Part shown: positions 1 to 47,647 of the stretch, piece after piece
Layout of the letters: every line of letters starts with the position of its first letter
How positions within the stretch are numbered: the stretch's first letter is position 1
NCBI GenBank assembly: GCA_038057055.1
Contig: JBBUDY010000002.1
Coordinates: 1 to 47,647 of the forward strand
Length of the DNA stretch: 47,647 nt
Reading direction: 5' to 3'
Source: Patescibacteria group bacterium
GTDB lineage: Bacteria; Patescibacteriota; Minisyncoccia; Phycocordibacterales; Phycocordibacteraceae
Notes under the pieces: generated by a model
What the model was told of the DNA's origin: nothing
Seen by the model: the letters and a program-made list of their open reading frames with translations, nothing else
The model's database searches: none
Position numbers and translations under genes: made by a program

Positions 1-1076
1 AGCCGGAGAAATATATCCGCACATTCGCGGGTGATATGGATATGGTGAAAAAGGGCGGGACACCCGACCTTGCACCGCTTGGCGCAGTATCTCCGCCAAA
101 ACCGACTGCACCGCCGATTGCTCCAAAACCAGTACAACCACCCGTTCCGGCTACACCGCCACCACCGTTAGTTATTGCACCTGTGAGCCCGGCTCCACCA
201 CAGGTGGCACCGAAAAATCCGCCGCTCCAAACCTACTCAAATGATTTTTCTGAGCGGATGAAGACAACGCATGCCTCAACTGCGACCGTACTTGCCGCGG
301 AACAAGACAAGGCACCACGAGCTCCTCATGTAGCATCGCAAGAGTCTCCATCGTCTATCAGTCTTCCCTATGTTATTGCGAGTCTCGTGCTTCTTGTCGT
401 AAGTCTTGCGGGCGGGACTATAGCGTATATGCAGTACAGAACAGCATCGGCGCCGGTTGTAACGACTCCAGTTGTATCCACACCAATCTTTGTGGACGAA
501 CGAGAAGAGATTTCAGGTATTGATGCGACACTGTTGCAATCAGTGGTCAGCTCGGTGAGTCGTCCTCTTGCTGCGGGCACGGTCCGACTCCTGTATGTCG
601 CAACGGCGAGCGATGAAAATATCTTTACCGCACTTCCTGTATCAGCACCCGATGTACTTTTGCGCAACGTGCAGACAAAAGGGAGTATGGCAGGAGTAAT
701 CAATGTCGGCGGCAACCAGAGCCCCTTCTTTATACTTTCTGTTTCGTCATACAGCACTGTGTTCTCCAGCATGCTTGCGTGGGAGCCGCTTATGCCTGAC
801 TATCTCTCTGAACTCTTTCCGTCATATCAGATTCCGATTGGAGAGACGACAGCTACTTCAACAGTGGCGACCACAACAGAAACAGCTTCTGCATCTGTAG
901 CCGGATTTTATGATGCAACCATCGTGAATCACGATGTGCGCGTGTACCGTGACGCTTCAGGTCGCGATATGCTCCTCTACGGATTCTGGAACCAGGCGAC
1001 ACTTATTATCGCGCGAGATGCCACAGCATTTACAGAAATAGTTGGGCGACTTTCGACTGCCAGCACGCCTCGATAA
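1..1076 (+). CDS. Pro-rich, single-TM hypothetical protein; probably 5'-truncated by the window edge
   Basis: The frame is open upstream of Met 36 (PEKYIRTFAGD). Pro-rich N-region, TM segment LPYVIASLVLLVVSLAGGTIAY, then a globular C-domain. Confidence 0.75.
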   Translation, partial: PEKYIRTFAGDMDMVKKGGTPDLAPLGAVSPPKPTAPPIAPKPVQPPVPATPPPPLVIAPVSPAPPQVAPKNPPLQTYSNDFSERMKTTHASTATVLAAEQDKAPRAPHVASQESPSSISLPYVIASLVLLVVSLAGGTIAYMQYRTASAPVVTTPVVSTPIFVDEREEISGIDATLLQSVVSSVSRPLAAGTVRLLYVATASDENIFTALPVSAPDVLLRNVQTKGSMAGVINVGGNQSPFFILSVSSYSTVFSSMLAWEPLMPDYLSELFPSYQIPIGETTATSTVATTTETASASVAGFYDATIVNHDVRVYRDASGRDMLLYGFWNQATLIIARDATAFTEIVGRLSTASTPR

Positions 1077-1095
1077 TGTCTGCTATGATTCTTCC

Positions 1096-1443
1096 ATGAA
1101 GACTGAGCACTTCAGAAAGAAACTTGAAGCCGAGAAAGTGCGGTTGGAGTCTGAAATGGGAACGGTCGGGCGCAAAAACCCTGCCGTTCCCGGCGATTGG
1201 GAGGCCATACCGTCAGAAACAAGCACTGAAGCGGATCTCGCTGATCAGGCCGATGTAGTGATGAATCGCGATAGCAATATTGCCATTCTTGCTGACCTTG
1301 AGGCGCGGTACGACACTATTCTTGAAGCACTTTCGCGCATAGAAGAAGGAAAGTATGGGAAATGCGAAGTGTGTCACGGGAAAATAGAAGAGGCGCGACT
1401 CGAGGCCGACCCCTCGGCGACAACCTGTATCAAGGATTTATAA
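1096..1443 (+). CDS. DksA/TraR C4-type zinc finger family protein
   Basis: Coiled coil with DLADQA (DxxDxA) tip, then [25 protein letters not shown] 1096 lies 6 nt after TATGAT. Confidence 0.85.
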
Positions 1444-1471
1444 CGGATTCGACAGCTCACCACAAGCAACA

Positions 1472-3004
1472 ATGCCTATTGCAGTGCACAAGAAAGGATA
1501 CGCAAAGACGTTTGCTGCGCAGCCGATTGGTTCAGCGGCAGAACTGGTAAGCGTCGAGGCTGATCTTACGCGCGGACTCCACGCGTTCTCTGTCGTTGGT
1601 CTCGCTGATAAAGCGGTTGGGGAGGCGCGCGACCGGGTGAGTGCGGCGATACGGCATTCCGGCATCAAGCCGCCAAAACAACAGAACAAACGCATTATCC
1701 TCTCGCTCTCGCCGGCAGACCTGAAAAAAGAAGGTTCGCATTATGACCTCGCGCTTGCGCTTGCATATCTAATTGCCGCAGATGAACTCGCTCCTTTCAC
1801 CACTGAAATGCTCTTTTCTGGAGAGCTTGCACTCGACGGCACGCTCCGGAGCGTGCGCGGAGTGCTCCCGCAGGTGCTCGCCGCGAAACGCCGCGGCATC
1901 ACCACGATTTTCATTCCACCCGGGAATGCGCGCGAGGCGCTTCTCGCTGGGGGTGTCACGGTCTATGCGCCAAAGACGCTTGCAGAGCTGTTGCAACACT
2001 TGAAGGGCGAGAAACCGCTCCCGCGCCTCGTGCGCGATCGGCAGACACCAGTGCCGCCGCCTTCGCTCGACTTGCGAGATGTAAAAGGGCAGGAGAGCGC
2101 GAAGCGCGCGCTCGAAATTGCTGCTGCAGGTCGTCACAACATCGTCTTCTACGGACCGCCGGGGACAGGGAAGACGATGCTCGCGCGAGCGCTCGCAGGC
2201 ATCCTCCCGCCGCTCACGGATGACGATATGCTCGAGGTAACTGCGATACATTCAACTGCGGGGCTGCTCAAAGAAGGAGAGGCGATGCACTGGCCGCCCT
2301 TTCGTTCGCCACACCACTCTATATCGCACGTGGCGATCGTGGGTGGTGGCGCATTCCCGAAGGCGGGCGAAGTCACGCTCGCGCACAAGGGAGTGCTTTT
2401 TCTCGATGAGTTTCCTGAATTTGATTCGCGAACACTCGAGGCACTTCGACAGCCGCTTGAAGATCGCGTGGTTACCGTTTCGCGAGCACGGGCGAGCGTC
2501 ACCTTCCCCGCTGACTGCATGATAGTTGCGGCGATGAATCCGGCGAGCACGCTCTCCGAGGATTCCCGCGTGGCGATGCGGGCGGCAGAGAAACAGTCGC
2601 GCCGTATCTCGCGGCCCATCGTTGACCGCCTCGACCTCTGGATAGAAGTGCCGCTTGTCCCGCATGACACGCTCGCGAAATTGAGTACTGGCGAGCCGTC
2701 AGAGAAGGTGCGCGAGCGTGTGGTCGCGGCGCGCGTGCGGGCCGCGAAGCGCACCGGAAAAAGAAATGCGACCAATGCCGCGCTCACCGGCCGCGAGCTT
2801 GATGAGAAAAGTGGCTTCACCACTGCGGCAAAAGAGACGCTTACACAATCTGCTGTCCGACTCAACCTTTCACCGCGCAGCTACCACCGCACGATGCGCG
2901 TCGCGCGCACCATCGCCGACCTTGCCGGTGCGGACACCGTTACCCCCGCATATGTCCACGAAGCACTCCAATACCGCCCGCGCGGCCTATTCGGGTTTGA
3001 ATAA
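1472..3004 (+). CDS. comM: ComM/YifB Mg-chelatase-like AAA+ ATPase
   Basis: [15 protein letters not shown], Walker [55 protein letters not shown]. Confidence 0.93.
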
Positions 3005-3057
3005 GTCGTCCATAAATCGTGAAAAAGGTGTTTTCCCCGACCTTTTTCACGATTATG

Positions 3058-3085
3058 TTGACAAAAGCGTTAACACGACTATACT
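3058..3085 (+). promoter_or_regulatory. sigma70-type promoter for a leaderless fic transcript
   Basis: TTGACA(3058)-16 nt-TATACT(3080), with the ATG 6 nt downstream. Confidence 0.65.
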
Positions 3086-3091
3086 GTTAGT

Positions 3092-3970
3092 ATGATAAAA
3101 ATATTATCAGTAGTTAAAAAGATTAGTACCCTCCGAGAGAGGTATTATAGAGCATTTGTTGGTAAAGAGGCACTTCTTACACTTATCTCCGAAGCTGAAA
3201 TCTCTGAGCAAGTTTACAACTCAAATGCTATTGAAAATAGTACGCTCAGTCTTGAAGAAACAGAAAAAATATTGCTCCAAATCGATCTTGACCGTTTCAT
3301 CAGCGAACGCGAGATCTTTGAAGCAAAAAACCTCGCGCGAGTTGTTTCATATATCGACAAACGTGCTAAGGAACAGGAACTCTCACTCGATGTCATACTA
3401 TTTCTGCATAAGATGCTCATTGCAAACATTCGTGATGATATTGCGGGAAGGTTTCGTAAAGAAAGAGAGTATGTGCGCGTTGGTAGCCACATCGCCCCAG
3501 CACCTCAAGAAATAATTGAACGATTAAATAAAATGCTGACTGAATATAACTCTGCAAGTCATGAGAGTATCATCAAGCGTGTCGCTCGACTACATCTCGC
3601 ATTTGAATACACCCACCCGTTTATCGATGGCAATGGGCGCATTGGACGTGTACTCAATAACTATATATTAATCCGCGAGGGGTATGTGCCCATCAACATC
3701 AAGTTTATCGACCGACAAAAATATTATGATGCTTTCACTGCATATAACAAAAACGGTGCGACCACCCTCATGGAAAAGATTGTGATAAAAGCGCTGACCA
3801 ATAGCTATTACAAGCGTCTTGCGTATCTTGAAGATAAAAAAATTGTCACTTTGAATGAATATGCAAAGAGCAACAATCTTTCACACTCCGGTCTCATCAA
3901 CAAAGCCGGTCGTCAAACAATAGAGGCTTTTCTGGAAAAGGGCGTATGGAAGATAGGACAGAACTTTTAG
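3092..3970 (+). CDS. Fic family AMPylase with N-terminal autoinhibitory motif
   Basis: Catalytic motif HPFIDGNGRIGR. SNAIEN matches the (S/T)xxxE(G/N) inhibitory motif. AT-richer than its neighbours. Confidence 0.92.
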   Translation: MIKILSVVKKISTLRERYYRAFVGKEALLTLISEAEISEQVYNSNAIENSTLSLEETEKILLQIDLDRFISEREIFEAKNLARVVSYIDKRAKEQELSLDVILFLHKMLIANIRDDIAGRFRKEREYVRVGSHIAPAPQEIIERLNKMLTEYNSASHESIIKRVARLHLAFEYTHPFIDGNGRIGRVLNNYILIREGYVPINIKFIDRQKYYDAFTAYNKNGATTLMEKIVIKALTNSYYKRLAYLEDKKIVTLNEYAKSNNLSHSGLINKAGRQTIEAFLEKGVWKIGQNF

Positions 3971-3976
3971 CTCTAA

Positions 3977-4025
3977 CCACGAAGCGCTCCAATACCGCCC
4001 CCGCGGTCTGTTCGGGTTTGAATAA
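3977..4025 (+). repeat. Second copy of the comM 3' end (direct repeat of 2956-3004)
   Basis: 45/49 nt identical. Both copies encode [15 protein letters not shown]. Confidence 0.95.
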
Positions 4026-4117
4026 TCACATACTTCATTTTTGTGCTATACATATACACGGAATCTAGGCGGCGCTCGGGAACGGGCGTCATTCTTTGCT
4101 GAAACAAGGGAGAAGTC

Positions 4118-4528
4118 ATGACAACTATCGCAGTAATCGGCCACCCCCAAAACGGTGCCGAACTCACAGATACGCAACGGGCTGGATTGGCGAGTACGTT
4201 GAGGCAGCTTGACTTACTGACCCGGAAGAAAAAGATGGTGGCTGTGCTCTCTTCACCCGTGGAGAATGCGATGGCGTACGCAAATCGGTTCGTGACACAT
4301 TTCGGACTGAAGAAGGTCGAGGACTGCGAAGGGCTTCTCCGGGATACTGCCAATGGTGACTTTAGTGACGGATGCGATTGCCTCGATGACTATCTGAACA
4401 GCAATTTTGGTCTCGTCGTAGTGGTTGTCGCGACTAGTATCGCGCTAGACTTCGCATGTGCACTCGCGAAATACCCGGCAGCAGTGGGTACGACGGTGTA
4501 CACCTATCCCAACCCATCAGGCGTTTAG
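4118..4528 (+). CDS. Hypothetical protein, possibly a degenerate alpha/beta fold
   Basis: 136-aa ORF with purine-rich SD-like AAGGGAGAAG upstream and a terminator downstream. Confidence 0.6.
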   Translation: MTTIAVIGHPQNGAELTDTQRAGLASTLRQLDLLTRKKKMVAVLSSPVENAMAYANRFVTHFGLKKVEDCEGLLRDTANGDFSDGCDCLDDYLNSNFGLVVVVVATSIALDFACALAKYPAAVGTTVYTYPNPSGV

Positions 4529-4542
4529 GCGCCAGCCGTCCC

Positions 4543-4587
4543 AACGAAAACCGCCCCGGCGATTTCGACGGGGCGGTTTTCGTTTTT
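4543..4587. terminator. Bidirectional intrinsic terminator
   Basis: AACGAAAACCGCCCCG...CGGGGCGGTTTTCGTT hairpin between convergent genes. Confidence 0.8.
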
Positions 4588-4599
4588 ATATGAAGTAAT

Positions 4600-5694
4600 T
4601 TATTGTGGCTCGCACACGGAGCGAAGTGGGCAATTACGGAAAGGATTTGCAGCGCCGCGGACTTCAAAGTGGAGATGTGCTCCGGTCACGCGACCAGTCG
4701 AGCCAACGTATCCAATAGTTTGGCCAGAAGAAACGGATTGACCCGGTGAGACAGCGACACTCTTCAAGTGCGAGTAGAGTGTTTGAGCGCCGTTGTTGTG
4801 TGTGATAACGATGTAATTACCATAGCCGCCATTCCATCCACCGCCCCCGCGCGAGATGATGACGACACCATCGGCGGCAGCATACACGGGTGTGCCGCGT
4901 GCCGCACCAAAGTCAATGCCATTCCAGCCATGAAGCCCTTGGGTAATAAGAGCCCCCGGCACAGGGTTGCTGAAGTAGCCCGGGAAAGCAGCAGCGCCAG
5001 CTCCACGTACTGGTCCGCGAGTTACGCGAGCAATACCACTCTTCGCGGGGGTTGGAGTCGTGAGCTCGCCTCCTGGGATGATGATGGTCGAGCCAATTTC
5101 AAGTGGCTCAGCAGGATCGAGTCCGTTGAAAGTCGCGATTTCGTCTGCGTCGGCGCCAAATTTCTTTGCAAGCGATTTGAGCGTATCGCCCTTAATTACT
5201 TTTCGTTCGATGCCCGATACTGGCAAGATGATGAGTGTATCACCCGGGCGTACGTCTCTTGCGCCGCCTAGATTATTCGCCCACAGAATGGTATTCACCG
5301 AGACGTCGAACATACGCGCAATATCCGAGAGCGTATCGCCCTTGCGCACGACATAGACTGAAATGCGGTCAGATTGTTCTAATTCGACAACGTCGGTGAT
5401 AGTACCCGACGGACCACTATACGAAACGAGCGCCGAGCCGCCGGAGGTGGTGAGCGCCGTGGGTGTGCCGATATTCGGATTCCTGTTTACCGAAGCGACA
5501 AGCGCTGGTGTGGAAGCACTCGGGATGAGTGTATTTGATGCGGCATCTGCGTTTGTAGAAAAAGGCCAAAACGCGTTCGCGTGATTTGGCAGAAGGGTCG
5601 CAAGAGAGAGGATTGTCGCGAACCCGAGTATGAAGAATTGTTGGTTGGATTTGATGGGAAACGTGCGGGGTTCGGTGGGTCGGTCTAAAGACAA
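4600..5694 (-). CDS. LysM-LysM-M23 peptidoglycan endopeptidase (start uncertain, TTG 5694 proposed)
   Basis: Signal-like segment, two LysM repeats (YVVRKGDTLSDIA; KVIKGDTLKSLA) and an M23 domain (HGWNGIDF, YSHL, HLHFEVR). Confidence 0.88.
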   Translation of the reverse strand: MSLDRPTEPRTFPIKSNQQFFILGFATILSLATLLPNHANAFWPFSTNADAASNTLIPSASTPALVASVNRNPNIGTPTALTTSGGSALVSYSGPSGTITDVVELEQSDRISVYVVRKGDTLSDIARMFDVSVNTILWANNLGGARDVRPGDTLIILPVSGIERKVIKGDTLKSLAKKFGADADEIATFNGLDPAEPLEIGSTIIIPGGELTTPTPAKSGIARVTRGPVRGAGAAAFPGYFSNPVPGALITQGLHGWNGIDFGAARGTPVYAAADGVVIISRGGGGWNGGYGNYIVITHNNGAQTLYSHLKSVAVSPGQSVSSGQTIGYVGSTGRVTGAHLHFEVRGAANPFRNCPLRSVCEPQ

Positions 5695-5824
5695 AAACGG
5701 CTTATATAAGCCATTTCTTTCATACTTCCGTATCGGGTATACCGGGAGTATAGCCGAGAGAGAGTGGGAGTCAACCACTCTTTCGGACACCTGTGGAAAG
5801 CGTTTTTTGAGGTATAGTCCGAAG

Positions 5825-7798
5825 GTGAAATACCTCGATGGCTTGAATGACGCACAAAAGCGCGCGGTGCTTGCAAAAGACGGACCAATCTCTGTTCTTG
5901 CAGGTGCCGGAAGCGGGAAAACCCGCGTTTTGACGACGCGCATCTATCACCTTATCCGTACAGGCGTGCCGGCTTCGCAGGTTCTTGCGGTTACTTTCAC
6001 CAACAAGGCCGCTCGCGAGATGCGACATCGGGTACGGTCAATGCTCGGCGAGGACGGTATGCTCCCGTTCGTTGCTACTTTCCACGGATTGGGGAGGGAA
6101 TTGCTTGAGAGCTACGGAAAAGCAATCGGTGTCTCACGGTTCTTCAGTGTGTATGACCGCGATGATTCGGAGAAAGCGATAGGTACGGCACTAAAAGCGC
6201 TTGATGTCGGGACGAAAGAATTTTCACCGAGGGCGGTCCTCGGGAGAATCTCGCGCGCAAAAGGTAAGGGGGTGCGCGCACAAGAATTTTATGAAAAAAA
6301 TGCACGCTCGGGATTTGGCAATCGAATTACAGCCGAGGCGTGGCTGCGCTACGAGAAGACACTGAAGGAAGAGAAAGCGCTCGACTTTGATGACCTGATT
6401 GCACTCCCTGTGCAACTGCTCGAGGAACATGAGGACATTCGTGTGCTCGCACAAGACCGCTGGCAATACATCCACATCGATGAATACCAGGACACAAACG
6501 CACTTCAGGGTAGGCTCACGAATATGCTTGCGGCGAAACATAAAAATCTATTTGTCGTTGGTGATATCGATCAGACCATTTACACCTGGCGCGGGGCGAC
6601 GATAGAAAACTTGCTTGAGTTCGATAAAACCTATCCGGAGGCGCAGACAATTATCCTCGAGCGTAATTATCGTGCGACGAAAAATCTGGTTGATGCGGCA
6701 AATGCGGTGATAGAGAAGAATAAAAATCGTAAAGAAAAATATTCCACGACCGAAAAAGCGGCGGGTGCTCCCATTGTGGTGCATAGTGCGCGGAGTGCCG
6801 AGGACGAAGCACGTTGGATAGCGCTGACGATACGCACGCTCATGCGCGGCGGACTAAAACCAGAAGAGGTCGCGATATTGTTCCGTACGAACTTCCAGTC
6901 CCGTGCACTCGAAGAAGGACTTCTACGCGCGGGTGTGCCGTACAAACTTATCGGGACTAAATTTTTTGCGCGAAAGGAGGTGAAGGATGCGCTCGCATGG
7001 GTGCGGCTCGCGCTCGATTCTTCGCGTGAGGTGGACAAGCTCCGCGCGGCGGCGTCTCCACCGCGCGGGCTCGGCAAGGTAACACTCGGGAAACTCGCGG
7101 CAGGACAGCGTACACAACTGCGTGCTGGCGAACTCATGAAGGTGGAAGCATTTGAAAAAGTGGTTGAAGAATTGTCGCGTGCCGCAGAGACGCTCGTCCC
7201 TTCAGAATTTGTGAAGCTCGTTGTCGAGAAGAGCGGTATGCGTCGCGTGCTTTCTGACGAGGGGAGCGCTGAAGACCGCGAGCGATTTGAGAACGTTGAA
7301 GAACTTGCCTCGGTTGCCGCTCGACACGATTCAATGCCGGGGAAAGAAGGCATCGCGGCGTTTCTTGCCGAGGCGGCGCTCGCGAGCGACCAAGACGAAA
7401 TGGACCTGCCTGCCATGCCTGCGCATGCAGGGCAGGCAGGTCAGGGTGAAAAAAGAGGTGTCACGCTTATGACCGTCCATGCGGCAAAAGGGCTCGAGTT
7501 CAACACCGTCTTTGTGAGCGGGATGGAAGAAGGACTCTTCCCACATCAAGGAATGGGAAATGACACTGACCGCGATGAAGAAGAGGAGCGGAGACTCTTC
7601 TATGTCGCGGTCACGCGTGCCAAAGAGCGCCTGTATCTCACACTGGCATCTGTGCGTAAGATTTATGGGAGCGATTGTATGACGATACCCTCTTCTTTTC
7701 TCTCTGACATCGACAACTCACTGATGCTCTATGATGAAACATATGGTCCCTACTTCGCTGAAGCTACGAAGGGCGAGGAAGAAATTATTGAAGCATGA
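5825..7798 (+). CDS. pcrA: PcrA/UvrD superfamily 1 DNA helicase
   Basis: LAGAGSGKTRVL, TFTNKAA, DEYQDTN, VGDIDQTIY, LMTVHAAKGLEF, EERRLFYVAVTRA. GTG 5825 lies 6 nt after TATAGT. Confidence 0.93.
   Translation: MKYLDGLNDAQKRAVLAKDGPISVLAGAGSGKTRVLTTRIYHLIRTGVPASQVLAVTFTNKAAREMRHRVRSMLGEDGMLPFVATFHGLGRELLESYGKAIGVSRFFSVYDRDDSEKAIGTALKALDVGTKEFSPRAVLGRISRAKGKGVRAQEFYEKNARSGFGNRITAEAWLRYEKTLKEEKALDFDDLIALPVQLLEEHEDIRVLAQDRWQYIHIDEYQDTNALQGRLTNMLAAKHKNLFVVGDIDQTIYTWRGATIENLLEFDKTYPEAQTIILERNYRATKNLVDAANAVIEKNKNRKEKYSTTEKAAGAPIVVHSARSAEDEARWIALTIRTLMRGGLKPEEVAILFRTNFQSRALEEGLLRAGVPYKLIGTKFFARKEVKDALAWVRLALDSSREVDKLRAAASPPRGLGKVTLGKLAAGQRTQLRAGELMKVEAFEKVVEELSRAAETLVPSEFVKLVVEKSGMRRVLSDEGSAEDRERFENVEELASVAARHDSMPGKEGIAAFLAEAALASDQDEMDLPAMPAHAGQAGQGEKRGVTLMTVHAAKGLEFNTVFVSGMEEGLFPHQGMGNDTDRDEEEERRLFYVAVTRAKERLYLTLASVRKIYGSDCMTIPSSFLSDIDNSLMLYDETYGPYFAEATKGEEEIIEA
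7404..7441. repeat. Palindromic element family A (nested form), in frame in pcrA
   Basis: ACCTGCCTGCC...GGCAGGCAGGT, translated LPAMPAHAGQAG. Confidence 0.8.
7748..7774 (+). repeat. Palindromic element family B at the pcrA C-terminus
   Basis: CCCTACTTCGCTGAAGCTACGAAGGGC (PYFAEATKG), with near-identical copies at 28257 and 31194 and a reverse copy at 32618. Confidence 0.85.
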
Positions 7799-8574
7799 TG
7801 CACGCTAAAAAATCGTTGGGACAGAATTTCCTCATGCATGCGCGTATCGCAGAGCGGATTGCGCTCACTGCGAAGCTTGCACCTGACGCAACGGTGCTTG
7901 AGATAGGTCCCGGGACGGGTATGCTCACGCGGGAACTCCTAAAGTTGGCTGGGAAAGTAATTGCAGTCGAAGCGGATGCAGAACTTTTTGAAAAATTGCA
8001 AACAGATTTTGCACATGAAATCGCCGATGGGCGACTGAAACTTATCCATGGCGATATCCAAACATATCCCTTACACACTACGACCGTAGAAAATAAGGGA
8101 TATCAGGTGGTGGCAAATATCCCGTACTACCTCACGGGAGAAATAATCAGAATGTTTCTTGAATCAGAGAATCAACCAAGCGCGATGACCCTTCTCGTAC
8201 AGAAAGAAGTCGCCGAGCGTATCGCGCGCTCAAAAAAAGAAAGTATTCTGTCGCTTTCGGTAAAAGTCTATGGCACTCCGAAATACGAATTCACGGTACC
8301 ACGTGGGGCGTTTATGCCCGCACCGAATGTGGATTCGGCAGTGCTCACTATCCGTGATATTTCCCGAAAAAATTTTTCTACGCCCGAAGAAGAAAAGAAA
8401 TTTTTTGCATTGCTTCACACTGGATTCGCACATAAGCGCAAATTTGTACGGAAGAATTTAACTGAAGCCGGGCTTCCCGCTGGAGACATATCAAAAAAAG
8501 CACGCGCGGAGGATGTGACGCTCGTCGAGTGGATTTCCCTGAGCAAAGAAGGGTTCGAGCTAGCTACTTTCTAG
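7795..8574 (+). CDS. rsmA: 16S rRNA m6,2A dimethyltransferase RsmA/KsgA
   Basis: AKKSLGQNFL, VLEIGPGTG, VVANIPYYLT, FMPAPNVDSAV. Confidence 0.95.
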   Translation: MMHAKKSLGQNFLMHARIAERIALTAKLAPDATVLEIGPGTGMLTRELLKLAGKVIAVEADAELFEKLQTDFAHEIADGRLKLIHGDIQTYPLHTTTVENKGYQVVANIPYYLTGEIIRMFLESENQPSAMTLLVQKEVAERIARSKKESILSLSVKVYGTPKYEFTVPRGAFMPAPNVDSAVLTIRDISRKNFSTPEEEKKFFALLHTGFAHKRKFVRKNLTEAGLPAGDISKKARAEDVTLVEWISLSKEGFELATF

Positions 8575-10412
8575 AACATACCGCCGAATATACCGCCAGG
8601 AGCGGCGCCGGTGAATGGGGTTACGGTGGCAGCTGCCGGTATAATCGGTATGCACCGGCTCGGGATACAGTTACAGGGGGAATATGGAGTTGATGGGAAA
8701 CCTGGTATATAGAATCCACCCTTCGGACCGCCGGGGGTTACGAAACCAATCGCCCATTCTCCAGGAAAGAGGGCATAACTGGGGAACATCAGGCTATTCA
8801 CTATAGAGACCGCAAGAAATCCGGAAGAAGGAACGATGAGACCCTTCAAAAAAATGAAATAGTCATAGAAAAATAAAGCAGGAGGCGTTTGGGGCGGGGC
8901 GGGAATACCAGCGGAACACGCGGCGGAAAATTCAGTGCCGGGAATTAAACTACAGTTGGGAACATTTAGTAAAAATCTAGGCATTTCACAGGTAACCGTA
9001 TACCCGAATAAATCATATCCGCCAAAAGCGCCAACGGCAGTGGTTAAGGCAAGGGCTGCGCCAATGACACCGGTGACACTCGCAGGGCTCGCAATGTTTC
9101 CAAACGTGGAGGCGGAAGTCTTGGTCTCTCGACACGAGGCATCGGTGCCACTGACCCCGGCACAGGTCCAGGTGTATTCACTTGCACTTTCTCCCGCGCT
9201 CTGGCTCGTACCGGCAGCGCAGGCATTGTGAATAGAGCCGCAGGCGCCATTGACCGGCGCACCACCGACCACGACCGTTAGTGACTTCGATACATTCGGT
9301 CCGACGCCATTTCCACAAACGAGGGTGAACGTGGTGGTGGTGGTGAGCGGTCCAGAATTCTTACTGATGTTGCCACTGCTCCCGAGTGGAACGGGTTCTC
9401 CATTGATAGAACAAGTGATAGTACCGCCACCAGAGATTCTGCCGGCGGTAAGGTTGGTGTTATATCCAGTTGCCACTGAAGGAGCGGCGGTGAAAATAAT
9501 AACTTCAACATCCTTTGGACATGAGAGGTCTACGGGATCCCAGGTAGAGAAAGGGTCACATCGCAAGGAAACAGTGTAGGGACTCCATGCGCCCGCTGCA
9601 CCGAAGATGTCGACCGCGCGCACTTTGAAATTTACTACGCCAAGAGTTTTCCAATTTTTTGCCTGGTACAGCCACGTATCTGACGGGAAATAGGTTGCGG
9701 AAGGAATCTCCAGCTCGATAAAATCATCGCTGTACCAGTCGATCTGATACTTAAGCCTCCCGTTTTCTGGATCGTGAGCGCGAAAGGAGTATGACGTGTT
9801 GGGAGGACCTATGGGGGGGCCGTTAATGACGGGAGCGAGCGGCGGCTCATTCCCTGTTGTTTTTATGACGGTAATCAACTGCCAGGTGCCACAGTTATTA
9901 TCCAGATTTGATTCATTGACCGAGTTATTCAAATTCCAGGCGGTATTAATATTTGCGCACAGAGCGACGGCGTATGTGCCGGAAGTAGTAAATATGTACG
10001 AGCCAGAGACGAGGGGGCTAAATGATTCGTTTGTGGCAAGAAAGGAGATTACTGGACTCGCGGCCACTCGTACCAAGGATGTTGTCGCGATGTGTACGGT
10101 CTGGTTCTCACTCGTTGTTATTTGCGTGGAGGACGATGATTGTGGGACGAGTTTTACTATCTTAAACGTGTTCGGGAACCCGGGAGTTTTAGAAGCGTCG
10201 CTGCTGATATTGGAGATTGTTCCAGAGAACGACACCGTCTGCCCTACGGTGGCAGAGGAGGGAGAGACAGTGGTGGTACTCGCCATAAGGTCGGGTCGAG
10301 GATTCCAGTCATCAGGCACTGGCTCAGGCATAGGTGGGAACATCGCTGCGCTCGCCTGGAGCGGGAAAGACGCTACTGTGATACATACCATGAGCAGGAG
10401 GATATTTTTCAT
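8571..10412 (-). CDS. Secreted Cys-rich multi-domain surface protein (CARDB/Ig-like modules)
   Basis: Signal peptide (QASA), a CARDB-like ESNLDNNC motif, a PKD/Ig-like NEPPLAP..DPENG..YQIDW module, a Cys-rich PVNGACG repeat and a hydrophobic Cys/Pro-rich C-domain. Confidence 0.7.
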   Translation of the reverse strand: MKNILLLMVCITVASFPLQASAAMFPPMPEPVPDDWNPRPDLMASTTTVSPSSATVGQTVSFSGTISNISSDASKTPGFPNTFKIVKLVPQSSSSTQITTSENQTVHIATTSLVRVAASPVISFLATNESFSPLVSGSYIFTTSGTYAVALCANINTAWNLNNSVNESNLDNNCGTWQLITVIKTTGNEPPLAPVINGPPIGPPNTSYSFRAHDPENGRLKYQIDWYSDDFIELEIPSATYFPSDTWLYQAKNWKTLGVVNFKVRAVDIFGAAGAWSPYTVSLRCDPFSTWDPVDLSCPKDVEVIIFTAAPSVATGYNTNLTAGRISGGGTITCSINGEPVPLGSSGNISKNSGPLTTTTTFTLVCGNGVGPNVSKSLTVVVGGAPVNGACGSIHNACAAGTSQSAGESASEYTWTCAGVSGTDASCRETKTSASTFGNIASPASVTGVIGAALALTTAVGAFGGYDLFGYTVTCEMPRFLLNVPNCSLIPGTEFSAACSAGIPAPPQTPPALFFYDYFIFLKGLIVPSSGFLAVSIVNSLMFPSYALFPGEWAIGFVTPGGPKGGFYIPGFPSTPYSPCNCIPSRCIPIIPAAATVTPFTGAAPGGIFGGMF

Positions 10413-11545
10413 AAGGCGAGAGTAAAGGATTTTTCATCAGAAAATCCGTAGTCGTTTGCGACGTAGAGGGACATCGGTATTGTTATTTCCCCATTTGTGA
10501 TGATCTTGGCGTATTCTCGATAACTCTCGGGAGCGAGTTCTACCGTGAGTGTTGTGCCGTCTGGCGAGGGAACGTCGGTAAATTTTTGTTGTGTGGTGAC
10601 GACGACATTACCTTGGGGCGTGAAGCCAGAACCGATGATTGTGAGGATGCCGCCATAGGGAACAGTCGTGGGGGAGATGCTCTGTAGATGCACCGATGGA
10701 TTCTTTGGGTCAGTGATAACGAACATTTTTGTATTAGAGACCACCCCCCCTGTCTTCACCGCAATGTCGTAGAGACCGGGGGGAATAGGTGGTACGACAA
10801 ATATGAAACTCTCCGGAGTACTCTTCAGTAGGGTACGGACGATGTACGTACTTCCAAAGTAGAGTGCGCTTTGTGTCGAAAGACCAGAATGGGTAATGGA
10901 AACATAGGCACCAGAGGGACCGGTTTTCGGCGCTGGTACCCCGATTAGAATACTCGGCACATCAGTCGGCCGTATGGTAGGTAATGTGATTGTTGCCGTG
11001 CTTCTCGAGATAGCGCGAGACGCGAGTTCCTTGTTGAGAGCGGAATACATTTTATCTTTGGCGTTCGCCAGCATTTTGTCCCCCACATAAATGTCAATTT
11101 TCTCTTTGTCTTTTACCGTATAGCCCGCTAATGAGGAGGTGGGAGTTGAAGGGGGGGTGGTGACCGAAGGAATTTCATTCTTCGTGCTTGCGGTACGTGC
11201 AGAAAGAGTGTTCAGTTTCGCTCGGGTGTATGAGCCGACACGCCCCGTACCTTTTGTGAGACCAGCTGGTACTAAGACCTCACTTGCGTATTTCTCTTGG
11301 AATCGGATAACTGCCGCTTTTGTGAGTTGCCCAAAATGATCCGTTTCGTTTCCCGGAGAACCGGAACCCGTGACCGCAATGCGGGTATCAGGATCTTGGT
11401 TTAGTATTTTTTGCAGCGCGATAACCTGTGGTCCGGAAGAGCCGAGTGAGAGATTCGTGGTAAATACATCCGTCTGCGCGTTTGCGTGTAGTGTATATGA
11501 AAGTAAGAGAAGAATAGTCAAGAAAGAGAGAAACGAGATACGCAT
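10409..11545 (-). CDS. Secreted peptidoglycan-binding domain plus IPT/TIG-like protein
   Basis: Signal peptide (ANA), PG-binding NLSLGSSGPQVIALQKILN...FGQLTKAAVIRFQ, and an IPT-like SISPTTVPYGGILTIIGSGFT. Confidence 0.8.
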   Translation of the reverse strand: MRISFLSFLTILLLLSYTLHANAQTDVFTTNLSLGSSGPQVIALQKILNQDPDTRIAVTGSGSPGNETDHFGQLTKAAVIRFQEKYASEVLVPAGLTKGTGRVGSYTRAKLNTLSARTASTKNEIPSVTTPPSTPTSSLAGYTVKDKEKIDIYVGDKMLANAKDKMYSALNKELASRAISRSTATITLPTIRPTDVPSILIGVPAPKTGPSGAYVSITHSGLSTQSALYFGSTYIVRTLLKSTPESFIFVVPPIPPGLYDIAVKTGGVVSNTKMFVITDPKNPSVHLQSISPTTVPYGGILTIIGSGFTPQGNVVVTTQQKFTDVPSPDGTTLTVELAPESYREYAKIITNGEITIPMSLYVANDYGFSDEKSFTLAL

Positions 11546-11615
11546 ACACACAGGATATCATGCTGTAGATAACACCTTAATCGAGCGTACGGGACTGCTA
11601 TACTCACCGTATAGT

Positions 11616-12635
11616 ATGGGGCAGATTCTGCGACATTGGCGAATACTGGCTGCGACACTTTTTTCAGTGGTACTGATTGCTGGCGTGTATGTGCTTGCAC
11701 GCGGCATCGAGTCACCGTCTCTTGCACAAGCGTCGGCAGAAACGGCACTTCTGCGGGCGATTGCAACGCGGGATTCAACCGGCGATGGGCTCCCCGACTG
11801 GCAGAAAGTGCTGTATGGCATCCCGCTTACCAGCACGACGACTGATTATTTCAATCTCGGTATGACCGACGGCGAGGCGGTTGCGAAAGGTCTCATCGTG
11901 CCGAAGGCGATTGCTGATATTTCTATTGATACGTCTTCTGGCAAAGCAGTGAGTGACCCTTCATTCCCTCCGGCGGGAGAAGGATCGCTCACTGAAGCGT
12001 TCGCGAAGAGTTTCTTTATGCTCTATGTGAATGCAAAGCAGGCAAGCGGTGGCACTGAACTTTCTGCGAGTCAGGTGAATGATCTCGCCACCCAGTCATT
12101 GGACTCACTCTCGGAACTGGTATCTCTTGCGCCGGACTATAAATCTATGAGTGATCTGACGGTCTCTGGTTCTGGCAGTGATGCACTTCGGGCATTTGCC
12201 GCGAGTATTGATGCGGTCATTTTGAAGAATAAGAAAATGAGCGATGCGACAAAAAGTGACATTTTGTATTTGCAGGATGTGCTAGAGAGAAATGATGTAA
12301 CCGCGCTCCCGCACATCGCTTCGATAGCGAAGATGTATCGAGACTCTGCTGCCGGACTTGCCATACTCCCCGTGCCGAGCGAGCTCGCGCCTGATTATCT
12401 TGCACTCGTGAATGCAATGATGCGTGCAAGCGGGATAGCGAGCGACTTCGCCCGGGTGAACACTGACGCACTCGCAGCGATGCTCGCACTCAATCAATAT
12501 GCATCGGTCAATCACGCAGTGAATCAGGCGTTTGGCAACATGGGTGCTCTTTATGCGGCGGCTGGGGTAACCCTCTCTGCCGGAGAGCCGGGCGCGCTCT
12601 TTCTGCAGACTATCAATCTGTTTCGCACGCCATGA
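11616..12635 (+). CDS. Membrane-anchored hypothetical protein with a DxxGDGLPDW Ca-binding-like motif
   Basis: N-terminal TM, RDSTGDGLPDWQK, helical C-region. The gene overlaps the next one (ATGA). Confidence 0.7.
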   Translation: MGQILRHWRILAATLFSVVLIAGVYVLARGIESPSLAQASAETALLRAIATRDSTGDGLPDWQKVLYGIPLTSTTTDYFNLGMTDGEAVAKGLIVPKAIADISIDTSSGKAVSDPSFPPAGEGSLTEAFAKSFFMLYVNAKQASGGTELSASQVNDLATQSLDSLSELVSLAPDYKSMSDLTVSGSGSDALRAFAASIDAVILKNKKMSDATKSDILYLQDVLERNDVTALPHIASIAKMYRDSAAGLAILPVPSELAPDYLALVNAMMRASGIASDFARVNTDALAAMLALNQYASVNHAVNQAFGNMGALYAAAGVTLSAGEPGALFLQTINLFRTP

Positions 12636-14260
12636 GTAGTAAATTTCTTACTGCGTCACTCGCGATATTGCTCGTCATCGCGCTCGTCGTGCCCGCAACC
12701 TTTTTTATCGCGCCGCAGAGAGTATCTGCGGATGGTCCTCCCGCGTGTACGGGAGGGGTTATTGCTGGCCTGGCTGCCCTTTTTAGTCTTATAAAGGTTC
12801 CGACAGGTGATGCAATCACCGCAGCTGCGAGCACGGCTACTGGAGTGGCGACTATTGAACAATGTCTAAATGAGATGGTACTAAAGCCGGCGATACGCGC
12901 GATGGTACGTATGGTTTTGCAACAGTTCACCAAGACGGTGGTTGATTGGATTAATGGTGCAAATACAAGCGGCCAGCCGAGCTTTGTGCAGAGCCTCGCG
13001 AGGCATATGCAAGCTCTTGGAGACGCCATCACGATGCCCTTCATTAACCAGGTCAGAACGATGTTGAGCCCACAATTCGGTGCGGCTATCGCCTCGTCGC
13101 TATTGATGAATTATGCCAAACAGAGCAGTATTGGCGGTTTCCTCGCAGGGAATCAGAGTACGCTCGGGCGCTTCTCACAAAACCCAAATGCCTTCCTCGC
13201 GGGCGACTGGTCGAAGGGCGGTACTTCTGCATGGTTCGCGCTCACAACCCAGAATAACAATAATCCCTACCTACTTGCACAGGCGGCGCAGAGCCAACTT
13301 GGTGGCTTATTGGGTCAAGCGCAGACCAATCGGCGACAAGATCTCACACAATCAAATGGCTTCCTGTCGTTTTGTGGTCCTGATACTACTACTGCTCCAG
13401 CTGAACCAACTGAGGAAGAACTCGTTGCCGCGCAAGGAAGTGATTTCTACCAAAATGATCCAGACATTGCCGCGGCCGGAGTCAGTCCATCGGTCCCTTG
13501 TCGGAATCGAGATGGCACAGAGGGGAAGGCTGTCACGCCCGGCATCGCTATCCAGCAGTACACCCAGCAGTTGCTGAGTGCAGACGTCGCACAGTACATC
13601 GACCCGAGAGAAATCGATGCGGCGTTCGGCATTATTCTACAGACGGCCGTGAACGTAGGTATTAAGGGCATCACCACGGGTCTCTTCGACGTCTCGGGGA
13701 CGTCGAGCCTCCGACCAATGTCGATTACAAATATGCAGTACAACACGGCGACCAACAATCTCGGTGCGCAGACAGCTGCGAACACGACGGCACAATCGAA
13801 GCTTGCGCAAGTCGCAGAATATTCAGCGGCGTGGACTACCATCGCGAACGCAGCGGTCGCCGCGCGAGACCAAGTAACCGCGCTCAAACAGAGCTGCCAG
13901 AGCCAAGCGGGTGCAGCAGACGCAGTGCTGAATGGCAAAATAAATCCCGTGATTAATCAGGCGCAGGTAGCACTCAGCACTGCCGCAAGCACTAAAGCAT
14001 TTGCGCAGCAGGTCCAACAGAACATCACGGGCGGCTCAAATTCATTAGGTCAGGACACCGCGACGCTTGCGGCGCTGCCGCCTTCAGCCGCTGAAGTGAC
14101 GAGCGCAAAAGCGAATGCAGCGACGACTCCTGCTCCTGGCGGCGCGACGGCGGACTCGTCGAATCCGCTCTCGGTCTCTGGCGGCACGACCGTCGACCAG
14201 ATGAATCTCATCAATGGGAATGCGCAACAGTTGAGAGCATTGCCGTGTCCGACACCTTAA
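12632..14260 (+). CDS. Secreted or membrane-anchored helical hypothetical protein
   Basis: Signal or TM segment, VVDWINGANTSGQPSFV, paired Cys, Ala/Gln-rich helices. Co-oriented operon. Confidence 0.7.
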   Translation: MSSKFLTASLAILLVIALVVPATFFIAPQRVSADGPPACTGGVIAGLAALFSLIKVPTGDAITAAASTATGVATIEQCLNEMVLKPAIRAMVRMVLQQFTKTVVDWINGANTSGQPSFVQSLARHMQALGDAITMPFINQVRTMLSPQFGAAIASSLLMNYAKQSSIGGFLAGNQSTLGRFSQNPNAFLAGDWSKGGTSAWFALTTQNNNNPYLLAQAAQSQLGGLLGQAQTNRRQDLTQSNGFLSFCGPDTTTAPAEPTEEELVAAQGSDFYQNDPDIAAAGVSPSVPCRNRDGTEGKAVTPGIAIQQYTQQLLSADVAQYIDPREIDAAFGIILQTAVNVGIKGITTGLFDVSGTSSLRPMSITNMQYNTATNNLGAQTAANTTAQSKLAQVAEYSAAWTTIANAAVAARDQVTALKQSCQSQAGAADAVLNGKINPVINQAQVALSTAASTKAFAQQVQQNITGGSNSLGQDTATLAALPPSAAEVTSAKANAATTPAPGGATADSSNPLSVSGGTTVDQMNLINGNAQQLRALPCPTP

Positions 14261-14261
14261 T

Positions 14262-16496
14262 ATGCGACGATTCTTCTCTGTCTCGTTCATCCTCCTCGCA
14301 CTTGTCATAAGTGCAGCCGGTGCAGCACCGGCTGCGCAGGCAGAAGAATGTTCAGATCCAACTCCTTTTGCCGACGTTGCTGGTGATTGTCATGCCACGC
14401 AAGCAGAAGCTGATGAAATCAATGCACTAATCGAGGAACAAGGGGGTGCTTTTTTCGAAGAAGATCCAACCATTGTTGCTGGGGTTGCACAAAATGCAGC
14501 AGCAGTGGAGGCAGCAGAAAAATCGACAGCTCCCCCCGGAAGCTCCCCTGACGACGGCTACAACAGCATCATGATGAAAATCATGCAGCTCTTCGCGTGG
14601 CTCGTCGGCGCCGCGATGCTCACGCTTAATTATGCGGCATACTATACCGTTATTACGATGGGGCAATTGGTGAAAAATTTTGAAGCTATTGGCCTTACCT
14701 GGGAGATCCTCCGCGACATCGGCAACATCTTTCTTATATTCGGTTTCCTCGCCGTGGGTATCACTACTATCTTGAGTGTAGATTGGTATGGGGGCGGCAA
14801 GAAGATGCTCCCAATGATGCTCATTGCTGCTATCTTCCTCAATTTCTCGCTCTTTATCACCGAGGCGGTGATTGATGTCGGGAATCTTTTTGCGACACAA
14901 TTGTATACGCAGATTAATGGCGGTACACCTATCACTGCAATTGGATCTTTAAATAATGAGGGAATTGCTGGGAAGATTATGTCCCAGCTCGGACTCACAA
15001 AAATTTATGGTGATGCGAAGAGGGGTGATCGTGAACAAATACTTACCGGTAGTTCCCCATGGATTATCGGTTTTATGGGCATCTTGCTCTTCATTGTCCT
15101 GGCATTCGTGCTGTTCTCGCTCGCCTTTATGCTCATCGCACGTTTTGTCATACTCGTGTATCTCATTATTTTGTCGCCGATTGCATTTGCAGGCTTCGCC
15201 GTGCCCCAGCTCGCCGGGAAATCAAAGCAGTGGTGGGACAAGCTCGTTGAGCAGACCATTACCGCACCCATTCTATTCCTCCTTCTCTATATAGCCCTCC
15301 GTATTATTACCGCGACGCAATTCCTCACTGGCTTCAACCGTGGTGGTGGTACAGATGCTGACTGGCTTGGGACCATAGGTTCCACAAATGTAGGCGGGTT
15401 TGCATCAATCTTTCTCTCCTTCCTGGTCGCGATGGGATTTCTTATCATGGTTGTTATTCAGGCGAAAAATCTCGGCGCCGCTGGCGCTGGTGCCGTGATG
15501 AATGTCGCGAATGCCGCGAAGTCTGGCGCGACCAGATTTGCGATGAGTTCTGCCAAATTTGCAGGCCGTGGAGCGCTCGGTGTCGGGCGGTGGGGGGTAA
15601 ATAGATCAGTTGGAAGAGGTCTCCACGAAGCTTCGCAAGGTATGATGCGAAACTACGGCAATACCCAGCTTGGACGACTTGCAGCGACCGCGCTAGGCGC
15701 GGGTGGAAAGGGCTTTAAAGAAGCAAAAGAGAAGTCTGTCAAGAAGCATGAAGAATATAGGGATAATGTCGCTAAGGCTCTTGAGGCGAAACACGCACCA
15801 GCCATTGCAAATGCACAACTGAAGCGAGCGGCTGCAGAGGAAGCTGCAAAACCAAAGATGGAAGCAGTAAAGGTAGCAAAAAGTGAGAAGGAAGCCGTAG
15901 AAAAGAAAGCGAAGCCAGCACAGGATGAAGTAAAACGTCTTGAAAAGGTGGTGGCTGATAACAGGAAGAATAATACATACGACCCAGCGGCAATTGAGGC
16001 TCTAAAAAAAGCACAAACAGCTGTAGCTCCTATTGAAGATGAATTAAAGAGAGCAGATGAAAAAGTTAAAGTAGCAGAAGCTGCAGTAGCGACAGATCCT
16101 GCTCTTGCTGCAGCGCAAAAAGAAGAAAAAGCAGCAACTGATGCTCTCGCAAAGGCGAAGAGAGAAGCGGCGGTTGCTTATGGAGAAAACGCACGGACGG
16201 GAATGACGGATAAGTTGAATCCATTTACGTGGATTGCGGCTGGTCCAGGTGGCTCTGCAGCTGGGAATAAAATTATTAAAGATACGCTCAAGACCATGAC
16301 CGATGTCGAAAAGTCCATGAAAGTGCTCAAAGATGCATGGGAGAAAGAAGCCAAAGCCGCAGATAAATCCACTGCGGCAAGCCAGAAGGCAGAAAGCGAA
16401 AAAGAAAAACTTGCAGCAGCAACGGCAAGAGAAACAGCAGCAACAGCAACAGCAACGGCTGCATCAGCGGCGTCAGCATCGCCACCAGCCTCCTAA
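14262..16496 (+). CDS. Polytopic membrane protein, VirB6/TrbL-like, with coiled-coil tail
   Basis: Signal peptide, about 7 TM segments (WEILRDIGNIFLIF, LNFSLFITEAVID, ARFVILVYLIILSPIAF..P..KQWWDKL), Gly/Ala-rich linker and Lys/Ala/Glu coiled coil. Family assignment is by motif resemblance. Confidence 0.65.
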   Translation: MRRFFSVSFILLALVISAAGAAPAAQAEECSDPTPFADVAGDCHATQAEADEINALIEEQGGAFFEEDPTIVAGVAQNAAAVEAAEKSTAPPGSSPDDGYNSIMMKIMQLFAWLVGAAMLTLNYAAYYTVITMGQLVKNFEAIGLTWEILRDIGNIFLIFGFLAVGITTILSVDWYGGGKKMLPMMLIAAIFLNFSLFITEAVIDVGNLFATQLYTQINGGTPITAIGSLNNEGIAGKIMSQLGLTKIYGDAKRGDREQILTGSSPWIIGFMGILLFIVLAFVLFSLAFMLIARFVILVYLIILSPIAFAGFAVPQLAGKSKQWWDKLVEQTITAPILFLLLYIALRIITATQFLTGFNRGGGTDADWLGTIGSTNVGGFASIFLSFLVAMGFLIMVVIQAKNLGAAGAGAVMNVANAAKSGATRFAMSSAKFAGRGALGVGRWGVNRSVGRGLHEASQGMMRNYGNTQLGRLAATALGAGGKGFKEAKEKSVKKHEEYRDNVAKALEAKHAPAIANAQLKRAAAEEAAKPKMEAVKVAKSEKEAVEKKAKPAQDEVKRLEKVVADNRKNNTYDPAAIEALKKAQTAVAPIEDELKRADEKVKVAEAAVATDPALAAAQKEEKAATDALAKAKREAAVAYGENARTGMTDKLNPFTWIAAGPGGSAAGNKIIKDTLKTMTDVEKSMKVLKDAWEKEAKAADKSTAASQKAESEKEKLAAATARETAATATATAASAASASPPAS

Positions 16497-16503
16497 TTGA
16501 ACT

Positions 16504-17361
16504 ATGAATCAAGACCAATCCACTCTTACGTTCGATGAAAGTGTCGCACAGGTGATGCGAGCTCTGCCACCGGTTATACGTGACTATCTCGTACAGGGGA
16601 AGTCCACGGTGATAGCAAAAAGTTTGATTGCTCGATACGGTCTCCGTGTCGACCAGGGAGGGGTGCTCGAACGAGAGATTATGCTGCTTCTCATGGGCAT
16701 CGAGAGCCCAGAGGAATTCACACAAGCGCTCACTGAAGAGGCAAAGCTCCCTCAACAAACAGTCAGTCTTCTCATGCAGGAGGTGAACACGCAAATTTTT
16801 ATTCCACTGCGCGAACAAATACGAAGTGGGGGAGTGGTGCAGCCCCAAAAGTCCGCGGCGACGTCTGCGGCGCCGCGACCAACTGCTCCGATGCCAATGC
16901 GACCAGTGAGCATACCGATACCAAAATATTATGCACCCCCGCCGCAGTCTCCGGCCTACTTCCGTCCAGATAACAAGCCTACTCCTTCTCCGCTCGTTTC
17001 TAACATTGCACCCTTGCCGCCGAAGGTGGTGATGCCGCGCGTTCCTGGGGCCCCTAGCGTAGAAGCACCTCTCGTTCTTAATGGCGGAGGTCAAGCGTCT
17101 GTAAACTTGATTGAACCTAAACCAGAAATTCATCACGAGCTCCCGCCTCCGCCTCCTGTTCCCGCTCCGCTTACACCTCCAACCCCACCCATTCCACCAG
17201 TTCCTGCGGAGACACCACTGCGACAAGCACTCCGAGCTGTGGCGCCTCAAGATCTCTCGGGCGCGATGCCACCCCCCGACATTATTCCATCAGCTCCCAA
17301 AAAAATAGTTCCACCTCCCAGCACAAGTGGTGTTGACCCATATCGAGAGCCGATTGAATAG
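16504..17361 (+). CDS. Hypothetical protein with helical N-domain, Pro-rich linker and C-terminal DPYREPIE
   Basis: 285-aa ORF in the same operon, with a Pro-rich low-complexity region. Confidence 0.75.
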   Translation: MNQDQSTLTFDESVAQVMRALPPVIRDYLVQGKSTVIAKSLIARYGLRVDQGGVLEREIMLLLMGIESPEEFTQALTEEAKLPQQTVSLLMQEVNTQIFIPLREQIRSGGVVQPQKSAATSAAPRPTAPMPMRPVSIPIPKYYAPPPQSPAYFRPDNKPTPSPLVSNIAPLPPKVVMPRVPGAPSVEAPLVLNGGGQASVNLIEPKPEIHHELPPPPPVPAPLTPPTPPIPPVPAETPLRQALRAVAPQDLSGAMPPPDIIPSAPKKIVPPPSTSGVDPYREPIE

Positions 17362-17381
17362 CCCGATTGTAAGCGTCAGAG

Positions 17382-17410
17382 TTGCATTCCCCGCACTATT
17401 CCTTTATATT
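17382..17410 (+). promoter_or_regulatory. Promoter of the str operon
   Basis: TTGCAT-17 nt-TATATT upstream of rpsL. Confidence 0.6.
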
Positions 17411-17427
17411 AAGCCCTGACCCTCGCG

Positions 17428-17445
17428 CCTGCCTGCGCAGGCAGG
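17428..17445. repeat. Palindromic element family A in the rpsL leader
   Basis: Perfect palindrome CCTGCCTGCGCAGGCAGG. Confidence 0.85.
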
Positions 17446-17461
17446 GGTCTTCTTTTTCTAA

Positions 17462-17875
17462 ATGTCCACCATCAATCAGCTCTCCAAGAGAGGGCGCAAG
17501 AACAAATCAAGGAAGACAAGCGTGCCTGCTCTGGCGCGTGGTTTTAATGCGCTCTCGAATCGCCCTACTTTTTATCCTTCTCCCTTCAAGCGCGGTGTGT
17601 GTACGAAAGTGACAACGAAGACCCCGCGCAAGCCGAACTCCGCTATCCGCAAGATTGCTCGCGTACGCCTCACGAACGGCATGGAGGTGACGGCGTATAT
17701 CCCCGGCGAAGGGCACAACCTGCAGGAACACTCGGTGGTGATGCTTCGTGGCGGTCGCGTGAAGGACATCGGTGTCCAGTACACGATAGTGCGCGGCAAG
17801 CTCGACACAGGTGGTCTCGAGAAGCGCCGCACTGCGCGCTCGCGCTATGGCGCGAAGCGCCCGTCGGCAAAATAA
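17462..17875 (+). CDS. rpsL: 30S ribosomal protein S12
   Basis: [39 protein letters not shown]. Confidence 0.98.
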
Positions 17876-17876
17876 T

Positions 17877-18341
17877 ATGCGCCGACCACTGAAAAAGAAG
17901 CGTGTGTGGAGAGTCGACTTGAAATATGGTTCAGAGACTTTGACGCGTTTTATCAATGCAGTTATGTGGGACGGGAAGAAAGATACCGCGCGCGCTGTGG
18001 TCTATGATGCCCTCGCAGAAATTGAGAAGGGCGGCGCAAACCCGCTTGAGACATTTGAATCGGCGCTCCGCAACGTCTCGCCGCTTATGGAAGTGCGCTC
18101 GCGTCGCGTCGGTGGTGCGAACTATCAGGTACCGCGCGAAGTTCCGCAGAATCGCCGCCTTGCGCTCTCCTTCCGCTGGCTCATCACCGCTGCGCGCAAT
18201 AAGAAGGGCAAGCCGATGGCAGAAAAGCTCGCCGCCGAACTCCTCCTCGCTTCGAAAAACGAAGGCGACGCTATCAAGAAGAAAGACGAAATGCACCGCA
18301 TGGCCGACGCCAACAAGGCTTTCGCGCATTTTGCTTGGTAA
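17877..18341 (+). CDS. rpsG: 30S ribosomal protein S7
   Basis: EVRSRRVGGANYQVP, HRMADANKAFAHF. Confidence 0.98.
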   Translation: MRRPLKKKRVWRVDLKYGSETLTRFINAVMWDGKKDTARAVVYDALAEIEKGGANPLETFESALRNVSPLMEVRSRRVGGANYQVPREVPQNRRLALSFRWLITAARNKKGKPMAEKLAAELLLASKNEGDAIKKKDEMHRMADANKAFAHFAW

Positions 18342-18397
18342 TTTTGTAATCAAAATTGTCCCGAGCTTGTCGAGGGATTTTGTGTTATCCTGTTCGT

Positions 18398-18550
18398 ATG
18401 ACCAAGACACTCTCTAGAGTACCTCTTACAAAAGTCGCTCCGCGACGCGTTCTTCCTGCCAGCTGGACGCGCGCGGCAGGTCTTCTTCGTCTTCACAAGC
18501 AATCGCTTGTCAGACATGTTAAACACGTTCGTGCAGATTGGAGTCGGTGA
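18398..18550 (+). CDS. Putative VapB-like antitoxin (50 aa)
   Basis: Small ORF directly upstream of the PIN gene, with an AAGLL...VRADW pattern and a leaderless start after TATCCT. Confidence 0.6.
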   Translation: MTKTLSRVPLTKVAPRRVLPASWTRAAGLLRLHKQSLVRHVKHVRADWSR

Positions 18551-18552
18551 GC

Positions 18553-18924
18553 ATGACACTTGATACCAATATCATTATTGCGTATCTTGCTGGCGAATCG
18601 TCTATTGTTGATGCGCTTACACTTTTCAAAAATCAGGGAGGCGCATTACTCTTACCTACTATCGTCGAGGCCGAAGTGCTGTCGTTTTCAAAATGGTCCT
18701 CAGAGGAACGGGGAACGACCGAACGATTTCTTGAAGAAAATTTTGTCTCCATTCCGTGTGACCGAGTAGTCGCTCGTGTAGCATCTCGTCTACGTGCTTC
18801 ATCGCGCATCCGACTACCCGATGCGATTATTGCGGCAAGCGCACTTACTACGCGAACCCCACTTGTCACGCGAAACGTAAAGGATTTCAAGAATGTGACT
18901 CATCTCGATCTTTTGAAAATTTGA
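18553..18924 (+). CDS. vapC: VapC PIN-domain toxin
   Basis: LDTNIII, E in IVEAEVL, LPDAIIAASA, LVTRNVKDF. Confidence 0.9.
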   Translation: MTLDTNIIIAYLAGESSIVDALTLFKNQGGALLLPTIVEAEVLSFSKWSSEERGTTERFLEENFVSIPCDRVVARVASRLRASSRIRLPDAIIAASALTTRTPLVTRNVKDFKNVTHLDLLKI

Positions 18925-18993
18925 TTGCTTTTTCTCAACTTTCGGCTATTGTATGAGGAACGCCACGGCGCTTTTTATTTTTCTAAACCTTTT

Positions 18994-21141
18994 ATGAACA
19001 GAGACTATCCGCTCGAGAAGGTTCGCAATTTTGGCATCATCGCGCACATCGACGCGGGGAAGACGACTACGTCTGAACGCATCCTTTTCTATACCGGCAG
19101 TCAACACAAGATCGGTGAGGTGCACGAGGGCGAGACCACGACCGACTGGATGGAGCAGGAGCGCGAGCGTGGTATCACCATCACCGCTGCTGCCATCACC
19201 TGTTTCTGGACCAAGACAAATGAGAAAGATAAGAAAGATACGTCCAAGAAATATCGTTTCAATATCATCGACACCCCCGGACACATCGACTTCACCGCCG
19301 AGGTGAAGCGCTCGATGCGCGTCCTTGACGGCGCGATCGTCGTCTTCGACGGCGTCGCGGGCGTCGAGCCGCAAAGCGAGACCAACTGGCGTTATGCTGA
19401 CGAAGCTGCGGTGCCGCGTGTCTGTTTCATCAACAAGCTCGATCGCACGGGTGCGTCATTTGAGAGTTCCTATGCGAGCATCCTCGATCGACTCTCACCG
19501 AAGGCAATCCGTATGCAGATTCCTATCGGTGAAGAGGGAGCACATGAGGGCTGCGTCGACCTGCTCACGATGAAGGCATATACCTTCTCGGGGAACATGG
19601 GTGAAGAGGTGATCGAGGGCGAGATCCCGGCGAATCTGCTTGAAGACGCGAAGAAATATCGTGCGGCTCTCGTTGAGCGTATCGTCGAGCAAGACGACAC
19701 AGCAATGGGCGCGTATCTCGAAGGCACGGAGCCGAGTCTCGACGAATTGAAAGCGATTTTGCGTAAGGCAGTTATCAATAATGAAATTTTCCCGGTCTAC
19801 ACCGGCTCGGCGCTCAAGAACAAAGGCGTCCAGCTCGTGCTTGATGCCGTCGTCGACTACCTCCCATCCCCGCTCGATCTCAAACCAGCTACCGGCATAA
19901 ATCCTAAGACCGGCGAGCCAATTGAACGTCATGCAGCAGACGATGAGCCATTTTGTGCGCTTGCATTCAAACTCCAGACCGACCCATTCGTGGGCGCCCT
20001 CACCTTTTTCCGCGTGTATTCAGGCACGCTCACTGCCGGCTCGTATGTCTATAATTCGAGCACTAGCACGAAGGAGCGTATCAGTCGCATTGTTCGACTT
20101 CAGGCCGACAAGCGCGAGGAGGTTGAGAAAGTATTCACCGGTGAAATTGCTGCCGCGGTCGGCCTCAAAGATACCAAGACCTCACACACGCTCTGTGACG
20201 AAGCGAATCCGATTATGCTCGAGGAGATTAAGTTCCCCGAGCCAGTGGTGAGTCTCCGCATCGAGCCTAAGACCAAAGCCGACCAGGAGAAGATGGGTAT
20301 GGCGCTCCGCAAACTCTCTGACGAAGACCCGACGTTCCGCATTAAGACCGATGATGAGACCGGCGAGACTATCATCTCTGGTATGGGTGAATTGCATTTG
20401 GAAATTCTCGTTGACCGTATGAAGCGCGAATTCAATGTACTCGCTGATGTCGGCAAGCCACAAGTGGCGTATCGCGAGACGATTCTCGGAAGTGCAGAAG
20501 CAGAAGGAAAGTACATCAAGCAGACGGGTGGTCGCGGTCAGTATGGTCACGTGAAGATCCGTATGAAAAAGATGGAGCCAGTCGACCCGGACAAGAAGGT
20601 TTCAAAGAACGTCACGCGCGAAGATCATTTCGAATTCATCAACAACATCAAGGGCGGTGTCGTCCCCCAGGAATTTATCGCGCCGGTAGAAAAGGGAATT
20701 CGCGAGGCGATGGTACGCGGCTTTCTCGCTGGCTTCCCGATGGTCGACATTTCGGTTGACCTCTACGACGGCTCGTATCACGACGTGGACTCCTCCGAAA
20801 TCGCCTTCAAGATTGCAGCGTCAATGGCGTTTCAAGAAGCCGCGGGCAAGGCAAAGGCGGTTATCCTTGAGCCGATCATGCGCATCGAGGTCATCGTGCC
20901 AGAACAGTTCATGGGTGACATCACGGGCAATATCTCCGGCAAGCGCGGACAGATCGAGGGGATGGATGAGCGCGGTTTGAGCAAAGTCGTGCGCGCTAAA
21001 GTCCCGCTCTCTGAAATGTTCGGCTACACCACCACGCTCCGCAGTATGACCGAAGGTCGCGGCTCAATGACAATGGAATTCGACCACTACGACACCGTCC
21101 CCAACAACATCGCGGTGGATATTATCGCGAGTCGCAAATAG
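18994..21141 (+). CDS. fusA: Elongation factor G
   Basis: [37 protein letters not shown]. Confidence 0.98.
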
Positions 21142-21160
21142 TTTTTACTTCAGAAAATAG

Positions 21161-21189
21161 CAACGGCGAACCTTTCGGTTCGCCGCTTG
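21161..21189. terminator. Hairpin terminator after fusA
   Basis: GGCGAACC-TTTC-GGTTCGCC. Confidence 0.7.
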
Positions 21190-21207
21190 TGCCTTGAAGG
21201 GCTCGTT

Positions 21208-21633
21208 TTACTTCTTCTTACGCCCCAACGCAACACAGAAGTGCTGTTGCGTCCATCCCGTGTTCTTCGGGAAGTGTTTAAGCGCGGTCACCGCACCGAG
21301 CTCCGAAGCGCGGGCCATCGATGGAGCAGAAACCGCGGCAGTGGAGATGTACACCTGGCGTTTTCTCACGGCGATCATACCGACGCCGTACATTGAATTG
21401 GACCGAAATCCCTTGTCTTTTCGACGCAGAGCCTCGGCCGCCTTTTCCCATGAGAGATGGTTTGTGAAATGCTCAACCCATCCATCTTCGGGAGGGAAAA
21501 CTTCTTTGGCCCGGTTGAGTGCGACAGACGCGATTTGCTGCCCGTGATTTTCCTCAACGAAAGAAACGTCAAGCTCTATCCGGCGGTTACCCTTGATTCC
21601 GTTGAAGGCAGCAATACAGACTATGTACTCCAT
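21208..21633 (-). CDS. Hypothetical protein with two internal repeats
   Basis: SD-like GAGGTGGAG. The repeats end FPPEDGWVEHF and FPKNTGWTQQHF. Confidence 0.65.
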   Translation of the reverse strand: MEYIVCIAAFNGIKGNRRIELDVSFVEENHGQQIASVALNRAKEVFPPEDGWVEHFTNHLSWEKAAEALRRKDKGFRSNSMYGVGMIAVRKRQVYISTAAVSAPSMARASELGAVTALKHFPKNTGWTQQHFCVALGRKKK

Positions 21634-21747
21634 GACTCCACCTCGCTTTCGATCATGAATCCAAATAGATCCGTCGTTTATAATACATCCTTACAAATAT
21701 TTGTCAATTTGGTGCCTGAAATAGATCGATGACTAAAGACCGAGGTA

Positions 21748-21813
21748 GAATTCGACCACCATGATACAGTGCCGAATAATATCGCGACCGACATCATCGC
21801 CTCACGGAAATAA
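21748..21813 (+). repeat. Second, recoded copy of the fusA 3' end (cf. 21076-21141)
   Basis: Encodes [21 protein letters not shown], versus [21 protein letters not shown] in fusA. Confidence 0.95.
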
Positions 21814-21830
21814 GTTCGATTACAAAAAGG

Positions 21831-21860
21831 AAAAACAGCAGACCTTTCGGTCTGCCGTTT
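21831..21860. terminator. Second fusA-type terminator
   Basis: GCAGACC-TTTC-GGTCTGC has the same loop as the 21161 hairpin, with compensatory stem changes. Confidence 0.7.
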
Positions 21861-21875
21861 CCGTTACCATGCGGG

Positions 21876-22034
21876 TTACTCCACCCACTGCAAACTGCTG
21901 TCCGGCATCTCGAGAAGTTCGAGAGGATAGTCCAACTTCGGCATATCCGATTTTGCCGATGCAGCAGACTCCAATAAGTAGGGTTCCGCGGCTTCCGTAG
22001 CGATCATTGCCAAAAGCGTTCCTATGCTGTTCAT
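21876..22034 (-). CDS. Putative 52-aa acidic small protein
   Basis: GGAGGTGA SD before the ATG; MNSIGTLLAMIATEAAEPYLL...LQWVE. Confidence 0.4.
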   Translation of the reverse strand: MNSIGTLLAMIATEAAEPYLLESAASAKSDMPKLDYPLELLEMPDSSLQWVE

Positions 22035-22038
22035 GGCG

Positions 22039-22128
22039 TCACCTCCTCTGGTATTCTACCAGATCAGTTGACTTCATTTTGTGAAGTATTATCATTGTCC
22101 CTATGTCGCACAAGCAGCAGAATCTCAT
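22039..22128 (-). CDS. Putative 29-aa Cys-containing peptide
   Basis: AAGGAGGAG SD; MRFCCLCDIGTMIILHKMKSTDLVEYQRR. Its stop overlaps the SD of the next small ORF. Confidence 0.3.
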   Translation of the reverse strand: MRFCCLCDIGTMIILHKMKSTDLVEYQRR

Positions 22129-22356
22129 TGGGCTCCTCCTTACCACCTCTGGTGGAGGATTCGCTTGCGTCTAAGTTCTAAAAAGAAATAGATACACACG
22201 AGGCCTCCCACCGGAGGCCTCGTTTATTTTGTTCCTTTGAGAGGAGGTGAGATTAGATTCAAAATGATCCTGCATGACATGATCTGTCACGCAAGGTCGT
22301 GGCCGCTATTCGCTCACAAGGCGAATCGGCGGCCGTTTTTATGGTATAATCCGTAC

Positions 22357-22785
22357 ATGATATCTTTCTCAAAAGAACATCAGGATGTCCTGCGCGCGCT
22401 CGGAGTCGAGATCGTGTATCTCTTCGGGTCGCGTACACTCGGAGCGGCACATGACGCATCTGACTATGATGTCGGTGTCGTTTTCAGAGACCCGACAGTC
22501 ATTGCTGGTCGTCAATTTGAAACCTACCAAGCGTTGTATGCCATAGTGTCTGAATATCTGCCGGATCAGCTTGGCGGTGCGCATCCTGACCTGTCACTCC
22601 TGCAATTCGCGAATGCCGCTTTGGAGATGAGTGCTATTGACGGCGTCGTTTTGTTTGAGGCGGATCCGAATTTTCGTCTAACATACGAAGAAGAGGTCAT
22701 CAAACGGTACGATGATTACCGACATCTGCGGAATATCTACGAGGAAGCAACATTTGCTTCATTCGTGCCGACTAACTATGTATAA
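22357..22785 (+). CDS. MNT nucleotidyltransferase antitoxin (MntA-like)
   Basis: YLFGSRTLGAAHDASDYDVGV fits GSx10DxD. Leaderless start after TATAAT. Confidence 0.85.
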   Translation: MISFSKEHQDVLRALGVEIVYLFGSRTLGAAHDASDYDVGVVFRDPTVIAGRQFETYQALYAIVSEYLPDQLGGAHPDLSLLQFANAALEMSAIDGVVLFEADPNFRLTYEEEVIKRYDDYRHLRNIYEEATFASFVPTNYV

Positions 22786-23254
22786 GGTACCGCTATCGAA
22801 AACGAAGATAGAATCGAAGCTCGCCCTGATTCGTGAGGCCATGTCGGTGCTGAATACCGTCGGAGAACGGTTGTCCGCGGAACAGTTTGCGAGTGATCCG
22901 AGAGAATTTGCCGTGGCTGAGCACCATCTTCGCCGCGCGCTGGAAGCTATGTTCGATATCGCAGGACATATCATCTCCCGCTTTCCGTACGCTCCGGGGA
23001 AACGGCCGAAGACGATTAAAGAAATAGCACGTGCGTTGGGTGATAAGGGTGTAGTGGATAAAGAATTCGCGGAGAATCGTCTGGTAAAGATGGCAGGATA
23101 TCGCAATCGTCTTGTACATTTCTACGATGAGATAACGCCACAAGAGCTTTACCGTATCGTTACGTGTGATATGGGCGATATAGAACAATTCGCGCGTTCT
23201 GTTATTGAAGTTGTTCAGTCGCCTTCGCGTGTCGACTTAACCGTCGAAGAGTAG
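22778..23254 (+). CDS. HEPN (DUF86/HepT-like) RNase toxin
   Basis: RNRLVHFY fits Rx4HxY. The gene overlaps the MNT gene. Confidence 0.88.
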   Translation: MYKVPLSKTKIESKLALIREAMSVLNTVGERLSAEQFASDPREFAVAEHHLRRALEAMFDIAGHIISRFPYAPGKRPKTIKEIARALGDKGVVDKEFAENRLVKMAGYRNRLVHFYDEITPQELYRIVTCDMGDIEQFARSVIEVVQSPSRVDLTVEE

Positions 23255-23325
23255 TAGGAAAGGACTTGCATTTCTGGTCTGGATTGGTGGTAGAATTGGG
23301 GGATTAGAACTAAATCTTTAATACT

Positions 23326-23619
23326 ATGAGCGCAGAGGAATATTCTAGAAAAACATATGAAGATGCTGAAGACAAGGCAGCTAGGACAGAAAAAGCCTGG
23401 AAGCCCCTTCGTGCTAACAATTTTGCACCTGACGCTTTTACGCGAATGGCGGAAAGAGCAAGACAGAGAGTGGAGAACTTGTATGGAAAAGGTCAGGCGG
23501 AAGCGATATCTCTCAATAAAGAATACGATCGTCTTTTGGGAAAAGCAGAGGAAGCAATGAAAGCTCTAAAAAGCTTTGAGAAAGAAAAGCTTAGAATGTC
23601 AGAGGAAACTGCGTCCTAA
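23326..23619 (+). CDS. Hypothetical helical protein
   Basis: 97-aa charged ORF with AT-rich codons and an upstream TAGAAT. Confidence 0.6.
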   Translation: MSAEEYSRKTYEDAEDKAARTEKAWKPLRANNFAPDAFTRMAERARQRVENLYGKGQAEAISLNKEYDRLLGKAEEAMKALKSFEKEKLRMSEETAS

Positions 23620-23640
23620 TTTTTTTATCCCCGCGGAGAG

Positions 23641-23669
23641 TTGCATTTTGATACGCGCTTGCGTATAGT
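23641..23669 (+). promoter_or_regulatory. tuf promoter
   Basis: TTGCAT-17 nt-TATAGT. Confidence 0.65.
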
Positions 23670-23791
23670 GGCTCTAACGCATCTTGGCGTCGCTCTTTGG
23701 CTTGTCTGCTTTTGTAAGTCGGCAAGCTTAGGAGTTTGTTCCGACTTACGTCGGATTAATTCGTGATTTATTAATTGATTAACCGATTACT

Positions 23792-24991
<1,200 letters not shown>

Positions 24992-24997
24992 GCCACA

Positions 24998-25429
24998 ATG
25001 GTTACTGCTCCTTCAAAACCAAAAGCCAAGACAATGAAGAAGACGGCGCCCAAGCGCGCGGCTTCGCCGCGCGCAAAAGCCGCGCCAAGAAAGAAAGCCG
25101 TCGCTCCCATTGTTCCCGCAGTAGAGCACAAACTCCGCATCCGCGTGAAAGCGTATGAGCACAAGATTCTCGACCTTTCGGTGAAGCAGATTATGGACAC
25201 CGCCGCACGCTTCGACGCGGTCGTCGTCGGCCCGGTCCCGCTCCCGACCGAGATTAAGCGTTGGACAGTGAACCGCTCGACCTTCGTCTACAAGGACGCA
25301 CGAGAACAGTTCGAAATGCGCGTCCACAAGCGCCTTATCGACATCCTGAACCCCTCGCCGAAGGTGATCGAGGCCCTCACCAATCTGAACCTGCCAAGTG
25401 GTGTCACGATTGATGTGAAGATGGTTTAA
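24998..25429 (+). CDS. rpsJ: 30S ribosomal protein S10 with Lys/Ala-rich N-terminal extension
   Basis: [32 protein letters not shown]. Confidence 0.96.
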
Positions 25430-25449
25430 CAAAGACGACCAAGAATATG

Positions 25450-25479
25450 AAAAATCCCCGCCATCTGGCGGGGATTTTT
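25450..25479 (+). terminator. Terminator after rpsJ
   Basis: AAAAATCCCCGCCA-TC-TGGCGGGGATTTTT. Confidence 0.8.
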
Positions 25480-25499
25480 CGTGCTACAATGCAGACATT

Positions 25500-25751
25500 A
25501 TGACTTACACGTATCGCATTATTATTGAACCAGACGAAGGCGGTTACCACGCCTATGTTCCGGCACTTTCCGGTTGTCACACCTGGGGCAAGACTATTGA
25601 TGAAGCGCGTGCTATGGTGCGCGACGCGATTGATGCGTATCTGCGAAGCCTCGTTGCCGATGGTGAAAGTGTGCCAACCGATTCAGGATTTGAACTGTTT
25701 GAAACGGTTTCTGCGCCAAAAGGAGCGCGACCAGTACTCGCACATGCCTAG
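25500..25751 (+). CDS. hicB: HicB family antitoxin
   Basis: YHAYVPALSGCHTWGKTIDEA. Confidence 0.88.
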   Translation: MTYTYRIIIEPDEGGYHAYVPALSGCHTWGKTIDEARAMVRDAIDAYLRSLVADGESVPTDSGFELFETVSAPKGARPVLAHA

Positions 25752-25968
25752 GGCTCCAAGAATCTCGGCACAAAAACTTATCCGCGTTCTGAAGAAACTT
25801 GGTTTCAACGAGCATGCTGAACGCGGAACATCGCATCTCGTTTTCTCTCACCCAGATGGCAGACGAACACTCGTCTCACGCCACCGCGGTGATATAAAAA
25901 AAGGAACGCTGGCAGGCATCCTGCGCGACCTCAAAATCTCCTCTGACGAATTCAGGAATCTACTTTAA
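25744..25968 (+). CDS. hicA: HicA family mRNA interferase toxin
   Basis: LKKLGF...GTSHLVFSHPDGR...HRGDIKKGTLAGIL. The gene overlaps hicB. Confidence 0.88.
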   Translation: MPRAPRISAQKLIRVLKKLGFNEHAERGTSHLVFSHPDGRRTLVSRHRGDIKKGTLAGILRDLKISSDEFRNLL

Positions 25969-25994
25969 TAATAGTTTAACAAGGTCGCCAAGAA

Positions 25995-26030
25995 AACACA
26001 CAACCGCCCGCAAGAGCGGTTGTGTGTTTC
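25995..26030 (+). terminator. Hairpin terminator, duplicated at 27111-27142
   Basis: AACACACAACCGCCC-GCAA-GAGCGGTTGTGTGTT. Confidence 0.75.
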
Positions 26031-26082
26031 TTAGGGATTTGTTAGTTTAGAGTTTGTTCATCTTTGTACACAGGAGGGAAAA

Positions 26083-26283
26083 GTGGCGAAAGTTAAGTAC
26101 GTTGTCGCTGGTATCAGGAATTATTTCGGCCGAGCCGGCGAACAGGGAATGATTCTTGGTGAATTCCGGAAGATAGAATTCGCACGTCGGGTGCGTGAAC
26201 AAATGCTTCAAATGGGCCGGAAGAAACAATGGTCGGGCCGCCGTGGTATTTTCCTCAACGGCAAATTTGTTGAAGAGCTTTGA
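26083..26283 (+). CDS. Hypothetical basic 66-aa protein
   Basis: SD AGGAGG before a GTG start, followed by the hairpin at 26299-26321. Confidence 0.55.
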   Translation: MAKVKYVVAGIRNYFGRAGEQGMILGEFRKIEFARRVREQMLQMGRKKQWSGRRGIFLNGKFVEEL

Positions 26284-26387
26284 CCTGTCATCCACCTAAG
26301 ACCGCGAGACTCTCGCGGTCTCGCTATTTGCATCTTTTGGAGGGGTAGAGTAGAGAAGCCAACACCGCTTTGTTATTCACATTCCAG

Positions 26388-26426
26388 TGTTCGTTAAGTC
26401 CAACGACCGTGTAGAATAACGAACAT
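26388..26426. promoter_or_regulatory. Palindromic site 1, overlapping the -10 box and start of the PaaX-like gene
   Basis: TGTTCGTTAAGTC-N12-AGAATAACGAACAT, containing TAGAAT and the start of the ATG. Confidence 0.75.
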
Positions 26427-27039
26427 GAAGAAAAGAGAACAGAAAGGGAGTGTTGAGGAGAGGGTTAGATACAGAGCAAAGCGAAATCAAATAAGAAACG
26501 CCATTTTGTTGTCGGCGTATCTTGCTATCGGTGCCGGCATGATGATCATGACACCGAACGCTGTGAGACTTCTCAAGTATGTAGAAAAAGCCATTGGACC
26601 CTCTCCTCGACTCGGGCGACGGGTGAGTCAAAAATATTCTGAATTGATCGCGCAAGGGATATTCAAACGCACTCATTCACCACGTGGACTGCGGATAGAA
26701 CTAACAGAGAAGGGGATGAAAATCGCTGAGGAGTTGAGTCAGCGTGAAGAAATACGTCCTATAAAGCAGAAGAAATGGGATCAGAAATGGCGGATCATTA
26801 TGTTTGATGTGTGGGAACGTCGTCGCAAGGTACGTGATGAGTTACGAGAGACTCTCAAAGAAATTGGTTTCGTCAAAGTCCAGAACAGCGCCTGGACTTA
26901 TCCGTATCCGTGCGAAAAGCTCCTTGTCTTTTTACGCATGCACCTCAAGCTCGGTCACGGGATCCTCTACATAGTCGCCGATGAGATAGAACATGACGAA
27001 AAACTCCGCAAGCACTTTGATCTCCCGCCACCACTATAA
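26425..27039 (+). CDS. PaaX-like protein (wHTH plus Cas2-like ferredoxin domain)
   Basis: Wing IELTEKG, then KWDQKWRIIMFDVWERRRKVRDELRETLKEIGFVKVQNSAWTYPYPC. Confidence 0.8.
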   Translation: MKKREQKGSVEERVRYRAKRNQIRNAILLSAYLAIGAGMMIMTPNAVRLLKYVEKAIGPSPRLGRRVSQKYSELIAQGIFKRTHSPRGLRIELTEKGMKIAEELSQREEIRPIKQKKWDQKWRIIMFDVWERRRKVRDELRETLKEIGFVKVQNSAWTYPYPCEKLLVFLRMHLKLGHGILYIVADEIEHDEKLRKHFDLPPPL

Positions 27040-27053
27040 TGCTGTAAGAATCG

Positions 27054-27093
27054 ATGTTCGTTAAGTCAGGCGGTCGTGGGACTTAACGAACAT
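27054..27093. repeat. Palindromic site 2, downstream of the PaaX-like gene
   Basis: Perfect 14-bp arms: ATGTTCGTTAAGTC-N12-GACTTAACGAACAT. Confidence 0.85.
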
Positions 27094-27176
27094 TGTAACA
27101 ATCACTAAATAACACACAACCGCTCGCAAGGGCGGTTTTGTGGTACAATAGTCCCATTAGTAATCTTTATTCGACT

Positions 27177-27437
27177 ATGTCTACAGAAAAACCTAACGCT
27201 TTATCTGAGAAACTTCCTTCAAGTGACGAAAAGCTCATAAGCCAGATTCAAGAGATTCTTGGAAGTCTCGAGAAACCACTTGCTCGCATTGAAATTCGAT
27301 TACAGAAATTACAAGAACTATCTGAAAACTCCAACGACTCTCTCCTTATTCAAGAACGTGAAATGGCATCCGAGGACTTACAGAACATTAGAGAGATAAT
27401 CGAGCGAATGAAGCAGATGCAGCGTATAAGCGAGTAG
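27177..27437 (+). CDS. Hypothetical coiled-coil protein
   Basis: 86-aa Glu/Leu-rich ORF with an upstream TACAAT. Confidence 0.55.
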   Translation: MSTEKPNALSEKLPSSDEKLISQIQEILGSLEKPLARIEIRLQKLQELSENSNDSLLIQEREMASEDLQNIREIIERMKQMQRISE

Positions 27438-27439
27438 TA

Positions 27440-27468
27440 TTGCATTTCCCTGGACACTGCGGTAGAGT
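27440..27468 (+). promoter_or_regulatory. rplC promoter
   Basis: TTGCAT-17 nt-TAGAGT, followed by a structured leader. Confidence 0.55.
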
Positions 27469-27626
27469 GCCTTTAACGCTACGTACCTCCTCGGAGGGAC
27501 CTATGGCAGAACGCGCGATGCGTCTCTGCATCGCGCGTTTTGCTTAGCACCCACCAATATTTTGAAGCAAAAAATTAGGCGGGTAAGGTTTTTCTAAACC
27601 TCACTTCGCTCGGCAACAAAAACCTT

Positions 27627-28289
27627 ATGAAATTTATTCTCGCCAAGAAAGAAGGAATGACCCGTATCTATACGGAGGATGGTCGCGCTTATGCAGGAAC
27701 TATTTTGACGGCTGATCCGGTGACGGTGACCCAAGTGAAGACTACAGACGGTAAAGATAAGTATTCGGCGGTGCAGGTCGGTGTTGGCACACGGAAGGTA
27801 AAAAATATTTCTAAGGCGGTTCTTGGCCACACGAAGGGGAAGGGATACACCGACATCCGCGAAATGCGCCTGCCTGCGCAGGCAGGCGGCGCCGAAGGCG
27901 CTGCGGTCGGCGACACGATCGATGCGTCAGTGTTTGTCGTTGGTGATGTTGTGCAGGTTTCGGGTATTTCAAAGGGTAAAGGCTTTTCAGGAGTAGTGAA
28001 GCGCCACGGCTTCCACGGCGGCCCGCGTTCTCACGGCCAGAAGCACACCGAGCGTAGCCCTGGCTCTATCGGTGGCTCAGGTGGTCGCGCCGGCGGTCGT
28101 GTTGCGAAGGGGATGAAGATGGCCGGTCGTCTTGGCACTGATCGCGTAACCGTGACGAACCTTAAGGTGCTCCTCGTCGACAAGAAGGAAGGAAAGATTA
28201 TCGTCAGCGGCGCCGTGCCAGGTCGCCGCGGCACTCTGCTTGAGGTAGTCTCTGCACCCTACTTCGCTAAGGCTACGAAGGACACGTAA
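27627..28289 (+). CDS. rplC: 50S ribosomal protein L3
   Basis: SKGKGFSGVVKRHGF, RSPGSIG, GRVAKGMKMAGRLG. Confidence 0.97.
   Translation: MKFILAKKEGMTRIYTEDGRAYAGTILTADPVTVTQVKTTDGKDKYSAVQVGVGTRKVKNISKAVLGHTKGKGYTDIREMRLPAQAGGAEGAAVGDTIDASVFVVGDVVQVSGISKGKGFSGVVKRHGFHGGPRSHGQKHTERSPGSIGGSGGRAGGRVAKGMKMAGRLGTDRVTVTNLKVLLVDKKEGKIIVSGAVPGRRGTLLEVVSAPYFAKATKDT
27867..27888. repeat. Family A palindrome in frame in rplC
   Basis: CGCCTGCCTGCGCAGGCAGGCG (RLPAQAG). Confidence 0.85.
28257..28283 (+). repeat. Family B element at the rplC C-terminus
   Basis: CCCTACTTCGCTAAGGCTACGAAGGAC (PYFAKATKD). Confidence 0.85.
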
Positions 28290-28299
28290 TTTAAATACT

Positions 28300-29004
28300 A
28301 TGGCTACCAAAAAGATTAAAAAAGAATACGTACCAATCGAAGCCCCCATCTTCTCTATGGACGGCAAGAAGGTCGGCACGATTGCGCTTCCCGAGAGCAT
28401 TTTTGGTGCGCCGTGGCGGAGCGACCTCGTACACCAGGTCACGACCGCGATGCAGGCGAACCTGCGCCAGAACCGCGCACACACGAAGGACCGTGCCGAA
28501 GTCTCTGGTGGCGGCAAGAAGCCGTGGAAGCAGAAGGGCACCGGCCAGGCGCGTCACGGCTCCACCCGCTCACCGATATGGCGCCACGGTGGCATTACCT
28601 TTGGCCCTCGCTCGACACGCGACTACAGTGAGAAGATAAACAAGAAGATGCGCATCGGCGCGCTCCTCTCGGTGCTCTCGCGCAAAGCGAAGGACGGCGA
28701 GATTATTCTTGTCGATGAAATTGTTTTCGCAACACCGAAGACAGCGATGGCCAAATCTTCACTCCAGAAACTTGCAAAAGGTGCAGTGGCAGAACAACTT
28801 ATCACAAAGAAAAAGAATGCCGCTCTCTTCGCGCTCTCTGCGTACAATACAAACACAATAAAGAGTTTCAGTAACTTCGGTAATGTGATGACTGAAGAAA
28901 TGCGTAGCCTCAATCCGGTTGATGTGCTTTCGCACAAGTACCTCGTCATCGAGAAGCCGGAGGCGGCGTTCAAGGCGCTTATCGCTCGTTCAAAATCTAA
29001 GTAA
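28300..29004 (+). CDS. rplD: 50S ribosomal protein L4
   Basis: TKDRAEVSGGGKKPWKQKGTGQARHGS. Confidence 0.97.
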   Translation: MATKKIKKEYVPIEAPIFSMDGKKVGTIALPESIFGAPWRSDLVHQVTTAMQANLRQNRAHTKDRAEVSGGGKKPWKQKGTGQARHGSTRSPIWRHGGITFGPRSTRDYSEKINKKMRIGALLSVLSRKAKDGEIILVDEIVFATPKTAMAKSSLQKLAKGAVAEQLITKKKNAALFALSAYNTNTIKSFSNFGNVMTEEMRSLNPVDVLSHKYLVIEKPEAAFKALIARSKSK

Positions 29005-29010
29005 TTATTT

Positions 29011-29376
29011 ATGGCACTCTTCGGCAACAAAAAGAAAGAAACAAAGGAGAAAGTGGTGCAGAAACACCGTGCACGCACGGCCGCGACGACGGGCGGGACT
29101 GCACACGACATTATCCGCGCGCCGTGGTTCTCAGAGAAGGCACTCATCGCGACCGAGAAGGGTGTCTATGCCTTTGCGGTCTCACCGCGCGCGACCAAAG
29201 CACAGATCGCGAGTGCTATTAAAGAGATCTACAATGTTGAACCACGCCAGATCCGCATCGTGAATCTTCCCGGCAAGGCTAAGGCGATGCGCACCAAGCG
29301 TGGCACCGGCTATCGTGCCGCGCGCCGAAAAGCATATGTGTATCTGAATGCAGGAGACACCATTCAATTCTCCTAA
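29011..29376 (+). CDS. rplW: 50S ribosomal protein L23
   Basis: PWFSEKA, ATKAQIASAIKEIYNV, RKAYVYL. Confidence 0.95.
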   Translation: MALFGNKKKETKEKVVQKHRARTAATTGGTAHDIIRAPWFSEKALIATEKGVYAFAVSPRATKAQIASAIKEIYNVEPRQIRIVNLPGKAKAMRTKRGTGYRAARRKAYVYLNAGDTIQFS

Positions 29377-29382
29377 TATTTT

Positions 29383-30231
29383 ATGAAAACCTACAAACCA
29401 ACATCCAAGAGTCGCCGCCACATGACCACGCTTCCGTACAAGGAGTTGCTCTCGGGCCACGCTCCACACAAGCCTCTTCTCAAGAAGAAGAACAGTCAGG
29501 GCGGCAGAAATGCGTTCGGGCGCATCACGACACGTCACCAGGGCGGCGGGCACAAGAAGCGTTTCCGCGAAATAGATTTCTCTTATAATAAGAAAAATAT
29601 CCCGGCGAAAATTGAAACGATTGAATATGATCCATTCCGTTCGGCCTTTATCGGGCTCGCGCTCTACCGCGATGGCGAGCGCCGCTATGTGATTGTGCCG
29701 AAGGAGATGAAAGTCGGTAGCACGTTTCTTGTTTCTGAAGATGCACCGCTCACTGCGGGAAATCGTCTCCCGCTTGGGAAGATTCCTGTCGGCACCTTCA
29801 TCTACAACATCGAGCTCCAACCGGGCGCGGGCTCTGTGCTTGTCCGCTCTGCAGGAAATTATGCCGAAGTGGTCGCGCACGACGCGGGCTACGCGCAAGT
29901 AAAGCTCCCTTCGACTGAAATCCGCAAGGTGTCTGACCTCGCGTGGGCGAGTGTCGGTGCGGTGGGGAATGAAGAATACAATCTCGTCGTCATCGGCAAG
30001 GCCGGTCGCTCGCGCTGGATGGGGATCCGCCCAACCGTGCGCGGTACCGCGATGAATCCTGTCGACCACCCACACGGTGGTGGTGAAGGGAAGCAGGGTC
30101 GCGGGCTCCGCCGTGCCAAGACCAAGTGGGGCAAGCCCTCCGGCAAAGGTCAGAAGACGAGGACTCCCAAAAAATACTCCAACGTTCATATCATTACGAG
30201 ACGTAAGGTCGGGAAGAAACGTAAAGGTTAG
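29383..30231 (+). CDS. rplB: 50S ribosomal protein L2
   Basis: GRITTRHQGGGHK, EYDPFRSA, RGTAMNPVDHPHGGGEG. Confidence 0.98.
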   Translation: MKTYKPTSKSRRHMTTLPYKELLSGHAPHKPLLKKKNSQGGRNAFGRITTRHQGGGHKKRFREIDFSYNKKNIPAKIETIEYDPFRSAFIGLALYRDGERRYVIVPKEMKVGSTFLVSEDAPLTAGNRLPLGKIPVGTFIYNIELQPGAGSVLVRSAGNYAEVVAHDAGYAQVKLPSTEIRKVSDLAWASVGAVGNEEYNLVVIGKAGRSRWMGIRPTVRGTAMNPVDHPHGGGEGKQGRGLRRAKTKWGKPSGKGQKTRTPKKYSNVHIITRRKVGKKRKG

Positions 30232-30282
30232 CCGACTTGCCCCGTAGCCAACCGAGCGAAGCGAAGTTGTGGTATCGGGGAG

Positions 30283-30342
30283 AAGTACTCAAACGTCCAC
30301 ATCATCTCTCGTCGCAAGGTAGGGAAGAAACGAAAAGGCTAA
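30283..30342 (+). repeat. Second, recoded copy of the rplB 3' end (cf. 30172-30231)
   Basis: KYSNVHIISRRKVGKKRKG*, versus KYSNVHIITRRKVGKKRKG* in rplB. Confidence 0.95.
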
Positions 30343-30389
30343 GACAAATATAGAAATCGCCGTGTATAACGGCGATTTCTGTATTTGTC
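30343..30389. terminator. Long hairpin terminator inside the S10 cluster
   Basis: GACAAATATAGAAATCGCCGT-GTATA-ACGGCGATTTCTGTATTTGTC. Confidence 0.75.
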
Positions 30390-30439
30390 AAGGTTCTGGA
30401 ATGAGCTAGGAATTATGAGGGTGTTTTAGGAACGATAAC

Positions 30440-30468
30440 TTGACTCTGAAGAGTGCTTCCTGTATCTT
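30440..30468 (+). promoter_or_regulatory. Internal promoter for rpsS
   Basis: TTGACT-17 nt-TATCTT. Confidence 0.55.
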
Positions 30469-30503
30469 TGAGCTACCTCGCGTGCAGCGGGTTTTTAATT
30501 ACC

Positions 30504-30875
30504 ATGAGTCGCTCAACCAAGAAAGGACCCTTTGTGGACGTCAAACTCCTCAAGAAGGTAACCAATGCCAAACCGGCCACTGCCGGCGTGATAAATACGT
30601 GGGCGCGCAGAAGCCAGATAAGCCCAGAAATGATCGGGTTTCGATTCGGAGTTCACAATGGCAAGTCACATATCGAGGTTCTCGTGAACGAGGATATGGT
30701 CGGGCACCGTCTCGGCGAATTCTCGCCGACCAAGAAGTTCGTTCGTCACGGCGGCAAGATGCAGAAGGAGATGGAAATGAAGAAGCAGGAATCCGAGATC
30801 GCTGCCGCACAAGCGGCGAAGGCGCCAGCGGGAGCGAAGCCCGCCGGAGGCGGGTCCGCCTCCGGCGGAAAATAA
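30504..30875 (+). CDS. rpsS: 30S ribosomal protein S19 with C-terminal extension
   Basis: [29 protein letters not shown]. Confidence 0.97.
30840..30869. repeat. Tandem GC palindromes (family C) at the rpsS C-terminus
   Basis: CCCGCCGGAGGCGGG followed by TCCGCCTCCGGCGGA ([10 protein letters not shown]). Confidence 0.7.
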
Positions 30876-30878
30876 TAT

Positions 30879-31244
30879 ATGGCAAGCGCGACACTCAAGA
30901 GCCATAATCAGCCACAACGCAAAGCGCGTCTCGTCACCGAACTTGTAAAAGGGAAGAAGGTTGCTGCGGCGCTCGCTGCGCTCCAGTTCCTCCCAAAGCG
31001 CGCGTCAGCGACGGTTGCGAAGTTGATCGCAAGTGCCGCTGCAAATGCAAAAAATCGCGGTGAAAATGTGGATGAGCTCGTCGTGAAGATTATCGTTGAG
31101 AATGCCGGCATGTTGAAGAAATATATGCCGCGCGCATTCGGCCGTGCTTCGATGATACGTCGCCGCAAGAGCCGTTTGATAGTAACGCTCGCTCCCTACT
31201 CCGCTAAAGCTACGAAGGGCAAGCCTGCGAAGAAGAGCAAATAA
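30879..31244 (+). CDS. rplV: 50S ribosomal protein L22
   Basis: RKARLV, SAAANA, PRAFGRA. Confidence 0.96.
   Translation: MASATLKSHNQPQRKARLVTELVKGKKVAAALAALQFLPKRASATVAKLIASAAANAKNRGENVDELVVKIIVENAGMLKKYMPRAFGRASMIRRRKSRLIVTLAPYSAKATKGKPAKKSK
31194..31220 (+). repeat. Family B element at the rplV C-terminus
   Basis: CCCTACTCCGCTAAAGCTACGAAGGGC (PYSAKATKG). Confidence 0.85.
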
Positions 31245-31250
31245 ATTTTT

Positions 31251-31979
31251 ATGACACACATCGTACATCCATATGCTCACCGCCTCGGCATCATCCGAGA
31301 CTGGAAGAGCCGTTGGTTTGCTGTCGATAAGAAGAGTTATCGCGAGAACATTAAGGTCGATGAGACCATCCGCCGTTTCCTTAAGAAGCGTCTGCGCGGT
31401 ACCTATACGAGCAATATTGAAATCGAGCGTTCGGCGGGTGAACTGCGCATCATCCTCTCGACCGCGCGCCCGGGGCTTGTCATCGGTCGCTCTGGCGAGA
31501 ACGCAACAAAGCTTCGTGCAGAATTGACCGCAGTCGCCCGGAAAGCTTCTCCGAATGCGCTTCCTGCCGGTAAGCAGGTGAAATTTGATATCAATGAAGT
31601 CCGTCAGCCAGAGACTGATGCAGCCGTTGTGGCATATATGATTGTCGAAGGCCTCGAGAAGCGTATGCCGTTTCGTCGTGTGCTCAAGCAGACGGTCGAG
31701 AAGGTTATCGCGGTGCGCGAGGTGGAGGGTGTGCGCATCGCGCTCTCGGGGCGTCTCGGTGGCGCAGAGATGAGCCGCAAGGAAGAAATCAAGAAAGGCC
31801 GCATCCCGCTCCAGACCTTCCGTGCGGATATTGACTTCGCACACGAGGAGGCGTATCTCCCCTACGGCGTGCTCGGCATCAAGGTGTGGATCTATCGCGG
31901 CAACGTCTATCAAGACAAGAAGGCACCGGTACGCCTGTCTGCGCAGGCAGGGATGCCAGAGAGCACCCCGCGCGGCTAA
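31251..31979 (+). CDS. rpsC: 30S ribosomal protein S3
   Basis: HPYAHRLGI, ARPGLVIG, SGRLGGAEM, GIKVWIY. Confidence 0.97.
   Translation: MTHIVHPYAHRLGIIRDWKSRWFAVDKKSYRENIKVDETIRRFLKKRLRGTYTSNIEIERSAGELRIILSTARPGLVIGRSGENATKLRAELTAVARKASPNALPAGKQVKFDINEVRQPETDAAVVAYMIVEGLEKRMPFRRVLKQTVEKVIAVREVEGVRIALSGRLGGAEMSRKEEIKKGRIPLQTFRADIDFAHEEAYLPYGVLGIKVWIYRGNVYQDKKAPVRLSAQAGMPESTPRG
31934..31951. repeat. Family A palindrome in frame in the rpsC tail
   Basis: CCTGTCTGCGCAGGCAGG (LSAQAG), one mismatch to consensus. Confidence 0.8.
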
Positions 31980-31988
31980 TAATTGCAT

Positions 31989-32411
31989 ATGTTGTTTCCT
32001 AAAAAAGTAAAACACCGCAAGTGGCAGACGCAGCGCATGAGCGCGAAGCGTTTGAATCGTCCAGAGACGCGCGGCACTACCGTGGCGTTCGGTTCATTCG
32101 GACTCAAGGCGCTTTCAAGTGCGCGTGTCACCAGCAATCAGATAGAGTCAGCGCGTAAGGTGCTCACGCGCGCGGTCGCGAAGACCGGCAAACTCTGGAT
32201 ACGGATTTTCCCGGATCGTCCGGTGACGGCGAAACCGGCTGAGGTGGGCATGGGCAGTGGTAAGGGCGATCCAAAGCTTTACGTCTTTGAAGTACGTCCC
32301 GGTCGCGTCCTGTTCGAGCTTGATGGTGTTGACGAGACTATTGCCCGTGCACATTTGCGCCAGGCGGGTATGAAACTCCCCGTGAAGACGGCAATTGTCA
32401 CGCGTAGCTAA
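31989..32411 (+). CDS. rplP: 50S ribosomal protein L16
   Basis: [24 protein letters not shown]. Confidence 0.97.
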
Positions 32412-32433
32412 ACATTGCTTTTTCTCTATTTCT

Positions 32434-32649
32434 ATGACAAAAAAGGATACAATGGTAACAAGGACTGATCAGGAGCTCACGAAGCTTCTCGCTGATACGC
32501 GCGCCGCGTTTCGCACTGAACGCTTCTCGGCTGCCGGCGCCCGCGCCAAGGAGTCGAACGCTCCGCGGAAGCTCCGTGCCACAGTCGCGCGTATTCTCAC
32601 GGAGCAATCTGCACGCTCCCTTCGTAGCTCGAAGAGCGTAGTAGGGTAA
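32434..32649 (+). CDS. rpmC: 50S ribosomal protein L29 (divergent)
   Basis: Syntenic position; RTERF...RKLRATVARILT. Confidence 0.85.
   Translation: MTKKDTMVTRTDQELTKLLADTRAAFRTERFSAAGARAKESNAPRKLRATVARILTEQSARSLRSSKSVVG
32618..32646 (-). repeat. Family B element (reverse) at the rpmC C-terminus
   Basis: Reverse complement reads CCCTACTACGCTCTTCGAGCTACGAAGGG. Confidence 0.75.
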
Positions 32650-32653
32650 TACT

Positions 32654-32899
32654 ATGGAACAAAACACTTCACGCAAACAAACATTCGTCGGTATCGTCGT
32701 GAAGACGGCGATGAAAGATACGGCCACCGTCCGTGTGGACCGCTACGTGAAGAACGCGAAGTACAAGAAATATTTTGTGCGTTCTAAAAAATACCTCGCG
32801 CATGACCCGGGCAACACGGCACAAGTAGGGGATACGGTGACTATTATCGCAACGCGCCCAATCTCCAAGTTAAAGCGTTTTGCAATCGTGCAAAAATAA
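32654..32899 (+). CDS. rpsQ: 30S ribosomal protein S17
   Basis: KKYLAHD, GDTVTI..TRPISKLKRF. Confidence 0.96.
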   Translation: MEQNTSRKQTFVGIVVKTAMKDTATVRVDRYVKNAKYKKYFVRSKKYLAHDPGNTAQVGDTVTIIATRPISKLKRFAIVQK

Positions 32900-32901
32900 A
32901 T

Positions 32902-33279
32902 ATGTTACAAGACCGATCCATCGTTACTGTGGCAGACAATTCCGGCGGCCAGATCGCACGCATTTTCAAAATCCTCGGCGGGAGTAAGCGCCGCTACGCG
33001 GGCATTGGTGATGTCGTTGTTGTTTCTATACAGACTGCCGCGCCGCGCAAGGCGGTGAAGAAGAAGGACAAGTATCGCGCGGTTGTCGTGCGGCAGGTGA
33101 ATCCCTTTGCCCGCAAGGACGGCTCCTATATTCGCTTCGATGAGAACGCGGTCGTGCTTATCGAGAAGCAAGGCAAGGAGATGGGGCCGAAAGGGAACCG
33201 CATTTTCGGGCCTGTACCGCGTGAGCTCTCAGAGCGCGGCTGGCACAATATCGTGTCACTCGCGCCTGAAGTCGTTTAA
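32902..33279 (+). CDS. rplN: 50S ribosomal protein L14
   Basis: [31 protein letters not shown]. Confidence 0.97.
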
Positions 33280-33283
33280 ATAT

Positions 33284-33532
33284 ATGAAAATCAAAAAAGG
33301 AGACAAAGTGCGCGTCATTTCTGGCAAGGACAAGGGCAAGTCCGGTGTTGTTGTGCGTGCACTACCGAAGGAGGACAAAGTCGTCGTCGAGGATGTCGCA
33401 CTCTACAAGCGCTCGCTCAAAGGGAGTCAGGGGAAAGTCGGTACCATCGTCGAGCGGTCGCGCCCTATCCACGTATCAAATGTTACTCTTGTTTCAACAT
33501 CCAAGATTAAATCTGCGCTCGACGCAAAATAA
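33284..33532 (+). CDS. rplX: 50S ribosomal protein L24 (short)
   Basis: [26 protein letters not shown]. Confidence 0.95.
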
Positions 33533-33534
33533 TT

Positions 33535-34083
33535 ATGTCTATTACCAAAGAACGCCAACAGTCAGCCTATCTCGCACTTGCGAAGACGTTTGGCTACACC
33601 AGCCCGATGCAGGGCACGCGCATCCAGAAAGTCGTCGTCTCAACCGGCGTCGGCAAGAAGCGTGACAAGAAGCAGCTCGAGGTTATCGAGGATCGCCTTG
33701 CGAAGATAACGGGGCAAAAGCCGTCCGCGCGTGCGGCGCGCATCTCCATCGCGTCCTTCAAGGTGCGCGAGGGCGACACAGTCGGTCTCCAGGTGACGCT
33801 CCGCGGCGCACGCATGTATGACTTTGTTGACAAGCTTATTCATATTGCACTCCCACGCACCCGTGACTTCCGCGGCCTGTCTGCAAAAGCAATCGACGAG
33901 ATGGGCAATATCACCATCGGTATTAAGGAGAACACCATTTTCCCAGAAACGTCCGATGAAGACCTTAAAGACGTGTTCGGTCTCGCTATCACCATCGTCA
34001 CGACCGCCAAATCAAAAGCCGAAGCCGAAGCATTCTTCCGTCACCTCGGCATGCCGCTTATTGTCGAAGCAAGGAAGAAATAA
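33535..34083 (+). CDS. rplE: 50S ribosomal protein L5
   Basis: ITGQKP, SIASFKVREG, LPRTRDFRG. Confidence 0.97.
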   Translation: MSITKERQQSAYLALAKTFGYTSPMQGTRIQKVVVSTGVGKKRDKKQLEVIEDRLAKITGQKPSARAARISIASFKVREGDTVGLQVTLRGARMYDFVDKLIHIALPRTRDFRGLSAKAIDEMGNITIGIKENTIFPETSDEDLKDVFGLAITIVTTAKSKAEAEAFFRHLGMPLIVEARKK

Positions 34084-34139
34084 TTTCGTACGAGAAAACC
34101 GCAGCTGTTTAGTCGCGGAGATTTTGTTGTCACCGTTAC

Positions 34140-34772
34140 TCAATACTGGGATTTGATTTCTTCAAATGCCTTTCTGTGTCCCCATTCTTTGTATGCGTGC
34201 CACGCTTTCATACTCGCCCAGCCAAGAGCGCCAACACCCAGAGCGACTCCTCCAATACTAAATCCTAGAGTGGTTGCGGCTGTTCCAAAATATGTCAAAC
34301 CACCCGCGCCAACAGCAAGACCTGCACCACCAACCGCCGCGGTACCCTTCAAGAGTTTCGAGCGATTTTCCTCGTTCCGTACTCGTTCCGCAGCAAGTCC
34401 GACTTCAATTTGGGTTTGAACACCTCTGTCACCCGCCTCATTTTCTTGAGCAAGGCCAAGCGACCTAGAGAATTCCCCCATCTTTCTTTGCCTTAACTCC
34501 GCTCGCGCACGATCTGCATCTTCTTGTGCCTGCTGCTCGGCGGCCAAGACTTCAGCGTTTCTTGTACGAGCGACATTTTCTACTGTTGCTTCAGCTTCAG
34601 CTTTTTCAACCAATGCTTCTTCCTCTGCGGTGAGAGCAGTGAGTTCGATAGATTTTCTATATGTCTCTTCAGGTGGAGTTATCGGGGTCACAGAACCAGG
34701 GACGTGCATTACCCTTCCTTCGACCTGGCCGTATTTCTCGCGTGAATACCCTCTAGTGTTTTCAAGATTCAT
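34140..34772 (-). CDS. Hypothetical coiled-coil protein with a C-terminal Gly-zipper TM hairpin
   Basis: Antisense insertion between rplE and rpsN; GTAAVGGAGLAVGAGG...GGVALGVGALG. Confidence 0.65.
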   Translation of the reverse strand: MNLENTRGYSREKYGQVEGRVMHVPGSVTPITPPEETYRKSIELTALTAEEEALVEKAEAEATVENVARTRNAEVLAAEQQAQEDADRARAELRQRKMGEFSRSLGLAQENEAGDRGVQTQIEVGLAAERVRNEENRSKLLKGTAAVGGAGLAVGAGGLTYFGTAATTLGFSIGGVALGVGALGWASMKAWHAYKEWGHRKAFEEIKSQY

Positions 34773-34839
34773 ATAGTGCGTAGTTATATGTAACGCCATA
34801 ATGATACCATTTTTCCGGCAAGCCCCTTTCTTCAAGCGT

Positions 34840-34868
34840 TTGACGGCGTACCACCGATTTGATACAGT
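34840..34868 (+). promoter_or_regulatory. Internal promoter for rpsN
   Basis: TTGACG-17 nt-TACAGT. Confidence 0.6.
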
Positions 34869-34899
34869 ACCAGCACGCTCCTCGGAGCTTTATTTTTTA

Positions 34900-35169
34900 A
34901 TGGCAAAGAAATCCCAGCTCGCGCGGCTCGTCAAGAAGACGAAACTCGTCGCGAAATATGCCGTCAAACGCGCAGCCCTCAAGGCGGCGGGTGATTCTGC
35001 TGGGCTCCAGGCACTACCGAGAAACTCCTCTCCAGTACGGCTGAAGTCGCGTTGTGCGATCACAGGCCGCTCCCGCGGCTATATGCGCACTTTCGGTCTC
35101 TCCCGTATCCAATTCAGAGAGCTCGCACGTGAGGGCAAGATACCAGGCGTTAAGAAAGCATCATGGTAA
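34900..35169 (+). CDS. rpsN: 30S ribosomal protein S14, zinc-independent (C-) 89-aa type
   Basis: [44 protein letters not shown]. Confidence 0.95.
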
Positions 35170-35236
35170 CCCCGACGAACAATCAGATTGTTGTCGGGGC
35201 GCCGACTGAAACGTCGGCGGCGACACAAAAACAAAT

Positions 35237-35641
35237 ATGATTACTGACCGCATCGGCGATTTCATCATTCGTTTACAAAATGCTGCGATGATAGGCAAGA
35301 AGGAAGTGTCGGTGCCATGCTCGGTACACTTGCTTGCTATCGCAAAGAAACTCCAGGGGCTCGGTTTCATAACGACAGTTGAAGTGAAAGAAAAAGAAGA
35401 AGGAAGCGTGAAGAAGACTATTGAGGTAACGCTTTCATACAATGAACGCGGACTCGCCAAACTTCGCGGCGTAAAGCGCATCTCCAAGCCGGGTCGCCGT
35501 CTCTACGCACCGCACACCTCGGCACACAAGGTGAAGGGTGGCACCGGCGCACGCATTCTCTCATCGTCTGCGGGCATCATCACGGATGCCGAGGCACGTG
35601 CGCAAAAAGTCGGTGGAGAAGAGCTGTTCGAAATTTGGTAA
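35237..35641 (+). CDS. rpsH: 30S ribosomal protein S8
   Basis: DRIGDFIIRLQNA, RISKPGRRLY, VGGE. Confidence 0.96.
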   Translation: MITDRIGDFIIRLQNAAMIGKKEVSVPCSVHLLAIAKKLQGLGFITTVEVKEKEEGSVKKTIEVTLSYNERGLAKLRGVKRISKPGRRLYAPHTSAHKVKGGTGARILSSSAGIITDAEARAQKVGGEELFEIW

Positions 35642-35645
35642 TTGT

Positions 35646-36176
35646 ATGAGCCGCCTCGCAAAGAAGCCAATAGCCGTCGGGAAGACCACTGTCTCAGTGG
35701 CAGGCGGGATGCTCTCGGTCAAAGGAACGAAAGGGACACTCACGAAGCGCGTGCATCCCACCATCGACATCTCTGTATCACCGGAGGGCGTTCTGATCAC
35801 GTCGAAAGATCGTTCACGACTCGCGAAAGCACTTACCGGTACTTTCGCTTCGCATGTGAAGAATATGGTGCAGGGCGTCGAGACGCCCTATGTGAAAAAG
35901 ATTATTATGGAAGGCGTTGGCTACAAGATGGAGGTCAAGGGGAAGGATGTCGTGCTTACGGTCGGCTTCTCGCACACCGTACCACTTGCGATACCCGATG
36001 ATGTCGCAGTGAAGGTAGAAAAAAACATGATGACGCTTGAGAGCTCTAATAAAGAGTCGGTCGGACAATTCGCCGCGAATGTCCGCCGCGTCAAACCGCC
36101 GGAGCCGTATCTCGGGAAGGGGATGCACTACGAGGGTGAAGTGGTGCGCCGCAAACAGGGCAAAAAAGCAGTATAG
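35646..36176 (+). CDS. rplF: 50S ribosomal protein L6
   Basis: MSRLAKKPI, GVGYK, GFSH, PPEPYLGKG. Confidence 0.97.
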   Translation: MSRLAKKPIAVGKTTVSVAGGMLSVKGTKGTLTKRVHPTIDISVSPEGVLITSKDRSRLAKALTGTFASHVKNMVQGVETPYVKKIIMEGVGYKMEVKGKDVVLTVGFSHTVPLAIPDDVAVKVEKNMMTLESSNKESVGQFAANVRRVKPPEPYLGKGMHYEGEVVRRKQGKKAV

Positions 36177-36197
36177 GCTCTAGGCTTTAGTAAAAAC

Positions 36198-36548
36198 ATG
36201 AATCACAAACCAAAATCAAATAGTGAATTGCGAAAACGCAGACACGCGCGCGTGCGCGCGACGGTGAAAGGGACCGTAGAGCGACCACGCCTTGCGGTCT
36301 TCCGCAGTAATCGTTTCGTGTCTGCACAGCTTATCGATGACACTGCCGGGAAGACAGTCGCGGCTTCGCACGGGCGCGAATTCAAGGGCTCGCAGTCAGT
36401 GCAGGCAAAGGCGGTCGGTGGTGCGATTGCAAAGGCAGCGAAGGCGAAAGGCATTTCCGCGATTGTCTTCGATCGTGGCGGGTATCGTTACGCTGGACAA
36501 GTGAAGACGCTCGCAGATGCCGCACGCGAAGGAGGTCTCGTCTTTTAA
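36198..36548 (+). CDS. rplR: 50S ribosomal protein L18
   Basis: RPRLAVFRSN, VFDRGGYRY.G, AREGGL. Confidence 0.97.
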   Translation: MNHKPKSNSELRKRRHARVRATVKGTVERPRLAVFRSNRFVSAQLIDDTAGKTVAASHGREFKGSQSVQAKAVGGAIAKAAKAKGISAIVFDRGGYRYAGQVKTLADAAREGGLVF

Positions 36549-36554
36549 ATATTT

Positions 36555-37175
36555 ATGACTACTCCGATGGAACCAGAGATTATAGAAGAGGTTGTTGCAC
36601 CTGAAGTAGCCGCAGAAGAGACACCGATTACTGAAGTGGTACCGCTCGCAGGAGTGGTGTCTCCTCGCAGTACGGGTGGTCGCGGCGCTATGCGCGGTCG
36701 CGCGCCACGCGGCGGGGGACGCACACGGGCTCCGCGCGAGCGCGGCGAATTCGAGCAGGTAACAATCGATGCTCGTCGCGTGGCGCGTGTAATGGCAGGC
36801 GGCCGTCGTTTTAATTTTAGCCTCGCTATTGTCATCGGTGACAAAAAGGGTCGTGTAGGTGTCGGGCTCGGGAAAGCGGCTGACACCGCACTTGCTATCG
36901 ATAAGGCGGTTCGCGATGCGAAGAAACACCTTTTCATTGTTCCGCGCACAAAGTCTGGTTCAATACCACACCAAGTTGAATCGAAATATGCATCTTCTAT
37001 TGTTGAAATTATTCCATCAAAGGGTCGCGGACTCGTCGCAGGTTCGGCAGTACGGACCGTGCTCGACCTCGCCGGTGTGACGGACGTCGTAACTAAGATT
37101 CATACCCGCACAAAAAACAAGCTCACCATCGCGCGCGCAACTGTCGCGGCACTCAAGAAGCTTCGTGCGGCATAA
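36555..37175 (+). CDS. rpsE: 30S ribosomal protein S5 with acidic/RGG N-terminal extension
   Basis: RRVARVMAGGRRFNFS, GRVGVGLGKA. Confidence 0.96.
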   Translation: MTTPMEPEIIEEVVAPEVAAEETPITEVVPLAGVVSPRSTGGRGAMRGRAPRGGGRTRAPRERGEFEQVTIDARRVARVMAGGRRFNFSLAIVIGDKKGRVGVGLGKAADTALAIDKAVRDAKKHLFIVPRTKSGSIPHQVESKYASSIVEIIPSKGRGLVAGSAVRTVLDLAGVTDVVTKIHTRTKNKLTIARATVAALKKLRAA

Positions 37176-37185
37176 TATTTCCAAT

Positions 37186-37638
37186 ATGCAACTTCATTCA
37201 TTTACTCCACGCACAAAGAATAAAAAGAACGCGCCTGTTGGCCGCGGCGGTAAGCGCGGCAAGACCAGTGGTCGCGGCGGAAAAGGACAGACCGCGCGCG
37301 CAGGGCACAAGATACGTCCGGAAGTCCGCGACCTTATTAAGAAGCTCCCAAAGCGCCGCGGCCACGGTAAGAACCGCGCACGCACGGTGAAGACAAATCG
37401 CATCAGTGTCTCCGCGGTCAATCTCGCTGCGCTCGAGGCGAATTATAAAGCAGGAGAGACGGTTTCTCCCGCATCCCTGCTTGTAAAAGGACTAGTGCGT
37501 CGGGCGAAGGGTCGCGCACCGGAAGTGAAAATCCTCGGTACCGGCACGCTCACTAAGGCGCTTATTGTCAAAGGATGTACACTCTCTGTAACCGCGCGTG
37601 CAGCCGTCACTGCCGCCGCGGGAAACATCCATGCTTAA
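37186..37638 (+). CDS. rplO: 50S ribosomal protein L15
   Basis: GRGGKRGKTSGRGGKGQTARAG, VKILGTG. Confidence 0.96.
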   Translation: MQLHSFTPRTKNKKNAPVGRGGKRGKTSGRGGKGQTARAGHKIRPEVRDLIKKLPKRRGHGKNRARTVKTNRISVSAVNLAALEANYKAGETVSPASLLVKGLVRRAKGRAPEVKILGTGTLTKALIVKGCTLSVTARAAVTAAAGNIHA

Positions 37639-38905
37639 TTCTTTTATACATAAACTCAAACTTGCTTTCGGCGCTTCCGAGATTCGCTCCCGTATCTTCT
37701 TCCTCATCGGCGCGCTCGTCCTCTTCCGCCTCCTCGCATCGGTGCCGATTCCCGGTGTTGACCGCAATGCACTCGCCGCCTTCTTTGCAAATAACCAGTT
37801 CTTCGGTCTCCTCAACATCTTCTCCGGTGGTGGGCTCTCGGGGCTCTCTATCGTGATGCTCGGTGTCGGTCCCTACATCACTGCCTCGATTATCATGCAG
37901 CTCGGCACCATCATCTTCCCACAAGTGAAGCAAGCATACTTTGAAGAGGGAGAGGCCGGGCGGGCGAAGTTTATCAGCTGGAGCCGCTTGCTCACCATCC
38001 CTATTGCCATTCTGCAGGGCATTGGCTTCCTCTTCTTACTCCAGAGCCAGGGCGTCATTGCACCGCTCGGAACCGTGGCGCTTATCGCGAATATCGCGAT
38101 CGTCGCCGCGGGCTCACTCCTTCTTATGTGGCTCGGCGAGCTCGTGACCGAATTTGGTATCGGCAACGGCGTCTCGCTCATCATTCTCGCGGGTATCCTC
38201 GCAAGTGTGCCGACGAGTATCTCGCAGACACTCTTCGCCGCGACTGTGGCGAATATTCCGAGCTATCTCGGATTCACGCTTCTCGGACTCGCGATGATTT
38301 ATGCAGTGGTTGTCGTGTCTGATGCAGAACGCTCAATACCGATTGCGTATGCGCGCGCCGTTCGCGGTGCGGCGATGTCGCAGGGCGCTGCGACCTATCT
38401 CCCAATCCGCTTGCTCCAGGCGGGCGTCATCCCCATCATCTTCGCCCTCTCACTTCTTCTCTTGCCGCAGATGGTGCTCTCGATGCTCGGGGCGATAAAG
38501 ATTTCTTTTGCAGTATCTGCATCAATTTGGTACTCCGCATTTCTCGCGAATCCGTGGCAGTACGGCTCGGTCTACTTCCTCCTTGTGGTGCTCTTCACCT
38601 ATTTCTACACGGCTGTCACGTTTGAGCCACATCGCGTTGCAGAGAATCTTCAGAAGACCGGTGCCTTCGTCCCTGGCGTGCGCCCCGGTCGCGAAACAGA
38701 AGAGTATATCGGCAAGGTCGTGAATCGCATCACGCTTCCCGGCTCCTTCTTCCTCGGCCTCATCGCGGTCTCGCCTTCTATCATCCAAGGGCTCACGGGT
38801 GTCACCACGCTTGTGCTCGGCGGCACCGCGCTCCTCATCGCGGTCCAGGTCACGCTCGACCTTGCGCACAAAATCGACGCCCAAGTCTCCCTGCGGGAGT
38901 ATTAA
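37631..38905 (+). CDS. secY: Preprotein translocase SecY
   Basis: LGVGPYITASIIMQL, GIGNGVSLII, AGVIPIIFA, VPGVRPG. Confidence 0.97.
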   Translation: MLNSFIHKLKLAFGASEIRSRIFFLIGALVLFRLLASVPIPGVDRNALAAFFANNQFFGLLNIFSGGGLSGLSIVMLGVGPYITASIIMQLGTIIFPQVKQAYFEEGEAGRAKFISWSRLLTIPIAILQGIGFLFLLQSQGVIAPLGTVALIANIAIVAAGSLLLMWLGELVTEFGIGNGVSLIILAGILASVPTSISQTLFAATVANIPSYLGFTLLGLAMIYAVVVVSDAERSIPIAYARAVRGAAMSQGAATYLPIRLLQAGVIPIIFALSLLLLPQMVLSMLGAIKISFAVSASIWYSAFLANPWQYGSVYFLLVVLFTYFYTAVTFEPHRVAENLQKTGAFVPGVRPGRETEEYIGKVVNRITLPGSFFLGLIAVSPSIIQGLTGVTTLVLGGTALLIAVQVTLDLAHKIDAQVSLREY

Positions 38906-38935
38906 AAAGAGGGAGGTCAGACCTTCCCAGCTCAT

Positions 38936-39310
38936 ATGATTACGAATAATAAATTAGCGACAGTTTTCAACAAAACAAACGGCCACTGTCACTTCTGTGG
39001 CGATTCTTTGGTGTTTGAAAAATATGGAGTGAAATACAGTAATAATTTGAATGGAGCGTGGGAAGCTGATCATATTATGCAAAAAGGCAAGGGTGGAAGT
39101 AAAAATATCGAAAATTGTCTGCCTTGTTGTGTGCCTTGCAATCGTCTTAGATGGCATCGTAAAGGTGAAGATTTAAGAGACTTAATATTCTTTGGACTTA
39201 TTGCTAAAGACGAGATTATGAAGAAAACAATAACCGGCATGAAAATAACAGAATTAAAAAACAAACGTATCACTCAAAATAAAAGACGACGACGTAGAGT
39301 CTCATTGTGA
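38936..39310 (+). CDS. HNH endonuclease
   Basis: CHFCG..., ADHI..KGKGG...N.LPCCVPCN. Very AT-rich. Confidence 0.85.
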   Translation: MITNNKLATVFNKTNGHCHFCGDSLVFEKYGVKYSNNLNGAWEADHIMQKGKGGSKNIENCLPCCVPCNRLRWHRKGEDLRDLIFFGLIAKDEIMKKTITGMKITELKNKRITQNKRRRRRVSL

Positions 39311-39328
39311 GCATGGTATAGTGTTCGC

Positions 39329-39616
39329 ATGAGCAATCAACTTTCAGATATAATAAAGCGCAGTGCTCCTGTGTTGAGAAGTCGTCATGCTGTTGAAGCA
39401 TACGTATTCGGTTCGACCGCGCGGGGTGAGAATCGTCCGGATAGCGATATCGATATTCTTGTGCGTTTTGACAAAACACGGGGACTTTTCGCCTTTGTTG
39501 GGACGAAACATGCTCTTGAGGACGCACTTGGGAAAAAGGTTGATCTTGTGCAGATGGAAGCTGTTCGGCCTGAGTTTCGCGAAAGTATTGAACAGGATCG
39601 CGTTCAAATTCTATAG
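39329..39616 (+). CDS. MNT nucleotidyltransferase antitoxin
   Basis: VFGSTARGENRPDSDIDILV, LGKKVDLV. Confidence 0.9.
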   Translation: MSNQLSDIIKRSAPVLRSRHAVEAYVFGSTARGENRPDSDIDILVRFDKTRGLFAFVGTKHALEDALGKKVDLVQMEAVRPEFRESIEQDRVQIL

Positions 39617-39623
39617 ACCAAGT

Positions 39624-39971
39624 ATGCAAAGAAAAGTAGCAGTATATCTGCAGGACATTTTGGAATCTTGCGATTTTGTCATCGCAGACATATCGTCAAT
39701 GACACTTTCTGAATTCAGTAGCAATCGAATCTTGCAAGACGCGGTTATTCGTCGCTTTGAGATTATCGGAGAAGCCGTAAAGCATGTACCGACAGAGTTG
39801 CGCAAAAAATATCCGGAAGCTACGTGGAAAGATGCCGCGGCATTTCGTGACGTGCTCACTCATGATTATCCTGAAATTGTTATAGACGAGGTATATCACA
39901 CCGCTTTTCGTGATTTACCGGCATTTCGCGCTCAAATCGCTCGGGTCTTGAATGACTTACAGAAACAGTAA
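39624..39971 (+). CDS. HEPN (DUF86) toxin
   Basis: YLQDILES, AVIRRFEIIGEA, RDVLTHDY. Confidence 0.9.
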   Translation: MQRKVAVYLQDILESCDFVIADISSMTLSEFSSNRILQDAVIRRFEIIGEAVKHVPTELRKKYPEATWKDAAAFRDVLTHDYPEIVIDEVYHTAFRDLPAFRAQIARVLNDLQKQ

Positions 39972-39975
39972 ATAT

Positions 39976-40542
39976 ATGGAAACATGCACGATATTTTTTA
40001 TTGGGAAGCCGGGGTGCGGGAAGGGGACGCAGGCGAAGTTGCTTGCAGAACATACGGGCTGGCCGGTGTTTGGCTCCGGACAGGAATTCCGGAAGATTGC
40101 AGAAGAACCCACAGTAGTGGGAAAGAAGGTAAAGCAAGAAATTGACGCAGGACTTCTCTCTCCGCCGTGGTTTGCAATGTATCTGTACCAGAAAGCACTT
40201 TTTTCTATTCCTGAAAGGCAGAGCGCTATTTTCGACGGTTTTAATCGCAAGGTGCCGGAAGCAGAACTGATTGTCGATTCACTCACGTGGCTCGACAGAC
40301 CATTCTGGGTTGTCGATGTCGTCATTTCAGATGAAGAGGCTGCAAAGCGTATTGCGATACGCAAACTTGAATCCGACCGTGTCGACGACCAGTTTGTTCC
40401 CGAGCGGTTGAAAGAATACAACAAATTCACCAAAGATGCGCTTGAGATATTTCGTACGGCGGGTAAGCTTATTGAAATAAATGGAGAACAGACGCGTGAA
40501 GCAATTGCAGAAGATGTGCGCAAAGCGCTTGCTATCAAATGA
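39976..40542 (+). CDS. adk: Adenylate kinase (short LID)
   Basis: GKPGCGKGTQA, DGFNR, R.DD. Syntenic after secY. Confidence 0.9.
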   Translation: METCTIFFIGKPGCGKGTQAKLLAEHTGWPVFGSGQEFRKIAEEPTVVGKKVKQEIDAGLLSPPWFAMYLYQKALFSIPERQSAIFDGFNRKVPEAELIVDSLTWLDRPFWVVDVVISDEEAAKRIAIRKLESDRVDDQFVPERLKEYNKFTKDALEIFRTAGKLIEINGEQTREAIAEDVRKALAIK

Positions 40543-41303
40543 CTATTAAAAACGACACCGAACGAGAGGATCTCATCGAGGGAGGGAAGCGCCTTGCGCG
40601 CGTGTTTGAGACGCTGCGCGCCAAAGTTGCGCCCGGTGTGACGGCTGAAGAGCTTGATGATTTAGCAGAGCAGCTAATCCGCGAGGGAGGTGACGAGCCG
40701 TGCTTCCTCGGCTATACGTCCGAGGGCGCGCGTCGACCGTATCCAGCGACGCTCTGTGTCTCGATAAATGACGAAGTGGTGCATGGCATCCCAAATGAGT
40801 CGGTGAAGACGCTGAAAGAGGGTGACATTGTCGGTCTCGATTTAGGACTCACGCACAACGGCGTCATCGTAGATGCTGCAATCACCGTGCCAGTCGGCGA
40901 GGTGAGTGAAGAGTCGAAGAAACTTCTTCGCGCGACAGAAAAAGCGCTCGCCACCGGAATTGCGAAAGCAATTCCGGGAAATCATATCGGCGACATTTCG
41001 TCTGCTATTCAAAAAGAGATTGAAAATGCCGGCTTCAAGGTAGTGCGAGAACTTGGCGGACATGGCGTGGGTGAACTCGTGCACGAGGAGCCATTTATTC
41101 CAAACTTCGGTCGCGCAGGTGAAGGAGAATTGCTCCTTGAGGGTATGGTGCTCGCACTCGAGCCCATTGCGGCGGCTGGCAAAGCAGCAGTCACGCTCGC
41201 CCCCGACGGTTATACGTACCGCACCAAAGACGGCTCTCGCTCCGCACACTTCGAACACACTATCTTGCTTGAAGCGTCTGGAGCGCGTATCATAACCACA
41301 TAA
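40539..41303 (+). CDS. map: Methionine aminopeptidase
   Basis: SINDEVVHGIP, GHGVG..HEEP, SAHFEHT. Confidence 0.95.
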   Translation: MTIKNDTEREDLIEGGKRLARVFETLRAKVAPGVTAEELDDLAEQLIREGGDEPCFLGYTSEGARRPYPATLCVSINDEVVHGIPNESVKTLKEGDIVGLDLGLTHNGVIVDAAITVPVGEVSEESKKLLRATEKALATGIAKAIPGNHIGDISSAIQKEIENAGFKVVRELGGHGVGELVHEEPFIPNFGRAGEGELLLEGMVLALEPIAAAGKAAVTLAPDGYTYRTKDGSRSAHFEHTILLEASGARIITT

Positions 41304-41331
41304 TCGCCGCAGGCGATTTTATTTTTAAACT

Positions 41332-41916
41332 ATGGCAAACAAGAATCCAAAAGAAGAGAGGACGTACGTAATGATTAAACCTGATGGCGTAAAAAAAGGT
41401 CTGATTGGCGAGGTCATCAGACGTTTTGAACAGCGTGATCTTAAGATCGTTGCACTCGAGATGTTCCAGCCGACGTTTGAAGAAATGGATAATCATTATC
41501 CGAAGGATTTGACATGGATCACACGTCTCGGAGGGAAGACACTCGCCACGTATGAGAAATATCAGTTTAATCCAATGGAAGATTTTGGTACGACTGACCC
41601 GGCACAAATTGGCCCTGAGATACGCAAGTGGCTCATCGATTATATGCTCTCTGCGCCACTCGTGAAAATGGTGGTTGAAGGCACGCATGCGGTTGATATG
41701 GTACGTAAGATTTGCGGTCCCACGTTGCCATATCTTGCAGACATGGGCACCATTCGCGGGGACTTCTCGAACGATTCGCCAGTTTTTGCAAATGCTGAGA
41801 AACGAGCCGTTGCGAACATTCTCCATGCATCCGAGACAATTGAGGAGGCAGCACACGAAATTGAACATTGGTTTGGAGATGTCAAGACATTTAGCTATAA
41901 ACGTCACGGCGAATAG
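41332..41916 (+). CDS. ndk: Nucleoside diphosphate kinase
   Basis: ERTYVMIKPDGV, GTIRGDF, NILHAS. Confidence 0.93.
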   Translation: MANKNPKEERTYVMIKPDGVKKGLIGEVIRRFEQRDLKIVALEMFQPTFEEMDNHYPKDLTWITRLGGKTLATYEKYQFNPMEDFGTTDPAQIGPEIRKWLIDYMLSAPLVKMVVEGTHAVDMVRKICGPTLPYLADMGTIRGDFSNDSPVFANAEKRAVANILHASETIEEAAHEIEHWFGDVKTFSYKRHGE

Positions 41917-41956
41917 TTTTCCACAGAGCTATTTGACACAGGGTGTATAGTTATAA

Positions 41957-42103
41957 GTGGAGCTGTTCTTAAAAACGCAACTTGCTCATCATTGGGGAAA
42001 TTCTGCATTAAGGTTCGCTTGGTGAATTCCGCAAGGAGATCCGAGAGCCACCGTTGCTTATCCCACGTAGCAAGAACAAAGTTGCTTAAGAGGACAGTTC
42101 CGC
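41957..42103 (+). ncRNA. Probable 6S RNA-like rod-shaped ncRNA
   Basis: 5' GTGGAGCTGTTCTT pairs with 3' GAGGACAGTTCCGC. Inner stems GCAACTT/AAGTTGC and TGGGGA/TCCCA, a central bubble and a GCAA-capped apical stem. TATAGT lies upstream and a terminator downstream. Confidence 0.6.
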
Positions 42104-42131
42104 AAAAAGCCGCCTTAGTGGGCGGCTTTTT
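42104..42131 (+). terminator. Intrinsic terminator
   Basis: AAAAAGCCGCC-TTAGTG-GGCGGCTTTTT. Confidence 0.85.
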
Positions 42132-42148
42132 GCGGTATAGTGAGAAAA

Positions 42149-43555
42149 ATGAAACTGACTTTCTATGGCGGAGCAGGGAAGGTGACAGGCTCCAATTTTT
42201 TGGTCGAGGGTACACGTGGAAAGATTCTTATTGATTGCGGCATTGAGCAGGGAGCCGACTTCGTGGAAGCGCATATCTACGGACCATTTCCCTATGATGT
42301 GAAGAGTGTTGATGCGCTCGTCGTGACGCACGCGCACCTCGACCACGTCGGGAGAATCCCCAAGCTCGTGAAGGACGGCTTCCGCGGGAAGATTTACATG
42401 ACGCCGCCGACAAAGGATCTTGCCGAACTTATTCTCCGCGACTCGGTGGGCATTCTTGGTGAAGAGGCGTCGCGCCGTGGCATTGCGCCACTCTATGAGG
42501 AGCAAGATGTTGACGAGACGTTCTCACTTATTGAAACGCTTGACTATCATACAGAAAAAGAAATTGCGCCCGGACTCTCGGTGTATTTACGTAACGTTGG
42601 CCACATACTCGGTTCGGCGAGTGTGCGTATCACGGATAAAGAAGATGATACGACGCTAGCGCTCACCGGCGACATCGGCAATTCCCCCTCGCCACTTCTG
42701 CCTGACTGGGAGCCGATACCAGATGCAGATGCGCTCGTGATGGAGAGTGTGTATGGCGATCGACTTCATCCGCCACAGAGCGAGCGCGTCGCGAAACTCC
42801 GCGACGCGCTCGCGCGCGCAATCGAGAAGGGTGGCACGATACTCATCCCCGCATTCTCACTCGAGCGCACGCAACTGATGCTCTATGAACTCTCAAATTT
42901 CTTTGATGCCGGAGAGTTGCCAAAAATCCCGGTATTTCTCGATTCACCGCTCGCGATACATGTGACTGAAGTGTATGAAAAGTGGGGGATGACGTATTTC
43001 AAGTCCGAGACCGAGGACGAGATGAAACGAGAGGGGAGCATCTTCGAATTCCCGTTCTTGAAACAAACGCTCTCACGCGCAGAGTCGGTAGCGATAGAGA
43101 AGACGCCGGGGCTAAAGATTATCATCGCCGGCGCAGGGATGAGCCATGGTGGCCGTATCGGCCGCTGGGAAGCAAAGTATCTCCCCGACCCCTCCACAAC
43201 GCTCTTTATCGTCGGCTACCAGGCTCCTGGGACTCCTGGGAGGCGTATGGTAGAAGGCGCATCCTCGGTGCGCATCAATGGCAGCGATGTGCATATTCGC
43301 GCAAAAATAGAGAAACTCGAGGGCTGGTCAGCACACGCCGACCGTGACGGACTCCTGAAATTTGCAGAAGCCTGCCTGCGCAGGCAGGCCGCACTCGCCG
43401 GCAAGCGCACCAAGACCATTTTCACCGCGCTCGGTGAACCCTCTGCCGAGCGATTCTTCGCCCAGCGCATCCACGACTACCTCGGCGGCAATGCTGTCGT
43501 TCCCGACTACGGCGAAACCTGGGAGGTGACGAAGGATTCAGTTAGAAAAGTTTGA
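42149..43555 (+). CDS. MBL-fold beta-CASP ribonuclease
   Basis: VTGS, THAHLDHVGRIP, GHILGS, MESVYGDR, SAHAD. Confidence 0.92.
   Translation: MKLTFYGGAGKVTGSNFLVEGTRGKILIDCGIEQGADFVEAHIYGPFPYDVKSVDALVVTHAHLDHVGRIPKLVKDGFRGKIYMTPPTKDLAELILRDSVGILGEEASRRGIAPLYEEQDVDETFSLIETLDYHTEKEIAPGLSVYLRNVGHILGSASVRITDKEDDTTLALTGDIGNSPSPLLPDWEPIPDADALVMESVYGDRLHPPQSERVAKLRDALARAIEKGGTILIPAFSLERTQLMLYELSNFFDAGELPKIPVFLDSPLAIHVTEVYEKWGMTYFKSETEDEMKREGSIFEFPFLKQTLSRAESVAIEKTPGLKIIIAGAGMSHGGRIGRWEAKYLPDPSTTLFIVGYQAPGTPGRRMVEGASSVRINGSDVHIRAKIEKLEGWSAHADRDGLLKFAEACLRRQAALAGKRTKTIFTALGEPSAERFFAQRIHDYLGGNAVVPDYGETWEVTKDSVRKV
43370..43389. repeat. Family A palindrome in frame in the MBL RNase
   Basis: GCCTGCCTGCGCAGGCAGGC (ACLRRQA). 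Confidence 0.85.
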
Positions 43556-43629
43556 TTTTTTAATTGTGCAATTCTTAGACTCATGTAATATTGTCGATGG
43601 AGCCTTTTAGCTTCTTTCTGGAGAAGACA

Positions 43630-43857
43630 ATGTTTTCAAGAAGAACACTACCAACAGTCGTGTTTTCAATGCAGGGTCCATTTACCGAATCAACAGTGTA
43701 CGAAATGATTCAGAGGAACCACCCTAATGAATTCCGTGGTCTTAATTTAGCACTGTTAGTGGATATTTATCTGGGGAGACTCGTACGTTATAGGATTCTG
43801 ATCCAGAACGGTTTCGAGTTCTCTCTTCCACGGTGCAGGTCATTGCAAACGGAGTGA
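43630..43857 (+). CDS. Hypothetical protein, possibly a wHTH-like small domain
   Basis: GGAGA SD-like sequence before ATG 43630. Confidence 0.45.
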   Translation: MFSRRTLPTVVFSMQGPFTESTVYEMIQRNHPNEFRGLNLALLVDIYLGRLVRYRILIQNGFEFSLPRCRSLQTE

Positions 43858-43911
43858 AGCAACTAATATGATTTTCAAACGATTCGGGGGCGGCTCAAAC
43901 CGCCCTTTTGA

Positions 43912-44259
43912 TTAAACAACTTGCTTGGCAATGCGAGCAAAAATTTCAGGATGGTCGGAGGCGAATTGGGCGAGGACCTTGCGGTCGAGGGCGAAGCCGG
44001 TTTTCTTGAGCTTCGCGATGAAGGTGGAGTAGGACTTGTGGCCATTCTCGCGGACGGCGGCGTTGAGGCGGACTATCCAGAGTTGGCGGAAGTCAGTCTT
44101 CTTGTCGCGGCGGTGAGCAAACGCGTAGCGGCCTGCACGCATGAGCGCCTCGTGAGCGGCGTGGAGCTTCTTGGAGCGGATGCCACGATAGCCCTTAGCT
44201 CTCTCGAGAATATTCTTGCGGCGCTTATTCGCCATTACTCCTCCCTTGATTCTTGTCAT
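43912..44259 (-). CDS. rplT: 50S ribosomal protein L20
   Basis: AKGYRG, FRQLWIVRLNAA, LDRKVLA. Confidence 0.97.
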   Translation of the reverse strand: MTRIKGGVMANKRRKNILERAKGYRGIRSKKLHAAHEALMRAGRYAFAHRRDKKTDFRQLWIVRLNAAVRENGHKSYSTFIAKLKKTGFALDRKVLAQFASDHPEIFARIAKQVV

Positions 44260-44282
44260 ACGAAAATGATTACTACAATTAA

Positions 44283-44477
44283 TTACTTCGCCCCAGTTGC
44301 TGGCAAGAAGCGGCGGCGAACTTTCATCGACAAATTGATAGCCACGGAACCGCGTTTGCCGCGGCGCTCGCCGCCGCTCTGCTTGGCGTTGAAATGGTTC
44401 TGACCTTTTACACGCGCCATCAACTTCCCGTTGCGAGTGACGCGGATTCTTTTTGAATATGATTTATTTGTTTTCAT
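44283..44477 (-). CDS. rpmI: 50S ribosomal protein L35
   Basis: MKTNKSYSKRIRVTRNGK..GQNHFNAK, between infC and rplT. Confidence 0.92.
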   Translation of the reverse strand: MKTNKSYSKRIRVTRNGKLMARVKGQNHFNAKQSGGERRGKRGSVAINLSMKVRRRFLPATGAK

Positions 44478-45030
44478 TTTTTGGTTTTTGTTCCTTCTCG
44501 CGCTTCGCTTGGGCGATGAGGTCGCGCTCAATAACTCCCGCAAAGCCCTTTGGGCTCCGCGCGACCGGCTCGGCGACCTTGTAGGCATACGGGATGCGTA
44601 CAAGGAACTTCTCGAGACGATCTTTGAGGAATGCTTCCTCCATACTCTTGTAGCGGCCTTTGAGGAAGAGCTCGGCGCGCACACGGTGACCCTCGGAGAG
44701 CCACTCGGCGGCCTTCTTTGCCTTGAGCTCCATATCATGGTCCCCGGTGCCCACCTTGATCTGGACCTCCTTGGTTTCTGATACTTTTACCTTGGCTTTT
44801 GCTACCTTTTCCTTCTTGCTACGCTCGTATTCAAATTTACCATAATCTATGATTTTCGCAATTGGCGGGACGGCTGAGGGCGATATCTCGATAAGGTCGA
44901 GCCCCGCCTGCTTTGCCGCCGCAAGTGCCGCCTCGAGCGAGAGGATACCCAGATTGCTCCCGTCTGCACTAATCACGCGCAACTCTTGCGCGCGTATCTC
45001 GTTATTAATGCGAAGTCGTTCAGTGGCCAC
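44464..45030 (-). CDS. infC: Translation initiation factor IF-3
   Basis: RINNEIRA.ELRVI, DLIEISP.A.PP.AKIIDYGKF. Confidence 0.95.
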   Translation of the reverse strand: MATERLRINNEIRAQELRVISADGSNLGILSLEAALAAAKQAGLDLIEISPSAVPPIAKIIDYGKFEYERSKKEKVAKAKVKVSETKEVQIKVGTGDHDMELKAKKAAEWLSEGHRVRAELFLKGRYKSMEEAFLKDRLEKFLVRIPYAYKVAEPVARSPKGFAGVIERDLIAQAKREKEQKPKNENK

Positions 45031-45088
45031 TGGAAGTAGCTAGAATATAGCATAAAAAATGGGTAGGGTGCAAGGTATAATTTGGAAC

Positions 45089-45286
45089 ATGAAAATCCCA
45101 CCAGACCCGCGCACCCCATATATTCTCGACAAGGAACAAGACCAACGGATTTTCGCAAAGTTGGGACGATTTCAGAAACGGAAACTTACGAGCGAAGAAG
45201 AAAAACTTGTGGCGTTTCTGTACTCTCAGCTGGAAACAGACTGGCGAACTCCGCTCGAGGAATTTACAGACGATTTACTTCGTTAA
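45089..45286 (+). CDS. Hypothetical 65-aa protein
   Basis: Leaderless start 7 nt after TATAAT; SQLETDWRTPL. Confidence 0.65.
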   Translation: MKIPPDPRTPYILDKEQDQRIFAKLGRFQKRKLTSEEEKLVAFLYSQLETDWRTPLEEFTDDLLR

Positions 45287-45324
45287 AATCTGGCTCGGGT
45301 CGGAGAGGATGATTTCGACTTTGT
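45275..45324 (-). repeat. Second copy of the PLD-OB gene 3' end
   Basis: 32/35 nt match between 45290-45324 and 45884-45918. KVEIILSDPSQILTK* versus KAEIILSDPSQLSK*. Confidence 0.9.
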
Positions 45325-45364
45325 ACACAAGCTTGCTTGCTGGATAAAAGAGGGTATAATGGCA

Positions 45365-45458
45365 ATGTGCTCGTGAAGCGCAAGCTTTATTCGGCTAACG
45401 GAATTCCATACGCCGAAAGCGGGCACATCAAAGCAACCGTCATCTCGACGGTTTTTTT
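45365..45458 (+). ncRNA. Candidate small structured RNA (three-way junction plus terminator)
   Basis: Promoter TTGCTT-16-TATAAT (45333-45360). Stems ATGTGCTCG/CGGGCACAT, TGAAGC-GCAA-GCTTTA and TTCGGC/GCCGAA. Terminator AACCGTC/GACGGTT plus T run. Confidence 0.6.
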
Positions 45459-45853
45459 GTTTTCTTATTTTCCTTTTTCCACACGCTCAAGAAGGTTATA
45501 TTTCCGTCGCCAATTCTTCTCAAGACGACCGACACTAGAGCCTTCTGTTTCCCAACCACTTCTTTCAACTCCCATATTTCGTAATACTTTCCAAGCGGTT
45601 TTGAGTACTGCTCTTTTTTGTAGTCAGCAACGCTTGTTGCCAGCTGAATAACTGGAATAACAAGCGGTAGTAGACCGATCTTATATTTCTGTTCGCTCAG
45701 TTCCCTACGCTTGCCATGACTATCGTATCGTAAATGATAGAAGCCTTTTGAATTAAAAACGACATATTGATTTAAAATCGGACAATAGACTTTCTCAACG
45801 GTTTTATACCATGCTCTTTTTTCTTCAATAAAGTTAGAAAAGCTCTGCGCCAT
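45440..45853 (-). CDS. Putative BECR/RelE-like fold RNase
   Basis: VVFNSKGFYHL...R...EQ..., C-terminal beta meander VSVVLRR.GDG..TFLSV. Fold is inferred from motif pattern. AT-rich and leaderless. Confidence 0.6.
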   Translation of the reverse strand: MAQSFSNFIEEKRAWYKTVEKVYCPILNQYVVFNSKGFYHLRYDSHGKRRELSEQKYKIGLLPLVIPVIQLATSVADYKKEQYSKPLGKYYEIWELKEVVGKQKALVSVVLRRIGDGNITFLSVWKKENKKTKKPSR

Positions 45854-45871
45854 ACAGGAGATTGTATAACG

Positions 45872-46792
45872 TTATTTCGAGAGCTGACTCGGGTCGGAGA
45901 GAATGATTTCGGCTTTGTTTTGGTAGGAGGCGATTTTGCCGGTGAGGGTGATGGTTTGCCCCGCGTAGCGGGAGAGGTCGCCGAATTTTTCTGCATCATC
46001 GGCGAAGATGACGCCAGAGAAGGGACAGGTTTTGTATTGCTTACAGAAATCGAGAAAGACCGTGCCGGTTTTTGAGGTATAGGCTTCAACGAGTTTCCCG
46101 CGCACGGAGGCGTACTCGCCGACGTGATTCATGGCTTCTGTATAGTCGATGGTGCCGATAGAAACTGGCGCGGCCGCTCCCGCGGCCGCGCTGTTGCCTT
46201 TGTAGGCATCGAGCAATTTCTTCAAAATATTTTCATATGCTTGTCGGAGTGCGGGGTCGGTGCCGACTTCAAGTATTTCGTCATTGATGGTTGTCGCAGA
46301 CTTAGTCCAGTTGTAGCTGCCAAATGCATAGGCCTGCTCTGTCACGAGAAGTTTAATGTGCATAATGCCATTGCCGGTCGCGTGTTTCTCGGTCACGACT
46401 GGGATGCCGGCGGCGAGCAATTTTGCAGTAATCGGAGCACCATAACTATTACTGCTTTGTTCTGAATCCATAATTCCTTTTACTTCGACACCACGCTTCT
46501 TTGCTTCTACAAGCGCATCGGCGATGCTCGGAAGGGTAAAGGTATATATCGCAAAATAGACGTACTCCTCTGCTTCATTGATGAGCGCGATGAGCTCTTG
46601 GTCGTTCTGCCTCTTGTCGAGGCTATAAATAACACGTATTGAGTTTGCGGTCGGCGCCGAAACGGTTTGCACCGGAATAGCGACGCTTGGGGCTTGTCCC
46701 GCCGCGTCACCAGTCCCAATCGTGTACCCCGCGCCGCCCGCTGCAAGGGCGAAGATAAGGGCTGTAATCGCACGGATGATTCTCGGATTCAT
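45872..46792 (-). CDS. Secreted PLD/Nuc-family nuclease with C-terminal OB-fold
   Basis: Signal/TM segment, AIYTFT, MHIKLLVTE..GSYNWT (HKD-like), then an OB-like VRGKLV..GTVFLDF..GQTITLTGKI..Y..KAEI. Confidence 0.8.
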   Translation of the reverse strand: MNPRIIRAITALIFALAAGGAGYTIGTGDAAGQAPSVAIPVQTVSAPTANSIRVIYSLDKRQNDQELIALINEAEEYVYFAIYTFTLPSIADALVEAKKRGVEVKGIMDSEQSSNSYGAPITAKLLAAGIPVVTEKHATGNGIMHIKLLVTEQAYAFGSYNWTKSATTINDEILEVGTDPALRQAYENILKKLLDAYKGNSAAAGAAAPVSIGTIDYTEAMNHVGEYASVRGKLVEAYTSKTGTVFLDFCKQYKTCPFSGVIFADDAEKFGDLSRYAGQTITLTGKIASYQNKAEIILSDPSQLSK

Positions 46793-46846
46793 CTCGTTAG
46801 TATACCCACAAAAGCACTCGAGACACTAGCTAATCATACGGTGTAG

Positions 46847-47452
46847 CTATTCGCCTCGATTGGATGCTTCGAGCTCTTCCTTCTTAGCGCGATATGCAAG
46901 CAGATTATGTCTCCCGATGAAGAACAGAGCAATGAGGAACGCTCCAGCGATACCCCAGCGGACGTGACCGACCCACCCGGACGTGATACTGCCGAACCAG
47001 TACGATACTGAAAAAAGTCCTACCCCCACGAGCAATCCTCCGGTAAATGCCATAGGGAGATACGTGCGAAACGGGAGATGGAAGAAGCCGCTCGCAGCAA
47101 AAGTAGTGAATCGTAATCCGGGTATGAAATGGCCGGAAAAGACTTTTACTGCATACTTATGTTCAAGCCAAGAACGAAAAGGTGCCGTGAAGTCATGGTC
47201 GATATAGTGTGCAAGCCTCGGATGTGTGCGAGCAAATGAACCAAGAGCGTAGAGTGCAGTGTCTCCAATCATCATGCCGGTATAGAGCGATATGAGTGCA
47301 AGCGGAATCGATACAGTCCCATCTGCCGCAAGTACACCGACGATAACTATAGTAAGGTCTTCGAGAAAGAGGACGCAGAGAATAATTGCGAGCGCAAGGA
47401 CTACAGAGCTATCAACGGTGCCGCCGATGAGGTGAGAGAGAAAGACATCCAT
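46847..47452 (-). CDS. DedA/VTT family membrane protein
   Basis: LEDLTIV..G, GDTALYALG, FIPGLRF...ASG. Confidence 0.85.
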   Translation of the reverse strand: MDVFLSHLIGGTVDSSVVLALAIILCVLFLEDLTIVIVGVLAADGTVSIPLALISLYTGMMIGDTALYALGSFARTHPRLAHYIDHDFTAPFRSWLEHKYAVKVFSGHFIPGLRFTTFAASGFFHLPFRTYLPMAFTGGLLVGVGLFSVSYWFGSITSGWVGHVRWGIAGAFLIALFFIGRHNLLAYRAKKEELEASNRGE

Positions 47453-47647
47453 ATGAGTCTTCAGTCTAGCAGGTTTCTTTATGCACAGAACCATTCCTGA
47501 CCCCCGCTTTTTGTCGCAGATGAGAGTATCATACCTAGAGTATGAAAACACCCACGACCATTTTCGGTGTCATCCTGTTGCTACTTGGACTCCAGCACCC
47601 TCGCCCCTCAAAGTCCCCACCCTGCTTGCGTTAGCGAATAATAACTC

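Follow-up and report, generated by a model that had tools for sequence, protein, structure and literature searches.

In rhs and cdiA genes, new 3′ ends recombine in the conserved upstream region and the old end, together with its partner, is pushed downstream, giving arrays of orphan C-terminal modules. According to the Islander/TIGER principle, as set out in PMC4383910, integrase islands restore the gene that they target and leave a displaced fragment of it. Inserts that lack mobility genes and are bordered by direct repeats of more than 30 bp were described by the Kobayashi group as long target duplication (PMC2853133). In homology-facilitated illegitimate recombination, by the account in PMC3240628, recipient DNA of about the size of the insert is usually deleted and microhomology of 3-10 bp is used.

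Here a bacterial genome is described in which conserved genes carry a diverged second copy of their last few dozen bases behind a small cassette. This scar pattern suggests gene acquisition from related species that bypasses the usual integration enzymes.

Duplicated gene ends in the window

The window, by which the whole stretch of DNA analysed (47,647 nt) is meant, contains five host genes and the following features.

1472-3004, + strand: comM, first host gene, encoding Mg-chelatase-like ComM (Pfam Mg_chelatase, ChlI and Mg_chelatase_C)
2956-3004, + strand: comM 3′ end, copy A, in use and terminating at the stop codon
3005-3976, + strand: Fic cassette, with an inverted-repeat operator, promoter-like -35/-10 elements and the fic ORF (3092-3970)
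3977-4025, + strand: comM 3′ end, copy B (orphan), 45/49 nt identical to A
18925-21141, + strand: fusA, second host gene, encoding EF-G (Pfam)
21076-21188, + strand: fusA end, copy A, made up of 66 coding nt (stop included) and a terminator-like hairpin
21189-21747, no strand assigned: fusA cargo, with one minus-strand ORF (21208-21633, 141 aa, no known family)
21748-21860, + strand: fusA end, copy B (orphan); native spacer elements conserved in the genus follow
22237-23254, + strand: MNT/HepT toxin-antitoxin pair between the fusA orphan and tuf (Pfam Polbeta/NTP_transf_2 and HepT-like)
24998-25429, + strand: rpsJ, third host gene, encoding S10 (Pfam)
25424-25445, + strand: short repeat A, comprising the last codon, the stop and 16 non-coding nt
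25446-25973, + strand: hicBA cassette, with a different hairpin, a promoter, hicB (25500-25751) and hicA (25744-25968) (Pfam)
25974-25995, + strand: short repeat B, 19/22 identical to A
25995-26026, + strand: genus-conserved hairpin behind rpsJ, copy 1
26027-27110, + strand: second cargo, with a PaaX_M/Cas2-like ORF (26425-27039)
27111-27142, + strand: conserved hairpin, copy 2, 29/32 against copy 1
29383-30231, + strand: rplB, fourth host gene, encoding L2 (Pfam)
30172-30231, + strand: rplB end, copy A
30232-30282, + strand: 51-nt spacer without a gene, weak predicted structure
30283-30342, + strand: rplB end, copy B (orphan), with a terminator behind it; 46/60 nt and 19/20 residues identical to A
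45275-45324, - strand: PLD-like gene end, copy B (orphan), which aligns with 45875-45918 at 41/50, a single 3-nt gap included
45325-45871, no strand assigned: PLD-like cargo, GC 0.41, with an ORF at 45440-45853 (- strand, 137 aa, no family)
45362-45447, + strand: small-RNA-like unit in the PLD-like cargo
45872-45918, - strand: PLD-like gene end, copy A
45872-46792, - strand: PLD-like gene, fifth host gene (Pfam PLDc_2)

The initial annotation had described the same architecture at all five genes. This stands for four of them (comM, fusA, rplB and the PLD-like gene) but not for rpsJ, where a copied coding 3′ end had been claimed and only an essentially non-coding repeat of 22 nt is present. Its statement that the copies differ almost solely at synonymous positions was upheld for comM (4 synonymous to 0 non-synonymous, all four at third positions), for fusA (78/113 nt identical; 12:2 codon differences in the coding part) and for rplB (11:1), but not for the PLD-like gene (2:5), in which the last four codons differ.

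Pfam matches bore out the proposed identities of the Fic cargo, which PADLOC assigned to SoFic/PDC-S04, and of HicB and HicA; for the gene first read as PLD-OB they supported the PLD part, the OB domain not being confirmed. The "nuclease" proposed at the PLD-like locus gave no Pfam or PADLOC match, and the supposed 51-nt hairpin behind rplB folds no better than shuffles (z -1.29). For the fusA cargo ORF there was no Pfam or PADLOC match, no DNA match to the cargo in 100 genus genomes and no relative in the genome_contigs collection. The MNT/HepT cargo has no tail duplication of its own.

The GC content of the Fic cassette is 0.40, against 0.61 for comM. Its left end is conserved in three other genomes, where the cassette stands in other contexts, and in two other genomes the cassette lacks the tail repeat. 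Behind rpsJ, contigs of four runs jump from 25392 to 25986, omitting the hicBA cassette, and in genome G077 a related hicBA cassette lies at the same locus between duplicated hairpins. The hairpin duplication in the window is separate from the 22-nt repeat and brackets the second cargo, whose ORF is flanked by two 39-nt palindromes (26388-26426 and 27055-27093); the same PaaX_M/Cas2-like cargo is found between duplicated hairpins in G023.

Native genus-conserved elements stand behind the B copies of fusA and rpsJ, and a Tyr-to-His change in fusA copy B was found in none of the fusA tails of 29 relatives. This indicates that copy B is the resident end.

Frequency and selection across the genome

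The host is a very small groundwater bacterium. Its 0.81-Mb genome is a 69-contig metagenome draft, 86% complete, with co-occurring relatives.

The recurrence first noted in the window reaches far beyond it: about 18 conserved host genes in the genome have such a second copy. They are strongly conserved, encoding ribosomal proteins, EF-G, EF-P, RecA, enolase and RNases. The cargo measures 0.04-2.5 kb, with a single exception of 5.4 kb. Spacers of 51 and 37 nt occur in this genome and comparably short ones in G010, G023 and G017; as 37-51 nt is too small for an element, cargo is not required by the process.

With one pipeline for all genomes, 15 of 537 genes were positive here; a closed genome of the same genus yielded 6 of 672, and there were no positives among 332 genes of a genome of the same order or among 614 of E. 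coli K-12. The pattern is thus far more frequent than in E. coli, but the wider group does not share it as a general feature. Matches to the last 16 amino acids (at least 10 of 16, within 3 kb downstream) were found on the same strand for 20 of 766 called genes and on the opposite strand for none, and gene tails were positive in 18 of 537 cases against 4 of 537 for mid-gene segments. The frequency of tail duplication exceeds chance. A scan extended to 3-30 kb downstream added one orphan, the cargo interval of which does not overlap recombinase matches. Mirror-image orphan 5′ ends were seen for serS, comEC and two other genes.

Orphans of fusA are present in 8 of 58 genus genomes, some of them in series. 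Their starts vary by species (-66 to -201 nt), with differing cargos, and five start within a few codons of one another. The fusA repeat of G070 is perfect (90/90); the pair in G010 shows 14 synonymous and 2 non-synonymous differences.

Median repeat length is 54 nt and median identity 78.5%. Similarity mostly breaks off at the stop codon or only a few bases away, and in the 5′ cases it begins at most 15 nt from the start codon, as expected for orthologous ends with diverged non-coding flanks. Pooling of 18 pairs gave 115 synonymous and 41 non-synonymous codon differences, a count biased towards synonymous differences because most pairs were detected by protein similarity, and 139 of 192 nucleotide differences fell at third positions. 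In three pairs found purely at the DNA level, 22 of 29 differences were at third codon positions (binomial p 3e-6). The RNase Y and EF-P pairs showed ratios of 12:0 and 7:0. As the differences are mainly synonymous, both ends were formerly working gene ends, each selected in its lineage as first proposed. This mark of purifying selection on both copies is not what a decaying simple target-site duplication could leave, and the exclusion of that origin for the diverged pairs holds.

Third-position GC is alike in the two tails (A 0.649, B 0.656; GC/AT swaps 52 vs 54) and the cargo is AT-richer (mean 0.46), so copy A has the look of a gene end from the chromosome of a similar genome. Neither tail correlated with the gene body in a crude test that has no power. 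Within pairs, the median of the longest identical run is 13 nt, and only 3 of 18 pairs have a run of at least 20 nt, making crossing over inside the repeats unlikely. Near-identical pairs also occur, in G066 (50/51) and at an M50 peptidase gene (49/51).

Origin of the second copies

The reading we favour, to which we give an even chance, is that the gene end is replaced by DNA of a related lineage, anchored by homology and without a dedicated integrase. The DNA of a relative would bring the end of the same conserved gene and what followed it, a small cassette or a short spacer. The first join would form by homology inside the gene; the second, non-homologous or using very short homology, would probably lie some tens of bases upstream of the resident stop codon or, in the mirror cases, downstream of the resident start codon. 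Incoming copy A would complete the gene and resident copy B would be displaced behind the cargo, dead and slowly decaying, and repeated events at one gene would give a series of orphans.

Two working ends are favoured since neutral decay of one copy cannot give the 115:41 excess, and host genes so strongly conserved keep usable homology between species. The interspecies variation in orphan starts and cargos at fusA and the 5′ mirror cases were counted for end replacement. Counted against it were the G070 repeat, equally expected from duplication in situ, and the recombinase and transposase-like genes described below. A search with the fusA cargo in the 100 genus genomes and the genome_contigs collection found no donor arrangement. 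Survivorship may explain why diverged pairs dominate: pairs from close kin, being near-identical, would probably be lost fast by recombination between the copies, and pairs from distant kin (about 78% identical), unable to recombine, would persist.

Entry would presumably be by natural transformation, and homology-facilitated illegitimate recombination, as first proposed, may be the route. ComM is encoded, as annotated, together with ComEC, DprA and RecA, and natural competence is described for Saccharibacteria, another CPR lineage (PMC10187176).

The main alternative, conceivable although rather unlikely, is that site-specific integrative elements, which bring their own copy of the gene end and displace the resident one, have left the cassettes as relics or satellites, the small cargo being a remnant after loss of the integrase and most genes or a cassette moved in trans. 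Integrase-borne islands show precisely this architecture, and an element-borne end, also selected for the right residues, would explain the synonymous differences. The cargo ORFs (toxin-antitoxin pairs, Fic, Cas2-like and unknown genes) are rich in toxin-antitoxin genes, and such pairs resist loss; serial orphans look like tandem accretion at att sites, and the clustered starts of five fusA orphans fit too. Outside the window, the 0.81 Mb encode six large serine recombinases, which make a trans-acting enzyme conceivable, as well as a tyrosine recombinase and several transposase-like genes. However, none of the six lies inside a tail-repeat pair and the 3-30 kb scan did not bring one in. When 32 cargo ORFs, 12 of them from the window and 20 from other loci, were run against Pfam, no recombinase family was matched; a further cargo (contig C22) does overlap with a Y1-transposase-like match. 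Eight recombinase and transposase families searched genome-wide had no match on the window's contig, in agreement with the initial annotation. Some 18 target genes would demand many specificities. The cargo ends share no motif and no k-mer above shuffled expectation, and some spacers are only 37-51 nt long. Copy A is host-like and not cargo-like in GC3, the Fic cassette occurs in two genomes without the repeat, and no viral contig carries a comM or rplB tail.

In long target duplication, a target stretch of about 20-250 bp would come to flank the insert on either side upon its entry, the repeats being identical at first and diverging later. Such repeats sometimes overlap the 3′ end of a gene, mostly in naturally competent species among those treated in PMC2853133, and the near-identical pairs (G070 fusA, G066, the M50 peptidase) and the hicBA hairpins of G077 are as it predicts. 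In most pairs, however, identity is about 78% and nearly all differences are synonymous, whereas about three quarters of the changes should alter the protein had B been dead from the start. A rescue would need a swap to a foreign allele that kept the cargo, with a crossover inside a 50-nt repeat, and we consider this origin improbable.

We are still more doubtful of a Campbell-type single crossover of a small circle carrying a gene-end segment and cargo, whether a plasmid or a molecule released from another genome when its own A and B copies recombined. This is the experimental source of gene-end duplications of 109-950 bp in E. coli in PMC3240628, it would allow a self-sustaining cycle like that proposed for restriction-modification units in PMC2853133, and the near-identical pairs are compatible with it. 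The crossover must lie inside the repeat, though, and 15 of 18 pairs lack a 20-nt identical run, so it cannot directly have made the diverged pairs.

That an assembler put two strain variants of one gene end in series, as a fragmented metagenome draft with co-occurring relatives might invite, can practically be dismissed, and for the fusA, rpsJ and rplB junctions is effectively refuted, since independently built contigs of run X4, whose sample differs from three flagged as possible sources, bridge all three with 0 differences (21075-23310, 25346-26819 and 30115-30775), a contig of run X7 bridges that of fusA (21016-22219), the closed one-contig genus genome has orphan tails too and the fusA architecture recurs in 8/58 genus genomes.

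Comparison with known systems

In E. coli, the pipeline recovered icd/e14 (165 nt, 93% identical, 15 kb apart), and also a 5′ case near 1.41 Mb. Like the loci described here, e14 at icd combines a replaced gene end, cargo and a displaced resident end, with copies that differ mostly synonymously. Its 15 kb compares with cargo of 0.04-2.5 kb (one of 5.4 kb) here. The loci further differ from integrase islands in that the scanned cargo contains no integrase, its ends have no common site, and about 18 targets, some nearly cargo-free, are found in 0.81 Mb.

The inserts of integrons are likewise small, often promoter-less or toxin-antitoxin cassettes in series at a fixed place, but here no intI-type gene lies near any site, no attC-like element marks the cargo ends and there are many landing sites. 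The description of gene ends as integron-like landing pads goes beyond the data, the cargo ends having no common site and 5′ ends being affected too. The alternative ends of rhs and cdiA encode different toxins, whereas both ends here encode the same housekeeping tail.

In long target duplication, too, an insert without a mobility gene lies between repeats that are tens to hundreds of bp long, but the repeats given in PMC2853133 are near-identical both mutually and to the empty target (for example 44/46 or 417/423) and the cargo is restriction-modification, against toxin-antitoxin, Fic and unknown genes here. The median identity of 78.5% and the selection signature point to two lineages rather than one duplicated target. 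Homology-facilitated illegitimate recombination likewise combines one homologous anchor with one illegitimate join, placing foreign DNA beside the conserved anchor; it requires competence and RecA, and this genome encodes both. In the cases of PMC3240628 recipient DNA is usually deleted, whereas here it is duplicated.

Paired gene ends in the window

The window is the whole of contig C2 in a 69-contig, 0.81-Mb draft genome (G000) with 52% GC and contains comM, the str/S10/spc ribosomal-protein cluster and a PLD-like gene. The S5 gene directly adjoins that of L15, the L30 gene being absent between them; a missing L30 is typical of the candidate phyla radiation (CPR). DNA of the window is present in groundwater and aquifer runs from six studies.

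In the initial annotation five genes (comM, fusA, rpsJ, rplB and the PLD-like gene) were each described as followed by a cargo and then by a diverged duplicate of their own 3' end. The end in use is called copy A here and the orphan end behind the cargo copy B. A frame-blind repeat search of the window returned three gene-end pairs and one hairpin duplication.

Pairs returned by the repeat search (window positions)
2956-3004 and 3977-4025: comM pair, 92% identical
30172-30230 and 30283-30341: rplB pair, 78% identical
45884-45918 and 45290-45324: pair of the PLD-like gene, 91% identical
25995-26026 and 27111-27142: hairpin pair behind rpsJ

The fusA pair has diverged beyond the reach of this search; at the protein level it agrees in 15/16 residues, and its local alignment (78/113 nt) extends through the terminator. 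At rpsJ the repeat is of 22 nt only (the last codon, the stop codon and 16 non-coding bases) and flanks hicBA on both sides. The proposed architecture thus stands for comM, fusA, rplB and the PLD-like gene but not for rpsJ, where the repeat is mostly non-coding. A second cargo at the rpsJ locus, with a PaaX_M/Cas2-like gene, lies between the two hairpin copies. The rplB spacer, previously read as a 51-nt hairpin, folds no better than shuffled sequence (z -1.29).

Differences between the copies had been said to be almost entirely synonymous. This was found for comM, in which 4/4 differences are synonymous third positions, for fusA (12 synonymous and 2 non-synonymous codons) and for rplB (11 and 1), but not for the PLD-like gene (2 and 5).

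The hairpin trailing rpsJ (window about 25990-26032 and 27111-27142, AACACACAACCGCC...GGTTGTGTG) is conserved across the genus, at 80-97% in many species, and is a segment repeatedly duplicated around inserted cassettes, in G000 and in the same-genus genomes G023 and G077.

The assembly was checked for chimeras against contigs from other metagenome sequencing runs. Contigs from run X4, which was independently assembled from a sample distinct from the three flagged as possible sources, match the window at 21075-23310, 25346-26819 and 30115-30775 with 0 differences and cross the fusA, rpsJ and rplB junctions, and a contig from a further run, X7, spans 21016-22219; at these three loci the repeats are no assembly artefact. 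The comM and PLD junctions lie outside this comparison, and uncovered parts and joints with short sides were left out of the evidence. Contigs in 4/4 runs compared skip from 25392 to 25986, which is the hicBA cassette, and in one X4 contig 25445 is joined to 27627, an arrangement that would put rpsJ beside rplC. Both joints are short-sided and may belong to other organisms, and they are taken only as a hint of empty arrangements. A search for a close empty allele, with a pattern built on the orphan end of fusA plus flanking sequence, gave 0 stretches in one metagenome contig scan, from which records very near the window may be omitted.

L3 and L22 have a similar C-terminal tail (APY.AKATK), which derives from a 31-nt repeat at 28254-28284 and 31191-31221. 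As 44 nt at 31192-31237 are replaced in contigs of two runs, the L22 copy of this tail varies between organisms.

Orphan ends across the genome and the genus

The last 16 residues of each called gene were searched against the 3 kb downstream, with the opposite strand as control. In G000, 20/766 genes gave a same-strand match of at least 10/16, compared with 0 for the opposite strand; among 537 longer genes there were matches for 18 tails as against 4 mid-gene segments. A stricter pipeline, which drops matches where more than 30% of the protein repeats, was then applied to four genomes.

Genes with an orphan tail at most 3 kb downstream
G000: 15/537
G017, closed genome of the same genus, 800 of 993 kb scanned: 6/672
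G025, same order but another family, 400 kb scanned: 0/332
E. coli K-12, 0.8-1.6 Mb: 0/614

The excess in G000 is significant by Fisher's exact test (p 1e-5 vs. E. coli, 8e-4 vs. G025), so the pattern is more frequent than in the non-CPR genome, and it is enriched in this genus. As a positive control, the E. coli scan at a 30-kb range finds icd/e14. In a scan for large elements 3-30 kb downstream only one extra case was found.

Eleven of these 15 genes proved on inspection to have clean orphans (comM, fusA, enolase, RNase Y, a class II tRNA synthetase, an M50 peptidase, RNase R, RmuC, RecA, EF-P and PilB). Of the remaining 4, one is the tail motif common to L3/L22, one a paralogue of PilB, one an ORF lying within the cargo of RmuC and one a weak match. 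Whole-protein tblastn served to separate tandem paralogues from orphans. Paralogy or ambiguity kept the following out of the clean count: pilins, LamG-type 'LYN' tails (C22 and C44), cases on contigs C14 and C64, and the L3/L22 tail. The 537-gene set does not include seven further clean cases, namely rplB, the PLD-like gene, L28, a release factor, RNase III, S18 and, with a cargo of 5.4 kb, an Rnf-like gene. With about 18 host genes in G000, identified by Pfam, the observation made in the window is real, and wider and stronger than originally described. Enolase, the M50 peptidase and RmuC are each followed by two serial orphans, and one G017 gene by three.

Mirror cases were also found, with orphan 5' ends upstream of four genes.

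Orphan 5' ends
serS: -15 to +45, 51/60, 1.1 kb away
comEC: -4 to +62, 54/66
gene on contig C17: 55/62
hsdR: 33/42

To survey the genus for fusA, the C-terminal 199 residues of EF-G were searched against its genomes. The gene was found in 58/61 genomes, and in 8 of these, with G000 among them, a second, partial match follows closely downstream within the same contig. The left edges of the orphans vary from -66 to -201 nt in six species, five genus matches clustering within a few codons, and identity to the working end of the same genome is 69-100%, the G070 repeat being perfect (90/90). The cargos vary by species (a membrane protein, a 341-residue protein, a ParE-type pair, an MNT/HepT-like pair), the ParE-type pair being common to G070 and G066. 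G010 and G023 have a further, older fusA orphan behind the first. Orphans of rplB on the same contig were seen in 2/61 genomes; for comM, 20 genomes gave a match and 2 of these have an orphan.

At loci L043, L050, L058, L062 and L063 in genus genomes a common sequence (CTACCGGTA.TCCGG.TT.AGGAT...) occurs shortly past the rplB terminator; it resembles the terminus of a shared gene on the reverse strand, inserted between rplB and rpsS without any orphan tail.

Several non-coding elements were also noted. A 27-nt palindrome stands directly before the orphan RNase III end in G000 (C50, 34773-34799) and the orphan fusA end in G010 (C11, 7181-7207), and at a third site in G002 (C20, 10689-10715). 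It was dropped as a signature site, since it occurs once each in only 3/101 genus genomes. An element of about 85 nt just 5' of rplC (window 27462-27545) is 73-92% identical in more than 20 genus genomes, with 100% over a 45-nt partial match in G009, is more conserved than the neighbouring coding DNA and gave zero Rfam matches; it may be a ribosomal-protein leader. Two non-coding blocks between fusA and tuf are conserved across the genus as well, 23621-23791 in about 40 genomes at up to 96% identity and 22098-22237 in 6 at about 75-82%.

Cargo genes and cassettes

The comM cargo is a Fic gene by Pfam and also matches the PADLOC SoFic/PDC-S04 models. The rpsJ cargo encodes HicB and HicA, and an MNT/HepT pair is found farther along, in the fusA-tuf interval. 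Three cargo ORFs of the window were assigned no family by Pfam or PADLOC.

The left end of the Fic cassette, with operator and promoter, is sharply conserved, and its location varies among genomes. In G024 the cassette is behind comM, with an orphan, and in G017 it is at another location. In G009 (locus L004; C1, 1397-1471 and the cassette behind) its start directly abuts the tRNA-Arg gene at the CCA end, and behind it come a 94-aa ORF and then a tRNA-Phe gene; no repeat, and in particular no repeated tRNA fragment, was found there. A related hicBA cassette in G077 occupies the same rpsJ locus, bracketed by a different duplicated segment. For the fusA cargo, 39 pattern matches turned up when genome contigs were scanned for a donor, and 0 of them were confirmed; 0 viral contigs had the comM-tail or rplB-tail pattern expected of gene-end mimics.

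The PaaX_M/Cas2-like family has seven diverged proteins in G000, encoded in the window at 26388-27093 and on C10, C13, C17, C50 (two copies) and C62; the others are 33-44% identical to the window copy. The window gene lies between two 39-nt palindromes, with its start codon inside the first. Three of the genes are in cargos adjoining orphan ends, and with seven paralogues in the genome and only 3 cargos these proteins were rejected as a general catalyst.

The cargo of the PLD-like gene contains a small-RNA-like unit:
45362-45447 (+): promoter-like TATAAT, 86-nt stretch, terminator-like hairpin and T run

The 86-nt stretch folds at z -2.99 and had zero Rfam matches; an Rfam scan of the whole window gave 0 matches at the gathering score.

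Origin of the pairs and comparison with known systems

Pair statistics were obtained for 18 G000 pairs. These have a median length of 54 nt, identity of 78.5% and longest identical run of 13 nt, with 3 pairs reaching 20 nt, and only 3/18 exceed 88% identity. Repeat lengths are 37-113 nt in G000 and up to 251 nt in G047. In most pairs the similarity ends at the stop codon or a few bases off, and at their left edge the repeats share an identical run of 2-12 nt. Between the copies 115 codons differ synonymously and 41 non-synonymously, a synonymous count that is inflated because most pairs were found by protein similarity; in the three pairs found by DNA, 22/29 differences are at third positions (p 3e-6). 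Over all pairs 139/192 nucleotide differences (72%) are at third positions and all base types occur among them; a diversity-generating retroelement, which would confine changes to template adenines at first and second codon positions, was rejected, as the differences are synonymous, concentrated at third positions and not adenine-specific. The RNase Y pair has 12 synonymous and 0 non-synonymous differences, and neutral decay of one copy therefore cannot be the source of such pairs.

Genus-conserved native sequence lies 3' of copy B at fusA and rpsJ, and fusA copy B has one change found in 0/29 relatives. GC3 is equal in the A and B tails and the cargo is AT-richer. Similarity to relatives, which are about 80% identical, had no power to tell which copy is native or whether a donor tract runs on from the insert into the anchor gene. 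Neither the 18 left nor the 18 right ends of the cargos share a 5-7-mer more often than shuffled sequences would.

These data are best fitted by replacement of the working end of a conserved gene by a gene end, with trailing DNA, from a related lineage. The incoming end, with whatever lay behind it, would take over the gene and the resident end would be displaced. Replacement of this kind accounts for the signature of selection, the edge of similarity at the stop codon, the native flanks of copy B and the host-like composition of copy A, and also for the very short spacers, the mirror cases at 5' ends, the varying edges and the choice of strongly conserved host genes. Crossover inside the repeats is unlikely, because the pairs are only about 78% identical. 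The genes for DNA uptake and recombination that such replacement requires (ComEC, DprA, ComM and RecA) are present in G000. The recombination interpretation of the initial annotation is plausible and unproven.

The main rival is a classical integrase model, with the enzymes lost or acting in trans, which covers the architecture and the synonymous pattern equally well. In agreement with the initial statement that no integrase is present in the window, eight recombinase/transposase families searched genome-wide gave zero matches on the window contig. Among 32 cargo ORFs scanned against Pfam, 0 had a recombinase domain; RusA in the RmuC cargo was the sole recombination-related domain found in cargo, and the ambiguous C22 cargo overlaps a Y1-transposase-like match. 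Elsewhere the 0.81-Mb genome has six large serine recombinases (C63, C25, C51, two on C41, and C17; open frames of 453-555 aa), 0/6 of them between paired tail repeats, together with a single tyrosine recombinase match (PF00589) on a 1.1-kb contig one IS110-type gene, and four Y1-type, one rve and one DDE_Tnp_1 match; a genome-wide search for a TnpB-type gene gave no match. As G000 is 86% complete, further recombinases may exist. Were the pairs integrase-driven, about 18 targets in 0.81 Mb with tiny integrase-less cargos would suggest an unusual satellite-like mobilome in the genus. In-situ long target duplication fits the near-identical pairs, and those only.

We tentatively propose, at somewhat less than an even chance of being right, that in this genus of tiny groundwater bacteria homology in the ends of conserved genes anchors the capture of short accessory cassettes from sister species, with no site-specific recombinase involved. 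Each capture would rewrite the last or first few dozen bases of an essential gene and leave the resident end as a datable fossil, so that successive gene transfers could be read from arrays of orphan ends. Accessory genes in integrase-poor, naturally competent, minimal genomes would then turn over by a general route independent of enzymes. Recombination, if correct, would offer a mechanism by which to approach 'insertion with long target duplication', for long without an explanation, and orphan ends with synonymous-only differences would be a simple sequence signature by which interspecies transfers in uncultured lineages could be counted and dated. It would also explain the continued exchange of defence and toxin-antitoxin genes in ultra-small, integrase-poor bacteria. 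It would likewise explain why ribosomal-protein and elongation-factor loci of groundwater Patescibacteria score as horizontally acquired, as stated in one study (PMC12455944).

No description of the orphan-end pattern in CPR bacteria was found in the limited collection of literature searched. The comparison with integron landing pads is not supported: an integron has intI, attI and attC, whereas here no intI is near the sites, PF00589 occurs only on the separate 1.1-kb contig and the cargo ends are without a common element. Homology-facilitated illegitimate recombination, the original papers on which are said to concern Acinetobacter, needs competence and RecA, for which the genes are present here, but typically deletes recipient DNA at the illegitimate join, whereas here it is duplicated. 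One source attributes deletions to this process and gene-end duplications to the single crossover of circles (PMC3240628).

Integrative elements that regenerate their target have an integrase within the element and a common core at the ends, whereas 0/32 scanned cargo ORFs here matched a recombinase, a Y1-like match lying in the C22 cargo, and no k-mer is common to the cargo ends. Such elements would also enter a given gene at one crossover position; the fusA orphan starts spread over -66 to -201 nt, with five of the genus matches close together. Insertion with long target duplication, first reported, it is said, in H. pylori, shares with the present pairs direct repeats of more than 30 bp (37-113 nt here) and an insert without mobility genes; its repeats are near-identical to each other and to the single-copy target, a feature seen here only in cases like the 90/90 repeat of G070, the median being 78.5%. 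The pattern is filed beside two known kinds, the regenerated target with displaced fragment and insertion with long target duplication.

Follow-up and report, generated by a model that had tools for sequence, protein, structure and literature searches.

A winged-helix, Cas2/VapD-fold protein family of candidate-phyla bacteria and the paired and scattered palindromes that it may help to spread

The window, a stretch of 47,647 nucleotides from an ultra-small groundwater bacterium of the Patescibacteria group (contig JBBUDY010000002.1), carries among ribosomal genes an open reading frame of 204 codons enclosed by two long palindromic sites (Table 1). Both sites were present as the initial annotation had described them. 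Site 2 has arms of a perfect 14 bp around a 12-nt spacer, and with 15 of 19 palindrome pairs matched, compared with 12 of 19 in site 1, the copy after the stop codon is indeed the more perfect one. The two sites agreed at 31 of 38 positions when one was inverted and at 28 of 38 in direct orientation, and the relationship reported for their spacers (9 of 12 in inverted orientation) was reproduced. Site 2 is a physical copy of site 1. A -10-like hexamer, TAGAAT, lies within site 1 (26412-26417), which ends in the AT of the ATG; a sigma-70 scan at site 1 did not call a full promoter. Together with the like construction of near-spaced units elsewhere in the family, this placement agrees with the role first proposed for site 1, which is likely the autorepression operator of a leaderless transcript.

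Table 1. Position of the gene, its two sites and related features in the window
Feature	Position	Strand	Remark
In-frame solo site of another paralog type in ksgA (7798-8574)	8065..8102		21 of 30 orthologs have an empty loop
First copy of the rpsJ terminator-like hairpin, at its ancestral position	25994..26029		Only two copies in the assembly
Copy of rplC promoter-like segment, upstream of site 1	26328..26356	+	Other copy at 27440-27468
Site 1, imperfect palindrome of 38-40 bp	26388..26426		Core CGACCG, 26404-26409
Protein-coding ORF, 204 aa	26425..27039	+	Winged helix and Cas2/VapD-fold domain
Site 2, more perfect copy of site 1	27054..27093		Core CGGTCG, 27071-27076; 14 nt after the stop codon
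Second hairpin copy just past site 2	27111..27142		Belongs to a target duplication beyond the sites

The 13-mer half-site occurred three times in the 814-kb assembly of the window genome (86% complete; hereafter G000), each time at this locus, and a third copy of the site type, matching at 33 of 38 positions, was found on another contig (C50:27445-27482). Chance does not account for the pair of sites: the flank pair scored 45, and the nearest threshold, 40, was reached by 8 of 1533 cross pairs. No Rfam family matched across 24900-28400. In line with the reported lack of paa genes and of a CRISPR array nearby, neither PaaA/PaaC (PF05138) nor Cas1 was found in the 86%-complete assembly.

The protein consists of a winged helix (residues ~10-112) with a long, hydrophobic first helix (26-44), followed by a Cas2/VapD-fold domain (116-200). 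Pfam PaaX_M matched residues 116-192 (E 5e-20), Cas2 stayed under its model's cut-off (E 6e-4), and neither the N-terminal nor the C-terminal PaaX model was matched. Among solved folds, domains one and two of E. coli PaaX came closest, with Cas2 proteins next; residues 12-201 aligned to residues 10-193 (of 305) of 8a39 (Z 8.8; Foldseek E 2e-5). D128, E131, R137, Q153 and S155 were invariant in 188/188 family proteins and sat, in a structure model, where strand 1 ends and in the turn between strands 2 and 3. D128 and S155 are placed like the catalytic Asp7 and Ser43 of VapD (available text of PMC3351183 and PMC11980593), and the PaaX-like chain 3kfw has other residues at the invariant Asp, Gln and Ser positions. 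The family had a dN/dS of 0.03. Hydropathy over the first-helix stretch was at least 1.6 in 172 of 188 proteins; a membrane anchor at residues 26-44 need not be invoked, as these residues align to helix one of ordinary winged helices. Structure prediction with two copies of residues 8-112, to look for a second dimer interface for looping, scored 0.02 and is neutral on this point. The nearest homologs came from candidate-phyla (Paceibacteria-type) genomes. Single-sequence searches of viral contigs and of the PDB gave no match, a profile search of viral contigs gave one locus (L111), which had no paired sites, and hardly any members of the family were found in viral contigs, phages or plasmids.

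Inspection of the flanks of PaaX-like genes in other genomes, the check put forward in the initial annotation, revealed protein-specific paired palindromes. Full flanks were available for 103 of 111 distinct homologs. A shared upstream and downstream site was present at 92 of the 103 loci; the rates for comparison were 42 of 1533 among cross pairs and 13 of 557 among the other ORFs of the window genome (paralogs included). Within the genus 121 of 127 units (site-gene-site) were paired; for distant members the figure was 19 of 42 versus 0 of 150 cross pairs, and those that were paired mostly had the hydrophobic first helix (15 of 21 versus 4 of 21 by hand count). The gene was present in 44 of 151 genus genomes with one to nine copies each, and in 75 of 301 genomes of the phylum; the family comprised 944 clusters at E<=1e-30. 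These counts, like those of dispersal below, include related genomes that are not independent. Seven paralogs, each with its own site pair, were found in the window genome. Family sites had the core consensus C-[GT]-[AG]-[CT]-[AC]-G; the centre of site 1 was 15-20 or 35-50 nt ahead of the ATG, and site 2 lay from a few to 160 nt past the stop codon. All 92 near-spaced units had a TAnnnT hexamer in the final 16 nt before the ATG. A literature search, mostly of openly readable journals, returned no description of the protein family or its sites.

Some members departed from this plan. Site 2 overlapped the stop codon or fell within the coding end of the gene in L029, L044 and L099. Divergent members of 158-180 or 243-277 aa (L463-L471, L473, L474, L476), often single-copy, had neither the hydrophobic first helix nor paired sites and are possibly domesticated regulators. 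DnaA-box-like 9-mers, scored against what we take to be the DnaA-box consensus, occurred within 130 nt upstream of 24 of 186 family genes versus 17 of 568 other ORFs; 16 of these 24 lay outside site 1, the 9-mers falling partly inside the arms.

The two sites of a unit are copies of one another. Breaks in symmetry fell at the same position in both sites 454 times (284 expected), with the same letters in 272 of these (126 expected), and in 49 of 72 units the shared breaks were all on one side (25 expected). The core class was identical in both sites of 184 of 188 units and changed 12 times on the tree. The cores of a pair were in direct orientation in 53 of the 188 units, inverted in 26, symmetric in 108 and otherwise arranged in one, and in the ortholog L031 the site-1 core was flipped with the orientation of the gene unchanged. 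Given this freedom and the L031 flip, the inverted arrangement in the window is incidental, and the suggestion of an invertible unit was not borne out. Nor was an inverted ortholog present at the window junction. Across 24800-28400, the contigs of four runs gave no joint of the organism's own that would mark an excision or inversion, contigs being prone to drop rare variants; a single opposite-strand joint (26426/27040) came from a divergent contig and was read as the site 2 of a relative. Inner and outer arms showed no asymmetry (14.53 vs 14.56), hybrid attL/attR-like arms were not seen, and symmetry past 19 bp, considered as an inverted target duplication, did not rise above a nearest-neighbour null (0.53 vs 0.47).

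Site symmetry was strictly Watson-Crick, with tight constraint at the core and outer arms and a looser stretch between them, in sites that had been preselected for symmetry. The strongest covariation linked the base beside the core with residues 134 and 138 in the first helix of the Cas2-like domain: C accompanied Lys134 in 33 of 34 cases, and T accompanied the combination of Arg134 and Asp138 in 46 of 50. When disjoint nearest pairs were compared, a change of this base coincided with one at residue 134 or 138 in 23 of 24 cases, a residue-base test that is confounded by overall divergence, other columns giving similar p values. The window protein has Arg134 and Asp138, and three of its four arms have T. 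The proposal that the protein recognises its own flanking sites thus received support from the protein-specific pairing across the family and from the covariation, in which two residues predict one base, and the 204-aa protein probably binds the two palindromes. Two other readings of the sites were discarded. An RNA hairpin or RNA antitoxin is at odds with the few G-U pairs in the arms, the Rfam result and the position of site 1, mostly upstream of the likely transcription start; likeness to integron attC or dif sites came down to a GTTRRRY look-alike peculiar to the window paralog.

Sites were also dispersed away from the gene. With profiles of the units, 42 sites were detected in the window genome and none in a shuffled genome; 14 flank the seven paralogs, and the remaining ones stand alone (solos), belong to mixed arrays or lie in frame within ksgA, miaA, uvrB and uvrC. 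One loop of ksgA held a site, of several types, in 9 of 30 orthologs; the gene was present in all nine of these genomes and in 10 of the 21 with an empty loop. An in-frame site was found in two of five uvrC genes, adding 39 nt at one loop, and in two of six miaA genes. The window's own site type adds exactly 39 nt to uvrB, where a loop of five residues (the length at 16 of 33 loci) becomes one of 18 residues in three genomes. Judged by their orthologs, the in-frame sites are evidently insertions where relatives are empty. The recommended search for empty sites yielded nothing at the uvrB solo, for which no empty allele was seen in the contigs of four runs.

The window's own site pattern occurred in 19 of 222 genomes, with 0 for a reversed control. 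The loci of those 19 genomes and 78 listed of 119 metagenome stretches gave 88 distinct places, comprising 29 flanking sites, 39 intergenic solos, 15 near an end and unclassed, and five in ORFs, three of which are uvrB loops lengthened by exactly 13 residues. Genus-wide, 88 solos were collected, 83 of them in gene-bearing genomes, with a model that outside G000 favours perfect palindromes and missed known sites (the flanks of G208). A resident unit was matched by 38 of the 83 (null mean 10.3, maximum 29 in 2000), and the other 45, including all 14 in G062, matched no gene of their assembly. A covariance model had matches, flanking sites counted too, in 41 of 150 genomes, 33 of them with the gene and eight without it (G087 with 13 strand matches); a further 11 gene-bearing genomes had no match to this model of limited sensitivity. 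In G063 a single gene was accompanied by four solos identical to its site 1, and four of five near relatives yielded neither gene nor site; G079 had three identical solos. A search for Y1 transposases found none in G063 or G079, which may reflect loss; Y1 enzymes were present in three of five solo-rich genomes tested.

Solos occupied 41 tandem, 10 divergent and 9 convergent gaps (background 102, 33 and 21), and in tracking the background they are unlike promoter operators. In two gaps examined, 3 of 31 genomes and 1 of 15, respectively, carried a solo, and two solos replace the terminator of a convergent gap. Many G000 solos adjoin toxin-antitoxin, Fic or DUF5674 genes. Unlike site types also formed back-to-back arrays, 0-28 nt apart and without spacers. 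The nearest relatives being at most 84% identical, a target duplication or cut site is unreadable at every solo. Arrays of two or three site types were recorded in G000 at C50:26497-26620 and 27342-27482, C36:3909-4036, C3:7814-7891, C19:59724-59813 and C63:19129-19228; several of their site types belong to paralogs absent from the assembly, and a pair of DUF5674 genes lies between the two C50 arrays.

The gene itself was largely stationary. The window clade comprised 16 units of 71-100% identity, and all 15 with a readable neighbour were at the rpsJ-rplC junction. At this junction 6 of 22 close relatives had a site-free gap of 150-193 bp with terminator and promoter; the others had unrelated inserts, or their contig ended early. 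In the window, terminator and promoter are both duplicated around the unit, outside the sites. Such duplications of 30-70 bp outside the sites accompanied 19 of 169 units versus 5 of 1500 controls, and comparable ones surround unrelated accessory genes as well; host duplications of 30-90 bp are a general cassette-insertion signature. Over the genus, 124 units occupied 41 contexts, with 48 context changes on the tree versus 94-98 in the shuffles shown; 41 of 117 unit pairs at 80-89% identity had no common neighbour, and one junction held unrelated subfamilies in opposite orientation. Solos stood where relatives hold a full unit in six cases (eight flagged, two self-matches removed), and in L509 the window's site-1 leader is joined via a single site to a site-2-type terminator. 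Site-gene-site units thus evidently collapse to one site. The earlier idea of a minimal mobile unit held insofar as mobility exists, chiefly that of the palindrome itself; the sites as insertion ends of the gene were not supported, since such duplications as were seen lie outside them and the gene stays at rpsJ-rplC in its clade.

Small accessory genes have a hotspot in the ribosomal cluster. A hicB-hicA pair (25500-25968) lies between rpsJ and the window unit, and a nucleotidyltransferase plus HepT-like pair (22357-23254) upstream of tuf. A minus-strand ORF of 82 aa at 26047-26295 had no Pfam match; the homologous stretch of L509 is a plus-strand ORF, so that the real small gene at this position may be on the plus strand. 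Direct duplications of 30-90 bp of a host gene's 3' end or terminator flanked varied accessory genes (window 3092-3970; G000 C3:7993-9168; the C17 unit; L033, L075, L351), the duplicated host genes being eno, rpsG, rnc, fusA and, presumably, judging by a motif, rseP.

In our judgement it is about an even call that the window unit represents an autorepressed protein-palindrome pair of RAYT/REP-like behaviour, whose Cas2/VapD-fold protein is predicted to nick or cut the core and to drive copying. On this view the palindrome would be a short DNA element that has been copied to many places in these genomes, and the protein is predicted to assist in its spread, as RAYT enzymes presumably do for REP repeats. 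A dimer of the Cas2/VapD fold would read the central C-NNNN-G core and the next base through helix 131-147, two winged helices would read arm positions 11-18, occupancy of site 1 would shut off the gene's own leaderless promoter, and the retained Asp128/Ser155 cleft would nick or cut at the core, although the invariant residues could instead serve base reading alone. Repair from the hairpin, or its reinsertion, might then produce homogenised site pairs, core flips, solos and arrays, and whole-gene moves would be rarer, probably using the host's ordinary cassette-insertion route. This reading takes in the site pairing, its protein specificity, the copying, the solos in gaps and in frame, the collapse and the stasis of the gene described above.

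Among known systems, RAYT-REP/REPIN and BIMEs offer the closest parallel: a gene flanked by two cognate palindromes, scattered repeats, mixed clusters, protein-repeat covariation, and a gene that is mostly vertical with repeats that spread (available text of PMC2817692). The window protein differs in combining a winged helix with a Cas2/VapD fold in place of HUH/Y1 (no PF01797 match), and its sites are AT-rich 38-bp dyads with the constraint pattern of a protein operator and without a GTAG-type head. Pair orientation is not fixed, whereas a RAYT pair is always inverted; copies number about 2-14 per type instead of hundreds, and in-frame copies are frequent. With PaaX the protein shares the first two domains (PDB 8a39, 3l09), a widely spaced dyad of ~39 bp and probable autorepression (available text of PMC9493321), but it has 204 instead of ~300 residues, lacks the C-terminal phenylacetyl-CoA-binding domain (no PaaX_C match), is not expected to control paa genes, keeps Asp, Gln and Ser, and has a second site after the stop codon, up to nine paralogs with different sites, and mobile solos. 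VapD and Cas2 proteins (HP0315, SSO1404, SSO8090) have the same ferredoxin-like fold and Phe-Asp and Phe-x3-Gln-x-Ser-x-aromatic pattern (available text of PMC3351183 and PMC11980593); here the fold is fused to a winged helix, is predicted to be sequence-specific for a DNA dyad, and has no VapX/Y/W partner gene or other conserved partner over 41 contexts. A CRISPR Cas2 would be expected beside Cas1 and an array, neither of which was found here. Rickettsia palindromic elements and MITEs likewise place palindromic DNA in frame in unrelated conserved genes, but these Rickettsia elements are ~150 bp long and the available part of a review gives no cognate protein gene for them (PMC10969869), whereas the 38-39 bp element described here is tied to a specific protein family. 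From insertion sequences and invertible cassettes the unit differs in that its ends do not appear to coincide with the repeats, its orientation is not fixed and the duplications lie outside the sites. It is thus not a member of the PaaX, RAYT, CRISPR-Cas2 or IS groups.

Tentatively, and somewhat short of an even chance, these units of candidate-phyla bacteria may represent miniature mobile DNA of a new class, in which a nuclease of winged-helix plus Cas2/VapD fold would bind, cut and recopy its own 38-bp palindrome, sequence-specifically and outside CRISPR, with a readable amino-acid-to-base code; it would then be a possible living model of the first encounter between Cas2 and a CRISPR repeat. 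To our knowledge, every described REP-type mobile palindrome relies on an HUH transposase, and the known roles of Cas2/VapD proteins are those of scaffold or non-specific nuclease. If true, the proposal would bring new chemistry to the field of small mobile DNA, with the Cas2/VapD fold reading and likely spreading a long palindrome, would supply orthogonal protein-site pairs from nature by the hundred, together with a partial code, would account for 13-residue inserts within conserved CPR proteins, and would correct the 'PaaX' or 'Cas2' annotations common in these genomes.

A non-catalytic autorepressor, possibly looping site 1 to site 2, appears rather unlikely to us as a full account. Solos would then be passive relics or a loose regulon, arising by RecA-type collapse, target duplications and host- or RAYT-driven insertion, and some would become operators or terminators. 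Collapse requires no new enzyme, the closest solved fold is that of a repressor, the site length equals that of the PaaX operator TGATTC-N27-GAATCA (available text of PMC9493321), and site 1 lies on the promoter. The frequent position of G000 solos beside toxin-antitoxin, Fic and DUF5674 genes and the two convergent gaps with a replaced terminator point the same way. So does the use of the same loops by others: those of UvrB, UvrC, MiaA and KsgA also host palindromes from other families, several of which are linked to Y1 transposases and one of which flanks a Y1 gene in G000, so that a general host route of palindrome insertion may exist. The in-frame 39-nt solos in uvrB and uvrC, however, cannot be promoter operators, nor can they come from collapse alone; the gap classes of solos match the background, and identical multi-copy solos occur in the genomes in which no Y1 enzyme was found. 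A pure repressor would have no obvious need for the Asp, Gln and Ser that 3kfw lacks, and helical phasing of the site 1-site 2 spacing was not seen, in a test that is weak at 600-800 bp.

Improbable, in our estimate, is a solo toxin with a DNA antidote, that is, a VapD-like RNase or DNase that cannot reach its target as long as it is clamped to the palindrome. Site 2 would serve as a sponge, as would the solos, mixed arrays would guard against paralogs arriving from elsewhere, and the toxin would be released once the DNA is lost or degraded, resulting in addiction or abortive infection. The intact VapD catalytic pattern (available text of PMC3351183 and PMC11980593) and a predicted cleft that borders the DNA-reading helix fit such a toxin, as do the patchy, multi-copy, accessory gene among toxin-antitoxin modules, the well-kept orphan solos and the tight mixed arrays; it leaves the insertion of sites unexplained, has no phage link, and has to accommodate the 11 gene-bearing genomes without a match to the covariance model, limited as its sensitivity is. 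Very improbable is a minimal invertible or cut-and-paste unit with the two sites as its ends and the protein as recombinase, since the many contexts, the pairs without a shared neighbour, the junction with opposite orientations and the solos at unit junctions are outweighed by the variable core orientation, the symmetric arms, duplications that lie outside the sites and also flank unrelated genes, the stationary gene of the window clade, the lack of own-organism joints in the contigs of four runs, and the near absence from viral contigs, phages and plasmids.

The permissive loops of UvrB, UvrC, MiaA and KsgA (L185-L214, L215-L223, L155-L184) held, within the genus, in-frame palindromic inserts of many unrelated families, with 16 inserts in 32 parsed uvrB loci. 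The window genome has four Y1 genes, all away from the 204-aa gene. A second dispersed palindrome, with 13-bp arms AAGGTTCGACCTT set 13-14 nt apart, was found in G000 on C25, C29, C31, C34, C43, C48, C50, C62 and C64 and in L227. One copy of this family flanks the Y1_Tnp gene on C64, as in a RAYT/REP-like system, and a related palindrome flanks the Y1 gene on C22.

Follow-up and report, generated by a model that had tools for sequence, protein, structure and literature searches.

The window, that is, the whole stretch of 47,647 nt that was analyzed, comes from a Patescibacteria group bacterium (GCA_038057055.1, JBBUDY010000002.1:1-47647) and contains a short insert between infC and the gene of a secreted PLD-type nuclease (Table 1). 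The 3' end of the PLD gene is present twice at this place, as a 35-nt direct repeat of which the two copies are 91% identical, and the remnant that includes the left copy would still read ...KVEIILSDPSQILTK*. The 559 nt between the repeats hold only a 137-aa ORF on the minus strand and, on the plus strand, a promoter-like element with a unit of ~92 nt; no second ORF was found inside this cassette and no tRNA or tmRNA in the window. The features described in the initial annotation (the ORF, the RNA fold and the terminator over the stop codon) were all located where it had placed them. It had also described a cargo of 0.55 kb, which is right in that two items lie between the repeats, but the segment that proved strain-specific measures 826 nt and additionally includes a 75-aa ORF and the PLD-end remnant.

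Table 1. Positions of the genes, repeats and RNA elements at the locus, counted from the first letter of the window
Feature	Position	Strand	Remarks
infC	44464-45030	-	IF3 domains
Strain-specific segment, 826 nt	45053-45878		75-aa ORF, PLD-end remnant, sRNA, 137-aa gene
75-aa ORF	45059-45286	+	inside the 826-nt strain-specific segment
Left direct repeat	45290-45324	-	within 45275-45324, where a remnant of the 3' end of the PLD gene forms a second copy
sRNA promoter	45333-45360	+	TTGCTT (45333-45338), 16-nt spacer, TATAAT (45355-45360)
RNA, three-way junction and terminator, ~92 nt	45367-45458	+	convergent to the 137-aa gene
sRNA core, three-way junction	45367-45426	+	folding, covariation
P1 helix	45367-45374 with 45419-45426	+	compensatory changes in 7/8 pairs
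P2 helix	45375-45379 with 45384-45388	+	GCAA loop 45380-45383; compensatory changes in 4/5 pairs
P3 helix	45391-45395 with 45412-45416	+	16-nt loop 45396-45411, UAACGGAAUUCCAUAC
Intrinsic terminator of sRNA	45435-45458	+	stem 45435-45453 and T run; compensatory changes in 9/11 pairs
137-aa protein gene	45440-45853	-	basic stand-alone LPD3-domain protein; predicted BECR/RelE-like fold
-10-like TACAAT of the protein gene	45861-45866	-	ends 7 nt before the ATG
PLD gene (secreted PLD-type nuclease)	45872-46792	-	PF13091
Right direct repeat	45884-45918	-	3' end of the intact PLD gene, in frame

From the promoter and the terminator present in the DNA, we infer that the ~92-nt RNA is transcribed. Among the public runs, no RNA run was listed that contains the stretch. 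The promoter had been described as strong, and its -10 box is indeed perfect and set at a 16-nt spacing, but the -35 box matches the consensus at only three of six positions, and the promoter scan of the window did not call it. When the promoters of 21 loci were aligned, most of the relatives were found to have TTGAC(A/T) at the corresponding -35 place. The gene of the 137-aa protein has no Shine-Dalgarno sequence, and the identical layout was observed in L003, L004, L007, L010 and L018; its mRNA is plausibly leaderless, with the TACAAT element as its promoter.

The region at 45362-45460 folds at -39.8 kcal/mol (z = -5.65), a value that none of 200 shuffles equaled, and the elements follow one another in the order of a closing stem, the hairpin capped by the GCAA tetraloop, the hairpin with the loop of 16 nt and the terminator. 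Within the loop of P3, there is a 2-bp extension (G45400-G45401 / C45406-C45407). The evolutionary support for this fold was evaluated in 62 distinct sequences, the alignment of which was fitted to a covariance model and hence favors the structure: 97.6% of the cells pair, compared with 85.1% in shuffles, 23 of the 30 pairs show compensatory changes with both sides altered, and the covariation score is 0.427, compared with 0.190 in shuffles, none of the observed measures being reached by any of 500 shuffles. As a control, the 3' partners were slid by 1-3 columns, resulting in a pairing of only 39-50%. Furthermore, an independent MAFFT/RNAalifold analysis of 21 sequences yielded identical helices, with 19 of 28 pairs compensated. 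Many of the pairs are G-U pairs, which would be left unpaired on the other strand, so the fold is specific to the strand that bears the promoter. Thus, the RNA structure is real and strand-specific, as supported by the covariation. The conserved unpaired positions are those in the GNRA loop of P2, at the junction of P2 and P3 and in the internal loop of P3 (UAA...AUA). A cmscan of 44000-47647 against Rfam 15 at E <= 10 indicated no family for the RNA, the only match being one to a snoRNA, by chance and elsewhere, and the three-way-junction RNA represents a new, well-supported family of structured RNAs that is absent from Rfam. A kissing dimer formed via a palindrome in the P3 loop (GGAAUUCC, CCAAUUGG and GCAAUUGC) was also considered and was dropped, because the hairpin at that place in L041 is non-palindromic and a short hairpin extension therefore accounts for the palindromes.

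The initial annotation had proposed that the 3' flanks of homologs be tested for a covarying RNA, and such an RNA was found there. It is present in convergent orientation in all of the 97 complete homolog loci, which consist of 19 in genomes (19/19) and 78 that are uncut in metagenomes (78/78). In the 19 genome loci, the opposite strand just 3' of the gene carries the aligned -35/-10 promoter, the three-way junction and the terminator. A covariance model built from these 19 loci and the two cassette copies of the window genome, which has exactly two, recognized 78 of 80 metagenome loci as carrying the RNA, in each case in convergent orientation and abutting on the gene, with E values of 3e-10 to 6e-21; in the two metagenome loci with no RNA match (L026 and L079), the contig ends at the gene. 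An all-versus-all comparison of the flanking ORFs of 124 loci indicated no third conserved gene, the only other recurrent ORF family beside the cassette being a shadow ORF that is read from the strand opposite the gene. These results, together with the variety of genomic contexts described below, bear out the earlier suggestion that an RNase-like protein and an RNA move as a unit, and they support the view that the protein and the RNA form a fixed pair.

The association was also examined beyond close relatives. Of 401 genomes of the phylum to which a profile search was applied, 30 contain the protein family (30 of 320 genera). Among 29 of these loci, mostly of distant members, 18 have a convergent RNA at E <= 0.01, at -11 to +79 nt from the protein match, four have a weak RNA match at the expected place and seven have none there; the rule that the protein never occurs without the RNA holds for close relatives only. 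A search that started from the RNA, in 151 genomes of the phylum, detected it in eight, at protein loci save for one weak match (G186). The loci were mostly gathered via the protein, so orphan RNAs are under-sampled.

Among 82 distinct RNA-bearing regions, the protein gene is intact in 75, broken or truncated in five and absent in two. Three of the broken copies are clear, all of them second copies: that of the window genome, on contig C29, which encodes 88 aa and has lost the C-terminal half while the promoter of the RNA is intact; that in L016, which is split into 77 and 69 aa; and that in L021, which is N-terminally truncated. The genes in L094 and L020 are ambiguous, and the two regions that have no gene are upstream copies in L005 and L012, the only loci with an extra upstream, same-strand copy of the RNA. 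The converse, an intact protein gene without the RNA, was found in none of the 97 complete loci. This asymmetry, in which the RNA is kept and the protein lost, fits what is expected of a toxin and its antidote, in a sample that is biased. It is also in line with an alternative that involves no toxin at all, in which the LPD3 protein would form a stable ribonucleoprotein with the small RNA and serve specifically to bind, chaperone or process it, and the RNA or the complex would do the work, for instance, that of a regulator, decoy or sensor. The strict co-occurrence and the covariation are equally expected of such a particle, an RNA that outlives a broken or absent protein gene may serve on its own, and the conserved unpaired nucleotides of P3 (UAA...AUA) are typical of a protein-binding site. 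We consider this alternative unlikely on balance, for reasons that lie in the protein and in the mobility of the cassette and are given with them below.

The arrangement of the two genes may, on the other hand, call to mind an antisense system of type I character, in which the small RNA would pair with the mRNA, either where the two overlap at the 3' end or in the start region, and thereby cause decay or a block of translation. The terminator covers the stop codon of the 137-aa gene (45440-45442), and ~30 nt of it, fully complementary, are common to the two convergent genes, 19 nt of these being coding; Bacillus is known to have type I pairs whose genes converge and overlap at the 3' ends. However, the overlap consists only of a bidirectional terminator, as is found at many convergent gene pairs, and an A-rich stretch upstream of the sRNA terminator allows it to end the convergent mRNA too. 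In addition, the conserved covarying part (P1-P3) lies outside the overlap, and the duplexes predicted between the sRNA core and the mRNA 5' region are no better for cognate combinations (-15.47 kcal/mol) than for non-cognate ones (-15.44 kcal/mol; p = 0.45, 66 distinct pairs). The protein, moreover, is soluble, basic and 137 aa long, not a small membrane peptide. These features, namely, the basic soluble protein, the confinement of the overlap to the terminator and the lack of cognate pairing with the mRNA 5' region, set the cassette apart from type I TA systems, which have a small hydrophobic toxin peptide and an antisense RNA directed against its mRNA. Thus, antisense action is highly unlikely, and the initial judgment that favored protein binding over it, on the grounds of the short overlap, agrees with our analysis, in which the overlap is a shared terminator.

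The 137-aa protein, which has a pI of 9.83, had been regarded as an orphan. It has 139 relatives in clusters at 90% identity, which are 50-94% identical to it, and 524 representative clusters match it at E <= 1e-3, so it is not an orphan in this sense, but the part of the claim that concerned a protein antitoxin stands: there is no adjacent antitoxin gene of the type II RelE/ParE kind and no conserved neighbor among the 124 loci. The few relatives with a source name almost all carry the label of a Patescibacteria group. Searches of Pfam, PADLOC, PHROGs and NCBIfam with the window protein yielded nothing useful, the sole match, in NCBIfam at E 0.022, being far below the cut-off, and no sequence profile links it to any toxin family. 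Searches of PDB sequences with the single protein or with a profile, and of phage records and plasmids by tblastn, gave no match, and no relative was confirmed in viral contigs by using two peptide patterns. The ESM Atlas returned only its own unnamed clusters, in one of which LPD3 is assigned to 15% of the members.

The link to a named family was provided by the relatives. Of 107 divergent representatives of the family, 39 match LPD3 (PF18798) at E <= 0.01, and none matches anything else; P0059 does so with an E value of 2.3e-6 and a score of 28.2 bits (cut-off, 27), and P0071 with an E value of 4.6e-5. The window protein itself has no match to PF18798 at E <= 1. Its structure was predicted by AlphaFold (AF2) from 28 sequences, with a pLDDT of 91.6, and the model consists of helices followed by a four-strand meander. 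When it was compared with BFVD by Foldseek, seven of the rows at ranks 1-15 (six proteins) were named LPD3, with probabilities of 0.96-1.00, TM scores (query) of 0.50-0.58 and E values of 1.7e-3 to 5.4e-2, and two further rows were named large polyvalent protein-associated domain. The top matches are phage polyvalent proteins named LPD3, with a probability of 1.00 and TM scores of 0.50-0.62. The modeled protein thus shares its fold with LPD3 domains, and by transitive evidence of sequence and by the fold, the window protein is most probably a member of LPD3.

The fold had been described at first as BECR/RelE-like. This description may stand at the level of the fold, in that the best matches in the PDB are RNase toxins, but the similarity is weak. 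Foldseek indicated nothing in the PDB at E <= 0.001, with a complex of a CdiA-CT toxin as the best match (E 0.036). In a wide structure search of the PDB that was independent of Foldseek, 12 of the top 35 rows are, according to the entry titles, RNase toxins of the BECR type, including a Salmonella TA toxin (Z 5.2), BrnT (4.5), colicin D (4.0), MqsR (3.7), CdiA-CT chains (4.8 and 3.8) and colicin E5, RegB, YoeB and RelE1 (3.1-3.5), so that all the BECR matches are in the range of Z 3.1-5.2, where, by the yardstick of the search tool, a Z below 8 may reflect only a common arrangement. The assignment to a BECR/RelE-type fold is therefore a consistent lead short of proof.

The pattern of conservation is suggestive of an enzyme. 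Across the 107 representatives, the mean column identity of which is 25%, Gly37, Arg50 and Ser123 are invariant and His40 is conserved in at least 90%. In the AF2 model, His40 is located just after a short N-terminal helix and Ser123 in the last strand of the four-strand meander. BECR RNases have been described to share an active-site pattern of a His within the N-terminal helix together with a Ser/Thr in strand 4 (PMC5512222), and the modeled positions of His40 and Ser123 would fit this pattern. Arg50 and Ser123 are kept invariant, and His40 nearly so, across such divergent members, which points to catalysis rather than binding alone and makes His40, Arg50 and Ser123 candidate catalytic residues. 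This argues against a stable ribonucleoprotein in which the protein only attends to the RNA, although an inactive PBECR domain has been suggested to act probably by RNA binding (PMC5512222), which would suit that alternative.

The genomic position of the cassette varies. It is located between tuf and rpsJ in L010, L013, L042 and others, adjoins NusG in L023, where the protein is 93% identical to that of the window, and lies beside the PLD gene in the window, L024-L026 and L079; proteins 92-93% identical to that of the window occur in different contexts. On a contig titled as Bacteroidetes, it is found among genes for an NYN nuclease, an N6 methylase, DUF6602 and a serine recombinase. An orthologue of the PLD gene is present in 17 of 24 genomes of the same genus, and in the 11 loci of the genus that were examined, no cassette RNA was detected beside this gene at E < 0.01, with the PLD gene running directly into infC in L105, L106, L107, L112 and L115. 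In three public runs from three studies, there are contigs in which 45052 is joined to 45879, with 35 other letters replacing the 826 nt, and the depth of this cassette-free form is ~4-fold that of the cassette-bearing form in two runs and approximately equal to it in the third. The presence of such contigs beside the cassette form indicates that a related cassette-free strain occurs in the same water. Hence, the mobility that had been suggested for this site is supported by the lack of the cassette in the same-genus genomes examined and in a co-occurring strain, and the cassette is accessory and mobile. A patchy distribution, mobility and a protein gene that has decayed repeatedly are traits that characterize selfish or defense cassettes more than the stable ribonucleoprotein considered above.

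With respect to the means of this mobility, 18 of 89 loci (12 distinct) have the cassette between imperfect direct repeats, which are 21 to >257 nt long and 87-99% identical; in L086, a whole gene of ~105 codons is present on each side. Another genome of the genus has a different cargo at this PLD end, 537 bp long and with a 104-aa coiled-coil ORF, which is enclosed by similar repeats. A synonymous bias in the flanking repeats was considered as proof of two donor alleles, an argument that is weakened by L086, where both copies are complete ORFs and possibly under selection. One may suppose that the structured element acts at the DNA level, as a transposon end or recognition site, and that the protein is the transposase or nuclease that belongs to it, similar to the situation in IS200/IS605. 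The small size and mobility of the unit, the length of the protein (~135 aa) and the flanking direct repeats would be compatible with this, as would the arrangement in L005 and L012, where two inverted copies of the element surround the gene. However, the element is bordered by a sigma-70 promoter and a Rho-independent terminator, both of them conserved, and is present as a single copy per unit in 75 or more loci, and the protein matches neither the Y1/HUH nor any other transposase family. IS200/IS605 elements, which have structured DNA at both of their ends, differ from the cassette in these very respects, as it has one element per unit, with promoter and terminator, and no Y1 HUH transposase. 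The long, imperfect repeats of variable length are unlike the target duplications made by transposases, and similar repeats surround a different cargo at the same PLD end, as mentioned above. A role as a transposon end is thus most improbable. The flanking repeats presumably resemble the outcome of insertion-duplication by a single homologous crossover. The cassette appears to be spread by host recombination that leaves long imperfect target duplications; the duplications were observed, and the mechanism is what we infer from them.

Taken together, the data suggest a horizontally moving, self-contained, two-part cassette of Patescibacteria, for which we propose a function as an RNA-neutralized RNase toxin that is type III-like in logic and outside any known family, a proposal to which we give about an even chance. 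The solo LPD3 protein is predicted to be a metal-independent endoribonuclease that would be harmful when free. The ~60-nt three-way-junction RNA, which would be transcribed on the opposite strand from a sigma-70-type promoter of its own and end at the shared terminator, would be abundant, bind the protein directly and thereby keep it inactive. The RNase might then be set free if the cassette were lost or if transcription in the host were blocked, for example, by a phage. The cassette encodes no recombinase, and host recombination would be what spreads it. The RNA has a consensus promoter in the relatives, and the protein gene appears to be leaderless with a -10 box only; this predicted asymmetry of expression would fit an antitoxin in excess.

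The proposed logic is that of the type III TA systems (ToxIN, CptIN, TenpIN and AbiQ), in which an RNase toxin is bound by an adjacent abundant RNA in a compact mobile unit. In those systems, the antitoxin RNA is a tandem array of short direct repeats located upstream of the toxin on the same strand, with a terminator between them. The RNA of the present cassette, in contrast, is a single three-way-junction unit with its own promoter, and it is convergent and downstream in all of the 97 complete loci. An analysis of 44900-46300 by TRF indicated no tandem array except a CGCGGC run inside the PLD gene. Neither Pfam nor PADLOC matched the window protein to ToxN, AbiQ, CptN or TenpN, and the 107 relatives match only LPD3. 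The idea that a structured, non-repeat ncRNA neutralizes an RNase-type toxin is shared with AbiF (Abi_2, HEPN-type) and its ncRNA; in the case of AbiF/RCd22 of C. difficile, the neutralization by direct contact has been described (bioRxiv 10.1101/2025.04.15.648962). However, the window protein has no Abi_2 match, its RNA, for which Rfam yielded no match at E <= 10, belongs to an unrelated motif, and the layout is convergent. Membership in ToxIN/AbiQ or AbiF is thus ruled out by the lack of a repeat RNA, of a same-strand operon and of a match to ToxN or Abi_2.

The BECR-fold RNase toxins (BrnT, MqsR, YoeB, colicin D/E5, CdiA-CT and RegB), which are the best structural matches at Z 3.1-5.2, resemble the modeled protein in being small and basic. 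Their core, an N-terminal helix and then a four- or five-stranded sheet, may correspond to the helices and the four-strand meander of the model, and their His...Ser/Thr pattern to its conserved residues. The cassette differs from those of the BECR/RelE toxins in that there is no match of sequence profiles and that a conserved RNA is present where an antitoxin or immunity gene would be. LPD3 is known from polyvalent proteins, as part of which it is injected by phages and conjugative elements, whereas in the present case, it stands alone on Patescibacteria chromosomes, with a dedicated RNA partner. The text of PMC5512222 lists it only as a companion of PBECR RNase domains in prophage proteins of Helicobacter, with a function that is unknown, and assigns no RNA partner to it. 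Similarly, in the open-access literature searched, neither an RNA partner for LPD3 nor an RNA-neutralized toxin of the BECR type is described. The RNA-protein pairing is probably new for the LPD3 protein family, and the cassette represents a new context for LPD3 and, most likely, a variant of the RNA-antitoxin systems that is new as well.

A more comprehensive reading, which we regard as distinctly unlikely in its entirety, is that LPD3 is an overlooked branch of BECR-type RNases, the solo members of which are governed by a structured RNA dedicated to them. The present protein would then be the first RNA-neutralized toxin with a RelE/colicin-like fold. The RNA might act as a mimic, with the 7-8-bp closing helix and the conserved A/C-rich 3' tail resembling a target RNA, such as the acceptor end of tRNA, and its turnover would provide the trigger. 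Free of any recombinase, the cassette would be spread by insertion-duplication through homologous recombination of the host and be retained by addiction.

If the proposed function as an RNA-neutralized toxin is true, the cassette would provide the first functional handle on LPD3. The few RNA-neutralized toxins, a group reported to have given rise to Cas13-type effectors (bioRxiv 10.1101/2025.04.15.648962), would gain a member with a toxin fold and an RNA architecture that are new among them. It would also mean that even Patescibacteria, with genomes of ~0.8 Mb, possess selfish or defensive cassettes of RNA and protein and exchange them, by what appears to be host recombination alone. The pair comprises only ~560 nt, which makes it easy to synthesize and to test in a laboratory host.

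Small cassettes appear to insert repeatedly at the 3' end of the PLD gene (PF13091 nuclease), because a different insert of 537 bp was found at the same PLD 3' end in a genome of the same genus (G023), where it was enclosed by ~47–70-nt repeats of the PLD end that were ~91% identical. We also compared the window with the contigs of the co-occurring strain that is free of the cassette, the convergent pair of the LPD3-domain protein gene and the three-way-junction sRNA gene. On the infC side (window 44800–45052), these contigs showed 23 letter differences to the window over 228–253 nt, whereas the PLD side (window 45879–46197) showed only 6 such differences across 319 nt. With the divergence on the infC side being far greater, a recombination boundary seems, judging from the sequences, to be located at the insert.

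Long imperfect direct repeats, ranging in length from 21 to >257 nt, were present on both sides of the cassette at 12 distinct loci, including L086, L055, L056, L043, L019, L005, L016, L034, L063, and L064. The two repeat copies in L086 differed at 9 positions in 257 nt, of which 8 were synonymous and one was a Val/Leu replacement. The flanking repeats may have originated through insertion-duplication by host recombination; alternatively, a duplication may have occurred first, with selection then acting on each copy.

Coordinates of features in the window and at compared loci
Feature	Position	Strand	Description
75-aa ORF	window 45059–45286	+	within 826-nt strain-specific segment
GC-rich palindrome	window 46166–46193		within PLD coding region
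Repeats in L086	L086:1145–1470 and 2025–2350		whole ~105-codon membrane-protein gene on each side of cassette
Insert in G023	L108:2334–2942		104-aa coiled-coil ORF on opposite strand; GC-rich structured stretch
Second, decayed cassette copy in the window's genome (G000)	contig C29 ~21070–21430 (L002:1176–1565)		between RelA/SpoT-like gene and topA
Paired cassettes	L016:3001–5101		one contig
HTH_17 gene and RNA variant	L012:2563–2974		same strand

In the second cassette copy in the window's genome, the RNA was complete with its promoter (80.4 bits), and the protein was shortened to 88 aa. Two cassettes were also observed 1.6 kb apart in L016, with a Bro-N domain gene between them and a stop codon splitting the protein gene of the second. 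At two loci, L012 and L020, a gene for a 97-aa HTH_17 (excisionase-like) protein was followed, in the same orientation, by an RNA variant with a short P3, the hairpin that carries the 16-nt loop in the window's sRNA. This extra RNA lies directly upstream of an intact cassette in L012, so that two RNA genes in inverted orientation bracket the protein gene.

The 75-aa ORF had no match in Pfam, NCBIfam, PADLOC, or PHROG and no relatives among all loci collected for the cassette comparison; its 3' codons overlap the PLD-end remnant. The palindrome in the PLD gene, composed of CGCGGC repeats, was marked as terminator-like in both orientations. This sequence codes for an Ala/Gly-rich linker and probably does not act as a terminator.

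A cassette whose protein was 72% identical was observed in a 504-kb contig (L008) titled Bacteroidetes, neighboring NYN+OST-HTH, N6 DNA methylase, DUF6602, and large serine recombinase genes. It may represent cross-phylum transfer in which a mobile or defence island received the cassette, the phylum being that of the record title only.
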